The notes below the pieces were generated by a model. The model was not told the DNA's origin, made no database searches, and worked only from the letters and a program-made list of their open reading frames with translations. A program made the position numbers and the translations under genes. A stretch of 63,897 nt of DNA, filler included, from Rhizaria sp. SCN 62-66 (Eukaryota), in the NCBI GenBank assembly GCA_001724265.1. It is 3 parts of 3 records of this genome, joined end to end, with 100 filler letters (N's around TTAATTAATTAA, not from the genome) between each part and the next. Parts side by side here need not be neighbours in the genome. Positions count along the whole stretch, not along the records: positions 1 to 26,089 come from MEDY01000412.1; positions 26,190 to 51,720 come from MEDY01000413.1; positions 51,821 to 63,897 come from MEDY01000538.1. One strand, written 5' to 3'. Shown piece by piece: positions 1-63,897 of the stretch. Every line of letters begins with the position of its first letter. The first letter of the stretch is position 1.

Positions 1-1
1 T

Positions 2-2419
2 GCTGATCACGTACGGGTCGTTGGTGGACACACGTGAAGCTTCGTTAGCAAACACAACACGCATGTTGGAAATAGTGCAGTAGATCATCGATTCAACAGC
101 CGTGTACTGAGTGACAGTGATTGTAATCTTGTTGCTTGCCGCAGAAATCGTGCATTCGCCGCTTGTGCGTGTGGCTGATGAAAAGTCAAATGAAGTCAGA
201 GCCGTGGTTAGAACAAGCTGTGAGCCAATGGAAAGTATTTCGCCAGCTTCAATTTTAAATGTGCCGGCAAACGTAGAGACAACCTGTGTGAAGTCACCTG
301 ATACAGGTGTCAACACAAGAGAGCTTGGAGTGTAACTATATGTCATCGAGTGCATCTTGGCTATGATAGGCGCCGCCAGCGATGTCGCCACAGTCACAGG
401 GTTGCCCGTGGTAGCTTGTGAAGTCAGATGAATCATGAGACAATAGCCGGGAATCGACGGATTCGCAATACCTAGCGGGGAAAGTACATTAGTAATGTTT
501 AGCTGGACCTTGCCTGAGCCAAGAGTGGCACTGGCGGAGCAGGAAAACACGAAGCGCGTTGTGGCAGCCGAAACTGTTGAACAGCCCGAGTTAGTAATTG
601 CAGAGCTTGCTGAGAAGAGTACGGGCGAGCTGTCGCAGAAGCGAATCGTACCCCGCACGCCGTCAACAATGCTAAAAAGAGACTCGACGCCAGCACTATA
701 CCAAGTAGTAAATGCGGTAGTGAGTATATGATTTGAGCCCGATGTGCCGGTACGGAGAAACCCCTCAACAGTGAGCTCCAGCTGTGCAGGCGTATAGATA
801 CGCGTGTTACCAGCGTAGTTACCACATCCGTAGAAATGCCATTCTTGATAGCCATTATAGGTATAGTAAGCCCCTGGCCTTGCAGAAACTGATAGTGTAG
901 TTGCAGCATAAGCAGTCAGTGTACTGACTGCCGTCGCAAGAAAGCGCAGGGTGATGGGGTTTGCGGCGTTATGATTGAATATATGGTAGCCAAGATTTAC
1001 GCGGAATACATATTCAGTGTTAGATCGTTTCTGTCGAAGTGCTATAGAATAAATAGTTGCTTCGTTTGCCTCCGTAAAAGGAGCAGAGAATGGGATTAAG
1101 GTATGGCCAACAGCAATATAACTCAAATCCGTTACAATAGCTCCAAGGCCTGACGTAATATCAATCTCAATATCAACAATAGAAGGACTAAATACAGAGC
1201 CATAGTAAGAACTATAACTTTCTTTCGTTGCAGAAAGTGTGCGAGCGATAAAATTGCGGAAGCTCAATTCTAGAATAAAAGATGTCTCTGTTCCTGATCG
1301 CGGTGACGCAAGGCTACTTAGAGAAACACTGACCACGTAGGGATCAAACTGCGTCAGGCCACTTGGGGACATCACATATCCTCCTATGGAGTACGTTGGC
1401 ACGGTTGATGAGCCATGATGGGCGACGGTTCGACCGTCGGAGTTACAACCAGGTTTGCGCAGCGTCGCTGATGACGAATAGCCAGGAAGCATTGGGATCC
1501 ACATTTTTTCCGTATGATACTGTGTTGCGGGGCACGTTGAGAACAGAAACCCTGCAGCGTACTCACCGTAACACATATATCCGTCACACTCCTCCTCCTT
1601 ATACACTTTTGCACTCTGGCAAGGGGAATCTATAACATAAGCAGTTATAGGTTCAATATAACTATAAGAATACATCCCCACATACACCAAAAAGCTCGCA
1701 CACGTGGTACATGCCACCGATATTTGATTTTCTGCGAGATAATATATATAATCATAAATCGTTGTCTTGCCAGCTAGCATGAACTCAATCGAGACGATAA
1801 CGCGCACGCCCGTGACATAGCCCCCTTTAGCTGCTTGAGAACTAAAGCTTTGAAGCTGCTTCTGACGTTGCTGCTGTTGCATGTGTAGTGCTGTAGAAGT
1901 ATATCCCAACTCTGTGGCGGTGCGACTGCTGCGATTGTTGACACCTCCCTTGGCGCGCAACTAGTTTCGGTCGGCACGCTTTGAGTGCGAGGAGGCGGCG
2001 TGCTGAGCACGCTGAGCGATCGCTTGCTCAGGAGTATCTAGATACTCACCTGGTTTATAGTTGAACAACATGCTGTCGAACAATTTATCCGTTGCATATG
2101 CAAGTCGACGTTGCAGGTTTGGCGGCAAGCGCGCCGGGTTCTCGTAAAGAATTTCGCGCAGTGTTAAGTTGCTCGTGAGCCTATCTACGAAACGCATGTA
2201 TGCCTCAGCGCGCTCCGTCGAGTCAATTCGACTCTGCACGGGACGCGGAAACGCAGCAAGAGGTGCCCCTTGCAAGTCATGAGGACTATCACTTCTGCGA
2301 GCGTTTGGTTGTGAGTCAACTGTTGTTGGGAAGAATTCCGATGTCGCGATTTTAGCGTTCACCAGAAGCAGGAGAGCGAGAGCGAACAATGCGGCCAGAG
2401 CGCCGGTGCGCACACCCAT
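2..2419 (-). CDS. Large secreted/surface protein, 3' end runs off the window; one in-frame TAG at 1961-1963
   Basis: Starts with signal-peptide-like MGVRTGALAALFALALLLLVNA. Hand translation shows the same frame stays open for 653 codons after the TAG (LRAKGG...FDPYVVSVSL...STNDPYVIS) to the window edge; the ORF track misses this part. Ser/Thr/Tyr/Cys-rich, extracellular-like composition. Confidence 0.75.
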
Positions 2420-3090
2420 TACGTCAAAACACTATTGTCAAGTTAATTAAGAAGGAAAACAATGTCCAGAGTTTAATGGGAGTGATTGGCTAAATGTGCA
2501 TCAGGTCAGAGACGGGACAGAAATGTTGATTTGAGACAAGGCAATGGAGGCGGTTGGCGAACGTGAAAAGCAAGTAACATGTTTGAAGAGATGAAGAAGA
2601 GAAACAGGTAATGTGAGGTGACAACATAATTTCTAACATAAATAACTTTTGTTAAGCATTAAAAAACACTGATAAGAATGGTTAAAAATTTGCCTATGAA
2701 AGCAAAATAGTGGGCTTGGATGCTCCGACCACGCTGCTCTGGTTGAGTGTGCAGCATAAGAAAATGAACATAATTTACAAGGCTTCTGTTCAGTTACAAG
2801 GAAAAGATAAGCAATAAAATTAGCGTGGTGAAATGAATAACATATTGGATATACAAATAGCCATGTGCTGATCTCTAAAAATGATTCTCCCCTTTCAATA
2901 CCAAGGAGCAGTGTAAGAAAAATAAAGTTGCACACAGCACGGGTGACATAGGAGAGTCGGCCCCGCTACTAATGAACATGTCCGGTCAGCGACCGCGAAA
3001 CCGCGCCCAAAAAATACGAACACGCACCTTCGCGCCCCTGCTCCTTTCCACCTTCTTCCTTCCTTGCGTCTCTCTTCCGTTCTCTCCCAG

Positions 3091-5466
3091 ATGCGTCTCT
3101 CCGTCCGCATCCTCTGCACAGCAGCTACGGCTCTGATATTTTCTTTTGCCCCGCAGCTGGCGCTTTCTGCCGAGCCGGAGTCTTTTGTTGTCCCCAGTAC
3201 GTACCCTGCCAACGTCGTCTCTGACGCTTCCCCGCTCGAGTTCCGCGCCATTATCGCTTCCACCGTCCCTTTCGACGCCAACAAGCCCCACGGTTTGACG
3301 ATCTGCGACATCGCCGTCGCCGCCGAGGACACTACCATCACCCCTGCATACGTCCACGCTTCTCTCTCTCAGTACGCCTTCTCTGGAGATGCCGACAACT
3401 GCACTGCTACTCTGACCCAAGACGGCGCTGTCCTCGCTCAGCTCGGCTCCGTCACCTTCACCAACGACTACCCCATCACTTCCGTTACCCAGTTCTTCCC
3501 TACTTTCTACGACGCACGCGCCACCACCGCTGTCACTCGTTTTGTCGCCACTGGCGCTGGGTTCGAGACTGTTTCCAAGGTCGTCGTCTCTACACAGCCC
3601 TCTGAGCTCTCCCTTCTCGCTCCCCGCGAGTCGCTCCACCCCACGCTATTCGCGCTCGCTACCGCGGACACCGCCGCTGACTGCACCAACCCTATTGTCA
3701 CTGCCACCACCATCACGTGCACGCTCCCCACCTTCCCCGCCCACGCCACGGTCCCCCGTCTGCTCACGGTTGCTTACCAGAACGCTGCCGGCGACATTCT
3801 CTACGAGCACTCCCTCGAGGCCACGCCAGCGGACGCCCCTGTGGACTACGCGCCCTCCGCTGTGGCGCCTGCGACTCTCCAGCTCGGCGTCCCGACAAAG
3901 CTCACGGTCACCTTCCCAGCCCCCGTCCCAGTCTCGTACCCGTGGTCTGCTGTTCTTATCGACGCTGTAACTAACGCACCTGTCCCCGGCGCCGTCGTCG
4001 CGGCCGCCACGTTTGCCGCGGACCGCAAGAGCGCTGTCGTTGAGGTCACCGCGCCTCTGGACGCCTCGCTTGATCACAAGTTCGTGCTTTCCCTCGGTCA
4101 GGTCGCGCGTGTGCCTGCGTCCACGACGTATTCGTACATTGATGAGAACGATCAGGAGGTGTTTTTCACCAATGCGTATTCCAACGCCGAGCAGACGGTT
4201 TTCAACGCTGCTGCTGTTGCGCACAGCAAGTTCGAGCTCACTCCTCTCAAGGCTCCTGTTCTGATTGGGGACGTTTTCCCCGGTTTTATCCACGCGAAGA
4301 CTCTTAAGGAGGTGCACGCTCACGTGCAGATCAACTTCAAGTCCGGTGTCTTCCCCCAGGGTGGCGGTGTGACCGTGAACGGCGTATTCGCCGCTGTCGT
4401 CTCTGCTTCCCCGCTCATTATCGACCTCCGCGATGCTAAGCTCGCGGTCGGCGACGTGACCATCGCTATTCTTGACTCTTTGCGCGACGATGCTGTGACC
4501 GTGGCCATGCTGGGCAAGGCTTTCACCGTGTACGGCAGCGCTGAGGATGATGTGTTCTTTGTCCACGACTACTCCGTCGTCCCAATCGCCGCCGCCGGCC
4601 CTCCCGGGGAGAAGCCTAGTATGGAGTTCCTCTTTGCCAACCCCAAGAAGCTTGCCGTGACAGTGGACGTTGAGGACAAGACTGGTCTCACCCCCGAGGC
4701 AGTGATGCACGTTGCTGGCGTCACCCACGCTGTCGTGCCTTTCGAGGGCGCTGCTGCGAAGATGTTCAAATCTGTGAATCTTAAGTTCCATGTCGGCACT
4801 GTTGAGCTCCCTATGCGTCTGCAGTTTGTTCCTCAGCCTGTCCCCAAGTCTGTGACTCCCGCCAAGATTGACCTCAAGGTACGATATCCTTGAATTCGCT
4901 ATTATATTTCAACACTCAACTAAATTAAGTTCATTTCTATATTTTCTTTGTCTTTTTACTACATTCTTTTTCTTCTGCATTCACTTTATTTATCTTAAAC
5001 TCACCTTTTCATTTTTTGTTTGTTTTTCTTTGCGTTCTTGCAGACCACCACGAAGGCCACCAAGGTGACCGTGTTCCTGGGCAACGACTACACCGGCACC
5101 CTCCCTCTCTCCCTTAAGGTCGCTGACTCCGCAGCCAAGGTCACAGACTCCGTCTACACCGCAGCCACCCACTCTGTCACTGCCAACGTCGACTGCACCA
5201 AGTGCTCTGTAGGCTCCAAGCTCCTCGACGTCGACTTCCCTTACGCTGACGGCTCGCAGAGCGCTTCTATCGTGCTTTCCGTCGTCGACACCAGCTCCAA
5301 GGACGACGGCGGCTCTGACGCCTGGTACTGGGTGCTCGCTATCGTCCTCATTGCGGGCGCTGGCGCGGCGGCGTTCTTCGGGTACCGCTTCTATAAGCGC
5401 CGTCAGACCCGTAACGCCATGCTCACGCAGTCCCTTAACGACTCTTCGCCCTACCGCATGCTCTAA
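3091..5466 (+). CDS. Type I membrane/cell-surface protein, about 736 aa
   Basis: Exons 3091-4878 and 5044-5466 (intron GTACGA...TTGCAG, phase 0). Hydrophobic N-terminus, Thr/Ala/Val/Pro-rich ectodomain, single TM (WYWVLAIVLIAGAGAAAFFGY) followed by RFYKRR, TAA stop, strong C-ending codon bias. Confidence 0.85.
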
Positions 5467-5905
5467 GCAACGCGGTGGTGTGTCGCTTTCTTAGCGCATA
5501 GGCGTTGTGTAGAAGCTAAGTAGCGTATTATATTTTTGCTTGTTGTTTTTGTTGCCTTTTTTTTTTTTTCCGTCTGCGGGCGTGCAAAGCAAGGTGACCA
5601 CCAGAGGCCGGTGACGCCAGTATCAGACCGATTGCCATATCATGTTAAGCTGATGTAGTAAAACAATTGTTTATTTCTTCGACAACAAGCTTGTCGTGGG
5701 GTTCGTTCAGTCATAGGATAATTCACATTCGAAGCTCGTCAACTGCTTCATACATACTATTTAGGATTTTGCATATCTAGAACCATAACCATTCTCTTAA
5801 GCTTAACTAATCACATGCGTGCGACATCAACCTATACATTACCCTGCACGTATTCGAAGCTTACATCAATATTTGCATCGGTCGCAACAACAAGTCACAA
5901 GTAAG

Positions 5906-5950
5906 AAACATTTCTCGCGCAAACATTTCTCGCGCAAACATTTCTCGCGC
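5906..5950. repeat. 15-bp tandem triplication (AAACATTTCTCGCGC)x3
   Basis: Three exact copies just downstream of the RhoGEF stop, between convergent genes. Confidence 0.95.
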
Positions 5951-6013
5951 ATACTTTTCAGAAATCACCCGCTCATCAGCTTAAGCTTACTAAAAAAAGT
6001 ATGCTTCGACTGT

Positions 6014-6409
6014 TCAGAAAATATCCCCCGCCAACGCGACATCAGCACTTGCCTTGTCATTACCATTGCCCCTGTTAGCGCCCTCCTGCCCCTGTCCCTG
6101 CCCTTGGCCCTGCCCCTGCTGCTCGCTCTCTGGCTCGGCATCGGTGTGCGTCGCGGGCACGGTCACCACCGAGGCCCTAAACGACGGCGGCAGCGGCGGC
6201 GGCTGCGTCGTCGACACGCGCTTGCCCCCGCTGCCATCCGCAGCGGTGGCTGGAGCCGCGGCCGGAGCCGTGGCCGTGGCCGTGGCCGTGGCCGCGGTGA
6301 CCAGAGCGGCGAGCGCCTGCGGCGGCAGCGGCGGCGGGCCCGTCTTGGACTCGCGTCGACTCGCACTCACGCCCGCGCCTGCATCTGCAGTCGCAACGGA
6401 GCCGGGGGC

Positions 6410-6440
<31 letters not shown>

Positions 6441-9404
6441 GAGGCGGTGGCGCGTACGGACTCGTTGACGGACAAGCGCGCGGACCGCAGCGTGAGGTGT
6501 TGCGCCAGCTCGCTCATCATCGGCAGCGGCACGGTCACAGCCCCGGCCCCAGCCCCGGCTCCGGCTCCGGCGGCGGGGACGGGCGCGCCTGCGACGGCGA
6601 CGGCCGCATTGGTCGACAGACTGGCACCGCGCGCGCGCGCCGCAGCCGCCGCGTCGCCGGTGAGCGCGCTGTTGCTGTGCTTGAGCCTAAGCTTCGCGGC
6701 GGCGTCGGCGCGGTCGTCAAGCGCCCGGCGCGCCCGCTCGTGGTCGGCCGCCGCGGCGCGCAGTCCGACGCTGGCGCGGCGGTAGCACGCGGGACACAGG
6801 CACGCCGGCAGCGGGTCGGGCAGACTAACTCCGCCGCCGCCGCCGCCGCTGAGGCCGCCGCCGAGGCCGAGCTGCTGCTGGGGCTGGGCAGCCGCCGCCG
6901 CCGCGGTGGCCGCGGCCAGCACCGAGAAGGGGTTCCCGGCGGCAGAGCCGCTGCCGCTGCCTGCGGCGGTGCCGAGGACGCGGACGAGCTGCGCGAGCCC
7001 TGGCTGCGGCGAGAAGGCGAAGGCCGCGCCCGAGCCCAGACCCTGCGCGAGCACCGAGAGGCGCTGGAAGTGCTGCACGGCCGGCAGCGGCGACCACGCC
7101 GGGTCGGGCGCGGGCAGCCCCAGCAGGGCGGCCCACGCGGCCGGAGAGAGCGCGCCCGCGCCGGGGGTCGCGGGCAGCGCCAGCGCGGCGATGAACGCGG
7201 GCGCCGTCGACGCGGGGTCGCTCAGCACGAGCGCGTCGCCGCTGCTCGCAGTAAGCCCGCCGACGGCGCTCCAGCTGCCGCCGCTGCCGGCGGCGTCGTC
7301 GTCGCCCGCGGCGGCGCCCGGCGCGCTGTTGTTGCGGCGCATGGCGGCGGCGGCCTGCAGCATGGGCTCCATGCCCAGCGCGACGGCGCTGCACACGCCG
7401 CCGCCGCCGCTGCCGCAGTCGCGGCCGAGCGCGCGCAGCACGCCGCCCGCCACGACCGTGGGCTCCCCGGCCGTGGCGTCGGCGGCGACCTGGGCAACAG
7501 TGGCGTCGCCGTCGCCGCCGTCGGCCGCGCCGGGCGCAGGGCCGGGCCCGTTGTGGGCCGCGTCGAGCCCGCACGCGGCGGAGAAGGCGGCGGCCGCAAC
7601 GGCGAGCGCGGGCGGCGCGCCGCAGGCGCAGCCGTCGCAGAGCAGCGTGTCGCAACCGGCGCAGAAGCCCTGCGGCACGACGGGCAGCAGCACGCGTGGC
7701 GCGTCGGGCACGGGCGCGAAGGCGGGGGCCTCGGCGCCCGCGCTGGCGAGCGTCAGGCTCGCGCTGTGCGTCATCACGCCCGTCCCACCGAAGCCGCCGA
7801 CGCCGAAGCCGGCGGTGGAGGCGCCGACGGTGCCTCCGTGGGGCAGCGCGCGGAGAGAGCCCGAGAGCGGCGACGAGGGCACCGAGTGCGACACCACCAG
7901 CTCGCCGGCGGTACCCATGGAGGTACTCGTGAGTCCGCCGGCGCCGCCGCCGTGGGGGATGGGGACGCCCTGGACGAAGGGCAGGTAGAGCGGGCGCGCG
8001 CACCGGGAGCAGCCCAGCACTGGCGGCGCCGCGGCCGCCACGGGCGCGGGCGCGGGCACGAGTAGCGCGGCCGCTGCGGCGCCGCCCGCCGCGCCCGCGG
8101 CCGAGCCCACGACGCGGACGGAGCCGCCCGCGCCGGCGCCCGCGGGCGAGGGCGGCACGGTCAGCGGGCCGCGCAGCGTCGCGAAGACGCCCGGGCCCGC
8201 GCCGGCGCCCAGCTGCTGCTTTTGCGGCGATGGCGACGACAGCATCGCCGCGCTGCCGTGGCCGTGGCCGGCGGCGGAGGAGCCGTCGCGGCGCGCGGCC
8301 GCGGTGAGCGCGATGGCGGCCGCCTGCTGCGCCACCGAGGCCAGGAACGCGTTCGCGCCGACACCGCCAGCGCCAGCAGCGCCAGCGCCAGCAGAGCCCG
8401 TAGGGCCGCCAACGGCCGCGACGCTGCCTCTGGGCATCTTGCCGCCCGCGGCACCGCCCGCGGCCAGGACGGCGTTGAGAGGCCCCGCGGTGGCGAACTT
8501 GCCGGGGCCGCCCGCGAAGCTGCCGCGCGCGCCGGGGAGCGAGCCCACGAGCGCGGCCGCAGCGGGGTGCGGGTAGATGGGCTTCCCGTCCGCGCTGCCG
8601 CTCGTGGCGCTGCTGCTGGCGGGGGCGGCGGCGAGCGCCTGGGGCAGGAGCGTGACGAAGGGCATCGCGGCGGCGGCGGGCGGTGTGGCGGCGGCGACGG
8701 CGGCGAGGATGTCGCGCAGCCAAGCCGCCTTGGCCTTAGGCGAGTCGGCCGTGACGAGGAACGAGCCCTCGGGGTGCGAAACGAAGATGCGGTTGCGCAG
8801 CAGGCGCGCAGCGGGCGAGTCCTTGCGCACCGCGGCCAGCAGCCGCTGCGCGTACCAAACGAGCGCCTCGCGCAGCGGCGCAGCGGCCAACACGCCGGTC
8901 ACGCCCGCGGCGACCGCGCTCACGTCGGCAGAGGGGCCGCTCTTGCTTACGCTGGCGCTGGCACTGGTACTTGCGCCCGCCGCACCGTCGCCGTCCTTCT
9001 TGTCCCTCTGCTGCTGGAGCGCGGCGACGAGCTGCGCGCGCGCCCGCTCGTTGACGGCCAGCGCGGCGGCGGCGGCGGCGAGCGCGGCGACACCCCAGGG
9101 GTCGCGGTCGGGCACATCGTGCACCGTCATGCCCGCCAGCGGCAGCCGGTAGACCTCCTTCTTGCGGTAGCGCACCTTGTTCTCGAAGCAGTGCGTTAGT
9201 CCCGCGTGCGTGTTGTAGCTCTCCTTGTCGGCCGCGCCGCCGCTGCCGCTGCTCAGCGCGGCGGCGGCGTCGGGGCAGGCGGCGAGGAGCTGCTGCTGCA
9301 GCTGGGGCGCCACGGGCGGGGCCGCAAGCACGAACGGCGACAGGTCGCCGCACGTCGCGGCGCCCGCCAGCGCCGCCGTGGCCCCCGCGGAGGCAGTCAC
9401 CACT

Positions 9405-9435
<31 letters not shown>

Positions 9436-11490
9436 AGGCCGCGGGGTCCACGGGCTGGCCGCCCAGCGCCGCGGGCACGAGCGCGCGCTCTGCCTCGCCG
9501 TCCGCGCGGCCCGCGGCGGGCAGCGGCGCGCATGCGTGCACAAGCGGGTCCGTTGAGCCCGAGGGCAGCTTGGCCAGCAGCAGGCAGTCGGACAGCAGGA
9601 AGGCGTGCACGCGCACGGGCGCCTTGCCCGGCGCGGCCGTCGCGGCGGTGAAGGTCGTGCCCGCAGCAACCGCCAGCGCTGCCGCCGCCGCCGCCCCGCC
9701 GCCGCCGCCGCCGCCGTTGCTGCTGCCGGCACTGGCGCTAGAGAAGGCCGTGTTGGTCGACGTGGGCGACGCCGGCGAGCTCTCCCCGCCGCTGCCGCCG
9801 GCCTTGCTCTTGTCCTTCTTGCTGTTGCCACTCTTGGGCGTCCCCGGCACCGCGTTCGCGCCGCCACTGCCGCCGCTGCTACTGGGCGAGAGCGTGGCGT
9901 TGGCGGTGGCGCGCATGGCGGCGGCGAGCGCGCCGGGCGCCGTCATGACCTTGCCCTGGCGCGAGAGCACGAGCTCGCCCGCGCGGAAGACACGCTGCGC
10001 GGGCGTCACGAGGTCCTGGCCGGGCAGGATCGCGTCGGCGCGCAGCACCAGGTCGCGCTGCTCGCGCGCGCGGCCTGCGTCGTTGACCGTGGCGATCACG
10101 GCCAGCAGCGTGCTCAGCCCGGCCTGCAGCACTGAGTGGTCCGCCTTGTACGCCTCCAGCGCGCTCAGGCGGACGTCATTGCCGCGCGAGCCGGGCTTGG
10201 CACCAGCCGGGGGCTTGGAGCGAGGCTTGCGGGACCTAGCCTTAGCGTTATATTTGTTGTTGTTGCTGTTGTTGTGCTGGGGCGAGGTGGGGGGCGACGC
10301 CGGAGTGATGGTGAGAGTGGTCATCAGCTTCGCACCGACACTGTTACTGCTGCCGCTGCCGCTGCTGTCGCCACCGCTGGCGCGCTCGCTGGCGCCGCCG
10401 GCGCTGTGCTCGGGGTCGCTCTCGACGGCCCCGTCGTCGGCCTCGTCGTTCTCCCCGCCGTCACTACCGCCGTACTCGCCGTCGACGTCGCTCTCGTCGT
10501 CGTCGTCGTGAGAGGGGAAGTCGGCGTCGTCGTCGGAGCTTGCGCCCGCCGTCTCGTCCGCGGGCACCGCCGCGGTCGCCGCGGGTCCGTCGTGCAGCGC
10601 GTCGGCGCCGGCGGGCAGAGCGCGCGCCGAGAAGAGGCGCTGCTCCTCCTCCACGGCGGCCTCGCTCGGCGAGTGCTTGAGGATCTGCTCGATGAGCATC
10701 TGGTAGCGCGGCAGGCGCTGGATCGGCATGATAAGCAGAGAGCTCAGGTGCCGGCTCCGCGTCGCCTGGAACGCCACGAACGCGCTGCTCTTGGCCAGAC
10801 TGCGGGGAACGAACACAGAGAAGGGGTGTGAACAAAGAAACAAAGTTAGAATTGAAGAATAGAACTTTGTTTGAAGTATTTTAGTTGATTTAAATACATT
10901 GCAACACAATAAGCTATCATTTTAGAGTAAGTTCATGCCATATACACAAAGTTATTCTGGCGTACCGGTCGAGGAGCACAATGCCCTCCTTCTCGCGCAT
11001 CGACGCGAAGAGCCGGTAGACGCGAAAGTAGGGCGTAAACTCGGACATGAGGCGCCCGATCGACGGCGGCTGGATCCGCAGCAGCAGCGCGCGCACCGCC
11101 CGCACCGACGGCCGCCCGCGGGCCACCGCCGCGCGCGCGGCCGCAAGCTCCTCCGCCGTCGCCGTCGCAGTCGTCGTTGCCACCGCAGTCGGATCGCCGC
11201 TTTCAGCGGCAGCGGCCGCGGCAGTGTGGCCGGGGAGGGCGACGTCGTTGGGGTCGTTCTGCTGCAGCAGCGCGACCGCAGCGGCCCACGCCTGGTGGCG
11301 CGCCTGCATGCGCGCAAGCCGCGACAGCCGTCTGTCGAGCCGCGCGGCCCAGGCCCCCAGCACTTCCTCGAGGTCGGTGAGGAAGCGGACCGTCACGGCC
11401 AGCACCTGCGCCATGCATGTGCTCACCATCGCCACGTCGCGGAACGCGAAGCCGCGCTTGTCTTCGTGGACAAACGGCACCGCGGACGGC

Positions 11491-11533
<43 letters not shown>

Positions 11534-13217
11534 GCGTGGGGCGCGGGCCGTGGTTCTGGCGCGGCAGCGGCACGGGCGGCGCGCCCACCTCGTCGTACTC
11601 GCTGTAGCTGGCGATGCTGGCGCAGTATGAGCGCTCCGAGGTGAGCAGCTCGCGCACCAAGAACGCGCGCTGGCGCAGAGCCGATAGCCGAGCCGGCTGC
11701 AGCAGCGAGGCCACCACCTGGTCCGCGGTCACCGCGGTCAGCGGGCTCGGCACCGCAGTCGCAGCCGCCGTGCTGGCGGCGGCAGCGGCAGCGGCGGCGG
11801 CGGACTTGTTGCTGACCGGGGTGCTGGGGGTGTAGCTGGCGGGCAGCGGCGGGGGGCCGGCCGCGGGCTTCGACACAGCGCCTGCAGGAGCATTGCTATT
11901 AGGTGTGCTGTTGCTGCTGTTGGACGCGAACGAGGCTGCGCGCGTCTGCCTGCCGTCGCCGCCACTGTCACTGGTCGCCGCCGCGGCTGTGGCGGCCGAG
12001 GTCGCCGCCGAGGCTGCCGCGAGGTGCTCGAAGGCCCTCGCCGAGGCCGCGATGCCCTGCCCGCCGCGCTGCGCTGAGATCGCCAGTACCGACGCCCGCT
12101 GCGCGCGCTTCGCGGGCGCCGGCGCCGGAGCCGCAAAGGCCGCCGCCAGCGCCGCGGCGGATGGCAGCGGCGGCGGCAGCGCGGCGCCAGAGGCGGGCGG
12201 CAGAGGCGGCGGGCCTGAGGCTGAGGTTGAGACGAAGCCCGAGCCTGAGCTCGCAGCGGCGGCGGTGGCGGCGGCGAGCGCGGCGGGCGGCAGCGGCGGG
12301 GGCCCGATAAGAGACGGCCGTTGCGAATGCGATTGGTTGGAGACGGCGTAGCTGGCGGGCAAGGGCGGGGGCACCGCGACGCTGCCAGCGCGGGCGCGGG
12401 CCTCGCTACTGTCGGCGTCAGAAACAACGGCTGCATTGGCGCTGGCGCTGGCGCTGGCGAGCGACTCGTCCTCGTCCTCCTCGCGGAAAGCGGGCAGAGC
12501 CGGCGGCAGCCGCACGGCGGATACCACGAACGCGTCCTCTCCGTCCTCGTCCTCGGCCCGGGGGGCCTGGGGAGCCTCACCGCCGGGGAAAGAGTAGCCC
12601 GCGGGCAGCGGCGGGGGGCCGCCCCCGCCGCTGACGCTCAGGCGGGCAGCAGGGGCCGCTGCAGCAGGGGCCGCTGCGGCCGCGACCTCGGGCTCGGCGT
12701 CGAGCAGGTTGTCGACGTCGAACTGGACTGCAGACGCGGCCGCAGCGGCGGCGACGTTGCCGTTGTTGTTGCTGGCGTCGTTGCCTAAGACGGTCTGGGT
12801 AATGGTGTTGTTGTTTGAGAAGTCGCCGCTGTCGTCGCTGCTGTCGAGGTACATCTCACCACTCGCGTTCGCGCTCGCATTCACCGCAGTTGCAGAGCCG
12901 GAGCCGTCAGCGTCAGCGTCAGCTGCGCTCGCGCACGCGTCGACGCCGCTGTCAGCGTTCTCAGCGCCGCCAGCGTCAGCGCCGTCCGCGTCGTTGCGCG
13001 GGGTTGGGGGCGCGGGGGCCACGACGGGCGCCGCTAGCAGCGCCGCCGCCGCCGCCGCGCCCGAGCCGCCGCTGCCGCCGCCGCCACCGCCGCTGCCGCC
13101 GCCGCTCTGCGTGTGCGCGGGGGTGGGGGCGGGGGACGGCAGCGCGAAGAGCGCCGCGCTGCCAGTGTTGTGCGCACTGTGACCGCCGGCCTTCTTGCCC
13201 TTTTTGGCGCTGGCGGT

Positions 13218-13249
<32 letters not shown>

Positions 13250-14183
13250 GCGTGGGCGCGGGCGTCGCGGCCGTGGCGGCGTGCTGGTTGAAGAGAGACG
13301 CCAGCGCCATGACCTTGCCCTTGCTCCCGCCCGGCGTCGCAGCAGCAGCGCCAGCGCCGGCGGAGCTCGTGCTGCTGGCCGCTGTGTTGCTGCCGTTGTT
13401 GCCCTGCGCGGTGTTGTTGTGCGTGTTGTGCTTGTAAGGCGTGGTCGCGCTGCGCGCGCGCGTCGACGCAGGGTTGCTCGACGGCGGCGACGCCAACATC
13501 AGCGCCGGCGGGGCCAGCGCGGCCGACAGCGCCAGACTGCCCGCCCCGGGACTCGCACCCGCGGCCGCCACACTGTTGTTGTTGTTGTGGTTGCCGCTGA
13601 GGGGCATAGAGAGGGAGCCTGAGCGGGAGCGCGAGGCTGAGCGGGACTGCGCGCGCACGGTCGCCGCCAGCGACGGCGCGACAGTGTAGCCCGAGCTCGA
13701 GCTTGAAGTCGCCATGGTGGCGTTGTTGTTGCTGTTGCTGTGGTGCGGGAGCGGCAGCGGCAGCGCGCCGGCGGGCAGCAGGTCGGCCAGGTCCGGCACA
13801 GTCACCCTGATGTCGCTGCCGTCGCCGTCTTGGTTGTCCTCGTCGTCGGTGTCTGTGTCTGTGACGACAACGTCTTCGTTGAGCGCGCCTGTGTGCACGT
13901 GCACGTGGCCGTCGCCGTCGCCGAACGAGCGCGAGTGCGCCAGCGAGTGGCAGACCTCGGCTTCATCATCGTCGTCGCCATTGCGGACATTTTGGCTGTG
14001 TGCGAGGTGTTTGTTGGCCTGGGCCTCGGCTTCGGCCTGGGCCTCGGCTTCGAAGTCGGGCAGGCTAGGCGCGGGCGCCAGCGCGATGCTGGCGCAGACG
14101 CTGCCGCGCGCAGACATCGACGCCACGGAGGGCTCCGCGCTGGACTGGAGCTCGGCGACCTCGGGCGACGGCGAGTCCGACAT
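6014..14183 (-). CDS. FGD-like Rho guanine-nucleotide exchange factor (DH-PH-FYVE-like), about 2667 aa
   Basis: Exons 14183-10966 and 10799-6014 (intron GTACGC...CCGCAG). DH motifs RELLTSERSY, IGRLMSEFTPYFRVYRLFA and LSSLLIMPIQRLPRYQMLIEQILKHS. PH motifs VHAFLLSDCLLLAK and SFLVTADSPKAKAAWLRDI. Cys pairs CSRC, CAGCDTLLCDGC, CLCPACY. Many PPPLP motifs. TGA stop. Confidence 0.88.
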
Positions 14184-15106
14184 CGGGGGCGCGGCGGGGT
14201 GAGACCGGGCGGCGCAGGGCGCGGGGCGGGGGGCCGGCAGCGAGGGAAGGGCCGGAAGAAGTCCAGGCGGGCTCGGGACCGGGCACAGTCAAGCGAAGGC
14301 TTGATAGGCAACGAAAACGCGAGAAAGGCCTGTCGCAAAGCTGCGGACGCGGCGGGAGGACGCGGGGCGCGGGGCGCGGGACAGGGGAGGTAAGGGAAGG
14401 AGTGCAGAAAAGGAGGTCTTTGCGAAGGACGGACTCTGCGAGAGGTCGGCAGCAAAAATTGAAGGAATTCAGGGTGAAGTTCGAGGCAAATGGGTAAGTT
14501 ATAGGTAGATAAGTGCGTTTAGTTGTAGATGACGGCTTGAATATGCCATAGAAGCACGATCTGGAGAGGCAAGTGCCTGGGGACTGAAGGCGAAGGTCAG
14601 TATCTTGGAGGCGCGCGTCGCATACTAAGCAGTCTCTCGTAGCATGCCACAACAACCGCCGATCCAGGTGGGAAAGAAATTAGGATACACACACGCACAG
14701 AGGAGCTATATTTCTTGATTATTTGCCTATTGCACAACTCTGCAGCGCACAAGGCCTGCTTTCATATCCTCCCTCCCACACTGACTGTGAGCTCAAAGCC
14801 TCGCGCCGACCGCTCGCTGGTCAGTCCACCGCCACATGCAATCCCAGAAAATGCCGGTTCGACCTTCATTGTCGCGATATTTCGGTGGAAAAACAAGGTA
14901 TGACTTAAAAAATGATATGAAGTATACATAAAGAAAAGAATTTGTATATTCTGTGTAAAAAAGTGAGATGGGAATCGCGTATATCACTATAAATTACGAT
15001 GTACGATTTTGCAACGGGGCGAAGTTAGTGAGTAACCGCTGGCATCGTCTCTCAGGGCAGATATCTCTATCTTAAAAACGGCAAGTAAACCAGTCATTAA
15101 GCAATA

Positions 15107-18100
15107 TCACTGCTTGGTGTTAGAGTTGGACGCGCTGCTACCACCAGACAGGTTCAGTTTGAACGAAACGACCCCACTCGAGCCAGCAGCCGCGCCAGCT
15201 GGAGCAGCCGCGGCGACCTTGGCAGGCGTCGCGACAGCGCCCGCGGCGGCCGCGGTGCCTGTGGGGCCAGGGCCACCGAGCTTGAGTGTAAGCACGCCGC
15301 TGCCGCTGCTAGACTTATTGCTGCTGTTGCTGCTGATTCTGGCCGGCAGCCCCAGCGCCAGCGCCAGACCTGCCCCCACGCCGCCCGCGGCGACACCAGT
15401 GACACCCGTGACGCCCGCGACGCCGGCGCCAGTGCTGGAGCCAGCGCTGAGCCCCAGCGCCGCGGCAATGCTGCTGCTGCCCGCGACTCTGGCGGGGGCA
15501 ACGCCGGCCGCGGCGGCAGCATTTCTGGCCGCGGCCACCGCGGTCGCAGAGGTCGCGCCTGCAGCCGCAGCAGGCTTCACAGCACTGCTGCTGCTGCTGC
15601 TGGCGCTGGGCGTGAAGCGGAGCGAGATGAGGCCGCTGGAGGCAACAACGGCGGCGGCCGCGGCGTTGGCGGCCGCGGTAGCGGCGTCGGCCACAAGCGC
15701 CTTCTTCTTCTGCTCGCTCTCGACCTCAGCGGCGGCGGCAGCGGCGGAGGCGGCCTTCTTGGAGACGCGGGGGACCTTGGCCTTGGTCTTGGCCGCAGCG
15801 GGAGCGGCAGCAGTGCCGTCCGCGGCGGCGGTGGCGTCGGCGGCGGCCTTGGCAGCCTTGGACTGGCGGGGCTTCTTCTCCTTCTTCGCTCCCTCAGCCG
15901 CCGCCGCCGCAGCAGCAGCAGTGCCGTCGGTCTTGGCAGCGGGGCTCTTGGCCTTCTTTGCTTTGGGCTTCGCTTCCTTCGCAGAGGCAGCCTTGGCCGT
16001 CTTAGCTTTGTCGTCCCCGTCAGCGGCCGTAGACTTCGCCTTCGCCTTGGTCTCAGCCTTGCTCTTGCTCTTGCTCTTGTTCTTGCTGTCGGCGTCCGAG
16101 TCCGAGTCCGAGCTGGAGCTGGAGCTAGAGCTGGAGCTAGAGCTGCTCGAGCTCGAGTCCGAGTCGGAGCTAGAGCTAGATCCAGAGCTCGAGCTCGATG
16201 AGCTTGAACTGCTGCTACTCGAGCTGCTGCTGCTGGAGCTGCTGCTGGAGTTGGAATCGTCGCGCCGCGCTTTGTTCTTGGCGATCACCGCCGCGGCCGC
16301 GGCGGCGACCTTGCCCTTGGCCTTGGCCCTGCCCTTGCCCTTGCCGCTGCCGCCGCCGTCATCGTCGTCGCTACCCAGTGCGATGTCCACGATAGACTTA
16401 ACCGCGCCCTCGCCGCGGCGGCTGCGCTTGGCGTCGCCGCCAACGGCCTCAGAGGGCGTGCTTTCAGGTGCATTCGCACTCGTTGTCGCGGCGGCAGCGA
16501 GCGCGGCGGTGGCGGCGGCAGGGGCGGCTGTGGGGGCGGGGCGCTTGCCGCGAACGCTGCTTGCAGTCGCGGTAGCAGGAACAGCAATCTCAGTCTTGGC
16601 CTTGGCGTCAGCAGCACTCGCAGCAACGGCGGCAGCAGTCTTTGCAGGAGCAGCAGCAGCAGCCTTGACTGGAGCAGCAGCAGCGGCAGGAACCGTTGCC
16701 GTTTTCTGACTGGCACTGTCCCGCTCCTCCTCCTCGTCGTCATCGTCGTCGTCGAGAATGACACGGCGCTTGCGCACTGCACCCGCAGCGGCGCTCTTGC
16801 CCACATCGTCGTCGTCGCTGTCGTCGCGCATGCCCTTGCTCGCGCTCGACCCTGCGGCCGCGGCCTCAGCGGCGGCGTGTTTGCTGTCGCGCGCGCGCGC
16901 CCGCTCCTGCCGGCGCGCCTTGGTGCGCGCGCTCACGATCGCGGCCAGGTCGGTCGCGCCCGCCGCGCCGGTGTGCACCACCGCCTGCCCGCTCACGCCC
17001 ACGCTCGCCGGGGCACTGACGCTCGGAGCGGCGGCGGCGGCGGCGGCGGAGTCGTCGTCAGAGTCGAAGTCAGCGAAAATGTCGTCGTCGTCATCATCGT
17101 CGTTGGCCAGGTTGCTGGCGCCGGCGCTCGCCAGGAGGCCCTTGAGGGCCGTAGTGTTGGCGGTCGTATTCATGTTCGCAGTGCTGCTGCTGATGCTGCT
17201 GGCAATGCCAATGCTGGCGCTGGCGCTGGTGACCTTGGGCGGACGGCCAGCCGCCGCGGAGGCGCTTCGACTGTCAGCGTACGTAGGGACAGGTAAGGGG
17301 GTGAGCATCGAGGCGAGGGCTGAGTCGAACTTATCTCTCCACGATGCGCTCGCATCAGCGGCACCCTCAGTCGCCGTCACCGTCGCCGTCGCAGCGGCGG
17401 TGGCAGTGGCGGTGGCGATGACGGGTGGCAGCGGCAGCGCGCTGGTCCAAGCGCTCACAGCAGCGGCGACGCTGCTTTTCTTGTCGATGTCGCTGCCAGC
17501 CGTGGCCGCGATGAGTGTGGCGGGCAGCGCAGCAAGCGCAGCGGCCGCAGCAGTCGCCAGACCGGTGAAGTGCCTGGCGCTGGTGCTGGTGCTGGCACTG
17601 CTGGCTTCACTCTTGACCGCAGCGGCAACAACGCTCTTGCTCTTGCTCTCACTGCTCGACTTGGCGCTCTCCGAGTCCGACTCGTCAAACAGGTCGTCGA
17701 AAAGGTCGCTCACCCGCTCGGCCGTGGTCTTGGCCGCATCGTCGCCGCCGCCGCTGGTGACCAGAGAGAGGCCACCCAGACCGGCGGCGCCGCCCGCGGC
17801 GAGCAGAGGCGCGAGCGAGGGCCACACGCGACGCATGTCGACCACGACGCCGCTGGCGCTGGCGCTGCCTGTCACAGGAGCGACACCGACTGGGTTGACG
17901 CTCATGGTGGAGCTAGTAAGCGCGAGTGCGCGCGCGCGCGACAGGAACTCGAGGGCGATGAGCGCGATCGAGCACGAGAACGGGTCCGCGCTCTCACTGA
18001 CACTGACACTGTCACTTTCGCCGTCAGCGCTTGCGCTCGTACTCGCGGCGTTAGCGTCGGCGTCACTGTCAGAGTCGGACAGACAGGCGGACACGAGGCA

Positions 18101-21100
18101 GGTGACCTGCGGCAGCGCCAGGCCCTGCCACCACTCGTTGCCCAAAGGCACAGTCACGTTCTCCGCCTCGCTGGCACTGGCACTGGCCAGCGCGGCGGCG
18201 GCGACAGCGGCGACGGCGGACAGCGGCGCAGCGACGGCGCGCCGCAGCCACTGCAGCCACAGCCCCTTGGTCCGCGACGCTGCAGTCTTGGACTCAGCGC
18301 CCGTGTGTGCGAGTGCGAGCGCAAGGGCGAGAGCGGGCGCGAGCAGCAGCGCCTGGCTGGGGTGCGGCGTCGTCAACACGGCCGCCACGGCGGGCGCGGT
18401 GAACAGCGCCAGCAGCGCCGGCGCCGCGGGGGCTGCCGCGGCCGCCAGCGCCGTCACCGCACAGAGGCCCTTGCCCTTGCCTTTGCTCTCGCTCTCGCTG
18501 GCTGCGGCGGTTGCGGCGGCGGCGGGGAGCAGGAGGTTGAGGAAGAAGCTGGCGAGCGCGGCGCGCAGCGCCGTGGGGTGGAGCAGGTCTGCCACAGCGG
18601 CCAGCTCGGTCGCCGCGGCCTCAAGTCCACACGCGCGCGCGACGACGGCGGCCACGTCCTGCCCAGTGCTGCTGCTGCTGCTCGTAGCACTGCTGCTGCG
18701 GGCGTGCGCGAAGACGGGCGCGGGCGACCAGGGCGAGACGGGGGGCGGCGTGAGCAATGTCACGTCCGCGGTGCTTAGACCGCCACGCACACCCGGCGAT
18801 GCCGACGCCGATGCAGCAGCGCCGCCGCTGGTAGCAGCGTGGAGCGGGTGGCACCTGCACACGCAGCCGGTGATGACGGTGGGCACGGCGGCCTTGCGCG
18901 CGGCGGCGGCGGCGGCGGCGAGCGCGGCGGACGAGGGCCCTGCGCCGGTGCCGGCGTTGGCGGCGTTGCTGACGGCCACGGGGGTGAGCGCAGAGCTCGC
19001 CATCGGCCGCAAGAAGGACATCGTGCTCGTGGGCGCGGGCCGCGCACCTGCGCCGGCGGGAAGAGGAGCGGCGGGAGCGCCAGAGGCGGGCTTGGCGGCG
19101 CTGACGCTAGCGGGGTACTCGTACTTGACTCGGTCGAACAGCAGCCCCTCGCTGTTGCCCGCGACACCGCTGCCGCGGCAGTCGCACTGCGCGCAGTCGT
19201 CGTCACTCGCCTCGCTCTTGACCGCGCCCCGAACGGCGCTGTCCGCGTGTAAGTGGGGATCTAAGTAGAGCAGCGCGACGCACACGTGCACGGCCTGCAG
19301 TAACGCGACGCTCACGCCGCCGCTCTTGTCTGTCGCGCCTACAACGCCCGCAGTCGCGCTCGCGCCCGCAGCGGCGGCGCTGCCAACGGTCTCGGTCTTG
19401 ACGTTGGCGCTGGAAGCAGATGTGCCGCTGCTGTTGCTGCAGTCGGCCTCGAGCCAGGCGAGCACGCGCTCAATGACGGCAACGCCGCCGCTGGCCCTGA
19501 TCGCACTGGCGCTGACATTGGCGCTGGTACTGCTGTCTCTGAGGGCGGTGTGGGGGGCTGTCGCGGCCTCGGCAGCCGCGGTGCCCGAGCCGATGAGACG
19601 TAACAGCCACACATCGCTGCCGACGCCGCTGCTGGCACTGCCGCTGACAGGGGCGTTGAGACCGGCTCCGCGCCGCGCCGCCGCCGCAGCCGCTGCGGCC
19701 ACGAAGCTGCTCACATCAACGCCTGCAGCGTCCGAGTTCTCGGCGTTGATGACATGCGCGGCGGCGTTAGCGGTGGCGGCCGAGAGGCGCTTTTCGCTCC
19801 ACACCTTGTCCCAGGCACTTATACTGAGAGTCCTTACACCAGGGCTGATGTTGGCGCCGGTAGAGCCGGCCGAGGCGGCGCTGGCCGAGGCGGCGGCGGA
19901 GATGGCCTTGTTGGACACCAGCATCGCGCTCCGCAGCCGCGCGCGCGCCACGGACAGCGCGCTGCTCACGGTCACCGAGGACGCCGCCGCAGCGTTCGCG
20001 GCGGTCAACCCACCCAGCACGGACTCACCGGCACCAGCGCCAGCGCCAGCGGCCAGTGCAGCCGCCACGGCGTCTGCGGCGGCTTCGTCGAGCTCGAGCG
20101 CAGTGGCCGCCTCGGCTGCGGCCTCCGCCGCCTCGGCGCGCCCGCCCGCGCCCGCGACGGCGGCGACAGTGGCCGCGGCGGCGAGGAGCACCGCGCGGAC
20201 CTCCCCGGCGAGCGCGGGCGCGGCGCGGCCGGCGCGCGCGGCGACGCGCAGCAACAGCAGCGGCGCGGCGCGCGGGACGAGCGCGCGCGCCTGGTACAGC
20301 TGCGGCGTCGCGACCGCGCCGCGCAGCCAGCGCAGCGCCAGCGCACACAGCGCCGGGTGCCACAGGTGCGCCTCGACCGCGGCCACGGTCGCCGCCGGGG
20401 ACAGCAGCAGCCACAGCGGCAGCCCGCTGCGCGCGCTCGCGGCCGTCGCGGCAGCCGTCGCGGCGGAGGCGGCGCCAGCGCTGCCCGTGCCGTTGTGGCT
20501 ATTATTGTTGTTGTTGTCGCCGCGGAGCGTCGCCGCGAGCGAGGTGATGCTGTCCTGCAGGGCGATGAAGAGCGGGCAGCGCGCGACAAAGCCCACGCCG
20601 ACACCGGGCACCGCGGACGTGGCCACAGCGCCGCCAGGAGCGCTGTCCGCGCTCGCGCTGACGCCAGCGCTGACGCTAGCGCTAACGTCGGTGTCGATGT
20701 CGGTGAGGAGGCAGCCCTCGCCCTTGTCAACGCGCACGGCCGCGAGCGCGAGCAGAGCCACTGCGCGCGCGCGCGCGGGGCCTTGCGGCGCGGCGGCGGC
20801 CGCGGCGGCGACGGCGGCGGGAGAGGGGCCCGCAGGCGCGAGCGCGGTGGTCAGTGCGCGCGTGACAGCTGGCAGCCGTAGTAACGAGACGGGGGGGCAC
20901 CGCGCCAGCGCCTGGCGCCACGACGATACGCGCGCAGCCGCGACCGCAGCCGCACTGCTGCTGTTGGAGCCGCTGCTGCCGAACGTCTCGCTAGGCGCGT
21001 GCGGGGAGCGGGCCCACTCGATGAGCGGCCCGTAGGCGTTGGCGAGGTCGGCCAGCTGCACCAGAGAAAGCTCGCGACCCACAAGCGCGGGCCCGCTCAT

Positions 21101-23950
21101 GACGCCGCCCGCGGGCACCAGCGCGCCGAGGCCGCCGCCCGCGCCCGTGGCGGCGGATGCGGCGGTCGCGGCGGCGGCCGCGGTGGCGGTGGCGGCGGAG
21201 GCCGCCTTGGCGATGGTCGCCGCGAAGAGCGCGGGCGAAAACAGCGCTAGCGGCGGCAGCACGCAGACTGTTCGGCTGCCACGGCCGCAGCCGACGCTGA
21301 CAATCGCGCTGCTGCCGCCGCTAGCGCCCGCGGCGGCGCCCGCGCTCGCGGCGCCCGCATTGGCGGCGGTGGGGTTGAGGTTGCTCACGACCAGCGCGGC
21401 GTTCAGAGGCAGCGAGGCCGTCGCAGCGACCGAGCCCGCAGCGGCCGTGTCGGCCACGGCGGCCTCGGCCAGCAGCAGCGACAGCGCCGCGGGACCCGCG
21501 AGCGCGGCCGACGAGGCCGCCGCGGCCGCCACGGCGTCCAGGTCCAAGGAGGTGTTGAAAGAAGCGCTGCCGTCGGAGGGGGCGTTTTGCGCAACAATCG
21601 CAGGCGGGGCCCAGGCACCCGAGGCGGCCTGACTTTTGTACAGGTCGCCAACTAACGCAATGCGCGCAGCGTTCGCAACCACTCTGGCGCTATCAACTGC
21701 CGCGCTCTCGTCCCTGGCGTCACCGGCGCCACTCTGGGCCGCGGCGGTGCAGGGCAGCGTCAGCGAGCACGCCGCGGCCGCGTTGGCCGCGGCCGAGGCC
21801 GCCACAGCCGCGGCGGCCTCGGCGGCGGCGACGTCCGCGGCCACGGGCGCCGCGGTGTGCGTGAGCGTGGCCAGCACCGTCACCGGAACCGGGACCGTCA
21901 CCGCGTCCTTCTCCCCAGCAGCAGCCGCAGCAGCCGCCGCAGCAGCGCTGGCGGCGGCGTCGCCGTCAAGGGGACTGGGGAGCGCGAGCCTGCGCGTGTA
22001 CGCACAGGCGGCGGTGTGGAGGCGCGTGACGTCCTCGAGCGGCAGGTGGCTGACCGCGGCGGCGCCCGCGGTGGTCCCCAGCAGCCACTGCGCCAGCCCG
22101 CGCAGCACGCCGCACAGCGCCGCCGCGCCCGCCGCCACGTCACCCGCACTCGCACCACAGCAGCAGCTGCTGCTGCTGCTGCAGTCACGGGCCGGAGCGG
22201 AGGAGACAGCGGTGTGCTCTGCCTTGTCGGCGAGCAGCGAGAGCAGGTGCACGACGCTGGCGAAAGCGGCCTGCGAGGTCGCGGCGACGCGGGCAATGAC
22301 GCCCACAGCCGCCGCGGCGCGCGCGTCCCAGCCTCGCGCGCGCACTGCCAGCAGCGCCGCCGACGTTGCCGCCGTGCCCTCGTCGCCCATCGTACCGAGG
22401 CGGGGGCCCGCAGCGAGGCGCGCGCGGTGCGCGCCCGCGTGGCGCATCGAGGTGAGCAGCGTCTCCAGCGCGGCGCGCACGGCCGCGGCGACTCCCGGCA
22501 GCGACTGCAGCGTGAAGCGCAGCGCGCCGGCCGCGAGCGCGGCGGGCAGCGCGGGCAGCGAAGGCACCGTGGCCGCGGCCGCTGCGGGCGCGGAGACCAG
22601 CAGACAGCTGCTGGCGCTGGCGCTTGCAACCGCGCCGTCGGAGGTGCCCGCCGTTGCTGCGGCTGCTACTGCAGCTGCTGCATAGGCGGCGGCGGCGGAG
22701 GACAGCGACCAGGGCGCGGTGAGCGAGAAGGACTGCGCGCTGACGGCGGCGCCGGTTCTCAGGGCGGGGCCGCTGCTGCTGAACACTGTGACGCCAGCTC
22801 TCGCGCCGCCGTCGCCGGCCTCGGCGCCGGGCAGCGCGCCGCCGCCGCCGAGGCTGCTGCTGGCGGCGGCGCCAAGGGCCGTGAGTGCGGCCTCGGCGTC
22901 GTCGGCGGTCTGCTGCGCGCGGCGCGCCAGCGAGGACACGACGAAGGACTGCGCGTCGCTCTCGCCCAGCAGCAAGAAGGTGGGCGCCCACGAGGGGTCC
23001 GCCACCAGCACGTCCACGCTGTGCAGCGCCGCGCGCAGGGTCAGTCCGCCGTGGAAGGCCAGCGAGGACGTTGCCGCTGACGACGACGAGGATGAGGTTG
23101 AGGTTAAGCCACTGCCGCCGGTTCCGTTTGTGATTGAAGCGAGGCCGCCGCCGAGGAGCGGGAGCTCTGCATCCAGTTCGCGGTCCAGGGCAGACTTGGC
23201 GCTGGGGCCGCCGGACTGTGAGCTCGCGCTGACACTGGCGCCGGCACTTGTCTCGAGGTCAGAGTCGACGTCGTCCGTCATCGCCTTCGCTTTCCCACCG
23301 CTACTGCTGCTGCTGCTGCTGCTGCCGCTGGGACTGGAGGCGTCGCCGTCCGCGCTGTGGCCATGTGCGGCGTCAAGCTCGAACTGGTCGGCGAGCGCGG
23401 CGAGCGCCTCCACGCCGAGCTCGTCGAGCGGGGTCTCGAGCAGCACGGGCGGGCAGTTCGACAGCAGCAGGTCGAGCCGCGCGCCGTCGCAGCGCGCTAT
23501 ACACAGTGCACGCAGGAACTGGCTCGCCGCGGCGTACGCCGGACGCTTCTCGGCGTCGATAGCATTGCTAGCACTCGCATCCGCAGTCGGGGCTTCGTCG
23601 CCCATCGCGGCCCCGGCAGCGGCAGCACTCTGACTCTCTGTTGTGCTTTTGGTTGCGTTTGTGGCGTTGGTTGGTTCGGCGCCGAGCGCGATGTCGAGCC
23701 AGTCCATGGCAAGCGCGCACATTTGTGGGTAGCCAACATAGCCCGTTGCCAGCGCGCGCGCCGCCGCCTGCGCCATCTCGCTCTCCGCCGCACCGCCGCT
23801 GCTACTTGCGACGAGGGCGGAGACGTACTTAGGCACGGAGGGGTCGGCGAGGGCGTCCGGCAGCGACAAGCGCGCGAGCGCGGGCGCGGGAAGAACGGAA
23901 AAAGCGGCGGCGCCCCCAGGACCGCTGCCGGGAGCAGCAAAGGCGCTCAT
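15107..23950 (-). CDS. NELFCD: NELF-C/D (TH1-like) homologue expanded to about 2947 aa by low-complexity insertions
   Basis: Intronless ORF with blocks collinear to TH1/NELF-D as I recall it: ALATGYVGYPQMCALAMDWL, FLRALCIARCDGARLDLL, LVADPSWAPTFLLLGE, PPVSLLRLPAVTRALTTAL, HPALCALALRWLRGAVATPQLY. Lys/Ser/acidic C-terminal tail. TGA stop. Confidence 0.7.
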   Translation of the reverse strand: MSAFAAPGSGPGGAAAFSVLPAPALARLSLPDALADPSVPKYVSALVASSSGGAAESEMAQAAARALATGYVGYPQMCALAMDWLDIALGAEPTNATNATKSTTESQSAAAAGAAMGDEAPTADASASNAIDAEKRPAYAAASQFLRALCIARCDGARLDLLLSNCPPVLLETPLDELGVEALAALADQFELDAAHGHSADGDASSPSGSSSSSSSSGGKAKAMTDDVDSDLETSAGASVSASSQSGGPSAKSALDRELDAELPLLGGGLASITNGTGGSGLTSTSSSSSSAATSSLAFHGGLTLRAALHSVDVLVADPSWAPTFLLLGESDAQSFVVSSLARRAQQTADDAEAALTALGAAASSSLGGGGALPGAEAGDGGARAGVTVFSSSGPALRTGAAVSAQSFSLTAPWSLSSAAAAYAAAAVAAAATAGTSDGAVASASASSCLLVSAPAAAAATVPSLPALPAALAAGALRFTLQSLPGVAAAVRAALETLLTSMRHAGAHRARLAAGPRLGTMGDEGTAATSAALLAVRARGWDARAAAAVGVIARVAATSQAAFASVVHLLSLLADKAEHTAVSSAPARDCSSSSSCCCGASAGDVAAGAAALCGVLRGLAQWLLGTTAGAAAVSHLPLEDVTRLHTAACAYTRRLALPSPLDGDAAASAAAAAAAAAAGEKDAVTVPVPVTVLATLTHTAAPVAADVAAAEAAAAVAASAAANAAAACSLTLPCTAAAQSGAGDARDESAAVDSARVVANAARIALVGDLYKSQAASGAWAPPAIVAQNAPSDGSASFNTSLDLDAVAAAAASSAALAGPAALSLLLAEAAVADTAAAGSVAATASLPLNAALVVSNLNPTAANAGAASAGAAAGASGGSSAIVSVGCGRGSRTVCVLPPLALFSPALFAATIAKAASAATATAAAAATAASAATGAGGGLGALVPAGGVMSGPALVGRELSLVQLADLANAYGPLIEWARSPHAPSETFGSSGSNSSSAAAVAAARVSSWRQALARCPPVSLLRLPAVTRALTTALAPAGPSPAAVAAAAAAAPQGPARARAVALLALAAVRVDKGEGCLLTDIDTDVSASVSAGVSASADSAPGGAVATSAVPGVGVGFVARCPLFIALQDSITSLAATLRGDNNNNNSHNGTGSAGAASAATAAATAASARSGLPLWLLLSPAATVAAVEAHLWHPALCALALRWLRGAVATPQLYQARALVPRAAPLLLLRVAARAGRAAPALAGEVRAVLLAAAATVAAVAGAGGRAEAAEAAAEAATALELDEAAADAVAAALAAGAGAGAGESVLGGLTAANAAAASSVTVSSALSVARARLRSAMLVSNKAISAAASASAASAGSTGANISPGVRTLSISAWDKVWSEKRLSAATANAAAHVINAENSDAAGVDVSSFVAAAAAAAARRGAGLNAPVSGSASSGVGSDVWLLRLIGSGTAAAEAATAPHTALRDSSTSANVSASAIRASGGVAVIERVLAWLEADCSNSSGTSASSANVKTETVGSAAAAGASATAGVVGATDKSGGVSVALLQAVHVCVALLYLDPHLHADSAVRGAVKSEASDDDCAQCDCRGSGVAGNSEGLLFDRVKYEYPASVSAAKPASGAPAAPLPAGAGARPAPTSTMSFLRPMASSALTPVAVSNAANAGTGAGPSSAALAAAAAAARKAAVPTVITGCVCRCHPLHAATSGGAAASASASPGVRGGLSTADVTLLTPPPVSPWSPAPVFAHARSSSATSSSSSTGQDVAAVVARACGLEAAATELAAVADLLHPTALRAALASFFLNLLLPAAAATAAASESESKGKGKGLCAVTALAAAAAPAAPALLALFTAPAVAAVLTTPHPSQALLLAPALALALALAHTGAESKTAASRTKGLWLQWLRRAVAAPLSAVAAVAAAALASASASEAENVTVPLGNEWWQGLALPQVTCLVSACLSDSDSDADANAASTSASADGESDSVSVSESADPFSCSIALIALEFLSRARALALTSSTMSVNPVGVAPVTGSASASGVVVDMRRVWPSLAPLLAAGGAAGLGGLSLVTSGGGDDAAKTTAERVSDLFDDLFDESDSESAKSSSESKSKSVVAAAVKSEASSASTSTSARHFTGLATAAAAALAALPATLIAATAGSDIDKKSSVAAAVSAWTSALPLPPVIATATATAAATATVTATEGAADASASWRDKFDSALASMLTPLPVPTYADSRSASAAAGRPPKVTSASASIGIASSISSSTANMNTTANTTALKGLLASAGASNLANDDDDDDDIFADFDSDDDSAAAAAAAPSVSAPASVGVSGQAVVHTGAAGATDLAAIVSARTKARRQERARARDSKHAAAEAAAAGSSASKGMRDDSDDDDVGKSAAAGAVRKRRVILDDDDDDEEEERDSASQKTATVPAAAAAPVKAAAAAPAKTAAAVAASAADAKAKTEIAVPATATASSVRGKRPAPTAAPAAATAALAAAATTSANAPESTPSEAVGGDAKRSRRGEGAVKSIVDIALGSDDDDGGGSGKGKGRAKAKGKVAAAAAAVIAKNKARRDDSNSSSSSSSSSSSSSSSSSSSSSSGSSSSSDSDSSSSSSSSSSSSSSSSDSDSDADSKNKSKSKSKAETKAKAKSTAADGDDKAKTAKAASAKEAKPKAKKAKSPAAKTDGTAAAAAAAAEGAKKEKKPRQSKAAKAAADATAAADGTAAAPAAAKTKAKVPRVSKKAASAAAAAAEVESEQKKKALVADAATAAANAAAAAVVASSGLISLRFTPSASSSSSSAVKPAAAAGATSATAVAAARNAAAAAGVAPARVAGSSSIAAALGLSAGSSTGAGVAGVTGVTGVAAGGVGAGLALALGLPARISSNSSNKSSSGSGVLTLKLGGPGPTGTAAAAGAVATPAKVAAAAPAGAAAGSSGVVSFKLNLSGGSSASNSNTKQ

Positions 23951-24702
23951 GTCAGCGAGTATCGAGTGAACGCGCGCGCAAGATACAATGAAGAGTTGAA
24001 GGCGTGGATTAACGGAAAATGAGGAAAGCTGCGCAGTGCAACACAAACGCAGGGTGAGGAGATCTTAGAGTGAGAACCGATTTTTAAAAGTCGGAAATAC
24101 ACGAATACGAAACATTGTTTGAATCTCAAAAGGTTTGATGACAAAATGATGAGGGAAGCGCAAATATGATGTGGCGTCAGGAGTCTCACCGCAGCCATAA
24201 TCTTTCAGTAGCACTTGCGCACGCTGATAGCAGATCCAGAGAATGTAAAAAGAATACCATAGAGGAATATCACGAATAAACCATATAGTTGAATGGCAGT
24301 TGCGTTGACGATTCAGATGTTTCTCACAGAGGCAGTTTGTTCACACCGACTCACTTGACCGCAGCCACGAACGCAGTTGCACTCGGATGAAGCGTCCACA
24401 GACCCTTTTCCTTTTGCAGAGTTTCAGAACAAGAGCGGAGTAAACAAAGACATCAAGATTCCATTAAAGAAATGTGTTATATAGTGTATTCGTTTAGATA
24501 TGACAACGGCGCGTCCTGCCACAGCGACGAAACAACAACGTAGTGAAAGCGCTGTTTGACTCGAGCACCGTTTACAAGCGGCCTGTTGGCCTTCTTTTCG
24601 CAATAATACAGTTACCCAGCCAGTCTTTCAAACCTTCCCAGTCGTGCGTGGCGATATAACGCGTGTCTTGCTTCGCGTGCACTGCTGCTACTGTCGAGGC
24701 GC

Positions 24703-25221
24703 TCACTCGGCGGGGTTGGCGGCGCGGACGGGGCGGAAGGTGATCTCGTTGACGATGTCGCGCGACGTGTCGGTGGCGGCGTTGAAGTTGCGCTTGCCGC
24801 GCACGTAGGGATGCTCGGGCAGCACGGTGTTGGAGGCGACGGCGACGCGAACGCGCTTGCCGTCCTCCTGGCGCATGCGGCGCACCTGCGTCGTCTCGTT
24901 CGTCGCGGGGTCCACCAGCGCGACATTGGAGTAGTGGATGTGGCTCTCGCGCTTGTAGAAGAAACCGTTGCCCGACGACGTGCGCGTGCGCGTGTTGACG
25001 CGCACGTTGACGTCCTTGATGAAGAGCTGGTTGCGCTTGCGGCGCACGGTCTTGACGACGCCCTCCTGACCGGCGTGCGCGCCTGCGATGACGCGCACCT
25101 TGTCGCCCTTAACGATGTTGAACTCGGGGATGATTTCCTTGGCCGTCTGATGGCGGCGCTCCACCAGCTTCAGGTACGCCTTCTTCATCGAACCAGCGAT
25201 GAGACGCTGACCAGAACTCAT
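24703..25221 (-). CDS. MRPL24: Mitochondrial ribosomal protein uL24m
   Basis: KOW motif FNIVKGDKVRVIAGAHAGQEGVV and ESHIHYSNVALVDP, with N- and C-terminal extensions typical of the mitochondrial form. TGA stop. Confidence 0.9.
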   Translation of the reverse strand: MSSGQRLIAGSMKKAYLKLVERRHQTAKEIIPEFNIVKGDKVRVIAGAHAGQEGVVKTVRRKRNQLFIKDVNVRVNTRTRTSSGNGFFYKRESHIHYSNVALVDPATNETTQVRRMRQEDGKRVRVAVASNTVLPEHPYVRGKRNFNAATDTSRDIVNEITFRPVRAANPAE

Positions 25222-25953
25222 TGTGCTTACGACTCTTTTCGGAAAGAACTGCTATGAACAAGCAGAACGAAGGGGAAAAGAAGGGGGTCTAGAGTAGGGA
25301 GGTTGGGAAATGCAGTGGGGTGAGTGCGAGTTTAGCAGGTGGTCCTGATAGCTGTACAGAGCTGTCATGTCAAATGCAAAAATGGGACGTTATAGAACGC
25401 AAGCTTTAGATTACGGCAGTTCACTTTACACTCTATACTGCGCACAAAGAATGCCACACCATACCCTCAAAGTTGACCCCCAACTTTTCGGCAACCGACC
25501 GACCGCAACCGCGCTGCTTGCGGTCGGCCTTTTTTGCGAACCATGCAGAAACAAAGACGAGAGTCACACAGAAAAATGAGTAAACATCAAGCTAAAAGGG
25601 TCATTAACGAGCTATAATAATGCTTACGAGTGATTTAAAGTCAAAGTCAAGGTAGTAGTGAAGGTGATGTTGATATGAAATTGTTTTTGTATAAATGCAA
25701 CGCCATCAAATCAGCTTTTCAGGAAAACCTTTTGGCTTAGAGAAGAAAGTCTGATGCCTCTTGTTTCACCGGCGTGCTCTGTCCACAGGGACACTACAAA
25801 CGACGAGGAGACTTAGTCTCGTCGTCATCGCGCGCGCTGTCTACATAAGCGCGTGCGTGCGTGGGGCTGAACAAAATGTATTCGTCAGCAGTCGTCGTCC
25901 TCACACACCACGTCACGTCTTATTTGACATCTTATTTGACTTAGATGTTAAAT

Positions 25954-26088
25954 TTACGCCTTGCAAGCGCAGCACTCCTGGCCGTTGGCGGCCTGGTACT
26001 TGACGGAGGCCATCACCTCGGCGAACGAGGGGAGGTTCTCGGAGGTCACGGACTCGGAGGCAGAGATCATCGAGGCCTTGACGTTGGC
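25954..26088 (-). CDS. 3' fragment of an unidentified gene truncated by the contig end
   Basis: Open frame ANVKASMISASESVTSENLPSFAEVMASVKYQAANGQECCACKA-TAA with strong GC3 codon bias; AT-rich sequence follows the stop. Confidence 0.65.
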   Translation of the reverse strand, partial: ANVKASMISASESVTSENLPSFAEVMASVKYQAANGQECCACKA

Positions 26089-26089
26089 G

Positions 26090-26189
26090 NNNNNNNNNNN
26101 NNNNNNNNNNNNNNNNNNNNNNNNNNNNNNNNNTTAATTAATTAANNNNNNNNNNNNNNNNNNNNNNNNNNNNNNNNNNNNNNNNNNNN
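26090..26189. other. Artificial contig spacer (N-run, TTAATTAATTAA, N-run)
   Basis: Six-frame-stop linker flanked by Ns; unrelated truncated genes on either side. Confidence 0.98.
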
Positions 26190-26190
26190 C

Positions 26191-26367
26191 TACCGCCGCC
26201 GCACCTACCGCGCTCACGGCCGTATCAACAAGTACGAGTCCTCCCCCTCGCACATCGAGCTCTACCTCACTGCCAAGCCCCAGGCTGTCGCCCGTGGCCA
26301 GCAGGAGGGCAAGGGCAAGAAGGTCGGCAAGAAGCTCACTTCTGGCGCTACCGTTTCCGCCCTCTAA
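26191..26367 (+). CDS. RPL17: 60S ribosomal protein L17 (uL22), C-terminal fragment
   Basis: Translates [27 protein letters not shown]...[18 protein letters not shown] is the eukaryotic uL22 signature. Confidence 0.95.
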
Positions 26368-26821
26368 GCGCTTTGTCGCCTCAGGCTTCGCTGCTGTCAA
26401 AGCAACAACAATAACAACAATGGCAACTCCTAAGTACTCTGAGCAGCAGTCTCTACTGCTTCGTCGTGCTTTGTAGGAGTAGTAGTTGTTGTAATTGTGT
26501 TGCTGTGTGTGTGCTTGTATGAATGATGAGTAACATACCCAAAACTCTTACCTAAATACAATTCAGTCCTTAAACAAAAATGCTCCCAATCAATACCATA
26601 GCTATCTTGACACTTGTGACCATACTTCAATTTAACAGGATACTTGAAATCTTGTTATAATGCTAAATGAAATGAAACAAACATATTATTGTGTATTTGA
26701 CACTATGATTAGTTATTGTAAAACAGACTTATATAACTCAATTTCTCATATCTCAACTATATATTTCTCGTTTACTACAACGGCGCAGCTGCTGCCTAGC
26801 TCTTTGCTCACTGCTCACTGT

Positions 26822-29434
26822 TCACTGCTGTTGCTGCGGCGCATTGGGATTGGGCGCCGCCGGCGCGGCCGGCTTGATCCAGTTGTCGAACCTGGTGGTG
26901 ACCTCGACGGGCCGGCGGGTGCGCTCGACCTCGGCCGCGCGCTCGCGGCGCCGCTGCGCCTCGGCCGCGGCCACGGCCCGACGCTATTCGTGTGCCCGCG
27001 CCAGCGCCCGCTCCGCGCTGCCACGGGAGAGGTGCGCATCAGAGTCGTCAGCGTTGTCGTTCCCATCGGTCTGGGGCTGTTGGGGGATCTCGGCGCCGTC
27101 GGCTACGCTATTGCTCTTGCTGTTGTTGTTGCTGTTGTTGCTGTTCCGCTTAGAGCCCGGGGCAGCGCCAGCGTTAGCGAAGATGCCGCTGCCGTTGCTA
27201 GTCACGCGGCTCTTCTCCAGCAGTAGCTTCACCTGTTGCCGCATCGACAGCGCACGCTTGACGGGCTTGCCCCGGCCGCTCTGAGGCTGAGACTGCGACT
27301 GCGCATTCGTGTCGTCGTCGTCGTTGTTGCCGTTGCAGTTTTTGTCTTTGTTCTGGATATTGTTCGTGCTGCGCTGCGCGGTCGCTGTGGCGGCCCAACC
27401 CGTACGCGCCCGGTCATGCTCGGCGCCCTGCCGCGCCTCTTTGACGCCGCGCACATCGCCCAGGTGTGGGAACGCGCCCCCCGCCCCCTTACTATGGGCT
27501 GCGCGGCGCACGGCGCGCGTCTGCTGCAGCAGCTCCGGAGAGAAGGGCAGGTCATAGCCGCCCAGGGCGGGGTATTCCGGGCTCACCACGGGATGGTAGA
27601 CCCACTCGGTGCCGAACGTCGACGCGCTCGGCTTATCCTCCTCCTCATCATCATCATTACCGTCGCCGTCGCCGTTGTTAGCATCGTCAGGCTTTTGTTG
27701 TTGCTCCTGCGCTTGCTTTTGCTGAGAACTCTGATCATGTTGATTTTCAGCATCGTTGTCATTGTTCTCAGAAGCCGCAGCACCGTTTTCGCTGTTGCTG
27801 TTCTGGTCCACATGGCCGTTATCGGCGGCCTGTTGCGCCAGCGCGACCCGGTTGTCGGCCTCCCGGCGCCTCTGCGCGGCCCGCTCCAGCTCGGCCCGTA
27901 CGGCCGCCAGCGCGGCCTCCACCTCGGCCTCGCTCATCGGGTCCTCGAACGGGCTGGGGAAGGCGGCCGCGGGCGGCGCCGCGACCTCGACGTTGCTGAC
28001 GTAGGACGCCCACGCGCGGTCGATGTGGCGCGCGTAGCGCGGCAGCGTCTCGGCGGGCAGCGGCGTCGCGGCCGTCAGCGGCGCCGGCGGCGCGACGGAC
28101 CGCGGCCGACTGTTGTACCGCATCGCCAGCGCGCGCTGATGCTCGGGCCCCCACCGCTTCCGCGCCTTGGCGTGCGCGTGACTCGGGGGGTGCGCGGTGC
28201 TGGTGCTGCTGTTGTAGCTGTACGACGAGGTGGTTGTCGGGCGGCGTGAGGCCGAGAACGGGGTCGGTGGGGGCAGAACGGGGTAGTACACGACTTGCTG
28301 CTGCTGCTGCTGTTGTTGTTGCTCTTGAAGCAGTTGTTGTTCGCGCTGTTGTTGTTGCATCGCACGGTCGCGTTGCTGAGAAGCGCGGAATGCGGGGTGG
28401 TAAACGACCGCGACAGTTGTCGTATTGTTGTTGTTGTTATTGTTGTTGTTATTGTTATTGATACTCTCGACTAGCGCGTTGCTGTTAGGATCATTACTGT
28501 TATTGTTGCTGTTGTCAAAGTCACCATTGTTGTAGTTGTTGCTATGATCATTATCGATGTTGTTGTTAAAGTTAGCGTGGGAGCCGTAGCTCCGGAAGCT
28601 GTTGGTGCTGCTGCTTGCAAGCAGCATGCCGCTAGAGCTCGTGGGGCTTGCTTGAGGCGACTGCTGCTGCTGCTGCTGCTGCTGCTGCTTCTGCATCGTA
28701 ATCAGCTGCCTTTCACTGCCACTGCGGCTGTAATCGCCATTACTCCTCGGTGAGCCGTCGTTGGCCTTGTTGCTGCTGCTGTTGCCGAGCTTCGCGGTGC
28801 GGCGGCGGTCAATTTGCGCGATGCTGCGCCTGAGCGCGTCTGGGTCCGGCACAAGCGCGGGCGGCAGCAGCCCCGCCCGGGCGACGGCCGTCAGCCCGCC
28901 CGGCAGCAGCGTCGCCTTGCTCGTCGAGGCCAGCGACGACGCCGTGGCCAGCGGCGAGAGCAGGTCGGGCGCGCCCGCGCTGCCCAGCGGGCCTGGCGGG
29001 AAGTAGTTGGTCAGCGTCGTGCTGGCCAGCAGCGCCGAGTCGCGCGCGCCCGCCGACAGGGCCAGCGAGGAGCGCAGCGTGCGCTGCGGCACCGAGCGGT
29101 CGCGAAACGGCGTGCGCGCAGAGAACTCGCTGCTGCTATTAATACCATTGCTGCTGGAGCTAGGGTTGAAGCGCGCGGGGGACGGCAGAGAGACTGGGGC
29201 GGCGGCAGCGGCGGCGGCGGTGTAAGGCCGGGCGGATTGAGAGCCTGCAGCAGCAACGTTGCGGTGTGCTGCTGGAGAAGGCGCGGGGACAGCGACAGAG
29301 CTCGAGCTTGTCGTAGAGCGGCGGAGAGGCGTGGCGGCTGAGGCTGTCGGGAGCGCGGCGAGGTCGCGGGCAGGCGGGAAGTCTGAGGCAAAGGGGGCGC
29401 GGAGCTGCCGATACTGGGCCAGCCCGTCAGACAT
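26822..29434 (-). CDS. Hypothetical Q/N-rich, partly coiled-coil protein; in-frame TAG at 26984-26986, probable true stop TGA at 26822-26824
   Basis: 816-codon ORF, then TAG, then 53 more strongly GC3-biased codons (RRAVAAAEAQRRRERAAEVERTRRPVEVTTRFDNWIKP...QQQQ). Composition turns AT-rich only after the TGA. Confidence 0.75.
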
Positions 29435-30783
29435 GCTGCACGGAACGAATTAACGCTTAAAAAGCGCGGACTAGTAGACTACACAAACGCGAGTGAGTCG
29501 GCGTAAAAAGACTGTCGAAGGTGAAAAGGTCCTCCGGGGCTACACGTGGCGGGAGCGATGAGAGGGTTGAGGCAAGAGTGGGTGAGCGGGCGCGGAAGCA
29601 AGACCAACGTGTTCATGTGATTAACGCGCTTCCAACGCGAATTAAAAGAGATACAAAAAGAATTAATTGTTTAACGGCCATTGCATTAAGTTAAAACGCT
29701 AGAGACCGAATATTTGAATGAGATAATTGAAGAAAAGAAACGACGATCCGAAACCGCCCAATCATGCGACGCAGCAAGCGGTCCTCGGAGTCAGTCAATA
29801 AAAATACCCTCAATAACAGTAAAACATTTGTATCGTAATATATAATAAATTATTTAAATGCAAAATAATATCTTATAATGGATAAATATTATTTATGACA
29901 TTTTATTGATTGCGGAAACATAATTATTTCGATTCAAATTAAATGCAATAATATTTCCTAAAAAAATTATTAATAATTTATTTGTTTTATATATACTCTA
30001 TCACGTTTTTTCAAAATGGTCTCGTTGGTAAATCACTTTTGAGATATTGAAGCCCTTTCACAAATAAAAAGCAGTTAGAACATTTTAAATATATTTAAAA
30101 AACACATTATGATATTAAAACTTTAAAAAGCATTATCAATATGTGCATAAAAATATATTAGCAATATGTAAAATATATCGTTTTATTTAGGTTAATAAAT
30201 AATCAAAGAGTTTTATAATATTTAATTGACCGTTATCTATTTCTTTCATGTGACTTAAATTTCATTAAGATACGTTGTATTCGTCTCTCTCCTAAACGTT
30301 GGACACCGACAACACCGACATCAAAGTTGGAGATACTGTTTATATTGACATGAAACTTCAGAGCCTGCAGTTGTGGTTGATTATTTTGGATCATTTATTT
30401 GCATTACGTATATCAGTATTAAATGACGTTAAAGACGTTAAAAGACGTTTACGCTGTTTACACACAGGCAGTCTGAAAAATCTCCAGCTCTGGGTGAGCT
30501 TCGTTCTCAACATTCCGGAGATGATTATCTTGTTCCTTTCGTCCGTGAGCGCTTATGTCTGTTTTGATTATGTGTATTAGACATTGTATTGTATATCCCT
30601 TTTAATTTCTACCTTCTTATCTGTCTCGTGCGGTATCCTGCATAAACGTCGTGTTCCGTAGTGTCCGTCCGCATTGCGTCCTCACCACACCAACTCCATT
30701 ACATCCGGTCGCCCTGCTTCCACCCTTTTCGCCTCTATTTCTCTTGCCCGCTACCCACACATATTCTACCTTCAGTAAGTTTC

Positions 30784-31893
30784 ATGTCCGGCCTTGACCC
30801 GATCACCAACACGCTCATCGGCGCCATCGCGGGCGTCCTCGAGGTGACCGTGAACCAGCCCCTGATCTTCTTCAAGAACGCGCTCCAGACCAAGATGGCG
30901 ATCCCGAAGAACCCGCTGACCTGGTACCGCGGCTACGCCGTCAACGCTGGCTCCCTCGCGCCCATCACGGCCATCCAGGTTGCCGCCTCGGGCCTCTACT
31001 ACGACCTCCTCTTCGCCCCCAAGGTCTCCCCCACCACCTCGTCCTCCGCCGCCGTCTCGGCCGCGGCGACAGCCTCGCCGTCACTGTTCGCCAACGCGAC
31101 CTCGGCGATGCTGGCCGGCATGACCTCAGGCCTCGTCTCGGGCCCCGCCGAGAGCGTCATCCTGCAGCAGCAGTTCACTGGCGCCAACGCCGTCGACACG
31201 CTCAAGCGCATGGCCGCCGAGGCGGGCGCGCGCAGCGTCTACCGCGGGACGTCCTACGCCATGTTCCGCGACGGCGTCTTCACCGCGGGCTTCATGGCGC
31301 TTGGCCCCTTCCTCTCGCGCTCCTTCCGCCCCCTCTTCGCCGCTAAGTCCGGCAAGCCCGCCGCCGGCGCTGACGGACCTGTGACCGTGTCGGCGGCGGG
31401 GGAGCTCGCGGCGCGCCTGCTGGGCGGCTCCACGGCCGGCGTCGTCGCCGCGGTCGCTACGCACCCCGCGGACACGATCAAGACGCGCTACCAGAGCGAC
31501 TTCCGCGCCACCAAGTACTCCTCCCTCGCTCAGGTACGCATGAGCAACGCATCAGTTACTCTGTTTGTTTGTAGTTGAGATGTAAACGTCGTACAACGAT
31601 CGTACTTTATTCATTGTTTATGATATAATGGTCGACTTGTACAGTTTTTTCCTCACATTTCGCTTGATTTTGCTTCTTTTTCTATATTTTGCCTCTTTTT
31701 GCACGCCTTCCCATCCATTGGCATTTCGTCTCTTCGCGTCTGCCACGACACACAGATCGTCAAGGAGGGCAAGCTGTTCGCGGGGCTGTCCGCGCGTGGT
31801 CTGCGCGTCGTCATCGGCGTCTGCATCATCAGCAACTTCACCGACATCGCCACCCAGTACGCGCTCAAGTACAAGGCCGAGAAGGCCCACTAA
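30784..31893 (+). CDS. Mitochondrial carrier family (SLC25) protein, about 295 aa
   Basis: Exons 30784-31533 and 31756-31893 (GTACGC...ACACAG). Three carrier repeats QPLIFFKNALQ, GPAESVILQQQ, HPADTIKTRYQ, with WYRG, VYRG and LFAG motifs. TAA stop. Confidence 0.9.
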
Positions 31894-34132
31894 GCGAGGG
31901 AGCGAGCTTCGGAATCGGACTATTTTGAAGTATATTGGATGGAATTTGTGGCCACGGGTGTTTCAGTCTGCGCAGCAGTCATGGCAGCAGCAGCAGGAGC
32001 GCGCTAGTCAGAGATTGCTGTTGCTGCTGTTGACACAAGGGCTGCGTTTCTATTGCTGTCAAGGGAAGATTATGACAACAACTTAATGAAGCGGTGAAAC
32101 AAAACATTGTAGTTGTCGCAGTTGTTGTTGCTGTTGTTGTGGGTTGTCATTGTTGTCTCTTTGTTTGTTGTTTGTACTACACCGGTCAGTCACTCATCAT
32201 TATCGCACCACCACTCGTCATCATAATCATAATCTGCAAATCAATGTGGAGTTATTTATGCTATTTTTATGTCTTATGCGTTGAGATCAGACTGCTCTCA
32301 TTGCGCTAGTTTTGTTTTTGTTTCTGATTATTTTTATTATCATCATTAACTGTTTCTACAAATATGTAGTTCATGCCGGGTTCAATCTTATGTCGACCCA
32401 AAGTATACATAGAGGGAAAGTTTAATCACCGTCTAGTCACTCGCTTATTCTGGGATATTTCGATGATCTCATGATCAGGTAAAACGAGAAAAGGGAATCA
32501 CGTGTTGTATTAATATAAAAGAAAAATGGCGACCGATTTGTACGTATCGTTATCGTCAAACATGAGTTCGTGATAATTATTAACAAAACAAGTTAAATTA
32601 GCGTTACTAATCGTATCATTACCACCAAAGTAACCGTCATTCATCACATTCAATCTCAGTCACAAGTTGCAGTCACAATCCTGCAACCGCCAGCGTGTCG
32701 GCTGCGGCGCTGTTCCTCAGTGGTCATAATGATGCAGGCAGAGCTAAAGCAAAGCACAAGTCGCGTTGCTGCCAGTTCAAGCAGTCATCGTTCCACACTC
32801 AGACGCAAACACAGACGCATACACAGCAGTGCATACACATAGCATGCAGTGTTCACAGACAGCACATAGGCTGCAGTGAGCCGTCAAAAGCAGCGGACTG
32901 AGTCATGCAAAGCCTGTGGCTCCAGCTGCGGTTGCCGCTGCGCGTTATGCTCTACGATCACAGTGAAACAGCCACCACTCTACGGACGGGTCAGTGCAAA
33001 GCAGCACGGGTCGAGAGCGAGACACAGTTCGCACTGTAATGCGCTGCCAGAAGCAGCGAAACAGTCACAATCAAAACTGTGAAGGGCCTTCACAGCACAG
33101 TACATCAGCAGCAGCAGAGACATGCGGAAACACTCGTGGTTGGAGCTGATTGATGTAATTCTAGATCAAACGAGCTACAAGGAGCGAGACGAGATGACAT
33201 TGATGAGGATTCGAGTCGGTTCGAGGAGATAATATAAAAGTAGGTAGTTACACACTATTTACACACACGACAGTCGCTGTAATTATGATTGTTGTTGTTG
33301 TTGGTGTTGTCGTTCTTGTTTGCTGCACAACCGTCGTCGTCGTTGCTGTTGCGTTCACGGTAATATCATACACAAACTCGACGGCTGCAGGCAAACAAGC
33401 TACGGACAGGCAGAGGGGGAGTAAAAGAGACAAACTGAAATACAAAAAACACACACAGACAGAAACAAAACGGCAAGCAACAGCAAACTTGCAAAAAGTA
33501 AAGCAATAAAACATACAAACTAACACACCCCACGCACGCACACACAGAAGGAAACGGCAAGAGTATTCAATAACCAAACAAACGAGCATAAAAAAGGGAC
33601 AAGAGGAAAAACAAACACATAAAAAGAAATAAGAAGGATCATCAAAAAATAATGACGTATGAACAGATTGCAATACATTATGGACATATACACATGAGTG
33701 CGTGAGTGAGGGTGTGACTTAGTCAAGCGAGGCGGCTTGTGTGACGGTGAAGTTAAGCCGCCCCTGATAGTGCTGCACAAACAATGTAAGTATTAGTAAT
33801 ATGACTACTTTGAAATCGCAGAACAAAATCCGTCCCGTGTAAGTACTCGTGCACGTGTCTGTGTCTTAGTGATAAGCAAGAGTAAGATATACGCATGGTG
33901 AGTGTAAGTGTTAATCAAGGACGCTTACACTTCTTGAAACCGACAAAGATGCTTACGACTGACGGAAACACACAGCGCACACAGAGATACGACTAGGAAA
34001 CATGGAGGACAAAACTGGATTAATAGGAAGCAAAAAGAGAAAAACAAAACCAACCAAAGCAAACATCGGAAACCAGCATCAACAAAGAACGACGGCTCTC
34101 AGCTTTTGCAGCTGCAACGATACAATGTGCAG

Positions 34133-37100
34133 TTACTGCCTGCTGTTGCTGTTGTTGTAGTTGTTGTAGTTATTGCTGAAGAAGATGCTGCCGTTGAGCG
34201 ACCGCGGGCTCGGCATGTCCAGCTGCACCGTCGGCTGTCCCTGTCCCTGCTGCTGCTGCTGCTGAGACTGAGACTGCGGTTGCGGGGGGTGGTACTGCTG
34301 ACTGGGAGTGCCCTTACCGTTGCCACCGACCCCGCCGACCGCAGCACCAGCAGCAGCGGCAGCGGCGGCACTCCCAGGCTGCGTCCCAGGCAGCGGCAGC
34401 GGCCTGCGGAGGGGCCGCGCAGTGTTGAGCAGCGGCGGCGGGTACGGGGCGCCTGCCTCGGCCGTCTCGGCCGCCGCGGCCCGGATCAGCCGCTGTGTGA
34501 TGGCCACGAAGCCGCCGCCGCTGCCGCTGCCGCCGCTGCCGTTGCCGCCGCCACTGCTGTCACTACTGCCGCTGCCGCTGCCGCTGCTGCTGCTGGTGGG
34601 GGTGTTGCTGTTGGCGACAAAGCGTGTGGCCGAGGCGGGCGTCGTGCTGCCGCCCCCGGCCGGGCCCCCGCTAGCGCTGACGCTGGAGCCGAGGCCAGCG
34701 GCGGTGTTGTTGTTGCTGGCGGCGCCAGCGGCGGTGGCGGAGGCCGAGGCAGGGCCAGGCGCCCTCAGAGCGGCATTGGCAAGCCCAGTCGAGGTCGGGT
34801 TAACGGCGGAGGTGGCGCTGGCCGCAGTCGGAGCATTCGCGCCAACGCCGGCGTTGGCGCTACGGTAGAAGCCCCCCGGCGTGGAAGTCAGGCCGCCCCC
34901 GCCGGCGGTGGCGGAAGCTAGGCCGCCCGCGAGCCCCAGCCCCAGTCCAGTGCCGATGCCGCCGCCGATGGCGCCCAGGGCGCTGAGGCCCAGAGACTGC
35001 GCCTGCGCCTGGGCCTGAGCCTGCGATTGTGCGTGGGCCTGGGCGAAGGCGGCCAGCCGGGCGCTGTTGCCGCTGCCGCCGGCGCCGTTGCTGCCGGGGC
35101 CGGCGTTAGCAGCAGCAGCAGCAGCGGCAGCGGCGATGGCGGCGCCGGCGGCAGCGGCGTTGGCTGCAGAGGCGCTGTTGGCGGTGTTGTTATTAGAGAG
35201 GAGAGGGACGTGTTTCGAAATCAAGCCGGGGGTGCCGAGACCAAGCCCGAAGCCGCCGCCTGCCAACATGCTTGCCGTCATGCTGCCGCCGCCGCCCAAG
35301 CCGCTGGCGTTGGCGCCCGCAGAGCTGGCGGAGCTGTTGTTGTTGATGCTGCTGTTGCTGCCACCGAGGGCCGAGAGCGAGATGGCCGGCGACTGCAGCG
35401 GGAAAGTTAGGCCGCCCGGGGACGAGGGGAAGGGAACTGCTCCGCTCGAGCTGCCGCCACCAACAGCATTGCTACCGTTGAGGTGAGCGTGGCTCGCCCC
35501 GAGCAGGCGCGACAGCGAGCGGCTACTGCTCGTGCTGCTGCTGCCGCCGCCGCCGACGGCGTTGTTGCTGTTGCTGTTGAGGGGCAAAGCTCCGGAACCA
35601 GCGCCCGCGCCCGCGCCTGCGCTAGCGCCGACCGGAGTCGTCAGAGGCAGCGGAATCGGACCGGCCAGGGTGGTGGCGGCGCCCGGGCCGCCGCCGTTGG
35701 AGTTGGGGCCGCTGGCGGCGTTGCTTAAAGTCAGGCCGCCGTAGGCGCCGCCGGCCAGGGCCATGGCGGAGGCGGTCGGAGTCTGGCCCTGCATCTGCAG
35801 CTGCATCTGCATCTGGAGCTGAAGCTGCTGGGACTGAGACAGAGACTGAGACTGCTGCTGCTGCTGTTGCTGCTGGCGGGAGCGGGGGAAGAGCAGGGGG
35901 GAAGTCAGGCCGCCCGCGCCCGCGACGGGAGCAAAGCCGCCAGAGGTACCGCCGCCGGGCATGATGATGCCGCTGACGCCGCTCGTGGAAGTTAGGCCGC
36001 CGACGGAAGTTAAGCCGATCGCGACAGAAGCACTACCATTCACAGTCTCATTACTGTTGGCGTTACCAACATTGTTACTGTTGTTGTTACTGTTGGTGGC
36101 GTTGCTGTTGCTGTTGTTGGCGAGTAAGGGTGACAGCGCGCTGAAGCTGGCCCCGGGCGACAGCACCAAGGGGATGCTCGCCATGCCCGCGGCTGCAGCG
36201 CCAGAGTTGCCTGCGCTGGCTGCGCTGGCGTTGTTGGCAGTGACGTTGGCGGCAGCAGTCACGAGCCCGAGGCCCAAGCCCCCGCCCTGCTGCTGCTGCT
36301 GCTGCTGCTTGTTGTTATTGTTGGCGACGCCTGAGCTGCTGCTGCTGCTGCTGCTGAGCGCGCGAGAAATGCTCGTGGTGCTGCCAGGCTGAGCCGCGGG
36401 CGCGGACACCCCCGCCGCGGCGTTCGCAGCGGCGGAGTTATTGTTGTTGTTGATGTTGTTGCTGTTGCGGAGGGGCAGCGGCAGCCCCAGGCCGCCGCCG
36501 GTGCCCGCCAGTGCGGCGCTACTGCTGTTGTTGTTGTTGTTGCTAGAGCTAGTGCTCATGACGCTGCTGGGGGCCCTGGCGAGGCCGCCCGCGTTGCCGC
36601 CGCTGGCGACATTGCCGTTGCCATTGCTGTTGTTGTTGTTGTTGTTGCTGCTGCTGCCAGAAGCAAAGGCACGATCAGTCCTCGCCTCGCCAGCAGCAGC
36701 AGCGGCGGCGGCGGCAGCTTCGTCGTTGCTGTTGCTGTTGCTGTACAGAACGCTACTGCCACTGCTGCTCCCGCTGCTAATATTGTTGCTACTGCTGCTG
36801 CTGAGATTGCTGCTGCCGCTCGCGTCGGCCCCCGCCTCGCCCTCAGCAGCCTCGTGCGCGCCGCCCGTGAGAGCGCCAGCGCCAGCATGGCCGCCGCCGT
36901 TACCGCCGCCGTTGCCGCCGAGCGACTCCTCGAGGACGTTCATGAGGCGGTGCACCGTGCCGCGGCGGAAGTACAGGCACGCGACGCAGTTGCGGCTCGA
37001 GAGCGTCTTGACGGTGAAGTCGGGTAGGAAGGGGTGTCGCTCATCGCTCTTGCTGCACGCCTTGCCCTTGTAGAAGCCCACGCCCGCCTTGGTCGCGGCC

Positions 37101-38488
37101 TGGGAGGAGGCGACGGCAAGCACAAAGGGCGAGCGTCGCAAATACAAAGGATGAAAAACCACAACGACGATCAAGAAAAGGAGAAAAAGAGAGCGAAAAG
37201 TGGTATATATGTGAGTGAAGTGAAACAAAACCATTAAAACACATACATACAACCCATATGAACACATATATTACAGGTACACTCCAGCGCAATATATGAT
37301 AATATCATCGATATATCCATGTTTTCGTCACGTACCTGCCGCGAAAAGGGCACCGCGAGCTGGAGCGCGACGAGGTAGGCCATGAGCTCGTTGAGTGTGT
37401 CGGCCTCGGCCGCCGTGGCCGCCGCCGCCGCCGCCGGGTCCGAGGCGTCACCCGCCCCGCCGCCGCCGAGGTTGTAGCTGTAGGCATGCGCGCCGGAGCC
37501 GGAGAGCGCAACGGGCGGCTGCGGCAGCCGGATCTGCCCGCCGCCGCCGCCGCCGCCGCCGCCGCTGCTGCTGCCGCCCGCGGGGGCGCTCGCACTCGAG
37601 CTGCCGCTGTTGGCGTTGAGGTTCGTGCTGCCGTAGCTGCTGTTGCTCGAGGAGGACGTGTTGGCGTTATTGTTGGCGGCGACAGCGTTGCTGTTGCTGT
37701 AGTACTGCTGCTGCTGCTGCTGCTGTTGTTGTTGCTGATAGTCGGCCATGGCGTTCGGGTAGGCCGAGTACGCGCCCGCGCCCGCGCCACTTACACCGCC
37801 GCCGTGGTGCAAGTGGTGGTGCCCCGCCGCGCCGAGCCCGAGTAGGGGGGTCGTGGCCACGCTGTTGCCCGCGGCTAAGTAGGACCCAGACGAGCCACTT
37901 ACATTGTTGTAGGCGCCGGAGCCGCCCAGGCCGGCGGCCGAGGAGGCCACGGAGTACAGAGACATCTCGGGCGAAGGCGCGGGGTTCCTAAATAAAGAGA
38001 CAGCAAAAGCACAAAAACAAAGCAAATTAATGACGTGAGCGTAAAGAGCAAATTGCAATGTTAATTTTCTTTTTAAAGTCTCACTCTAAGGGGATACTTG
38101 GACAACAATACACATAGCACACAGACAGACACACATACCTGGTGCGCTTCGCCCTGCCCGCGGCGAGAGACGACTGCTGCGCCGCCGAGGCCACGTTGAG
38201 GGGGCTGCCCATGGCGCCCATGCTATTGAGCGCCGAATTGATATTCATGATGTTGTTGGCGTTCACCCCCATCGAGCCACCGCCACTGGCACTGCCACCG
38301 GCGTTGTTGGCCGCGTTGCCGTGCGCGGGCGAGGACGCGTAGGGGTACGCGCCGCCGCCGCCGCCGCCGCCCATATTGGTATTGCTGGTCCCGGCGCTTC
38401 CGCCGCCGCCGGGCAGCAGTCCCAGCGACCGGGAGTGCGAGCTCGAGCTTGAGCTGCCACCACCACCACCGCCGCCGCCGCCGAGCAG

Positions 38489-38523
<35 letters not shown>

Positions 38524-38710
38524 GGAGCTGTAGCAGGGTGTTGTGGCCGCCGGTGCCGGCGCCGGCGCCACTGCTACTGCTGCTGCTGCCGCTGCTGCTG
38601 GCGTTGTTGCTGCTGTAGAGCGGTAGAGAGCGCTGCTGGAACGGAGGGGTCGCACGATAAGCTAAGCCGCCGCCGGCGCCGGTGCCGCCGCCATAGGTCC
38701 ACCCCCCCGT

Positions 38711-38741
<31 letters not shown>

Positions 38742-39148
38742 AGCGAGGCCGTGAGGGGCATGGTGGGCGTGCCCAGCAGGGACGAGGCGGCGAAGGCGGC
38801 AGCCGCGGCCGAGGGGGGGACAACACCGCCGCCGCTGCCGCCGCCGCCGGGGTGGCCGGCTAGCCCCATCGCGCCGATGCCAACGCCAGAGCCAGCGCCA
38901 GTGTTGGCGCCGAGCCCGCCGGCAAGGCCGAGGCCGGAGGTCGAGAGACCCAGACCGCGGAGGGTTCTGACGCTGCTGCTGCTGCTGCTGCTGGTGTGCA
39001 TGAGGGAGTTGGCGCCGGCTTGCGAGGCCAGGGGAGGCGGCGGCGGCAAAAGGGCTGTGCTCGCAGCAGTGGGGGCGGCGGCGGCAGGGTTGCTTGAGAG
39101 CGTCGTGAGGGCAGACTGGGGCGTCTGAGGCGGGGGGTTGTAGGACAT
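34133..39148 (-). CDS. About 1542-aa low-complexity (Q/N/G/S/A) protein with one small Cys/His domain; putative transcription regulator
   Basis: Exons 39148-38139, 37987-37336, 37099-34133 join in frame via GT-AG introns. The only ordered segment is LNELMAYLVALQLAVPFSRQ|AATKAGVGFYKGKACSKSDERHPFLPDFTVKTLSSRNCVACLYFRRG. TAA stop. Function is inferred. Confidence 0.72.
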
Positions 39149-39211
39149 CTAAGTGCCTACTTAGACTGAGAGAGACACGACTCGAGTCAAAGAGTCAGAG
39201 CAGAGGCAGCC

Positions 39212-39253
39212 GAGACTGCGGAGCGAGACTGCGGAGTTAGACTGCGGAGCGAG
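39212..39253. repeat. About three copies of a 13-bp unit (CGAGACTGCGGAG)
   Basis: CGAGACTGCGGAG CGAGACTGCGGAG TTAGACTGCGGAG CGA immediately upstream of the ATG at 39148. Confidence 0.85.
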
Positions 39254-40070
39254 GTGACAATGCAGGTACCGCCTGTGCGAGTGCAACTACCTAGCACGCA
39301 AAAGACTCAACCGGTCTGGATATAGTGCAGCGCGCAAACAAGAGTGCGGCGACGGTTGATGCACGCGGTGGCGAGCGGGCCAAGCGGGAATGCAGGGCGA
39401 ATCGCAGATTGAGAGAAGGGGGGACGTGGAGGGATGAGTGTGGGGGTGGACACAGGAAAAGATTTGGAGAGAGAAACGAATGCATACGCGCATACAACAG
39501 CTGGAAATATCGATAACACAATGCAATGCAGCGCGGGGCCGTAGTGGCATGCGCGGGGTGAAGGCTGGCGGGGTGGGCCGAGCGGGCGCGGCGCGGGCGA
39601 CGCAGAGGGGCACAGGGGGCGGGCACCGAAGCGCGGCGGGCTCGGGCGACGCATACACGCTCCGGGACGGGAGATATTTTCGATATGTAACAGGGATACG
39701 ACTGTGACAAACAGGATATAGAGTGAATTTTCGATGCTGCACGACGCACAGAGCGCAAATTTATGTTTCCGATTTGCCCCCTTCCGGGTACTGTCTCGAT
39801 CAACACACCCACGCTTCAAAATGCAAGGAGCCGCAGGACCGAAAAAAGCAAAGCAGACGCTGTGGCATCCTCAATTAAATAATTTCACATGCCAGTTTTT
39901 ATTATTATTACCTATGTTTGTATTGTCAGTATATGAACCCATATATTTATTACTGAATTTCAATTTCACATTCCGAAGACTGCATATACCCCCGCAAGCC
40001 ACCTACATTTTCTACTTCCGCATTGCTTAACCGAATCTAAGTGCACATTGCCTACCTAGACCTCGCCTGC

Positions 40071-40115
40071 TCAGAGCAGCGTGACTCAGAGCAGCGTGAC
40101 TCAGAGCAGCGTGAC
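40071..40115. repeat. 15-bp triplication (TCAGAGCAGCGTGAC)x3 comprising the last four codons plus TGA stop of TBCE
   Basis: Minus strand reads (GTC ACG CTG CTC TGA)x3. Confidence 0.95.
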
Positions 40116-43100
40116 GGTAACGACGCCGCCGCTCTTGACCCCGTAGAACTCGACTGTCTTGAACACATCGCCCAGCTCCACCGCCCACTCCTTCCCCGCG
40201 GCCCCATTGGCAGCCCCCGCCGCCCCCGCCGTGTCACTATGGACGTTTGCACTGGCGCTGGCATTGGCAGGCGCGCCGCCCTGCTTCGCCGCGGGCTCGG
40301 TGTAGGTCAGCCGGAGCCTGGCCGCGGCCGGAAGAGCAAAGGCCCTGCGTGCGGCCGCAACAAGCTGGCTCACGGGGGCCTCCGGCTGGAGTTGCAAAAG
40401 CTCAGTCTGAGCCTCAGCAGCTGCAGCAGCATTCGCAGTCCCAGTCTCAGGTGCCGTTGCAGTCTCAGTGTTAAGTTTAGAGTCTGTGTTGCCCGGGGTG
40501 GTCCTGGAAGTTAGGCCGCCACGGAGGCCGCCCCTTAGACCGCCGCGCAGGCCACCCCTTAGATTGCCGCCACTCGTACTCGTACTCGCGGCGGCGGGGG
40601 CGGCGGGAGCGGCAGACGCGACATTGCCACTTACATCTTGCGAGGACGACGCGAGTGCAAGCGTGATCGAAATCAAGCCGCCCTTAGCGGTGCTGCCGCC
40701 GCCGATCCGCAGCACGTCGTTGTCGCTGACAGCGCTGCTCGAGCTGCCATTGCGGTTGGCCGTGCCGCTGCCGGCGGTGTGATCGCCGTCCTCGTCGTCG
40801 CTGACGTCGTAGTACTCGTCGCAATCGCCATCTGTGTCATCAACACTCCCGGCCTCAGCCTCAGTGTTATCCGCCCCAGACTCATTGCTGGCATCCCTGG
40901 TACCCATGGTACCCATGGCACTCCGGGGAGGCAGCGGGTCTAGCGACGCCGCGGCGGCCTCGGGCGGCGCCACGTGTTCGCAGCAGAGCGCGCGGACCCG
41001 CGGGTGCACCGCGAAGAAGTTAAGCCGCGAGAGCACGGTCATGGCCGCGCTGGTGGCGCTGCGTGCGGCCAGCGCGGCCAGCAGTGCCTGTGAGACAGTG
41101 GTCGAGGTACTCACCCTGGCTGAGGGGGCGCTGAGACGCAGACTCATGCCCGAGGCGCCCGCAACAGCGACAGTACTACTGACATTATCAGCTGCTGCAG
41201 AGGAGGTACTTACATTCGTCGCAGTCGCGTTAGCGTTGGTGATGTAAGTACCGTCTTCACGCTTTTGCTGCTCCTGTTGCTGCTGCAGCTGCTGCTGCTG
41301 CTCCTGCCGCCGCTGCTGCCGCTGCTGCCGCTGCTGCTGCCGCCACAGCCAGCGGCGGATCGCCCGCAAGTCGCGGCGCGCGAAAGTCAAGTCGCGGTCC
41401 CCGCTCGAAGTCAAGTCGCCCCCAACCACCCCCACTGAGCCGGAGCCAGAGCCGGATGCAAAGCCACCGGACCCGGCGACTGCGAGCGCGGAGTTGCGGC
41501 CGGTGTACCCGAGGCGCAGCGCGAGCCACGCCGCGGTGAGCAGCAGCTTGCCTGCGTCGTGGCGCTCGCGCGGCCTGACTTCGGAGAGGTTCAGCGCCAT
41601 AAGCCGCGGCAGGCGAGCGATAATGTGCAGCCGCAGGTCGCGGGCCGAGGCCGCCGAGGGGGCGGGGGCCGCGGCCGCGGCGGCGAGCGCGAGCGCGGTC
41701 AGAGGCGCGGATGAAGCAGCAGCAGTCTCAGTTGCAGTCGCCGCCGCAGTCGCCTCGTTCTCAGCAGTCGCAGGGTTGGTAGCTGCGGCCGCGGCTGCTG
41801 CTGCTGCTGCTGCTGCTGCTGCAAGGGCAGCCGTGGGCGTTGTCAGGGGGTTATCCTGCAGGCGAGCGTCGGTGAGGGCGCTGAGCAGGTTGAGCGCGTC
41901 GACACTTACCCAGGACGTAAGTCGGTTGTGGGTAAGGGAGAGCCACTCCAGGCGCTTAAACCCAACATCAACAATGACGCCATCGCTCGATGCCGAGCTA
42001 TTGCTGTTGCGCACACCGATGCTCTCGATGACGGCGGCGATGGTCTCGTACGGAACATACTGGTCAAAGGTCTGAGCAAACCTGTTATTGTTCAGCAACA
42101 GTTTCTTCAACGCAGGCAGGCGGCTTAACTTCGCGACGTCGTGCCAGTCGCTGAGCCGGTTCTCGCTCAAATTCAGCAGACGCAGCTTGGGGAACCACTC
42201 CGCGGGGATGTACGCGTCGTCTAAGGGGGTACTTACACCGCTGCTCGAGACGAACTCGCTGTCCAAGTGCGAAAAGTTGCCCCCGAACGGGAACGGCACA
42301 CTCGCATCCGCCACAGCGGCGCCGGAAGTCAGGCCGCGTCCGAGCGAAGTTAGGCCGTTCTTGCAGAGGTGTACCTCGACGAGGGCGGGGAACGCGGCGC
42401 GCGCGGCCAAGGCCAGCAGGTGCGGCCAAGCGCCCGGCACGGCGTTGAGCACAAGCACCTGGATGCGGGCGAAGCAGACGACGGGGGGCAGCGGCTGAGA
42501 CGGAGACTGGGACTGGTGCAGGGCAAGAGCAGTATCGGTCTCGGTGTTGGAGCAGCTAGAGCTCGATTTTACGTTGTTGTCGTTATTGTTGTTGGGCGTG
42601 GGTAAGGGTCCCTGCTCCTCGGATGTAAGGGGAGTCGTGAAGAGCGTCCAGTCGAGCCCGGGTAAGTGCACCAGCGCGGGACCCTTACCCGAGTAAGCGC
42701 CCTCGGTGTAAGTGCCGTCCGCGCCATAGACCCCCACAGCCCCCCCCTTAGACTGCGGCAGCTGCGTCAGCGCCTGCGCCTGCAGCTGCAGGGCCGGTGC
42801 AGGCGCTGCGAGATCGACCGAGAGCTCCCTCTGGACCACTGCCGCCTCGCAGGCGTCCAGCGCCCCGTTGCGGAGGTGGTTGTCGGCAACGGAGAGCTGC
42901 GTAAGCGCCGGGAGCGAGCGCGCCAGCAGCGCGAGCTGCGACCAGCTGTAGAGCAGGTTGTCGTCCAGGATGAGCGTCTTGGACCCGGCCAGAGAGGCGC
43001 GCAGGCCGCGCAGGCTGCCCTTGAGGCTGTTCACGGCCGCTTCGGCAGCCTCAGCCGCCTTTGCAGCGGCAGCAGGATCAGCATCAGTCTCGGTCTCAGC

Positions 43101-43877
43101 CGTCGCTGTCTTATTGCTGCTGTTCTCGACAACAAAAGGCGCCGCGGCCGCCACCGCCGCTGCCGCGGCCGCCGTGGCCACAGGCGTGTCGCCGTCTGTG
43201 ATGATGTGCGCGATGCGGTGGCTTGACGCCGTTACATAGGGCAGCCCCTCGAGGCGGGACAGCCGCTTTGCGACCTTTGCCTCGCCGGCGAACTCCACGG
43301 GCATGCGCATGGTGACGCCGCCCACCGTCGCCGTCACAAAGCGCTCGCTCCCGCCCACGCCCGCGCTCGCAGCGTCGTCGTTCGCAGGGCTCTCACCCCC
43401 GTTTGCGGCAGAGTTCGCGCTCGAGATGACCGTGGGCAGCGCGGTGTCGAAGCCGTACCTGTTCTTGACCGCGCTGAGCAGCGACTGGGAGGGAAACAGC
43501 CGCTGCGGGTGGACAAACGCGCCCGTGCCCGCGGGGGCAGAGAAGAAGCGCGTCTTGGCGGCGTCAGCGGCGTCGGGGACACCGCCCGCGCTCAGAACAA
43601 CGCCGTTCGTCGCTGTCGCGGTCGCAGCGTTGTTGGCGTTGCTGTCGTTGCTGCTGCTGTCGACGGGCGGGACGCCTGGCGCGACAACGATGGCGCCGTC
43701 GTGCTTACCGCGCGAGGGGTCGTCCCACTGCACGCCGGCGTACACCGCGGCGGGCTGCTTGCCGCTGACCCCGGAGCCCAGGTAGCGAAGCGTGCCCTTG
43801 TCGCCGCCCTCGCGGTCGGCCTGGAAGCGCTGTCCGGGCGCCAGCGACGCCGGGAGCGCATCTAAACCCTTCAGCAT
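40101..43877 (-). CDS. TBCE: Tubulin-folding cofactor E (CAP-Gly, LRR, ubiquitin-like), 1258 aa
   Basis: CAP-Gly GTLRYLG...YAGVQWDDPSRGKHDG; LRRs (LILDDNLLYSW, LRLLNLSENRLSDW, LEWLSLTHNRLTSW); LRR cap RLHIIARLPRLMALNLSEVRPRER; UBL end ELGDVFKTVEFYGVKSGGVV. TGA stop. Confidence 0.93.
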   Translation of the reverse strand: MLKGLDALPASLAPGQRFQADREGGDKGTLRYLGSGVSGKQPAAVYAGVQWDDPSRGKHDGAIVVAPGVPPVDSSSNDSNANNAATATATNGVVLSAGGVPDAADAAKTRFFSAPAGTGAFVHPQRLFPSQSLLSAVKNRYGFDTALPTVISSANSAANGGESPANDDAASAGVGGSERFVTATVGGVTMRMPVEFAGEAKVAKRLSRLEGLPYVTASSHRIAHIITDGDTPVATAAAAAAVAAAAPFVVENSSNKTATAETETDADPAAAAKAAEAAEAAVNSLKGSLRGLRASLAGSKTLILDDNLLYSWSQLALLARSLPALTQLSVADNHLRNGALDACEAAVVQRELSVDLAAPAPALQLQAQALTQLPQSKGGAVGVYGADGTYTEGAYSGKGPALVHLPGLDWTLFTTPLTSEEQGPLPTPNNNNDNNVKSSSSCSNTETDTALALHQSQSPSQPLPPVVCFARIQVLVLNAVPGAWPHLLALAARAAFPALVEVHLCKNGLTSLGRGLTSGAAVADASVPFPFGGNFSHLDSEFVSSSGVSTPLDDAYIPAEWFPKLRLLNLSENRLSDWHDVAKLSRLPALKKLLLNNNRFAQTFDQYVPYETIAAVIESIGVRNSNSSASSDGVIVDVGFKRLEWLSLTHNRLTSWVSVDALNLLSALTDARLQDNPLTTPTAALAAAAAAAAAAAAAATNPATAENEATAAATATETAAASSAPLTALALAAAAAAPAPSAASARDLRLHIIARLPRLMALNLSEVRPRERHDAGKLLLTAAWLALRLGYTGRNSALAVAGSGGFASGSGSGSVGVVGGDLTSSGDRDLTFARRDLRAIRRWLWRQQQRQQRQQRRQEQQQQLQQQQEQQKREDGTYITNANATATNVSTSSAAADNVSSTVAVAGASGMSLRLSAPSARVSTSTTVSQALLAALAARSATSAAMTVLSRLNFFAVHPRVRALCCEHVAPPEAAAASLDPLPPRSAMGTMGTRDASNESGADNTEAEAGSVDDTDGDCDEYYDVSDDEDGDHTAGSGTANRNGSSSSAVSDNDVLRIGGGSTAKGGLISITLALASSSQDVSGNVASAAPAAPAAASTSTSGGNLRGGLRGGLRGGLRGGLTSRTTPGNTDSKLNTETATAPETGTANAAAAAEAQTELLQLQPEAPVSQLVAAARRAFALPAAARLRLTYTEPAAKQGGAPANASASANVHSDTAGAAGAANGAAGKEWAVELGDVFKTVEFYGVKSGGVVTVTLL

Positions 43878-44463
43878 GGTGCGGGGTCGGCGCGGCAGAG
43901 TGGGGGAGTTGCGGGGTGTGCTGTGGGAGGCGGGGGAAAGAAGGGAGAGATGTTGTTGTCAGAGGGAGCTTTGCGGAGATATGTGTGGGGAGTATATTGG
44001 GGTGCTTAGCAGAAATAATAAAAGATTCGTTGGGGTTATACGCAAATCTGGACAAGTATAGCAGTCGCAGAGCAGAGGACGGTCGGAATAAGTCAGTTAC
44101 AAGACGGTTATTGTGGCTGATTTTGAATATGACGCCACGCGATGCCACGAGAAGGGCTCTTGTGGGCTCTTGTGGTTGCGAACTTAGGTTGATTGCCACG
44201 CTATGCAAAGTCCGTCAGCGCAAATGGCACTGATACTAAGACACTATATACACGATTTAACATTTGTTCACTAAATAATATTGCTTATCTCTATGCCTTC
44301 CTCTCGCTATTCTTGCTTTCCTCGCGCGCCCCCGAAGTGCGAGGCCCGTCGACTCTGCTGCCGCCGCAACAAGGTCTCAGCGCCGCGAAACGATCTCAAA
44401 ACACACTCTAACCGCACACGCGTGCTAAAAGATAGTATTTCTACTCCGTCTTTGTTACAAGTA

Positions 44464-47036
44464 ATGCTCTCTCGCTGCTCCCGTTCCTTGGCAGCAGTCG
44501 CTGCTAAGGCCTCCGCCACTGCCGCTACCGCTACCGCTGCCGCTACTGCTGCTGCGGCCGCGTCTGTGAGTGCGAGCCGTTCTTTCGCGACTCTGCGCGC
44601 GCGCACCGCTGTTGCCAGCGCCAAGAACCGCAGCAGCAGCCCGCTGGCTACCGCCTCGCTGCCTGTCTCACTAGCTCTCTGCCGCAGCAGCCTCCGCCTC
44701 ATCAGCAGCGGTCGCAAGAGCAGTCGTAACGTCACCTCGGTCCCTGCCGCCCACAGTCACTCCTCCGCCGCCGCCGCGGCTACCGCGAACGTGACGCCGC
44801 TGCCGCCGCCGACGCCGCCGACGGCTGCGGCCTCCGCCGCCGCCGGCACCGACGCCGAGGTGCCGTGGTATCTCTCGGGGCCGGAGCTCGACCTCAACTT
44901 CGTCGTACGTGCGCAGGACATCAGGATATCGGGAATATGGCGAATATAACGCGCTTTGCGAAGCACTTAAACATTATAATGTGTTACATATTCGTAATAT
45001 TGATTTGTACGCCGAGTTTGATCCGAAGTTCATTGGTCTTAATTTACCTCACTTGAACAACACTACTCTGTGGATATTACCCCCTTTTTTGCGGACTCTG
45101 TCGCCCAGGAGTACGACACGCCGCGTACGGGCGGGCCGCTGAAGGCGCCCGTGCTGTTTCTGCACGGGCTGCTGGGCAACCAGGCCAACTTCCGCGCCTT
45201 CACGGCCAAGCATCCCTCGCTGGTGGACCGGCGCGTGCTCTGCGTCGACGCCCGCAACCACGGGCTCTCGCCGCGCAGCGACGACCTGCGCTACGTCTCG
45301 CTCGCACGGTACGATAATATGCGAATACCAGCAAATATAATGCGTTTGGCTGACACTTATGCATTTTAATCAATTTGGTGTGAAATGTCTTTGTTTGAGC
45401 GAGAAACAAAAGAACTTAAACAAATACTATTACTATTCGTCTAAACCGTTGTCTCATCTTTACGCTTTTTATATGATCCTGTTCTTTTTTTCTTTGTTTG
45501 ACATATGTATGTATCTATAGCGACATTTCTCGTCTGATCGCGACGCAGCTGCGCGGCTCGCCGCCGCCCCTGATCGTGGGGCACTCGCTGGGCGGCAAGG
45601 TGGCTATGGCGACGGCGCTCCTGGGCAAGGTGCCGCTCCACTCCATCCTCGTCCTCGACATCGCGCCCGTCACCTACGCGCTCGACGGGTCCGCCATCAC
45701 CTCCTCCAAGGCAATCGTACGTCTCTCTCACAATACGCATCTGGCATTGGCAGAGAGTGCGGCTTTGTGTGTTTTTTTTTTTTTCATTTTTTTTTCTTCA
45801 AGTTGCCAACAAAGATAACTTTCCCTTTCCTCAACTTTAAAGCACTCTAGCGTTTTCACTAAGACCCAAAATGCCTTAAAGTTTAACTTTAACAACTTTT
45901 ATTCAACCCTAATACCGTGCTATATCTCACAAATCCCCCATCTTGTCCCTCTATTCTCGCATTTCGCCCCGTAGCTGCAGGCGATGGACGAGGTGGACCT
46001 GTCCCCCGCGGCAGCGCCCACCCGCCAGGCCGTCAACCTGCAGCTGCAGCCGCTCATCAAGGACGACGCCGTGCGCCAGTTTGTGCTCACCAACCTGGTC
46101 CCGAACGTCGCCCCGCGGCCCCTGGTGGCTCCCGCCAAGGGCTCTGTGCTGGCACTGGCCTCCTCTGGCCGCGTCGTGGCCTCACCTTCGCGCGAGCGGG
46201 ACGCGGCGCTCAAGGCGCGCTCGCGGGCTGACCCGTACAACAAACCGCCCGGGGCCGCGTTCACGCACACGCGGCGCCGCGCCGCGGACGAGCGGCGGCC
46301 GCGGATGACGGTCGCGCACCCCGAGACCGGGGAGATGCGCACCATAGTAGGGGAGCGGGGGCGCGAGAAGGAGCTCGCGCAGCTCGACGTCGACTGGAGT
46401 AAGCCTGCGTCCTTCTACGACAAATCCCTCTTGGCCAAGCAAAGCAGCAACGGCGGTGCTCTTGTCGAGGAGGACTCTGAGTTCGAGGACGACGTCGACT
46501 TCGCCACCCCGGCGTTTCTGCCCCTCGAGGCCGACATCGACGCCGTGCCCCTGCCCCTGCCCGCGCCCGGTACTATGGGCGAGGCGGGGGACTGTAAGGG
46601 CTGCTCGACTGATGCGCCTTTGTTCCGCTGGCGCGCTTCGGTGAAGCGGCTGCTGAAGGGCTACGACGCCATCCGCCACTTCGACGTCGCCTCGTTCGCG
46701 CACAACAATGGGGACGGCAGCAGCAACGGCGGGACGACCGACACCGCCGACGCCAGCAACACTTCGCCCCAGTCAGTGGTGTGCTCGGTGCCGGCGACGT
46801 TTGTGCGGTCGCAAAACTCGCTCTACGTCACCGCGGCGCACGTGGCGGGGCCGATCGCGGCACTGTTCCCGCACGCGCGCGTGATCACGTACCCGTGCCG
46901 CTCCCACTGGGTGCACGCTGAGTGCCCCGCCGTGCTGCGCGCGCACGTCGCCGCAGTGCTCGACCCGCCCGCCGCGCCCGAATGGCTCCGCGTCATGGAG
47001 GGGCTCGGCGCCGTCGTCGGCGTCAAAGACGTCTGA
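44464..47036 (+). CDS. ABHD11: ABHD11-like alpha/beta hydrolase, probably mitochondrial, about 632 aa
   Basis: Exons 44464-44904, 45109-45308, 45521-45716, 45975-47036. Motifs FLHGLLG, DARNHGLSP, GHSLGGK, LDIAPV, VRQFVLTNL, HWVHAE. Arg/Ser/Ala-rich presequence. TGA stop. Confidence 0.85.
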
Positions 47037-47496
47037 GACTGAGGGCTATCAGGCCGAGAGCTATGAGGCTGAGAGCTAGGAGTGAGTGAGTGGCAGATTC
47101 GACATGTTGGACACTATGCGGGGTCAAACAGGTTAAGGACCAGCTTTGCGGGGGGATATTAATATTTATGAGAGGTTTGGGGAGTAAAGTAATACAATGA
47201 ACTTTTACTGTTATATAAAGTAACGCAAGCTAGAGGTTTATAGAGTACTTGGAGTGCTGCTTGGTTCTGCTTCAAGTTGCATACATCACGATGTTAAGAT
47301 ACGAACGCGTTTTGAAGAAAATGACCTGTATTCATCATCATACGAAGGATTGTCTGAATTTTTAAGGTTAAGCAAGAATATAGTATATAGCAGAGAGTGC
47401 ATATTTATATAAATGGGCCGTACAAGGAGTGCGGATGAGCTAATAACGCACATCTTGTCGACATATTTCGTTTTTTTGCCGTGTGTGCGTAGCTAA

Positions 47497-49247
47497 TCAA
47501 AGCTTCTTCCTATTTTTGAGCCCGCAGCCCCACTTAAGCTGCCCCAGCGCCGCCTCGCGCTCCTGACGGTACACGGGCACGCCCCCCGCGGCCTGCGCGG
47601 CCGTGAGATTGGCAACCGCCCCCGGCGGGATCGAGATCCAGGCGCACTGGCAGCAAAAGGCCGCAGCGCCCGGCGAGGCGACCGTGCGCGCGGTAAGTTT
47701 GGCCGCGTCCGGGACGGCGTTGCGGAAGAAAAAGTAGTCAACGGCGGCGGCGTCCCATTGCCGGTGCGGCAGCATGATCACCGCGTGGTCGCAGTGCGGA
47801 CACACCAGGTGCGAACAGGGGGGCACGGTGGTCGAACATGAGGCGGGCGCGGTCGCGGCAGCGGTCGCAGTGGCCGCAGAACCAGTGGCGGGGGCGGGGG
47901 CGTTGGGGGGGCAGCACAGGATAAGAGGCGAGCAAGGCAGTGTGAAGGCGCTTGTCGCTGCGGTCGTCATCATACTGCTAGCGCTGGAGCTGGAGCTGGA
48001 GCTAGAGCCGGCGTTGTAGGAGGAGGGGCCGAAGCTCGTGGTGTTGTTGCTGGACGCTTGGCTGCTGCTGTTGTTGTTATGGGGCGCTCTGTTGTTGCCG
48101 TTGTACGTGGCGGCCTTAGAGTGCGTGTACGTGGCTGTGGGATCGTCCAAGAGGCTCATGTCAGATAGCAACGAATCAATCGCACTCGAGCTCGAGCTAG
48201 AGCCAGAGATCTTCGCGTTCGTGGTGGGCTTTGAGGTCTTGCTGCTGTAAGCGTTGTTGTTGCTGTTGCGATGGGCGCGGTTGATGTTGTCGTCGTCATC
48301 GTCGTCGAAGGAGTTGTCTAAAGGGGAGCTGTTGGGAGTGGCCGCGGCCGTCGCGTACGCATTCGTGGTCACGGGACTGGGCTTATTGTAAGTAGTGCCG
48401 GGGGACGTGTAAGTAGTGCCGGGGGACGTGTAAGCGCCGCCAGCGCCACCATAGCTGCTGCTAGCGTTGGCGTTGATGCTATTGTTAGCAGAGCTGAAGC
48501 TAGGCCGCCTGGGGACGCCGCCAGCAGCGTTCGCACCCGCAGCGTTGGCATAAGCAGCATTTGCACTCGTATTGACCGAGCTCGAGCTCGAGCTTGCGTA
48601 GTAGCTGCTGTTGGCACCGCTGCTGTTGTAGGTGGGGGCAGAAGGGAAAAGAGGGGGCAGGTCACCTAGGGCGGCAACGCCAGAGCTAGCAGATCCAGAG
48701 CCAAAGGATGAGGCAGAGCTAGAGCCAGCGTCATAGCTACCGTAGCTGTTGCTGCTGTTGGCGCTTTTGTTAGTGTTGCTGCCGAAGGAGGACTGCTGCT
48801 GCAGGGGCGGCTTCGCGCCGCTGTTCTGCGCAGAGTAGCGCGACTGGGACGTGGAGACCGGGCTGTGTGTAGTTTCGGGGAGATATATGGGGCGAACATG
48901 CATGCGGGAGTGGAGAGATATGGAGACGAGGAGTTTGAATGAGGGGGAGTGTGAAACAAACGATATATCCACAGAGGCATCGTCAAAGCAATTTAAAGCA
49001 AGTGAAACAAATAAAATAGAACAACAAAGACAACCAAATTGAACGATGCGTTATTCCAGAGTTGTTACAAAGCAGGAGATCGTCCGAAGTGCGGCGACTC
49101 AGGATGCTGACCGTTGGAGCAGAGACATTGGGGGCGAGGTTTAGAACGGAGATATAGCACAACTTAGGCAACGTACACACTGCTGGTGCCGGGGAGTTCC
49201 GAGAGCTCGCGGTCAAGCTCGTCCAACAACGAGTCTAAGTTCGACAT
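47497..49247 (-). CDS. CFAP418: Cilia-associated protein CFAP418/C8orf37 homologue, about 478 aa
   Basis: Exons 49247-49177 and 48862-47497 (GTACGT...ACACAG). N-terminal MSNLDSLLDELD. C-terminal domain CSHLVCPHCDHAV...WD...DYFFFRNAVPD...AFCCQCAW...LKWGCG. TGA stop. Confidence 0.88.
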
Positions 49248-49551
49248 CGCTCGAAAGACAGTCTGCAATCACGAAAGAAGAGAGTCTCGAGATGTGTCTG
49301 GCTGCGGTGGCGAGGGACGGGGGGGGGGTCACAAAAGGTCAGGAGGGAAAGGACTAACGTGAGATCAAACTAACGTAGACGTGGCTTATTTTAAGCAAGA
49401 ATACTTTCACTACTGTTAAAAACATATCCTACAAATTACACTTCAACCACACGTCGAAATTGCCAACAGCGCAATGCATTCTCTTAAAGGCCGCCCACTC
49501 TCACTTCGTGACCGTCGCTCTCTGCCTGCTCTTGCTCCCCAACCGCCCCAG

Positions 49552-51102
49552 ATGTCGTTCGTTCCGCCCCCGACGCACGTGTTGCACCCGTCGTACTCGC
49601 ACCCGCTGCTCAAGCAGTGGGGCTCCGACTGCGCGGTGCGCCCCGAGCACCTCCAGTTCCCCATCTTCGTCACCGATGAGATCCTCGATTCGCCCGCCCC
49701 GACTGACAACACCGCGACAGCCAAGGCTGCCGCGAAGACTGTCGCGAACACGTGCGCCGGGATTGCGGCCAGCGAGGTCTACACGGCCGTGGTGGGCGCC
49801 GACGAGGGCGACTCGCCCGGCAAGACTGAAATCAAGAGTCTCCCCGGTACGTCTCTAGCTCAAGAAACGTAACAGCACACGTGCTTTGACAAGATTCATT
49901 GTGTCTCGACTTGTGCGATGCCTTGTTGATAACGCTCAGGGACAACGAAACTCGAGAGATAGGTTTACATACCCACTTCAATTAAACATTGCGAACTTGT
50001 ATATCAAGAGGGCTTCGTCCTATCGACTTATATCCTCTACAATCCTCCCGTTCATATGACAATCGCTAAATTTGCTTCCTTTTACTCCTTTGTGTCGTTT
50101 TGCTTTCTCTCTTCTATCTCGGTCCCAGGCCAGTACCGCTGGGCCGTCTCGCGCCTGCCCGAGCTGCTGGACCCCCTTGTGGCGCTGGGACTGCGCTCCA
50201 TCATCCTCTTCGGCGTGCTCACCGACGCTAGCAAGAAGACGGCCTGCGGCAGCTGCGGCTTCGCGGCCGACGCCCCGGTGCCTCGCGCGCTCGCTCTCGT
50301 GCGCCGCCGCTACCCGGCGCTCTTCGTCGCCGTTGACGTCTGTCTCTGCGCGTACACCTCCCACGGCCACTGCGGCATCCTCCAGGCAAACGACAACAAC
50401 GACAAGCCCGCTGACAACAACGCCGAGACCTCCGATAACAGCGCCGCCGTCGACCGCTTCGCGCCCGCGTTTGCGATCGACAACCAGGCCAGCATCGCAC
50501 AGCTGGCGCGCATGTCCGTGGCCTTCGCGCTGGCGGGCGCGCAGATGATCAGCCCTTCGGACATGATGGACGGCCGCGTCGGCGCCATCAAGGCCGCACT
50601 CGCCAGCACCTACACCAACGGCACTCAGGGCAACGGAGCTGCCGCCGCGAACCCGTCTCTGGGCTCGCGCGTGCCGGTGATGTCATACTCGGCCAAGTTT
50701 GCGTCGTGCTTCTACGGGCCCTTCCGCGACGCCGCGGGCTCCGGCGCCAAGTTCGGAGACCGCGGCGGCTACCAGCTGCCACCGTTCTCTCGCGGGCTCG
50801 CGCTGCGGGCCATCGACCGCGACCTGGACGAGGGCGGCGACTTTATCATGGTCAAGCCCGGCATGCCGTACCTGGACATCTTGCGGGACTGCGCGGACCG
50901 CTGCGGCGCGCGCGGCGTGCCCGTGGCCGTTTACCACGTGTCCGGCGAGTACGCCATGCTCTGGCACGGCGCTAAGGCCGGCGCGTTCGGGCTGCGCGAG
51001 GCCGTCATGGAGGCCATGGGCGGCTTCCGCAGGGCCGGTGCCACCGTGATCCTGACCTACTACGCGCCGCTCGTGCTTCAGGCCCTCAGTGAGATGAAGT
51101 GA
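49552..51102 (+). CDS. ALAD: Delta-aminolevulinic acid dehydratase (porphobilinogen synthase), Zn-binding eukaryotic type, about 422 aa
   Basis: Exons 49552-49846 and 50129-51102. Motifs [72 protein letters not shown] stop. Confidence 0.97.
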
Positions 51103-51720
51103 GCCGAGCGAAGTCAGCTTACTGCGCACTGCGAGCGGGGCGGGGAACTGACGGACGAGCCGACTGACAAGCTCTTCAAGTACTTGAATAGAGCGAGAAG
51201 CAACACCCTACGTACGTGGACTCGGCCTGAGCGAGACGCGTTGTTTTGGTGTGGTGCGAAGTGCTTTCAAGTGGGTTTGTTTGAAGTCAGCGATGAGGCT
51301 TTGGTAAAACTTAAGGCTGTTATCAAAACAATCTTTGTTTGTTTTATGGGGGAAATATATTATTGAACGAATAAAAAAGGTCCTTTAGACAGTATAGAGA
51401 TGTATAGAAGTATCTCAAATCATCCATGCAAATTCATGCTTGACCATGCTGAATTGCAGTAACGCGCACAGATAAAGAATTGTTTCTGTATCAATATGAA
51501 TAAACATTTTTATTGCTATCAGAATAAGTACGTAGACCGTTCGGATTCTTCAGCCGCTCTGGATCTATAGTGGAAATTGTTGTTTGTTTCAGACTGCATG
51601 TAGAATACATCCGCAGTGCTCAAGACCTATGTAACCCCTATGTAGCGTCAACTAAAAAACGCCAAAAACGCAGTTTTCGGCAGGTAACTTCCACAATAGA
51701 AATCTCTGTGAAATAATCGT

Positions 51721-51820
51721 NNNNNNNNNNNNNNNNNNNNNNNNNNNNNNNNNNNNNNNNNNNNTTAATTAATTAANNNNNNNNNNNNNNNNNNNNNNNN
51801 NNNNNNNNNNNNNNNNNNNN
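51721..51820. other. Artificial contig spacer
   Basis: Same N-TTAATTAATTAA-N linker. Confidence 0.98.
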
Positions 51821-51821
51821 G

Positions 51822-52223
51822 CTGATCACCAGTCAGGGCAGCACGAGCACGACGCTTAGCAGCGCGGTTCACACCAACGTTGGCATCAGCGACGACGGCT
51901 GTGGGGAGAGCTGCAGTGATGTGCCCATGGGCACTGGTACCGGCATGATGCTGGCTGACGCTACCACCGACACCGACACCGACCCGAACACTGACACGGG
52001 TACCAACACAGAAGACGGCGGTAGTGCCAGTGACAAGAGCAGCGACAACCACGCCGACATCATCGCTGGCGTCGTCGTCGGCGTCGGCGGCTTCCTCGTC
52101 ATCCTCGCCGTTGTGCTTATTGCGTGGTATAAGAAGCTCTGGTGCTTCTCTCAAAAGGGCGCTGCTAGCAAGAGCGCCGATATCGAGATGACTGGCAATG
52201 GCACCGGTAACTACGACGTTTAA
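51822..52223 (+). CDS. C-terminal fragment of a type I membrane protein
   Basis: Frame open from the contig edge; T/D-rich stalk, TM IIAGVVVGVGGFLVILAVVLIAWY, KK stop-transfer, short tail, TAA stop. Confidence 0.8.
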   Translation: MITSQGSTSTTLSSAVHTNVGISDDGCGESCSDVPMGTGTGMMLADATTDTDTDPNTDTGTNTEDGGSASDKSSDNHADIIAGVVVGVGGFLVILAVVLIAWYKKLWCFSQKGAASKSADIEMTGNGTGNYDV

Positions 52224-53839
52224 GATGGCAGTTTCCACCATCTTTGCGATGCCGAGTCCTTTTCATCGGCAATAATATTTTTTTTCAATCTGAACATTTA
52301 TTCAAAACCTTATCAGTCTGAATGATATTATCTTATATTTCTGCATGGTGACAGTAGCTGTAAGCGAGTGGTAAACGACGTGTTGTGATATCACTCGCAC
52401 ACCTGTCATCGAATCATTTTTATTTTTAATATGTTTGAATTATCTGTTTGTTGATGAACGGTTGACGTTTGTCACCAAACTTTTATTCACGTTCAAATGT
52501 ATGATGTCCAGTGCTTACATCATATTCCTCTGTTTCCCGTTTTCATGCTCACCTTCCTCTCGTATCCGGTGAGAAAGGCGCGTTTCCTCCGCACAATCGT
52601 CGTATTTTCGTGTGATATCGCATCGTTCTACTCTCGCTTTTGCGTGCGATAGTGCGATTCGGACACGATAATCAGCGATATTGTGTTGTGACTTTTTCTT
52701 TATAGCTGTATTTGTATTCTTGATGTTTCGCTGACATGAATGCGCGGTTTAACTGCCAATCGATGTTAGCACGCCTGTATGATCATATTTCTGTTGTTGT
52801 TTTGTTTATTCTGCATAACTTTTTGCTTATATGAAGCGAGATTTAGGTTTAGTTCATCTTAGTACCTGTGAGTACTGCTGACGGAGCTGTTCCGAATCCG
52901 CGTCATTCTTGTTGATATAATGTTGCTGATTTGCGAGTATGACAATCATTTATGGGTTGTATCGTTGTTATATGTGTTTATCACCCTCTTGTTGGATCAA
53001 ATCCACTGTATATGCCTTTTTGCATCGATCATCATGCAATCCACTGCGAGCATCACATATGCTTCTCCGTGGATATCGTAATTGCGGTGCCTACAAAACG
53101 CAGTTCGGAGAACTTCATGTACAACGATAACAACAACTATGACACAAAAATGTAACTCACTGTTACGTTCCAGTTAATCATTCTCGCTGAGCACACCAAT
53201 TTTTGTCAAAATCTGTCTACGAGAGCCTATAATCCATCGCAGTTATTGATCAATTTGATCATAATCTTCGTATATTATTTGGCTTTCTCACGGAGAAGTT
53301 GCAGGATGTTTTCTCCCTGCAACTTGCCCAATTTTTGCATCCATCATCGCGCGACGCGCGATGCTTCCTTCGTCATGGTATATGACCGACAAAATACACT
53401 GAAACTGTATTTGTTTCTCCTATCAAAATAGTATGTTATCCCCAACGACATATTGAACACGATGCTATTCGCGTGACACGTATACCGCGTGCGTTCAGAG
53501 CGACTATTCGTATGACGTTGTAATAGTTGCGTTAGTGGCTGAAACGAACTTCAGCTTCTCGCTGGATAGTAAGAAAGTAACATTAGTCGATGTACGTCAC
53601 TGGGGTAGAATAATTCAATTAAATATATTGTAAAACGTAAATCACAGGCCGAAGTACACATAAATCACCCCTTCTCGGACTGCAACTCACAAGTCTCTAT
53701 ACAAGCCCAGCGAAAGGAAAGAAAAAAAAAAAACATATCCGAAACATTTCCGAATAAGTAATACGTGCACTCCTCCTACCAAACGTTTAAGGTTTAATCA
53801 CATAGTTACGACAAAGCACAGCATTGAAGACAAGAAATC

Positions 53840-56800
53840 TCACTTCTCCTACTCTTCTTCTTCACCACCAGCATCACCAGCAGCACCAGCACTCGCAGCA
53901 GCAGTCGCAGTATCACCTGCGTGCGCACCCAAACCCTGCTGCTTACTCTGTTGTTTCGCGGCCTTAAGTGTGCGCTTCTTCTTCTCCTTGTTGTACCGTT
54001 TCTTCTGCGCGCCAGTCATTTGACTGATATCCATCGTCATCAGCACTTCGATGTCAATATCACCGCTCTCTTCACCATTTGCAGCGTCAGCAGTAGTAGC
54101 AGCAGCGGCGTTAGAGTGGATAGCAGCGCTTGCGTTCGCGCAGTTGTTGCTCCTGGCCTGAGAGTGAGCGTCAGCAACAGCAGCAGCAACAACAGTCGGT
54201 AAGGCTGCCTCATCATCCAGACTCTCGCCAGGCGGGAGGATCACGCCTCCGGGCCCCACAGTCACCTCGACGGCTGTGGCCGCGGCGTCGCCCGACGTGG
54301 CGTTATGATGCTTGGCAAATCCCTTAAGCCCAATCACCATGAAGACGCGGAGCACGGCCGCCGTTGCGAAAAGGCCCACAAACGAGGGGAACAAGTGCGC
54401 GCCGGCGTCGCACTTAGGACCCGTGGTCGTGGGGCCGAAGTTCACCCAGTCGTACCCTTGCTCCAGTGCTAGACGCACCGAGCGGTAGAGCATGATGAAG
54501 TACGCCTTGGCTTTGCGGCCAGCGACGTGGTCAAGCCCCTGGATGTCCGCAGTCATGATGCGGGTCTTGGGGAACTTAAAGATGACAGAGGACCCGATGG
54601 CCTTGCCGTCCAGCTTCAGGATCAAGAAGCTGCGGTTGCGCGGGTCCATGGCGGAAATCGACCGGAAAAGCGACTCTTGCGGCTTGTACAGCACTGGGTC
54701 GTCGCCTTGCTCCTGGCGGTGTGCCGCGATGGCCTCCCACAGCTGCGTAAAGTCCTTTGCCCAGCCGGTATAGGTGGACTCGAGCCGCTGCGGGACGGTC
54801 GTGAGCGTGTGGATGGCCTCGATGCCGACGGCGGGGCCGCGAGTGCCGGGCACGGACGCGGCGGCGGTGGCCGCAACAGTTGCGGCGGAGGCCTGGTGAT
54901 GCGCCAATAACACAGCACGCTTCTTGCCGCTCTTAGCGTTGACAGAGCTCGAGGGCGCATTCATGCTGTTGTTGTCGTTGTTATCAGCGGTGTACGTGGG
55001 GAGATACGGGTTATGTCCGTGGTAAAACAAGTCTGGATGGCTGAACACGCAGTCCGGCACAGTGAATCCATCGCCCTTGGCGCTGACTTGCGCGTTCGCA
55101 GCCTTGGCAGCGCTGTTGGTGCTGGTGCTCACCGTCGTTGTCGTGCTTGTCACGGCCTCGGAGGCGATCAGGCGGCCCAAGCCGTCGCGGACCTCAATGT
55201 TAAGCCGCCCAGATTCGAACTCATCATTTTCTTCGTTAGCAGTGTTACTCCTCTCGTCATGAAGCTGCTGATAAGCGTTGGCGCTAGCGCTTGATGTCTT
55301 TACACCAGAGAATTTGGCTGCACTGTTCCTCCTCTTCTTGCCCTTGCCCTTCGTGGTCGTATCGTCGCCGTTGGGAATGACGGGGAAATACCCGTTGTTC
55401 TGCGCGACAATCGTCTCGGCAGCGTGGATAGCCTGGGTGCTCACACTGACACCGGTCGCAGCAACGCTGACGCGGTTGCTCTGGGTGTTGGCGTTGCTCG
55501 TGATGTGGTCAAGCAAGTACCGCTGTTCCTCTTCCTCGTACCCGTGCCACGGGTTCGCTTCAGAGACGTAGTGGATACTGCCGCCCATCTCGTAAAACGG
55601 AGTGTCGTAGTCGCGTCGGTTCCCCTTCTTGAGCCCCTTGGACACAAACTCGGCCCACGTGCGGCCGCGGTGGCGGCGCAGGTCCACAATCGCCGTCGCG
55701 GGCAGCGGCGCGTTGATGAAGCCGCTGAGCTCGGGCTGCAGCGCCTCGCTGAGAGGCTCCGTCTTGAGAGCGCCGAGGATTAGCAGCATAATGCGCTTAT
55801 GAACAGGGAGGCTGGTGTTAAACTCGGCCACGGCCCGCAGCGCCATCGCCTGCTTTGCGACAGTATCCGAAGAGTAGGGTGCGTTGTATACGCAGGCGTC
55901 GCCGCCGTTCGCGGTGGCGCGGGGGCCCGGGACGACGGGCGCAGGCGCGGCGGCGGCGACCGCGGCGGCGGCGGCGGCGGCGGCAGCCGCGGCGGCCTTC
56001 TTGGCCTTCTTGGCTGCGCTCGCAGTCATGCCGGCGGTGGACGCAAGCAGAGCCTGCTGCACCGCGATCGCCTCGGCGGCGGCGGCCTCGGCGGCTTGGC
56101 GGGCCGCGGCGGCGGCGGCCTCGACGGCGGGGTCAACGGCGACGGGGACAGCGACGACGGGGGGCGGCACGTACTGCGTCAAAAAGACGCCGTTGGCGAA
56201 GGGCCAGTGGAAACCGACGAGGGCGAAACGGACGACGAGCATCTTGAACAGGGAGCGCGCACCGCACAAGGGACTGAGGAACGTGGCGAACTTCGTGAGG
56301 TCGAGCGAGTGCAGCACTGTGAGATAGACCAGCGCGTGCGAGGACGGGCGCGGGGGGAACGCACGAGGCGTCGACGCCAACGCAACATTGGCGTACTCAC
56401 AGTCGCTGCCACTCTCACCTGTGCTGGTATTACAACTGTTATTGTCATTATGCTGACCGTCAAGGCTCGGGGGCTCGTACGTGCCAGTGTTCGCGTTGTT
56501 GTTCCGAGAATTAGCGCGCGCCTGAGCGTCGGCCGCCAGGTCATACACGTGCAACACGACGCCTTCGACGTTGTGGACGCCGGCGCGCGAGTACGCCCGC
56601 ATCATCTCGATCGCGCCGGCGCCGTCCCAGGCGCCGCAGTGGCCGCCGTGGCCGCCGCAGCGCAGGCACGCGCCGGCGTCGGTGTACTGCGGCGCGGGGG
56701 CGGGGGCGGTCGCGGCGTTGGTCTGCGCGTGGCAGACGCAGGTGCCGAGGCCGAGCGCAGTGTCGAGCGAGGCGGCCCAGTGCGCCTTTTGCAGCGGCGT

Positions 56801-59455
56801 GAGCGCAGCGACGTCGAGGATCTCGACGCCCATGCCGCTGGGAAGCGATTTGAGAGCGAATGAGGCCATCGCGACATGGGAGAAGAGGGTAAGGGCGCCG
56901 ATGGCGAAGTGCGTGATCATGAGGCACTCGAGCAGGGAAATCGCGGTGCCGGGGGGGTGGTCAAAGCGGAGGTAGACGGACGCGACTTCAGCGACAAAGG
57001 CGAGGATCATGTTGCCCCACGAGACGGCGTAGTAGGCCAGGATGACGCAGTCGAGCAGCATGCCGGGTGGCAGGCGGGCGCAGGTGAGCGCCAGCAGAGC
57101 CGTGGTGATGGCCAAGGATCCGACGGCGGGGCCCAGGTGGAAAACTGAGGCCGGGACTGCGTAGTCGGATAGAGCGACGACGGCCACGGCGAAGACGCCG
57201 ACGAAGAGCAGGATAAACGAGACGATCATGAGGGTGATGTCGGCGGTCCCCGAGCCGCCCTGCCAGTGCACGCGGGTGCCATAACGCAGCGACAGGGCCT
57301 GGGTGAGAATCAAGAGAAGCATTAGCATGACAGTCATGCCGCGCATCGTCTTGGTCGACATCCAGTTGAACGGCTTGGAGCGGTGTAAGGGGGGACTTAC
57401 ATCCTTGTCATTGTTATTGTTGTTGTAGCTCTCGACTAAGGGGGTGCTGAGGCCGAGAGTGGCCGAGAGGAAAGATGTGACTGTGCTCGTAGAAGGAGGC
57501 AGGGTACTTACAATGTCGCACGAGGATGTAAGCGTGTTCGTGCGCTTGCTAGTCGTCGCTGTGAGTGTCGCGAGCGTATCAGCAATATGGCCAGAAACAC
57601 AGTTATAACTGTCGGTACCCATGACCATGGTTGACTCACTGGCACTGTTTGAGCACGGAGCAGTGACAACTAAAACACTGTAGTCCTCGTCAGCGTCAGT
57701 GCTACTCTTCTCGTTGTTGTTGTTGTTGTTGTTGTTGTTGCTATTGTTGTTGATGCTGTTGTTAGGAAGAGTGAAGTGGCAAACCATGTGGCTCGTGCCA
57801 GTAATGGGGTACTTAGAGTCCTCACTAGCAGCAACGTACTTAGACTGAACACCAGACAAGTACTGGTTCAGCTCAGCGTCAGTCAAAAAGACACTAAACA
57901 GAGCCTCATCGCCGTGGCCGTTGTTGTTCAGCGCAGCAGTGATGTTGCCGCAAGAATTGAACATCGCAGCATTGCTGCTGCTAAACAGCACGTTTCGACT
58001 CACAGCGGTAGCAATGCCAGAGCTAGTGACGGTGGTCAGTCCGCCGGTGTTACCGTTAGTAAAGGACACATCACCGAGAGACAGCACCGTGCCGATAGCC
58101 AGGATGAAGCAGAAGACGATGCCGAGCACCTGCCCCGCGAAATGCAGCACCAGCAGCGGCTGCGGCGGCGCCAGCAAAGCTTCGTCGTCCTCAGCCTTGG
58201 CGGCCGCGGCAGCAGCCTCGGCCTTCGCCGCGGCCGCAGCGGCCGCAGCAGCGGTGCTGTTGCTGACGGGGGAGTTGGCGTCAGACTCAGAATCTGACAC
58301 GAGCAGCAGCGGCGCATTCAAGCTGTTGTTGGCCGCGGCCTTAGCGGCGTTGGGGTTCACATTAGTAGCACGCGCACTCCCACTTGCGGTCGCGGCCGCG
58401 GTGTCGCCGATGCTGGCGGGAGACAGAGGGAAGAAGCCCGCCGCCCCGTCGCCCGCGGACGCGCCCGTCGACTGCGGGGGCGACACGACGGGCGACTTGG
58501 CGGTGCGGGCCTGTAGGGACGGCGACAGTCGCGGCGACGCCAGACCAGCCGCCGCCGCGGTGGTCGTGGCGCTTGTCACACTGGCCAGCGCCGCCGAGCC
58601 CGCCGCGGCCGCCGTCGCCTGGCGGTGCGCGGCAGCGAGCGTCTGCCGGCGCTGGGCGCGGTAGAAGAGGAACAGCCCGATGAGGCTGTTTGCAACGAGC
58701 AGCACGGAGATGATGATCATCATGATCGGCGCGAGCAAGCGTGGGGTGACGCCGCTGGTGAGGTGGTTGATGATGAACAGCACGGCGTAGGTAACCAGAA
58801 GCACGCTGAGCGCAAGTGTGCACGCCGAGGACGTGAACAGTGCGGCGGGCGGCGGTGTTATGGTGACACGGTCCTCGCGGGAAAAGCCCTGGGAGAGAAT
58901 GGATGTGTCAGGGAGCTCGCGCAAAGAACCGCTGGTGCCGTTCGCGTCCGCAGCAGAGCGGCCGCCGGCGTCTGCATCGGCCTCTGCGGCGTAGATCGAG
59001 GGCGCGACAAACTTAGGCGTGCGCTCAGTGGCCCACGACTTGGCTTGGGTGAGGAGCTACAGCAAACCAGCGCTGGCGGTGCCAGGGGCAGGCTTGGGAG
59101 GGAGGGAAAAAGGGCAGACGGGGACGGCGTGGGGGAATAAAGACCCGCCGGCAACGGCGCTAATGTTCGCATCGGTTGGCTTATCCGTGGGCTTCCCCAA
59201 GGCCGCTGCGGTTGAGGCGGCGACTGAGAGGGGAGCGATGTGGATTGCCGCCCCCTCTGGAGCTGTTGTGACAGCGAGGGCGTTCGGCCTCGATCCTGCC
59301 TTGCCCGCTTTAACGGGTTTCTCAGCGGGAGTAGCAGTCGATGTGGAGGGTGTAGTAGAAACGGGCTGTGCTGGTACTTGCGGCTGAGATGCAGAGGCAG
59401 GGTCGGGGGCAACGGGAGCCGGCTCCGCACCCGTCGTTGCGGCGCCAGGCATCAT
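53840..59455 (-). CDS. Multi-pass membrane protein fused to a FemAB-like/GNAT transferase domain; in-frame TAGs at 59057 and 53849
   Basis: ORFs 59057-59494 and 53849-58924 share a frame separated by one TAG. About 8 hydrophobic segments, then PLPATAIVDL...TWAEFV..GLKKGNRR and FLILKLDGKAIG...YFIMLYRSVRLALEQGYDWVNFGPTTTGPK..AGA. Ends EEEE-TAG-EK-TGA. Start position is uncertain. Confidence 0.75.
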
Positions 59456-60093
59456 GCGTGGAGCCAAACCAGACTTCAGTGTTGCAGGAAACAAGTGTAG
59501 TGCAATGCAAGTACGCTGCTGCGATTCAAACTGGGTGTGGATAGACGTCCCTTAAGTCTAGTGAGGACAGAAGCTCGTTTGATTGAGCTGCACCTGGTAA
59601 ACAGAAGCCACTAGGCAGAGTGTGGCAAGGGCGAATGGCAGAAGCAAAGACTTGTGAATATCATGGCCATAGTATTCGGTTTCCGGGTGAATAAAAGAAT
59701 TATATGGTACCAAAAAAGTACGTGGTGCTATTCCGGCGTGACCAACAGAGAAGTGACGAACTAGCGCGAGTTTTGTGAAGGTGATAAAGTCGTCTCCTCC
59801 AGCCTCTCGCGACCACGTCGCTTGGTCCAGCTGCACTGCTTGGTTTCTTGCCTCGCGCAATACACCACTCAACTGAGTTTAACGCGCTAATATTCGGCTT
59901 ATTAACATCGTGGTTGATGATAGCTGTATTCTATACTGTTGCAATGCCACGATGGAGATAAACGATATATGTACTCATTAAAACGCATGTTATTTCTTAA
60001 GAACTCATTTAGTCTTCGCACAACCGATGTTAAAACAAACACAGCTTCATATCACACCGCGCGCTTGAGCAACCCGCGGTCTTGGCAGTGCAA

Positions 60094-62823
60094 TTAGCCC
60101 TTGTGTGCGTTGAGACTGGGCCCCTTAAAGAAGCGTCCCGTGGAGCCCTTAAGCTGTTTGGCCATGTCAGCCAGCTGCTTCTGGCGCGCCTCGAGCGCCG
60201 AGCTCTTGCCGCCCGCGCCGCCACCCTTGCCGCGGCCGTCGTCCTCGTCCTCGCCCTCCTCCTCGCCCTGGCTGTCCAGGCGGCGGCCCGTGAGTCCTAG
60301 CTGGAAGCCCGGCTTGACCACGAAGTCGTAGCCGACTGGGATGGGGCGCATAATCCGGCCCGCGCCCGGCTCGCGCGCGGGCACCGGCGCGTAGCTCGCC
60401 GTTTGCGCCAGAGCCTGTGAGTTAAAACAAAACAAGATCATAACAACAGTCAGAAAAACAAATATTTAATGCAAAATAGGTGAGTTTTGTTCGTTCAAGA
60501 GTCTCCATTTCACTTAGCATACTTGAGAGCAAGCTTTGCCAGATTTCAATCTTTTTCATTTCATCAGTGTGTGTTATATCGATATAGAATTAGCGGACGC
60601 ACATTGCGGCGGCGCGCGGCCTCGAGCACGGCCTCGGCGGACTCTGTGTCGCGGCGAGACGACAGCGTGCTTCCGAGCGCGAGCTGCATCCACTTGTTGA
60701 TGACGCCGCGCAGCACGGCGCGGTTGGGCTCCGTCTCGAGCGGCGACTGCGCGAGGGCGGCCACGGTGGCGCCGATGCCCGAGGCAACGACATCCGACTC
60801 GTGCACATCGAGGCGAGCGAGCTGGCGGTACATCTCGCCGCGCACGCGCTCGTGCACCAGCCCGCCAGTGGGCAGCGGGGAGATCCACTCCTTGATGCGC
60901 GTCAGCAGACCCTCCTCCACCAGCTGGCGCGACAGCGCCTGAGAGGAGTTGAGGTGGAGAGTCGAGTGAAGTTATGAGTGAGAATTGTTACGAAAGTGCA
61001 AGTATTGCGCGCATATAACACGTTGTCAGAAGGAAGAAACTTGAATTAAAGAACAAATAAATACACGGAAATTTACGATTATTTAGAGAAAGATAAAACA
61101 CGGATATATCCAGCTCAGCACGTACCTGGTTGGAGATCTGCGCGGCGACTGCAGCGACGTCGCGGAGCTTGCTGACGGCGGGCTTTCCCTGCTTGACGGC
61201 CGTGAGGTCCTCGTCTGCCGCCTTGGCCATCTTCTCCAGGAACGCGCGCACGCCCTCCTGCACCGTGTCCTTGCTCTCGCCGACGCCGCGCGCGCGGGCC
61301 GCGACCTGGCGCGCGATCTTCTGCTCCTTGAGCAGCCGGTCAAAGTACGGCAGCGAGGGGTCGACGTAGTCGTCGATGGGCACCGCGGCCGAGGAGGCGC
61401 CGGGCCCGTCAGCGCCGCTGGCCGCGGCCCCGCGCGCGGCCGTGGTCGGCACGCGGCGGCGCTTAGTGTTGGCCGCGATGACGTTGTTGGCGTCGACGTC
61501 GCCGTCGCTGTCGTCGTCGTCCACGGCCGCCGCGCGCGCCTTGCGGCCGCCCTTGGGCGCAGGGAGCCCCGCGGCCTTGGCGGCCTTGGCGGCGGCGGTC
61601 TTGGCCTTCTTGTCCTGCTTCGCCTCCTCGGTCTTGCGCCGCGATTCGAGCACCAGCGCCCACAGATCGGGCCGCTCGCGCTCCAGCTCCTCCATCGCGG
61701 CCTTGTACTGCGTCCCCTGGGCCTTGACGCGCGCACCCCAGAGCGCGCGATCGCGCGCAGAGAGCGCGCCCCAGGCAGAGGAGATGCGCTGCATCACCGC
61801 GCGCGAGAGCGCCGCGCCCGCGCGGGGTGCCTCCGAGTCCAGTGCGAGGTCCGCAACGGCCTGCGGGCGGGACGCCTGGGGTGGAGGGGAGAAACGTGCG
61901 CAGAGATAAGGGAGAGAGGGATAAGAATGAGGAAAGAAAGGGGATATGGACACGAGTATACAAATTGAAATTGAAATTGAAATTATTCAAAATTGGCGCC
62001 GTATGGTGCTTAAATTAGTGAGATATATCTCTTGATAGAATCTCAAGTGAAGAGAACAACACTTAGATCGCGCTTTGACCCGTACCTGTGAGAAGAGAAG
62101 GTAGCCCGACTCGAGGGGCTTCATGGGGATGCCGCGGTCGTCACGCACTTGGGGCATGATAGCGAGCTCCTCGGCGGTGAACGTGCCAGTGTACACGCCC
62201 TCGTCCTGGGAAGAGATCGCAGCGAAGTAACAAAACAAAAACACGACTTAGGCTATAAGATAAAGAGATTGGACAATATAGCAATGAAACAATAGCGACA
62301 ACATCATGAACTATAATGTACATATGATTTAAATGAATTATCTCAGAGATGCAAGAGATAGATACGATTTTGTTTTAAAAAAAAAAAGCTGTACCTCGTT
62401 GTCGCCACTGGCCTCGTCCTCGTCGTCGTCAGCGAGGGCGCGCTTGGGCCGGGAAGACTCTTTCTTCTCCTTTTTCTCCTTCTTCTCCTTCTTTTCCCTC
62501 TTCTCTTTCTTTTCCTTCTTCTCCTTCTTGTCTTTCTTCTCCTTTTTGTCCTTCTTCTCTTTCTTCTCCTTCTTGGTCGGAGCCTCAGTCTTGACTGCAG
62601 CCGCATCAGCCTCGGCGGTGACGGCGGCGTCGGCAGGGCCAGCGCCGGCAGCGGCATCGTCGTCGCTGCTGTCCTCGCTGTCGGACGACGCGGAGTCGTC
62701 GCCGCCGGCCTCAACGAACGCCACAGAGGCGGTGGCGGCCTCGGGGGCGGCGGCAGGAGCGGCGGAGTCAGCGGCGGCGGCGGAGGCGGCCGGGACAGCG
62801 GTGCGGTCCTCCTCGGAACTCAT
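60094..62823 (-). CDS. IWS1: IWS1/Spn1 transcription elongation factor with an N-terminal HMG-box-like domain, about 651 aa
   Basis: Exons 62823-62395, 62205-62086, 61875-61126, 60938-60603, 60414-60094. IWS1 core KPAVSKL...GLLTRIKEWISPLPTGGL...SGIG...PLETEPNR...INKW. HMG-like PMKPLESGYLLFSQ...ISSAWGALSARDRALW...QYKAAME. TAA stop. Confidence 0.88.
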
Positions 62824-63344
62824 TTCGCAGCAGGACGCGGCAAGGCGGAGAACAAAGGATAAGGCAGACGCGCAGGGGTGGCGTGACGCGTGGGAAGAGA
62901 GCGAAAAGTCTGGAGCAGGGCGACGCAGGAGGGAAGCGGGTGGAAGTGAGTCGATGCGCGAAAGCAGCGAGGGTGTTTTCACAGGATACGAACACCAAGG
63001 CTGGCAATGGGAGATACAATAAAGAAATATATTGTACAGATGAGACGGATCTATCTCAGAGTTTCACAAAACCTTAAACTGACGTTTGAGAGCACTCTAG
63101 CGCTTGCGTCAAAGAATCGCGACTTGCTTGGGGCTGTGTCGAACGGTTGGGGTCCCTCTCTCTCATCTCTCGGGCCGGAGGGTGACTGTGAGCAGCTAGG
63201 GACAACGAAGTTTGTTGTAACGTTCCACGTGCCGTTAAAGCAAGATATAATAGTTGAGAAACGTGGTAACTGGAGGTCGGAAGAATTGATTTAGTTGAAA
63301 AGATGGTGTATTTTGGAGGTCCTAGATGTGTGTCTGCTTATGCT

Positions 63345-63897
63345 TTACGCGCGGCCAGCCTTGGCGAGGGCCTTAGCACGGGCGTCGATGGCGTTGACGA
63401 AGACACCCTTGCCCTTGGGAAGGGAGATCCACGACTCGGAGCCCTGGCCAATGACGAAGACGTTCGACTTGCTGTATAGGTCGCAAGCGAGCAAAAAGAA
63501 GGAGCCAGAGAGTAGCCAGAGAGTAAAGAGGATAGAGGAAGTTGATGATGAGCGTTGAGGTTCGAGAGGGCGTAAGCAGGAAGACAGTGCGTGCAAAAAG
63601 GAATAGAAGAATGATACAGTGTGTGGTTTGTGTAGAGGGTATTGTTTAAGAGGTCAGGAATGTCTGTGAAACTTAAGCGATCTTCAGCAGCACTGAGTGC
63701 CTCAAAGCGAGCTGGGTTAATTGATTCATCATCCAAAAACATAAGACACATCTCTTGTCCACAAACCACAAAGCGATCGGGTGTGTCAATACAGGTGCGT
63801 GTTACGTACCGGGTAGCGAAGGAAGCGCCGGTGGTGTCCTTGATGTGGACGATGTCGAACGCGCCGGGGTGGAGGTCGATGGCGGAGATGAGACCGG
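63345..63897 (-). CDS. RPS4: 40S ribosomal protein S4 (eS4), 3' part
   Basis: Exons >63897-63810 and 63471-63345: HPGAFDIVHIKDTTGASFATR|KSNVFVIGQGSESWISLPKGKG...-TAA. Confidence 0.96.
63650..63737 (-). ncRNA. Intronic box C/D snoRNA, candidate guide for LSU rRNA 2'-O-methylation
   Basis: In the RPS4 intron, sense strand: box C ATGATGA (63732-63726), guide AACCCAGCTCGC (63718-63707), D' TTGA (63705-63702), C'-like CTGAAGA (63687-63681), box D CTGA (63657-63654). Flanked by an 11-bp inverted repeat TGTGGTTTGTG/CACAAACCACA. Confidence 0.8.

Follow-up and report, generated by a model that had tools for sequence, protein, structure and literature searches.

In-frame TAG codons near gene ends in a GC-rich wastewater eukaryote: tolerated early stops or translated codons?

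Nuclear genetic codes that part UAG from UAA have been described in few lineages, and in all described cases the change is mature and UAG is frequent. According to Panek et al. (2017, PMC5304391), UAG encodes leucine in Rhizaria sp. exLh and glutamine in Iotanema spirale. For exLh, that report counts 384 in-frame UAGs over 71 genes, most of them where leucine is conserved, and gives the terminators as 56 UAA, 15 UGA and 0 UAG; it also describes changes in the GTS, NIKS or YxCxxxF elements of eRF1 in UAG-variant codes. Reassignment of UAG to Leu or Gln has been reported in phyllopharyngean ciliates (McGowan et al. 2024, PMC11687900), and one ciliate is described as reading UAA as Lys and UAG as Glu (PMC10553269).

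We analysed a window of 63,897 nucleotides (the whole stretch of DNA under study), composed of three contigs split by runs of N (1-26089, 26190-51720 and 51821-63897). The source is an intron-bearing eukaryote with GC-rich exons, present in bioreactor and wastewater metagenomes. Ten introns were inferred, with a GC content of 0.31-0.43 and a GTACG start in eight of the ten. About 18 genes of the window were examined, and the codon model was trained on nine segments comprising at least 11,058 codons. The initial annotation had proposed that TAG encodes an amino acid in this genome while TAA and TGA remain stops. The four TAGs on which it relied are indeed present on the minus strand, which also carries every feature given below in the form start..end, in the contexts given for them (DRN-TAG-LRAK at 1961, RAHE-TAG-RRAV at 26984, AGLL-TAG-LLTQ at 59057 and EEEE-TAG-EK-TGA at 53849), and the genes that bear them are distributed one per contig, as delimited by the N runs.

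As in the published descriptions of exLh and Iotanema, nuclear in-frame TAG is found here while both TAA and TGA end genes. Unlike exLh as described, the window holds two or three such TAGs in ~18 genes, none of them at a conserved position, and the two solid ones (26984 and 59057) lie near gene ends. If TAG is a sense codon here, UAG would be uncoupled from UAA, with UAA still a stop, as reported for the phyllopharyngean ciliates; in contrast to the widespread UAG and identified suppressor tRNAs of those reports, we observed GC-rich exons, introns of 151-282 nt, long contigs and a window with no tRNA genes. Position or context could also decide whether one and the same codon terminates (53849) or is read through (26984, 59057), as in the ambiguous codes of Blastocrithidia, Condylostoma, karyorelict ciliates and Amoebophrya. 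In the published accounts of those organisms, however, in-frame stops are frequent and lie in conserved genes, and nothing such was observed here. No in-frame TAG was found in the conserved genes of the window (ALAD, mitochondrial L24, a carrier, CAP-Gly/LRR and RMP). In-frame UAG in many genes and at conserved positions, the mark of a UAG-only stop-to-sense code, was not seen among the ~18 genes. The window also gave no Rfam match, and the eRF1 gene is absent from it. The case for a changed code in this window is weak, and the window alone is explained by ordinary early stops in dispensable ends of genes no less well than by TAG as an amino acid. On balance, we lean towards a standard code in which TAG is a terminator and some early stops are tolerated; translation of TAG, as a reassigned or leaky codon, is a serious possibility that we hold to be the less probable one.

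We tested 292 stop codons for coding signal on both sides. Only those at 26984 and 59057 were so flanked, and both are TAG (2 of 97 candidate TAGs in the ~18 genes). None of the 195 TAA or TGA codons showed such a signal in 40-codon windows, in agreement with the earlier statement that no TAA or TGA interrupts a gene model. Of the four TAGs described as lying inside coding-like frames, 59057 and 26984 have good support for this; the support does not extend to 1961, where the codon model gave no signal because the composition of the gene is atypical (GC3 0.45), nor to 53849, which sits at a composition break and is uninformative. The in-frame TAGs occupy non-conserved positions; neither solid TAG lies in a segment with a conserved counterpart, and the segment around 59057 is missing in orthologues.

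A coding signature that spans TAG 26984 and TAG 59057, with no TAA or TGA counterpart, counts against early stops and supports a code in which TAG is a sense codon genome-wide, decoded by a putative CUA-anticodon tRNA, and only TAA and TGA terminate. The gene of TAG 26984 (G7) would then end at TGA 26822 and that of TAG 59057 (G15) at TGA 53840. Usage would still be very low, implying a recent reassignment: there are two or three cases, when the nine training segments by themselves already amount to at least 11,058 codons. We regard this reading as unlikely. TAG is rare and missing from conserved genes and positions, whereas the known cases, as described in PMC5304391, use it often; no tRNA gene lies in the window; and the TAG-only pattern is weak evidence. 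With the codon usage of this genome, 1298 of 1909 one-step nonsense paths (68%) lead to TAG, or 73% when transitions only are counted, so that interruption by TAG only is expected under the standard code, as is the finding that two or three early stops are all TAG (P 0.46 for two and 0.31 for three by chance). The two solid TAGs are also 6-7% from a gene end, at codons 817 of 870 and 133 of 1871, where truncation is least harmful. By our arithmetic, random placement of sense codons would bring both within 7.1% of an end with P ~0.02. This placement favours early stops and recalls stop-gain and stop-shift variation, in which early stops concentrate at dispensable termini. It would nevertheless be uncommon for ~18 genes to contain two independent early stops whose coding signal has not decayed.

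TAG 26984 (26984..26986) interrupts a low-complexity gene for which no Pfam family was matched and no homologues were found by search. The frame from the first ATG to the TAG comprises 816 codons (26987..29434, GC3 0.79). It is followed by 53 coding-like codons (26825..26983) with a GC content of 0.79/0.60/0.92 by codon position and a frame score of +47.4; the second-best frame scores +31.6. The composition falls off only beyond TGA 26822 (26822..26824), where the coding-like sequence of G7 ends; the next 53 codons have a GC content of 0.33 and a score of -92.6. The frame of the TAG was the best of six at the 40-codon window only, with a narrow downstream margin (37.9 against 32.2). Under the standard code, TAG 26984 would be an early stop, fixed or segregating, removing the last 53 codons of a fast-evolving low-complexity protein, and the tail, though cut off, would retain its coding signature. 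Against this, the GC3 of the tail is above the G7 average and has not drifted to AT-rich non-coding composition. Bases, frames, coding signatures and positions of the TAGs are all directly observed; the coding signal that flanks them is, we infer, a remnant and not a sign of present translation.

The 15 TAA or TGA gene ends of the initial annotation (8 TAA and 7 TGA) are genuine, each being followed by non-coding composition. Over the 53 codons past these ends, and past TGA 26822 and TGA 53840, the coding score ranged from -10 to -93 and the GC content from 0.33 to 0.59 in 17 of 17 cases, unlike what follows TAG 26984, which again speaks for a sense TAG. The same can be said of the terminators: none of the 15 unambiguous ones is TAG, which also counts against early stops. 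This tally is only weakly unusual and hence weak evidence, as TAG represents 16-19% of stop trinucleotides by composition (p ~0.04-0.07). If TAG 53849 is counted as a normal stop, the tally becomes an unremarkable 1 of 17. This TAG (53849..53851), two codons before a TGA (53840..53842), looks like a plain terminator of G15: it stands at the 3' composition break of the gene and has G at +4, like the purines found at +4 in 13 of 17 accepted terminators. Both features favour the standard code, in which it would be the normal stop of G15. An old TAG terminator followed by a short run to the next stop may also be the relic expected of a recent reassignment.

TAG 59057 (59057..59059) is located in a membrane/GNAT gene, and on either side of it the frame outscores the other five at all window sizes tried, from 20 to 40 codons. 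Upstream, a 132-codon open frame running from ATG-ATG to the TAG (59060..59455; frame score +52.4, the second-best frame reaching +17.4) forms a lineage-specific N-terminal extension. Downstream, the main frame of 1735 codons (53852..59056; homologues P0124-P0134) comprises a multi-pass membrane region and a C-terminal GNAT-like domain, for which the Atlas lead is Acetyltransf_6/FemAB-like, the Pfam match of P0124 being weak and below cut-off. The orthologues P0124 and P0125 begin near G15 residue 225, without counterpart to the N-terminal 225 residues. This N-terminal stretch has a GC3 of 0.50-0.72, which rises to 0.88 later in the gene; at the starts of eight other genes the values are 0.64-0.94. 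With TAG as a terminator, TAG 59057 would cut a poorly constrained extension, and the conserved G15 body would be made from a start 3' of it, for example ATG 58723 (58721..58723). This first in-frame ATG past the TAG is codon 245 and lies within the first membrane helix; the Atlas has a G15 ORF that begins at this start codon, possibly from the same sample. Against such a start, the 111 codons from the TAG to this ATG carry coding signal and no ATG. Moreover, scanning past a 132-codon upstream ORF would be expected to impair initiation at a later start.

In the Drosophila literature, functional readthrough is classically recognised by a protein-coding signature that continues in frame from one stop to the following one. 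TAG 26984 has this arrangement, with a downstream score of +47.4 and GC3 of 0.92 where 17 of 17 other stops are followed by negative scores. TAG might still be a stop and be usefully read through in weak contexts, either in an ambiguous or leaky code or as programmed readthrough under the standard code, so that G7 would gain 53 residues at its C-terminus and G15 would have an isoform with a longer N-terminus. The +4 base is T at 1961 and C at 26984 and 59057, in contrast to G at the terminal TAG 53849, and C at +4 is known as the leakiest stop context. As ~67% of codons begin with a purine, three pyrimidines have a probability of ~0.04 (arithmetic from the codon counts), which also argues against early stops. 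The TAGs are, in addition, placed where partial termination harms least. However, no stable RNA structure was detected downstream when the 103 nt from each internal TAG were compared with 200 shuffles each (z = -1.3, 0.5 and -0.16), and only three sites are concerned. We know of no programmed arrangement with readthrough near the N-terminus, as at 59057. We consider readthrough quite improbable.

TAG 1961 (1961..1963) separates a 152-codon ORF with an N-terminal signal-peptide-like segment (1964..2419, P0122) from a Ser/Thr-rich open frame of at least 653 codons that runs off the contig edge without a signal peptide of its own (2..1960). The only signal peptide of this gene (G1) thus lies upstream of the TAG, which counts against an early stop. 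The same TAG is present in the independent contig L001, where 1771 of 1779 aligned bases are identical, and it ends the ORFs P0122 (5 contigs) and P0123, which together represent at least six contigs. This recurrence is in favour of a sense TAG and against sequence error. An error of base calling or assembly at TAGs 26984 and 59057 seems hardly credible: exact look-ups gave no independent match for either, but two substitutions that both make in-frame stops would be very unlikely, and the Atlas ORF that begins at the first start codon past TAG 59057 agrees with a stop there, with the same reservation as to its sample.

A candidate intron that preserves the frame (1891..2049, 159 nt, GTGAGT...CTACAG) would remove TAG 1961. 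Introns of the type of this genome have a GTACG or GTATG 5' site, an AT-rich body and a length of 151-282 nt. Compared with the ten inferred introns, the length of the candidate is near-typical and it ends in CAG; its GTGAGT start and GC content of 0.57 are atypical. Under the standard code, TAG 1961 may end a small secreted-protein ORF or sit in an atypical intron. Splicing could in principle also remove TAGs 26984 and 59057 from the mRNA, or RNA editing alter them, but such a candidate was found for TAG 1961 only. No 5' splice-site-like motif (GT[AG][CTA]G[TCA]) occurs in 58600-59600, nor upstream of TGA 26822 within 26700-27200, and this lack of the splice-site motif of this genome near both TAGs adds to the points in favour of a sense TAG. 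The regions around them are also GC-rich (0.66-0.79), far from the values of the inferred introns. To our knowledge, U-to-C editing of nuclear mRNA is not known in protists. Splicing or editing at these two sites is very unlikely.

We tentatively consider a further possibility, that of an early or ambiguous stage of the loss of UAG as a stop in this GC-rich eukaryote of wastewater reactors, which is uncultured and not a ciliate. TAG would then be translated at a few weak-context sites close to the ends of genes, nearly all termination would fall to TAA and TGA, and 53849, a former terminator, would run on to its TGA. If true, the intermediate stage postulated by codon reassignment theories would be seen here in nature. 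Translation of a few UAGs would make it possible to test directly whether a stop codon is lost through an ambiguous intermediate or by codon capture, and whether a suppressor tRNA or an eRF1 change comes first. If, as we favour, the TAGs are tolerated early stops, they call for caution: where the third codon positions of a genome are GC-rich, some two thirds of nonsense mutations produce TAG, so that interruption by TAG alone is no sign of a changed code. Either outcome has consequences for how genes are called in this organism. The organism itself recurs in wastewater and bioreactor metagenomes, the sampling of which spans a decade.

Paired runs of N place the contig bounds at 1-26089, 26190-51720 and 51821-63897. 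GC content varies along the window from 0.43 to 0.78, with AT-rich spacers between long GC-rich reading frames (GC3 0.7-0.9), and frame shifts within genes coincide with AT-rich valleys that have GT...AG borders. These intron-bearing frames, together with recognisable genes for ALAD, mitochondrial L24, a mitochondrial carrier, a CAP-Gly/LRR protein, a RhoGEF protein and an RMP-domain protein, indicate that the window belongs to a eukaryotic nuclear genome. Ten introns of 151-282 nt, with a GC content of 0.31-0.43, were predicted from sequence alone (10800-10965, 31534-31755, 37100-37335, 37988-38138, 44905-45108, 45309-45520, 45717-45974, 49847-50128, 60415-60602 and 60939-61125). Their 5' sites are unusually uniform (GTACG in eight of the ten, GTATGT and GTGCGT in one each), and the exons around them have a GC3 of 0.8-0.9. 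Given the AT-rich introns, GC richness at third positions appears to be tied to coding sequence and not to regional base composition.

The initial annotation had proposed that TAG is read as an amino acid, on the basis of four in-frame TAGs lying inside coding-like frames. All four are present, on the minus strand and in the contexts described: 1961 in a Ser/Thr-rich gene running off the first contig (G1), 26984 in a low-complexity gene (G7), and 59057 and 53849 in a membrane/GNAT gene (G15). Their surroundings were scored with a codon-usage model trained on nine long exon segments (11,058 codons), with the trinucleotide frequencies of twelve spacer regions as background; the training set contained none of the tested flanks. 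The control comprised 292 stops on both strands (97 TAG, 149 TGA and 46 TAA), each flanked on either side by 40 or more stop-free codons. Only two of them, TAG 26984 and TAG 59057, had the best of the six frame scores on both flanks. The coding-like surroundings were thus confirmed for these two TAGs and not for the others, as the model gave no signal at 1961 and 53849 lies at a composition break. With windows of 20-30 codons, 59057 passed, 26984 failed, and TAG 22683(+) and TAG 46823(-), antisense shadows of real genes, were flagged as well. Since an antisense TAG is a CTA on the sense strand, the test has a TAG-biased false-positive mode in short windows.

TAG 26984 is codon 817 of 870 in G7. 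Across the gene body, this TAG and the codons up to TGA 26822 the frame-0 score remains positive; it collapses thereafter. The 53 codons past the TAG have a GC content by position of 0.79/0.60/0.92 and a score of +47.4 (next best of the six frames, +31.6); this tail shows no drift towards non-coding composition, which argues for translation of the TAG. Stretches of 53 codons past the accepted TAA and TGA ends scored from -10 to -93, with a GC content of 0.33-0.59, in 17 cases out of 17. An opposite-strand gene as the cause of the GC-rich stretch was rejected, because the plus-strand ORF 26709-27284 spans both G7 coding sequence and AT-rich spacer, like an antisense shadow. Exact look-ups were performed for G7 stopped at the TAG, for its readthroughs (Q/E/L/Y/K/W/S) and for ATG-start variants of G7 and G15, and 17 of the 18 sequences were absent; such look-ups cover ATG-type ORFs, and ORF calls starting with GTG or TTG escape them. 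Protein word searches with the surroundings of TAG 26984 and with the N-terminus of G15 gave no hit, the query gene itself included, and do not count as signs of absence.

TAG 59057 is codon 133 of 1871 in G15. Ahead of this TAG, the 132 codons that begin with ATG-ATG at 59455 scored +52.4 (next best, +17.4), and the 133 codons past it +65.4. The next in-frame ATG, at 58723, falls within the first membrane helix after 111 coding-like codons without ATG, and initiation at a downstream ATG should be hampered by the long upstream ORF; both points favour a translated TAG. The Atlas contains a G15 ORF that begins at the first start codon past this TAG; its source may be the same sample. A profile search of the whole library gave 11 G15 homologues at E <= 0.001. 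P0124 and P0125, the top two, align colinearly along the entire gene but start at about residue 225 of G15, with a weak N-terminal alignment (4.2 bits), and the segment containing TAG 59057 is therefore a lineage-specific extension. GC3 in the G15 N-terminus is 0.50, 0.68, 0.72 and 0.72 in successive blocks of 50 codons, then 0.88; at the start of eight other genes it is 0.64-0.94. No match was found when G15 was scanned against metagenome contigs, G15 and the CAP-Gly/LRR gene against prokaryote genome contigs, or the 2985-codon gene against viral contigs. The main frame of G15 (53852-59056) appears to belong to an uncharacterised eukaryote-like family in which a GNAT domain comes after several membrane helices; Acetyltransf_6/FemAB-like is a lead for this domain. 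Its homologues have 482-1106 residues, whereas insertions rich in Ala, Asn and Ser expand G15 to about 1870 codons.

G1 (2-2431) departs in composition from its neighbours, with a GC3 of about 0.45 versus 0.7-0.9, and the codon model has no signal throughout the gene. Upstream of TAG 1961 lies an ORF of 152 codons that opens with a signal-peptide-like segment, and at least 653 codons remain open in the same frame after the TAG, without a signal peptide of their own; the sole signal peptide of G1 being upstream, this arrangement speaks for translation. A frame-preserving candidate intron of 159 nt (2049-1891, GTGAGT...CTACAG) would remove TAG 1961 on excision, but its 5' site and its GC content of 0.57 are atypical of the introns predicted in the window. 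No motif resembling a 5' splice site was found within 58600-59600 or ahead of TGA 26822, and the regions around TAG 26984 and TAG 59057 are GC-rich, unlike the introns. We regard it as very improbable that TAG 26984 and TAG 59057 are spliced out or edited. No stable RNA structure was detected downstream of the three internal TAGs (z -1.3, 0.5 and -0.16), which argues against a programmed-readthrough element. Base-call or assembly errors would be an equally improbable source of TAG 26984 and TAG 59057. An independent metagenome contig of 1783 nt (L001), the sole match in the metagenome contig scan with G1, is identical at 1771 of 1779 aligned bases and shares TAG 1961. Five contigs on record contain the exact 152-residue ORF that stops at TAG 1961, and a 78-residue ORF of the same cluster ends there likewise; TAG 1961 is therefore no assembly accident. 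L001 and the window are identical over about 1680 nt and then show 8 differences in the final 80 nt (L001 1688-1766), mostly amino-acid-changing, as would fit a surface-protein family that is variable or multi-copy.

Fifteen other gene ends had been described as lacking TAG, and this was borne out: eight use TAA (5464, 25954, 26365, 31891, 34133, 52221, 60094 and 63345) and seven TGA (6014, 15107, 24703, 40101, 47034, 47497 and 51100). TAA 49870 was rejected as a gene end, as it falls within the ALAD intron. Among stop trinucleotides, the share of TAG is only 16% in the training exons (sense strand, all offsets) and 19% in the spacers, so that finding none among 15 ends has a p of about 0.04-0.07. 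TAG 53849 (GAG TAG GAG AAG TGA) lies exactly at the 3' composition break of G15, most simply as its ordinary terminator, and does not discriminate between a sense and a stop reading; if it is a normal stop, one TAG in 17 ends is unremarkable. Of the 1909 one-step nonsense paths that this codon usage allows, 1298 (68%; 73% for transitions only) lead to TAG, and for two or three early stops under the standard code the P of all being TAG is 0.46 or 0.31. The +4 position is a purine in 13 of the 17 accepted terminators and G after TAG 53849. After the internal TAGs it is T, C and C; as a purine opens about two thirds of the codons (training codon counts), three pyrimidines have a P of about 0.04, a point in favour of translation. 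A pyrimidine at +4 fits leaky termination better than full reassignment or random nonsense mutations. On the whole we consider a leaky or ambiguous TAG quite unlikely.

The case for UAG reassignment is weaker than it appears, because TAG is favoured by nonsense paths and scarce by composition, and because the terminator-like G follows 53849 and a pyrimidine each internal TAG. In addition, both solid TAGs (26984 and 59057) are within 7.1% of a gene end (P about 0.02 if sense TAGs were random), one of them in a lineage-specific extension, and the conserved genes of the window contain none. TAG is also far scarcer than in exLh, a rhizarian with UAG=Leu: its 71 genes examined contain 384 in-frame UAGs, most of them at conserved positions (PMC5304391), a usage at least 100 times that of TAG in the window. 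On the other side, it is uncommon to see two frames interrupted yet undecayed among about 18 genes, without TAA or TGA counterpart. On balance we lean towards the standard code, with TAG stops that are tolerated or ordinary, and hold a sense TAG genome-wide to be unlikely. Rough likelihoods for a translated TAG, all our own estimates, span about 5% to 45%; they combine the frequency per gene at which stop-gain or stop-shift events are tolerated, a low prior for code change outside ciliates, and penalties for scarce usage and for sites near gene ends. UAG reassignment is a reasonable lead, but more likely wrong than right. No tRNA gene or Rfam family was found within the window, and no code variant in activated-sludge eukaryote MAGs in the main texts of the literature. 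If true, the window would represent a further UAG-only reassignment, of a kind already known, the interesting part being a possible early or ambiguous stage.

Besides the window's own protein, the closest ALAD match is a metagenome sequence with 67% identity, and the best name-bearing matches reach 53-54%. Sequencing runs from bioreactors, wastewater and activated sludge, dated 2015 to 2025, contain a 5.9-kb stretch of the window: of the 12 matches listed, 10 cover part of it and 4 cover half or more, and they come from 5 studies. The ALAD gene (49420-51102) has a predicted intron of 282 nt with a further exon upstream of it, and the recorded 348-residue ORF P0001 is therefore an N-terminally truncated, prokaryote-style gene call; this protein is on record from 6 contigs, the longest of 174 kb. 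A single gene of about 2700 codons (6014-14288) appears to comprise frames 10917-14288 and 6014-10921, joined across intron 10800-10965; its sole Pfam match is a partial RhoGEF domain directly past the junction. A perfect 15-nt tandem repeat of 3.1 copies (40070-40115) spans the TGA stop of the CAP-Gly/LRR gene, and the last four codons and the stop (VTLL-TGA) therefore occur three times in frame.
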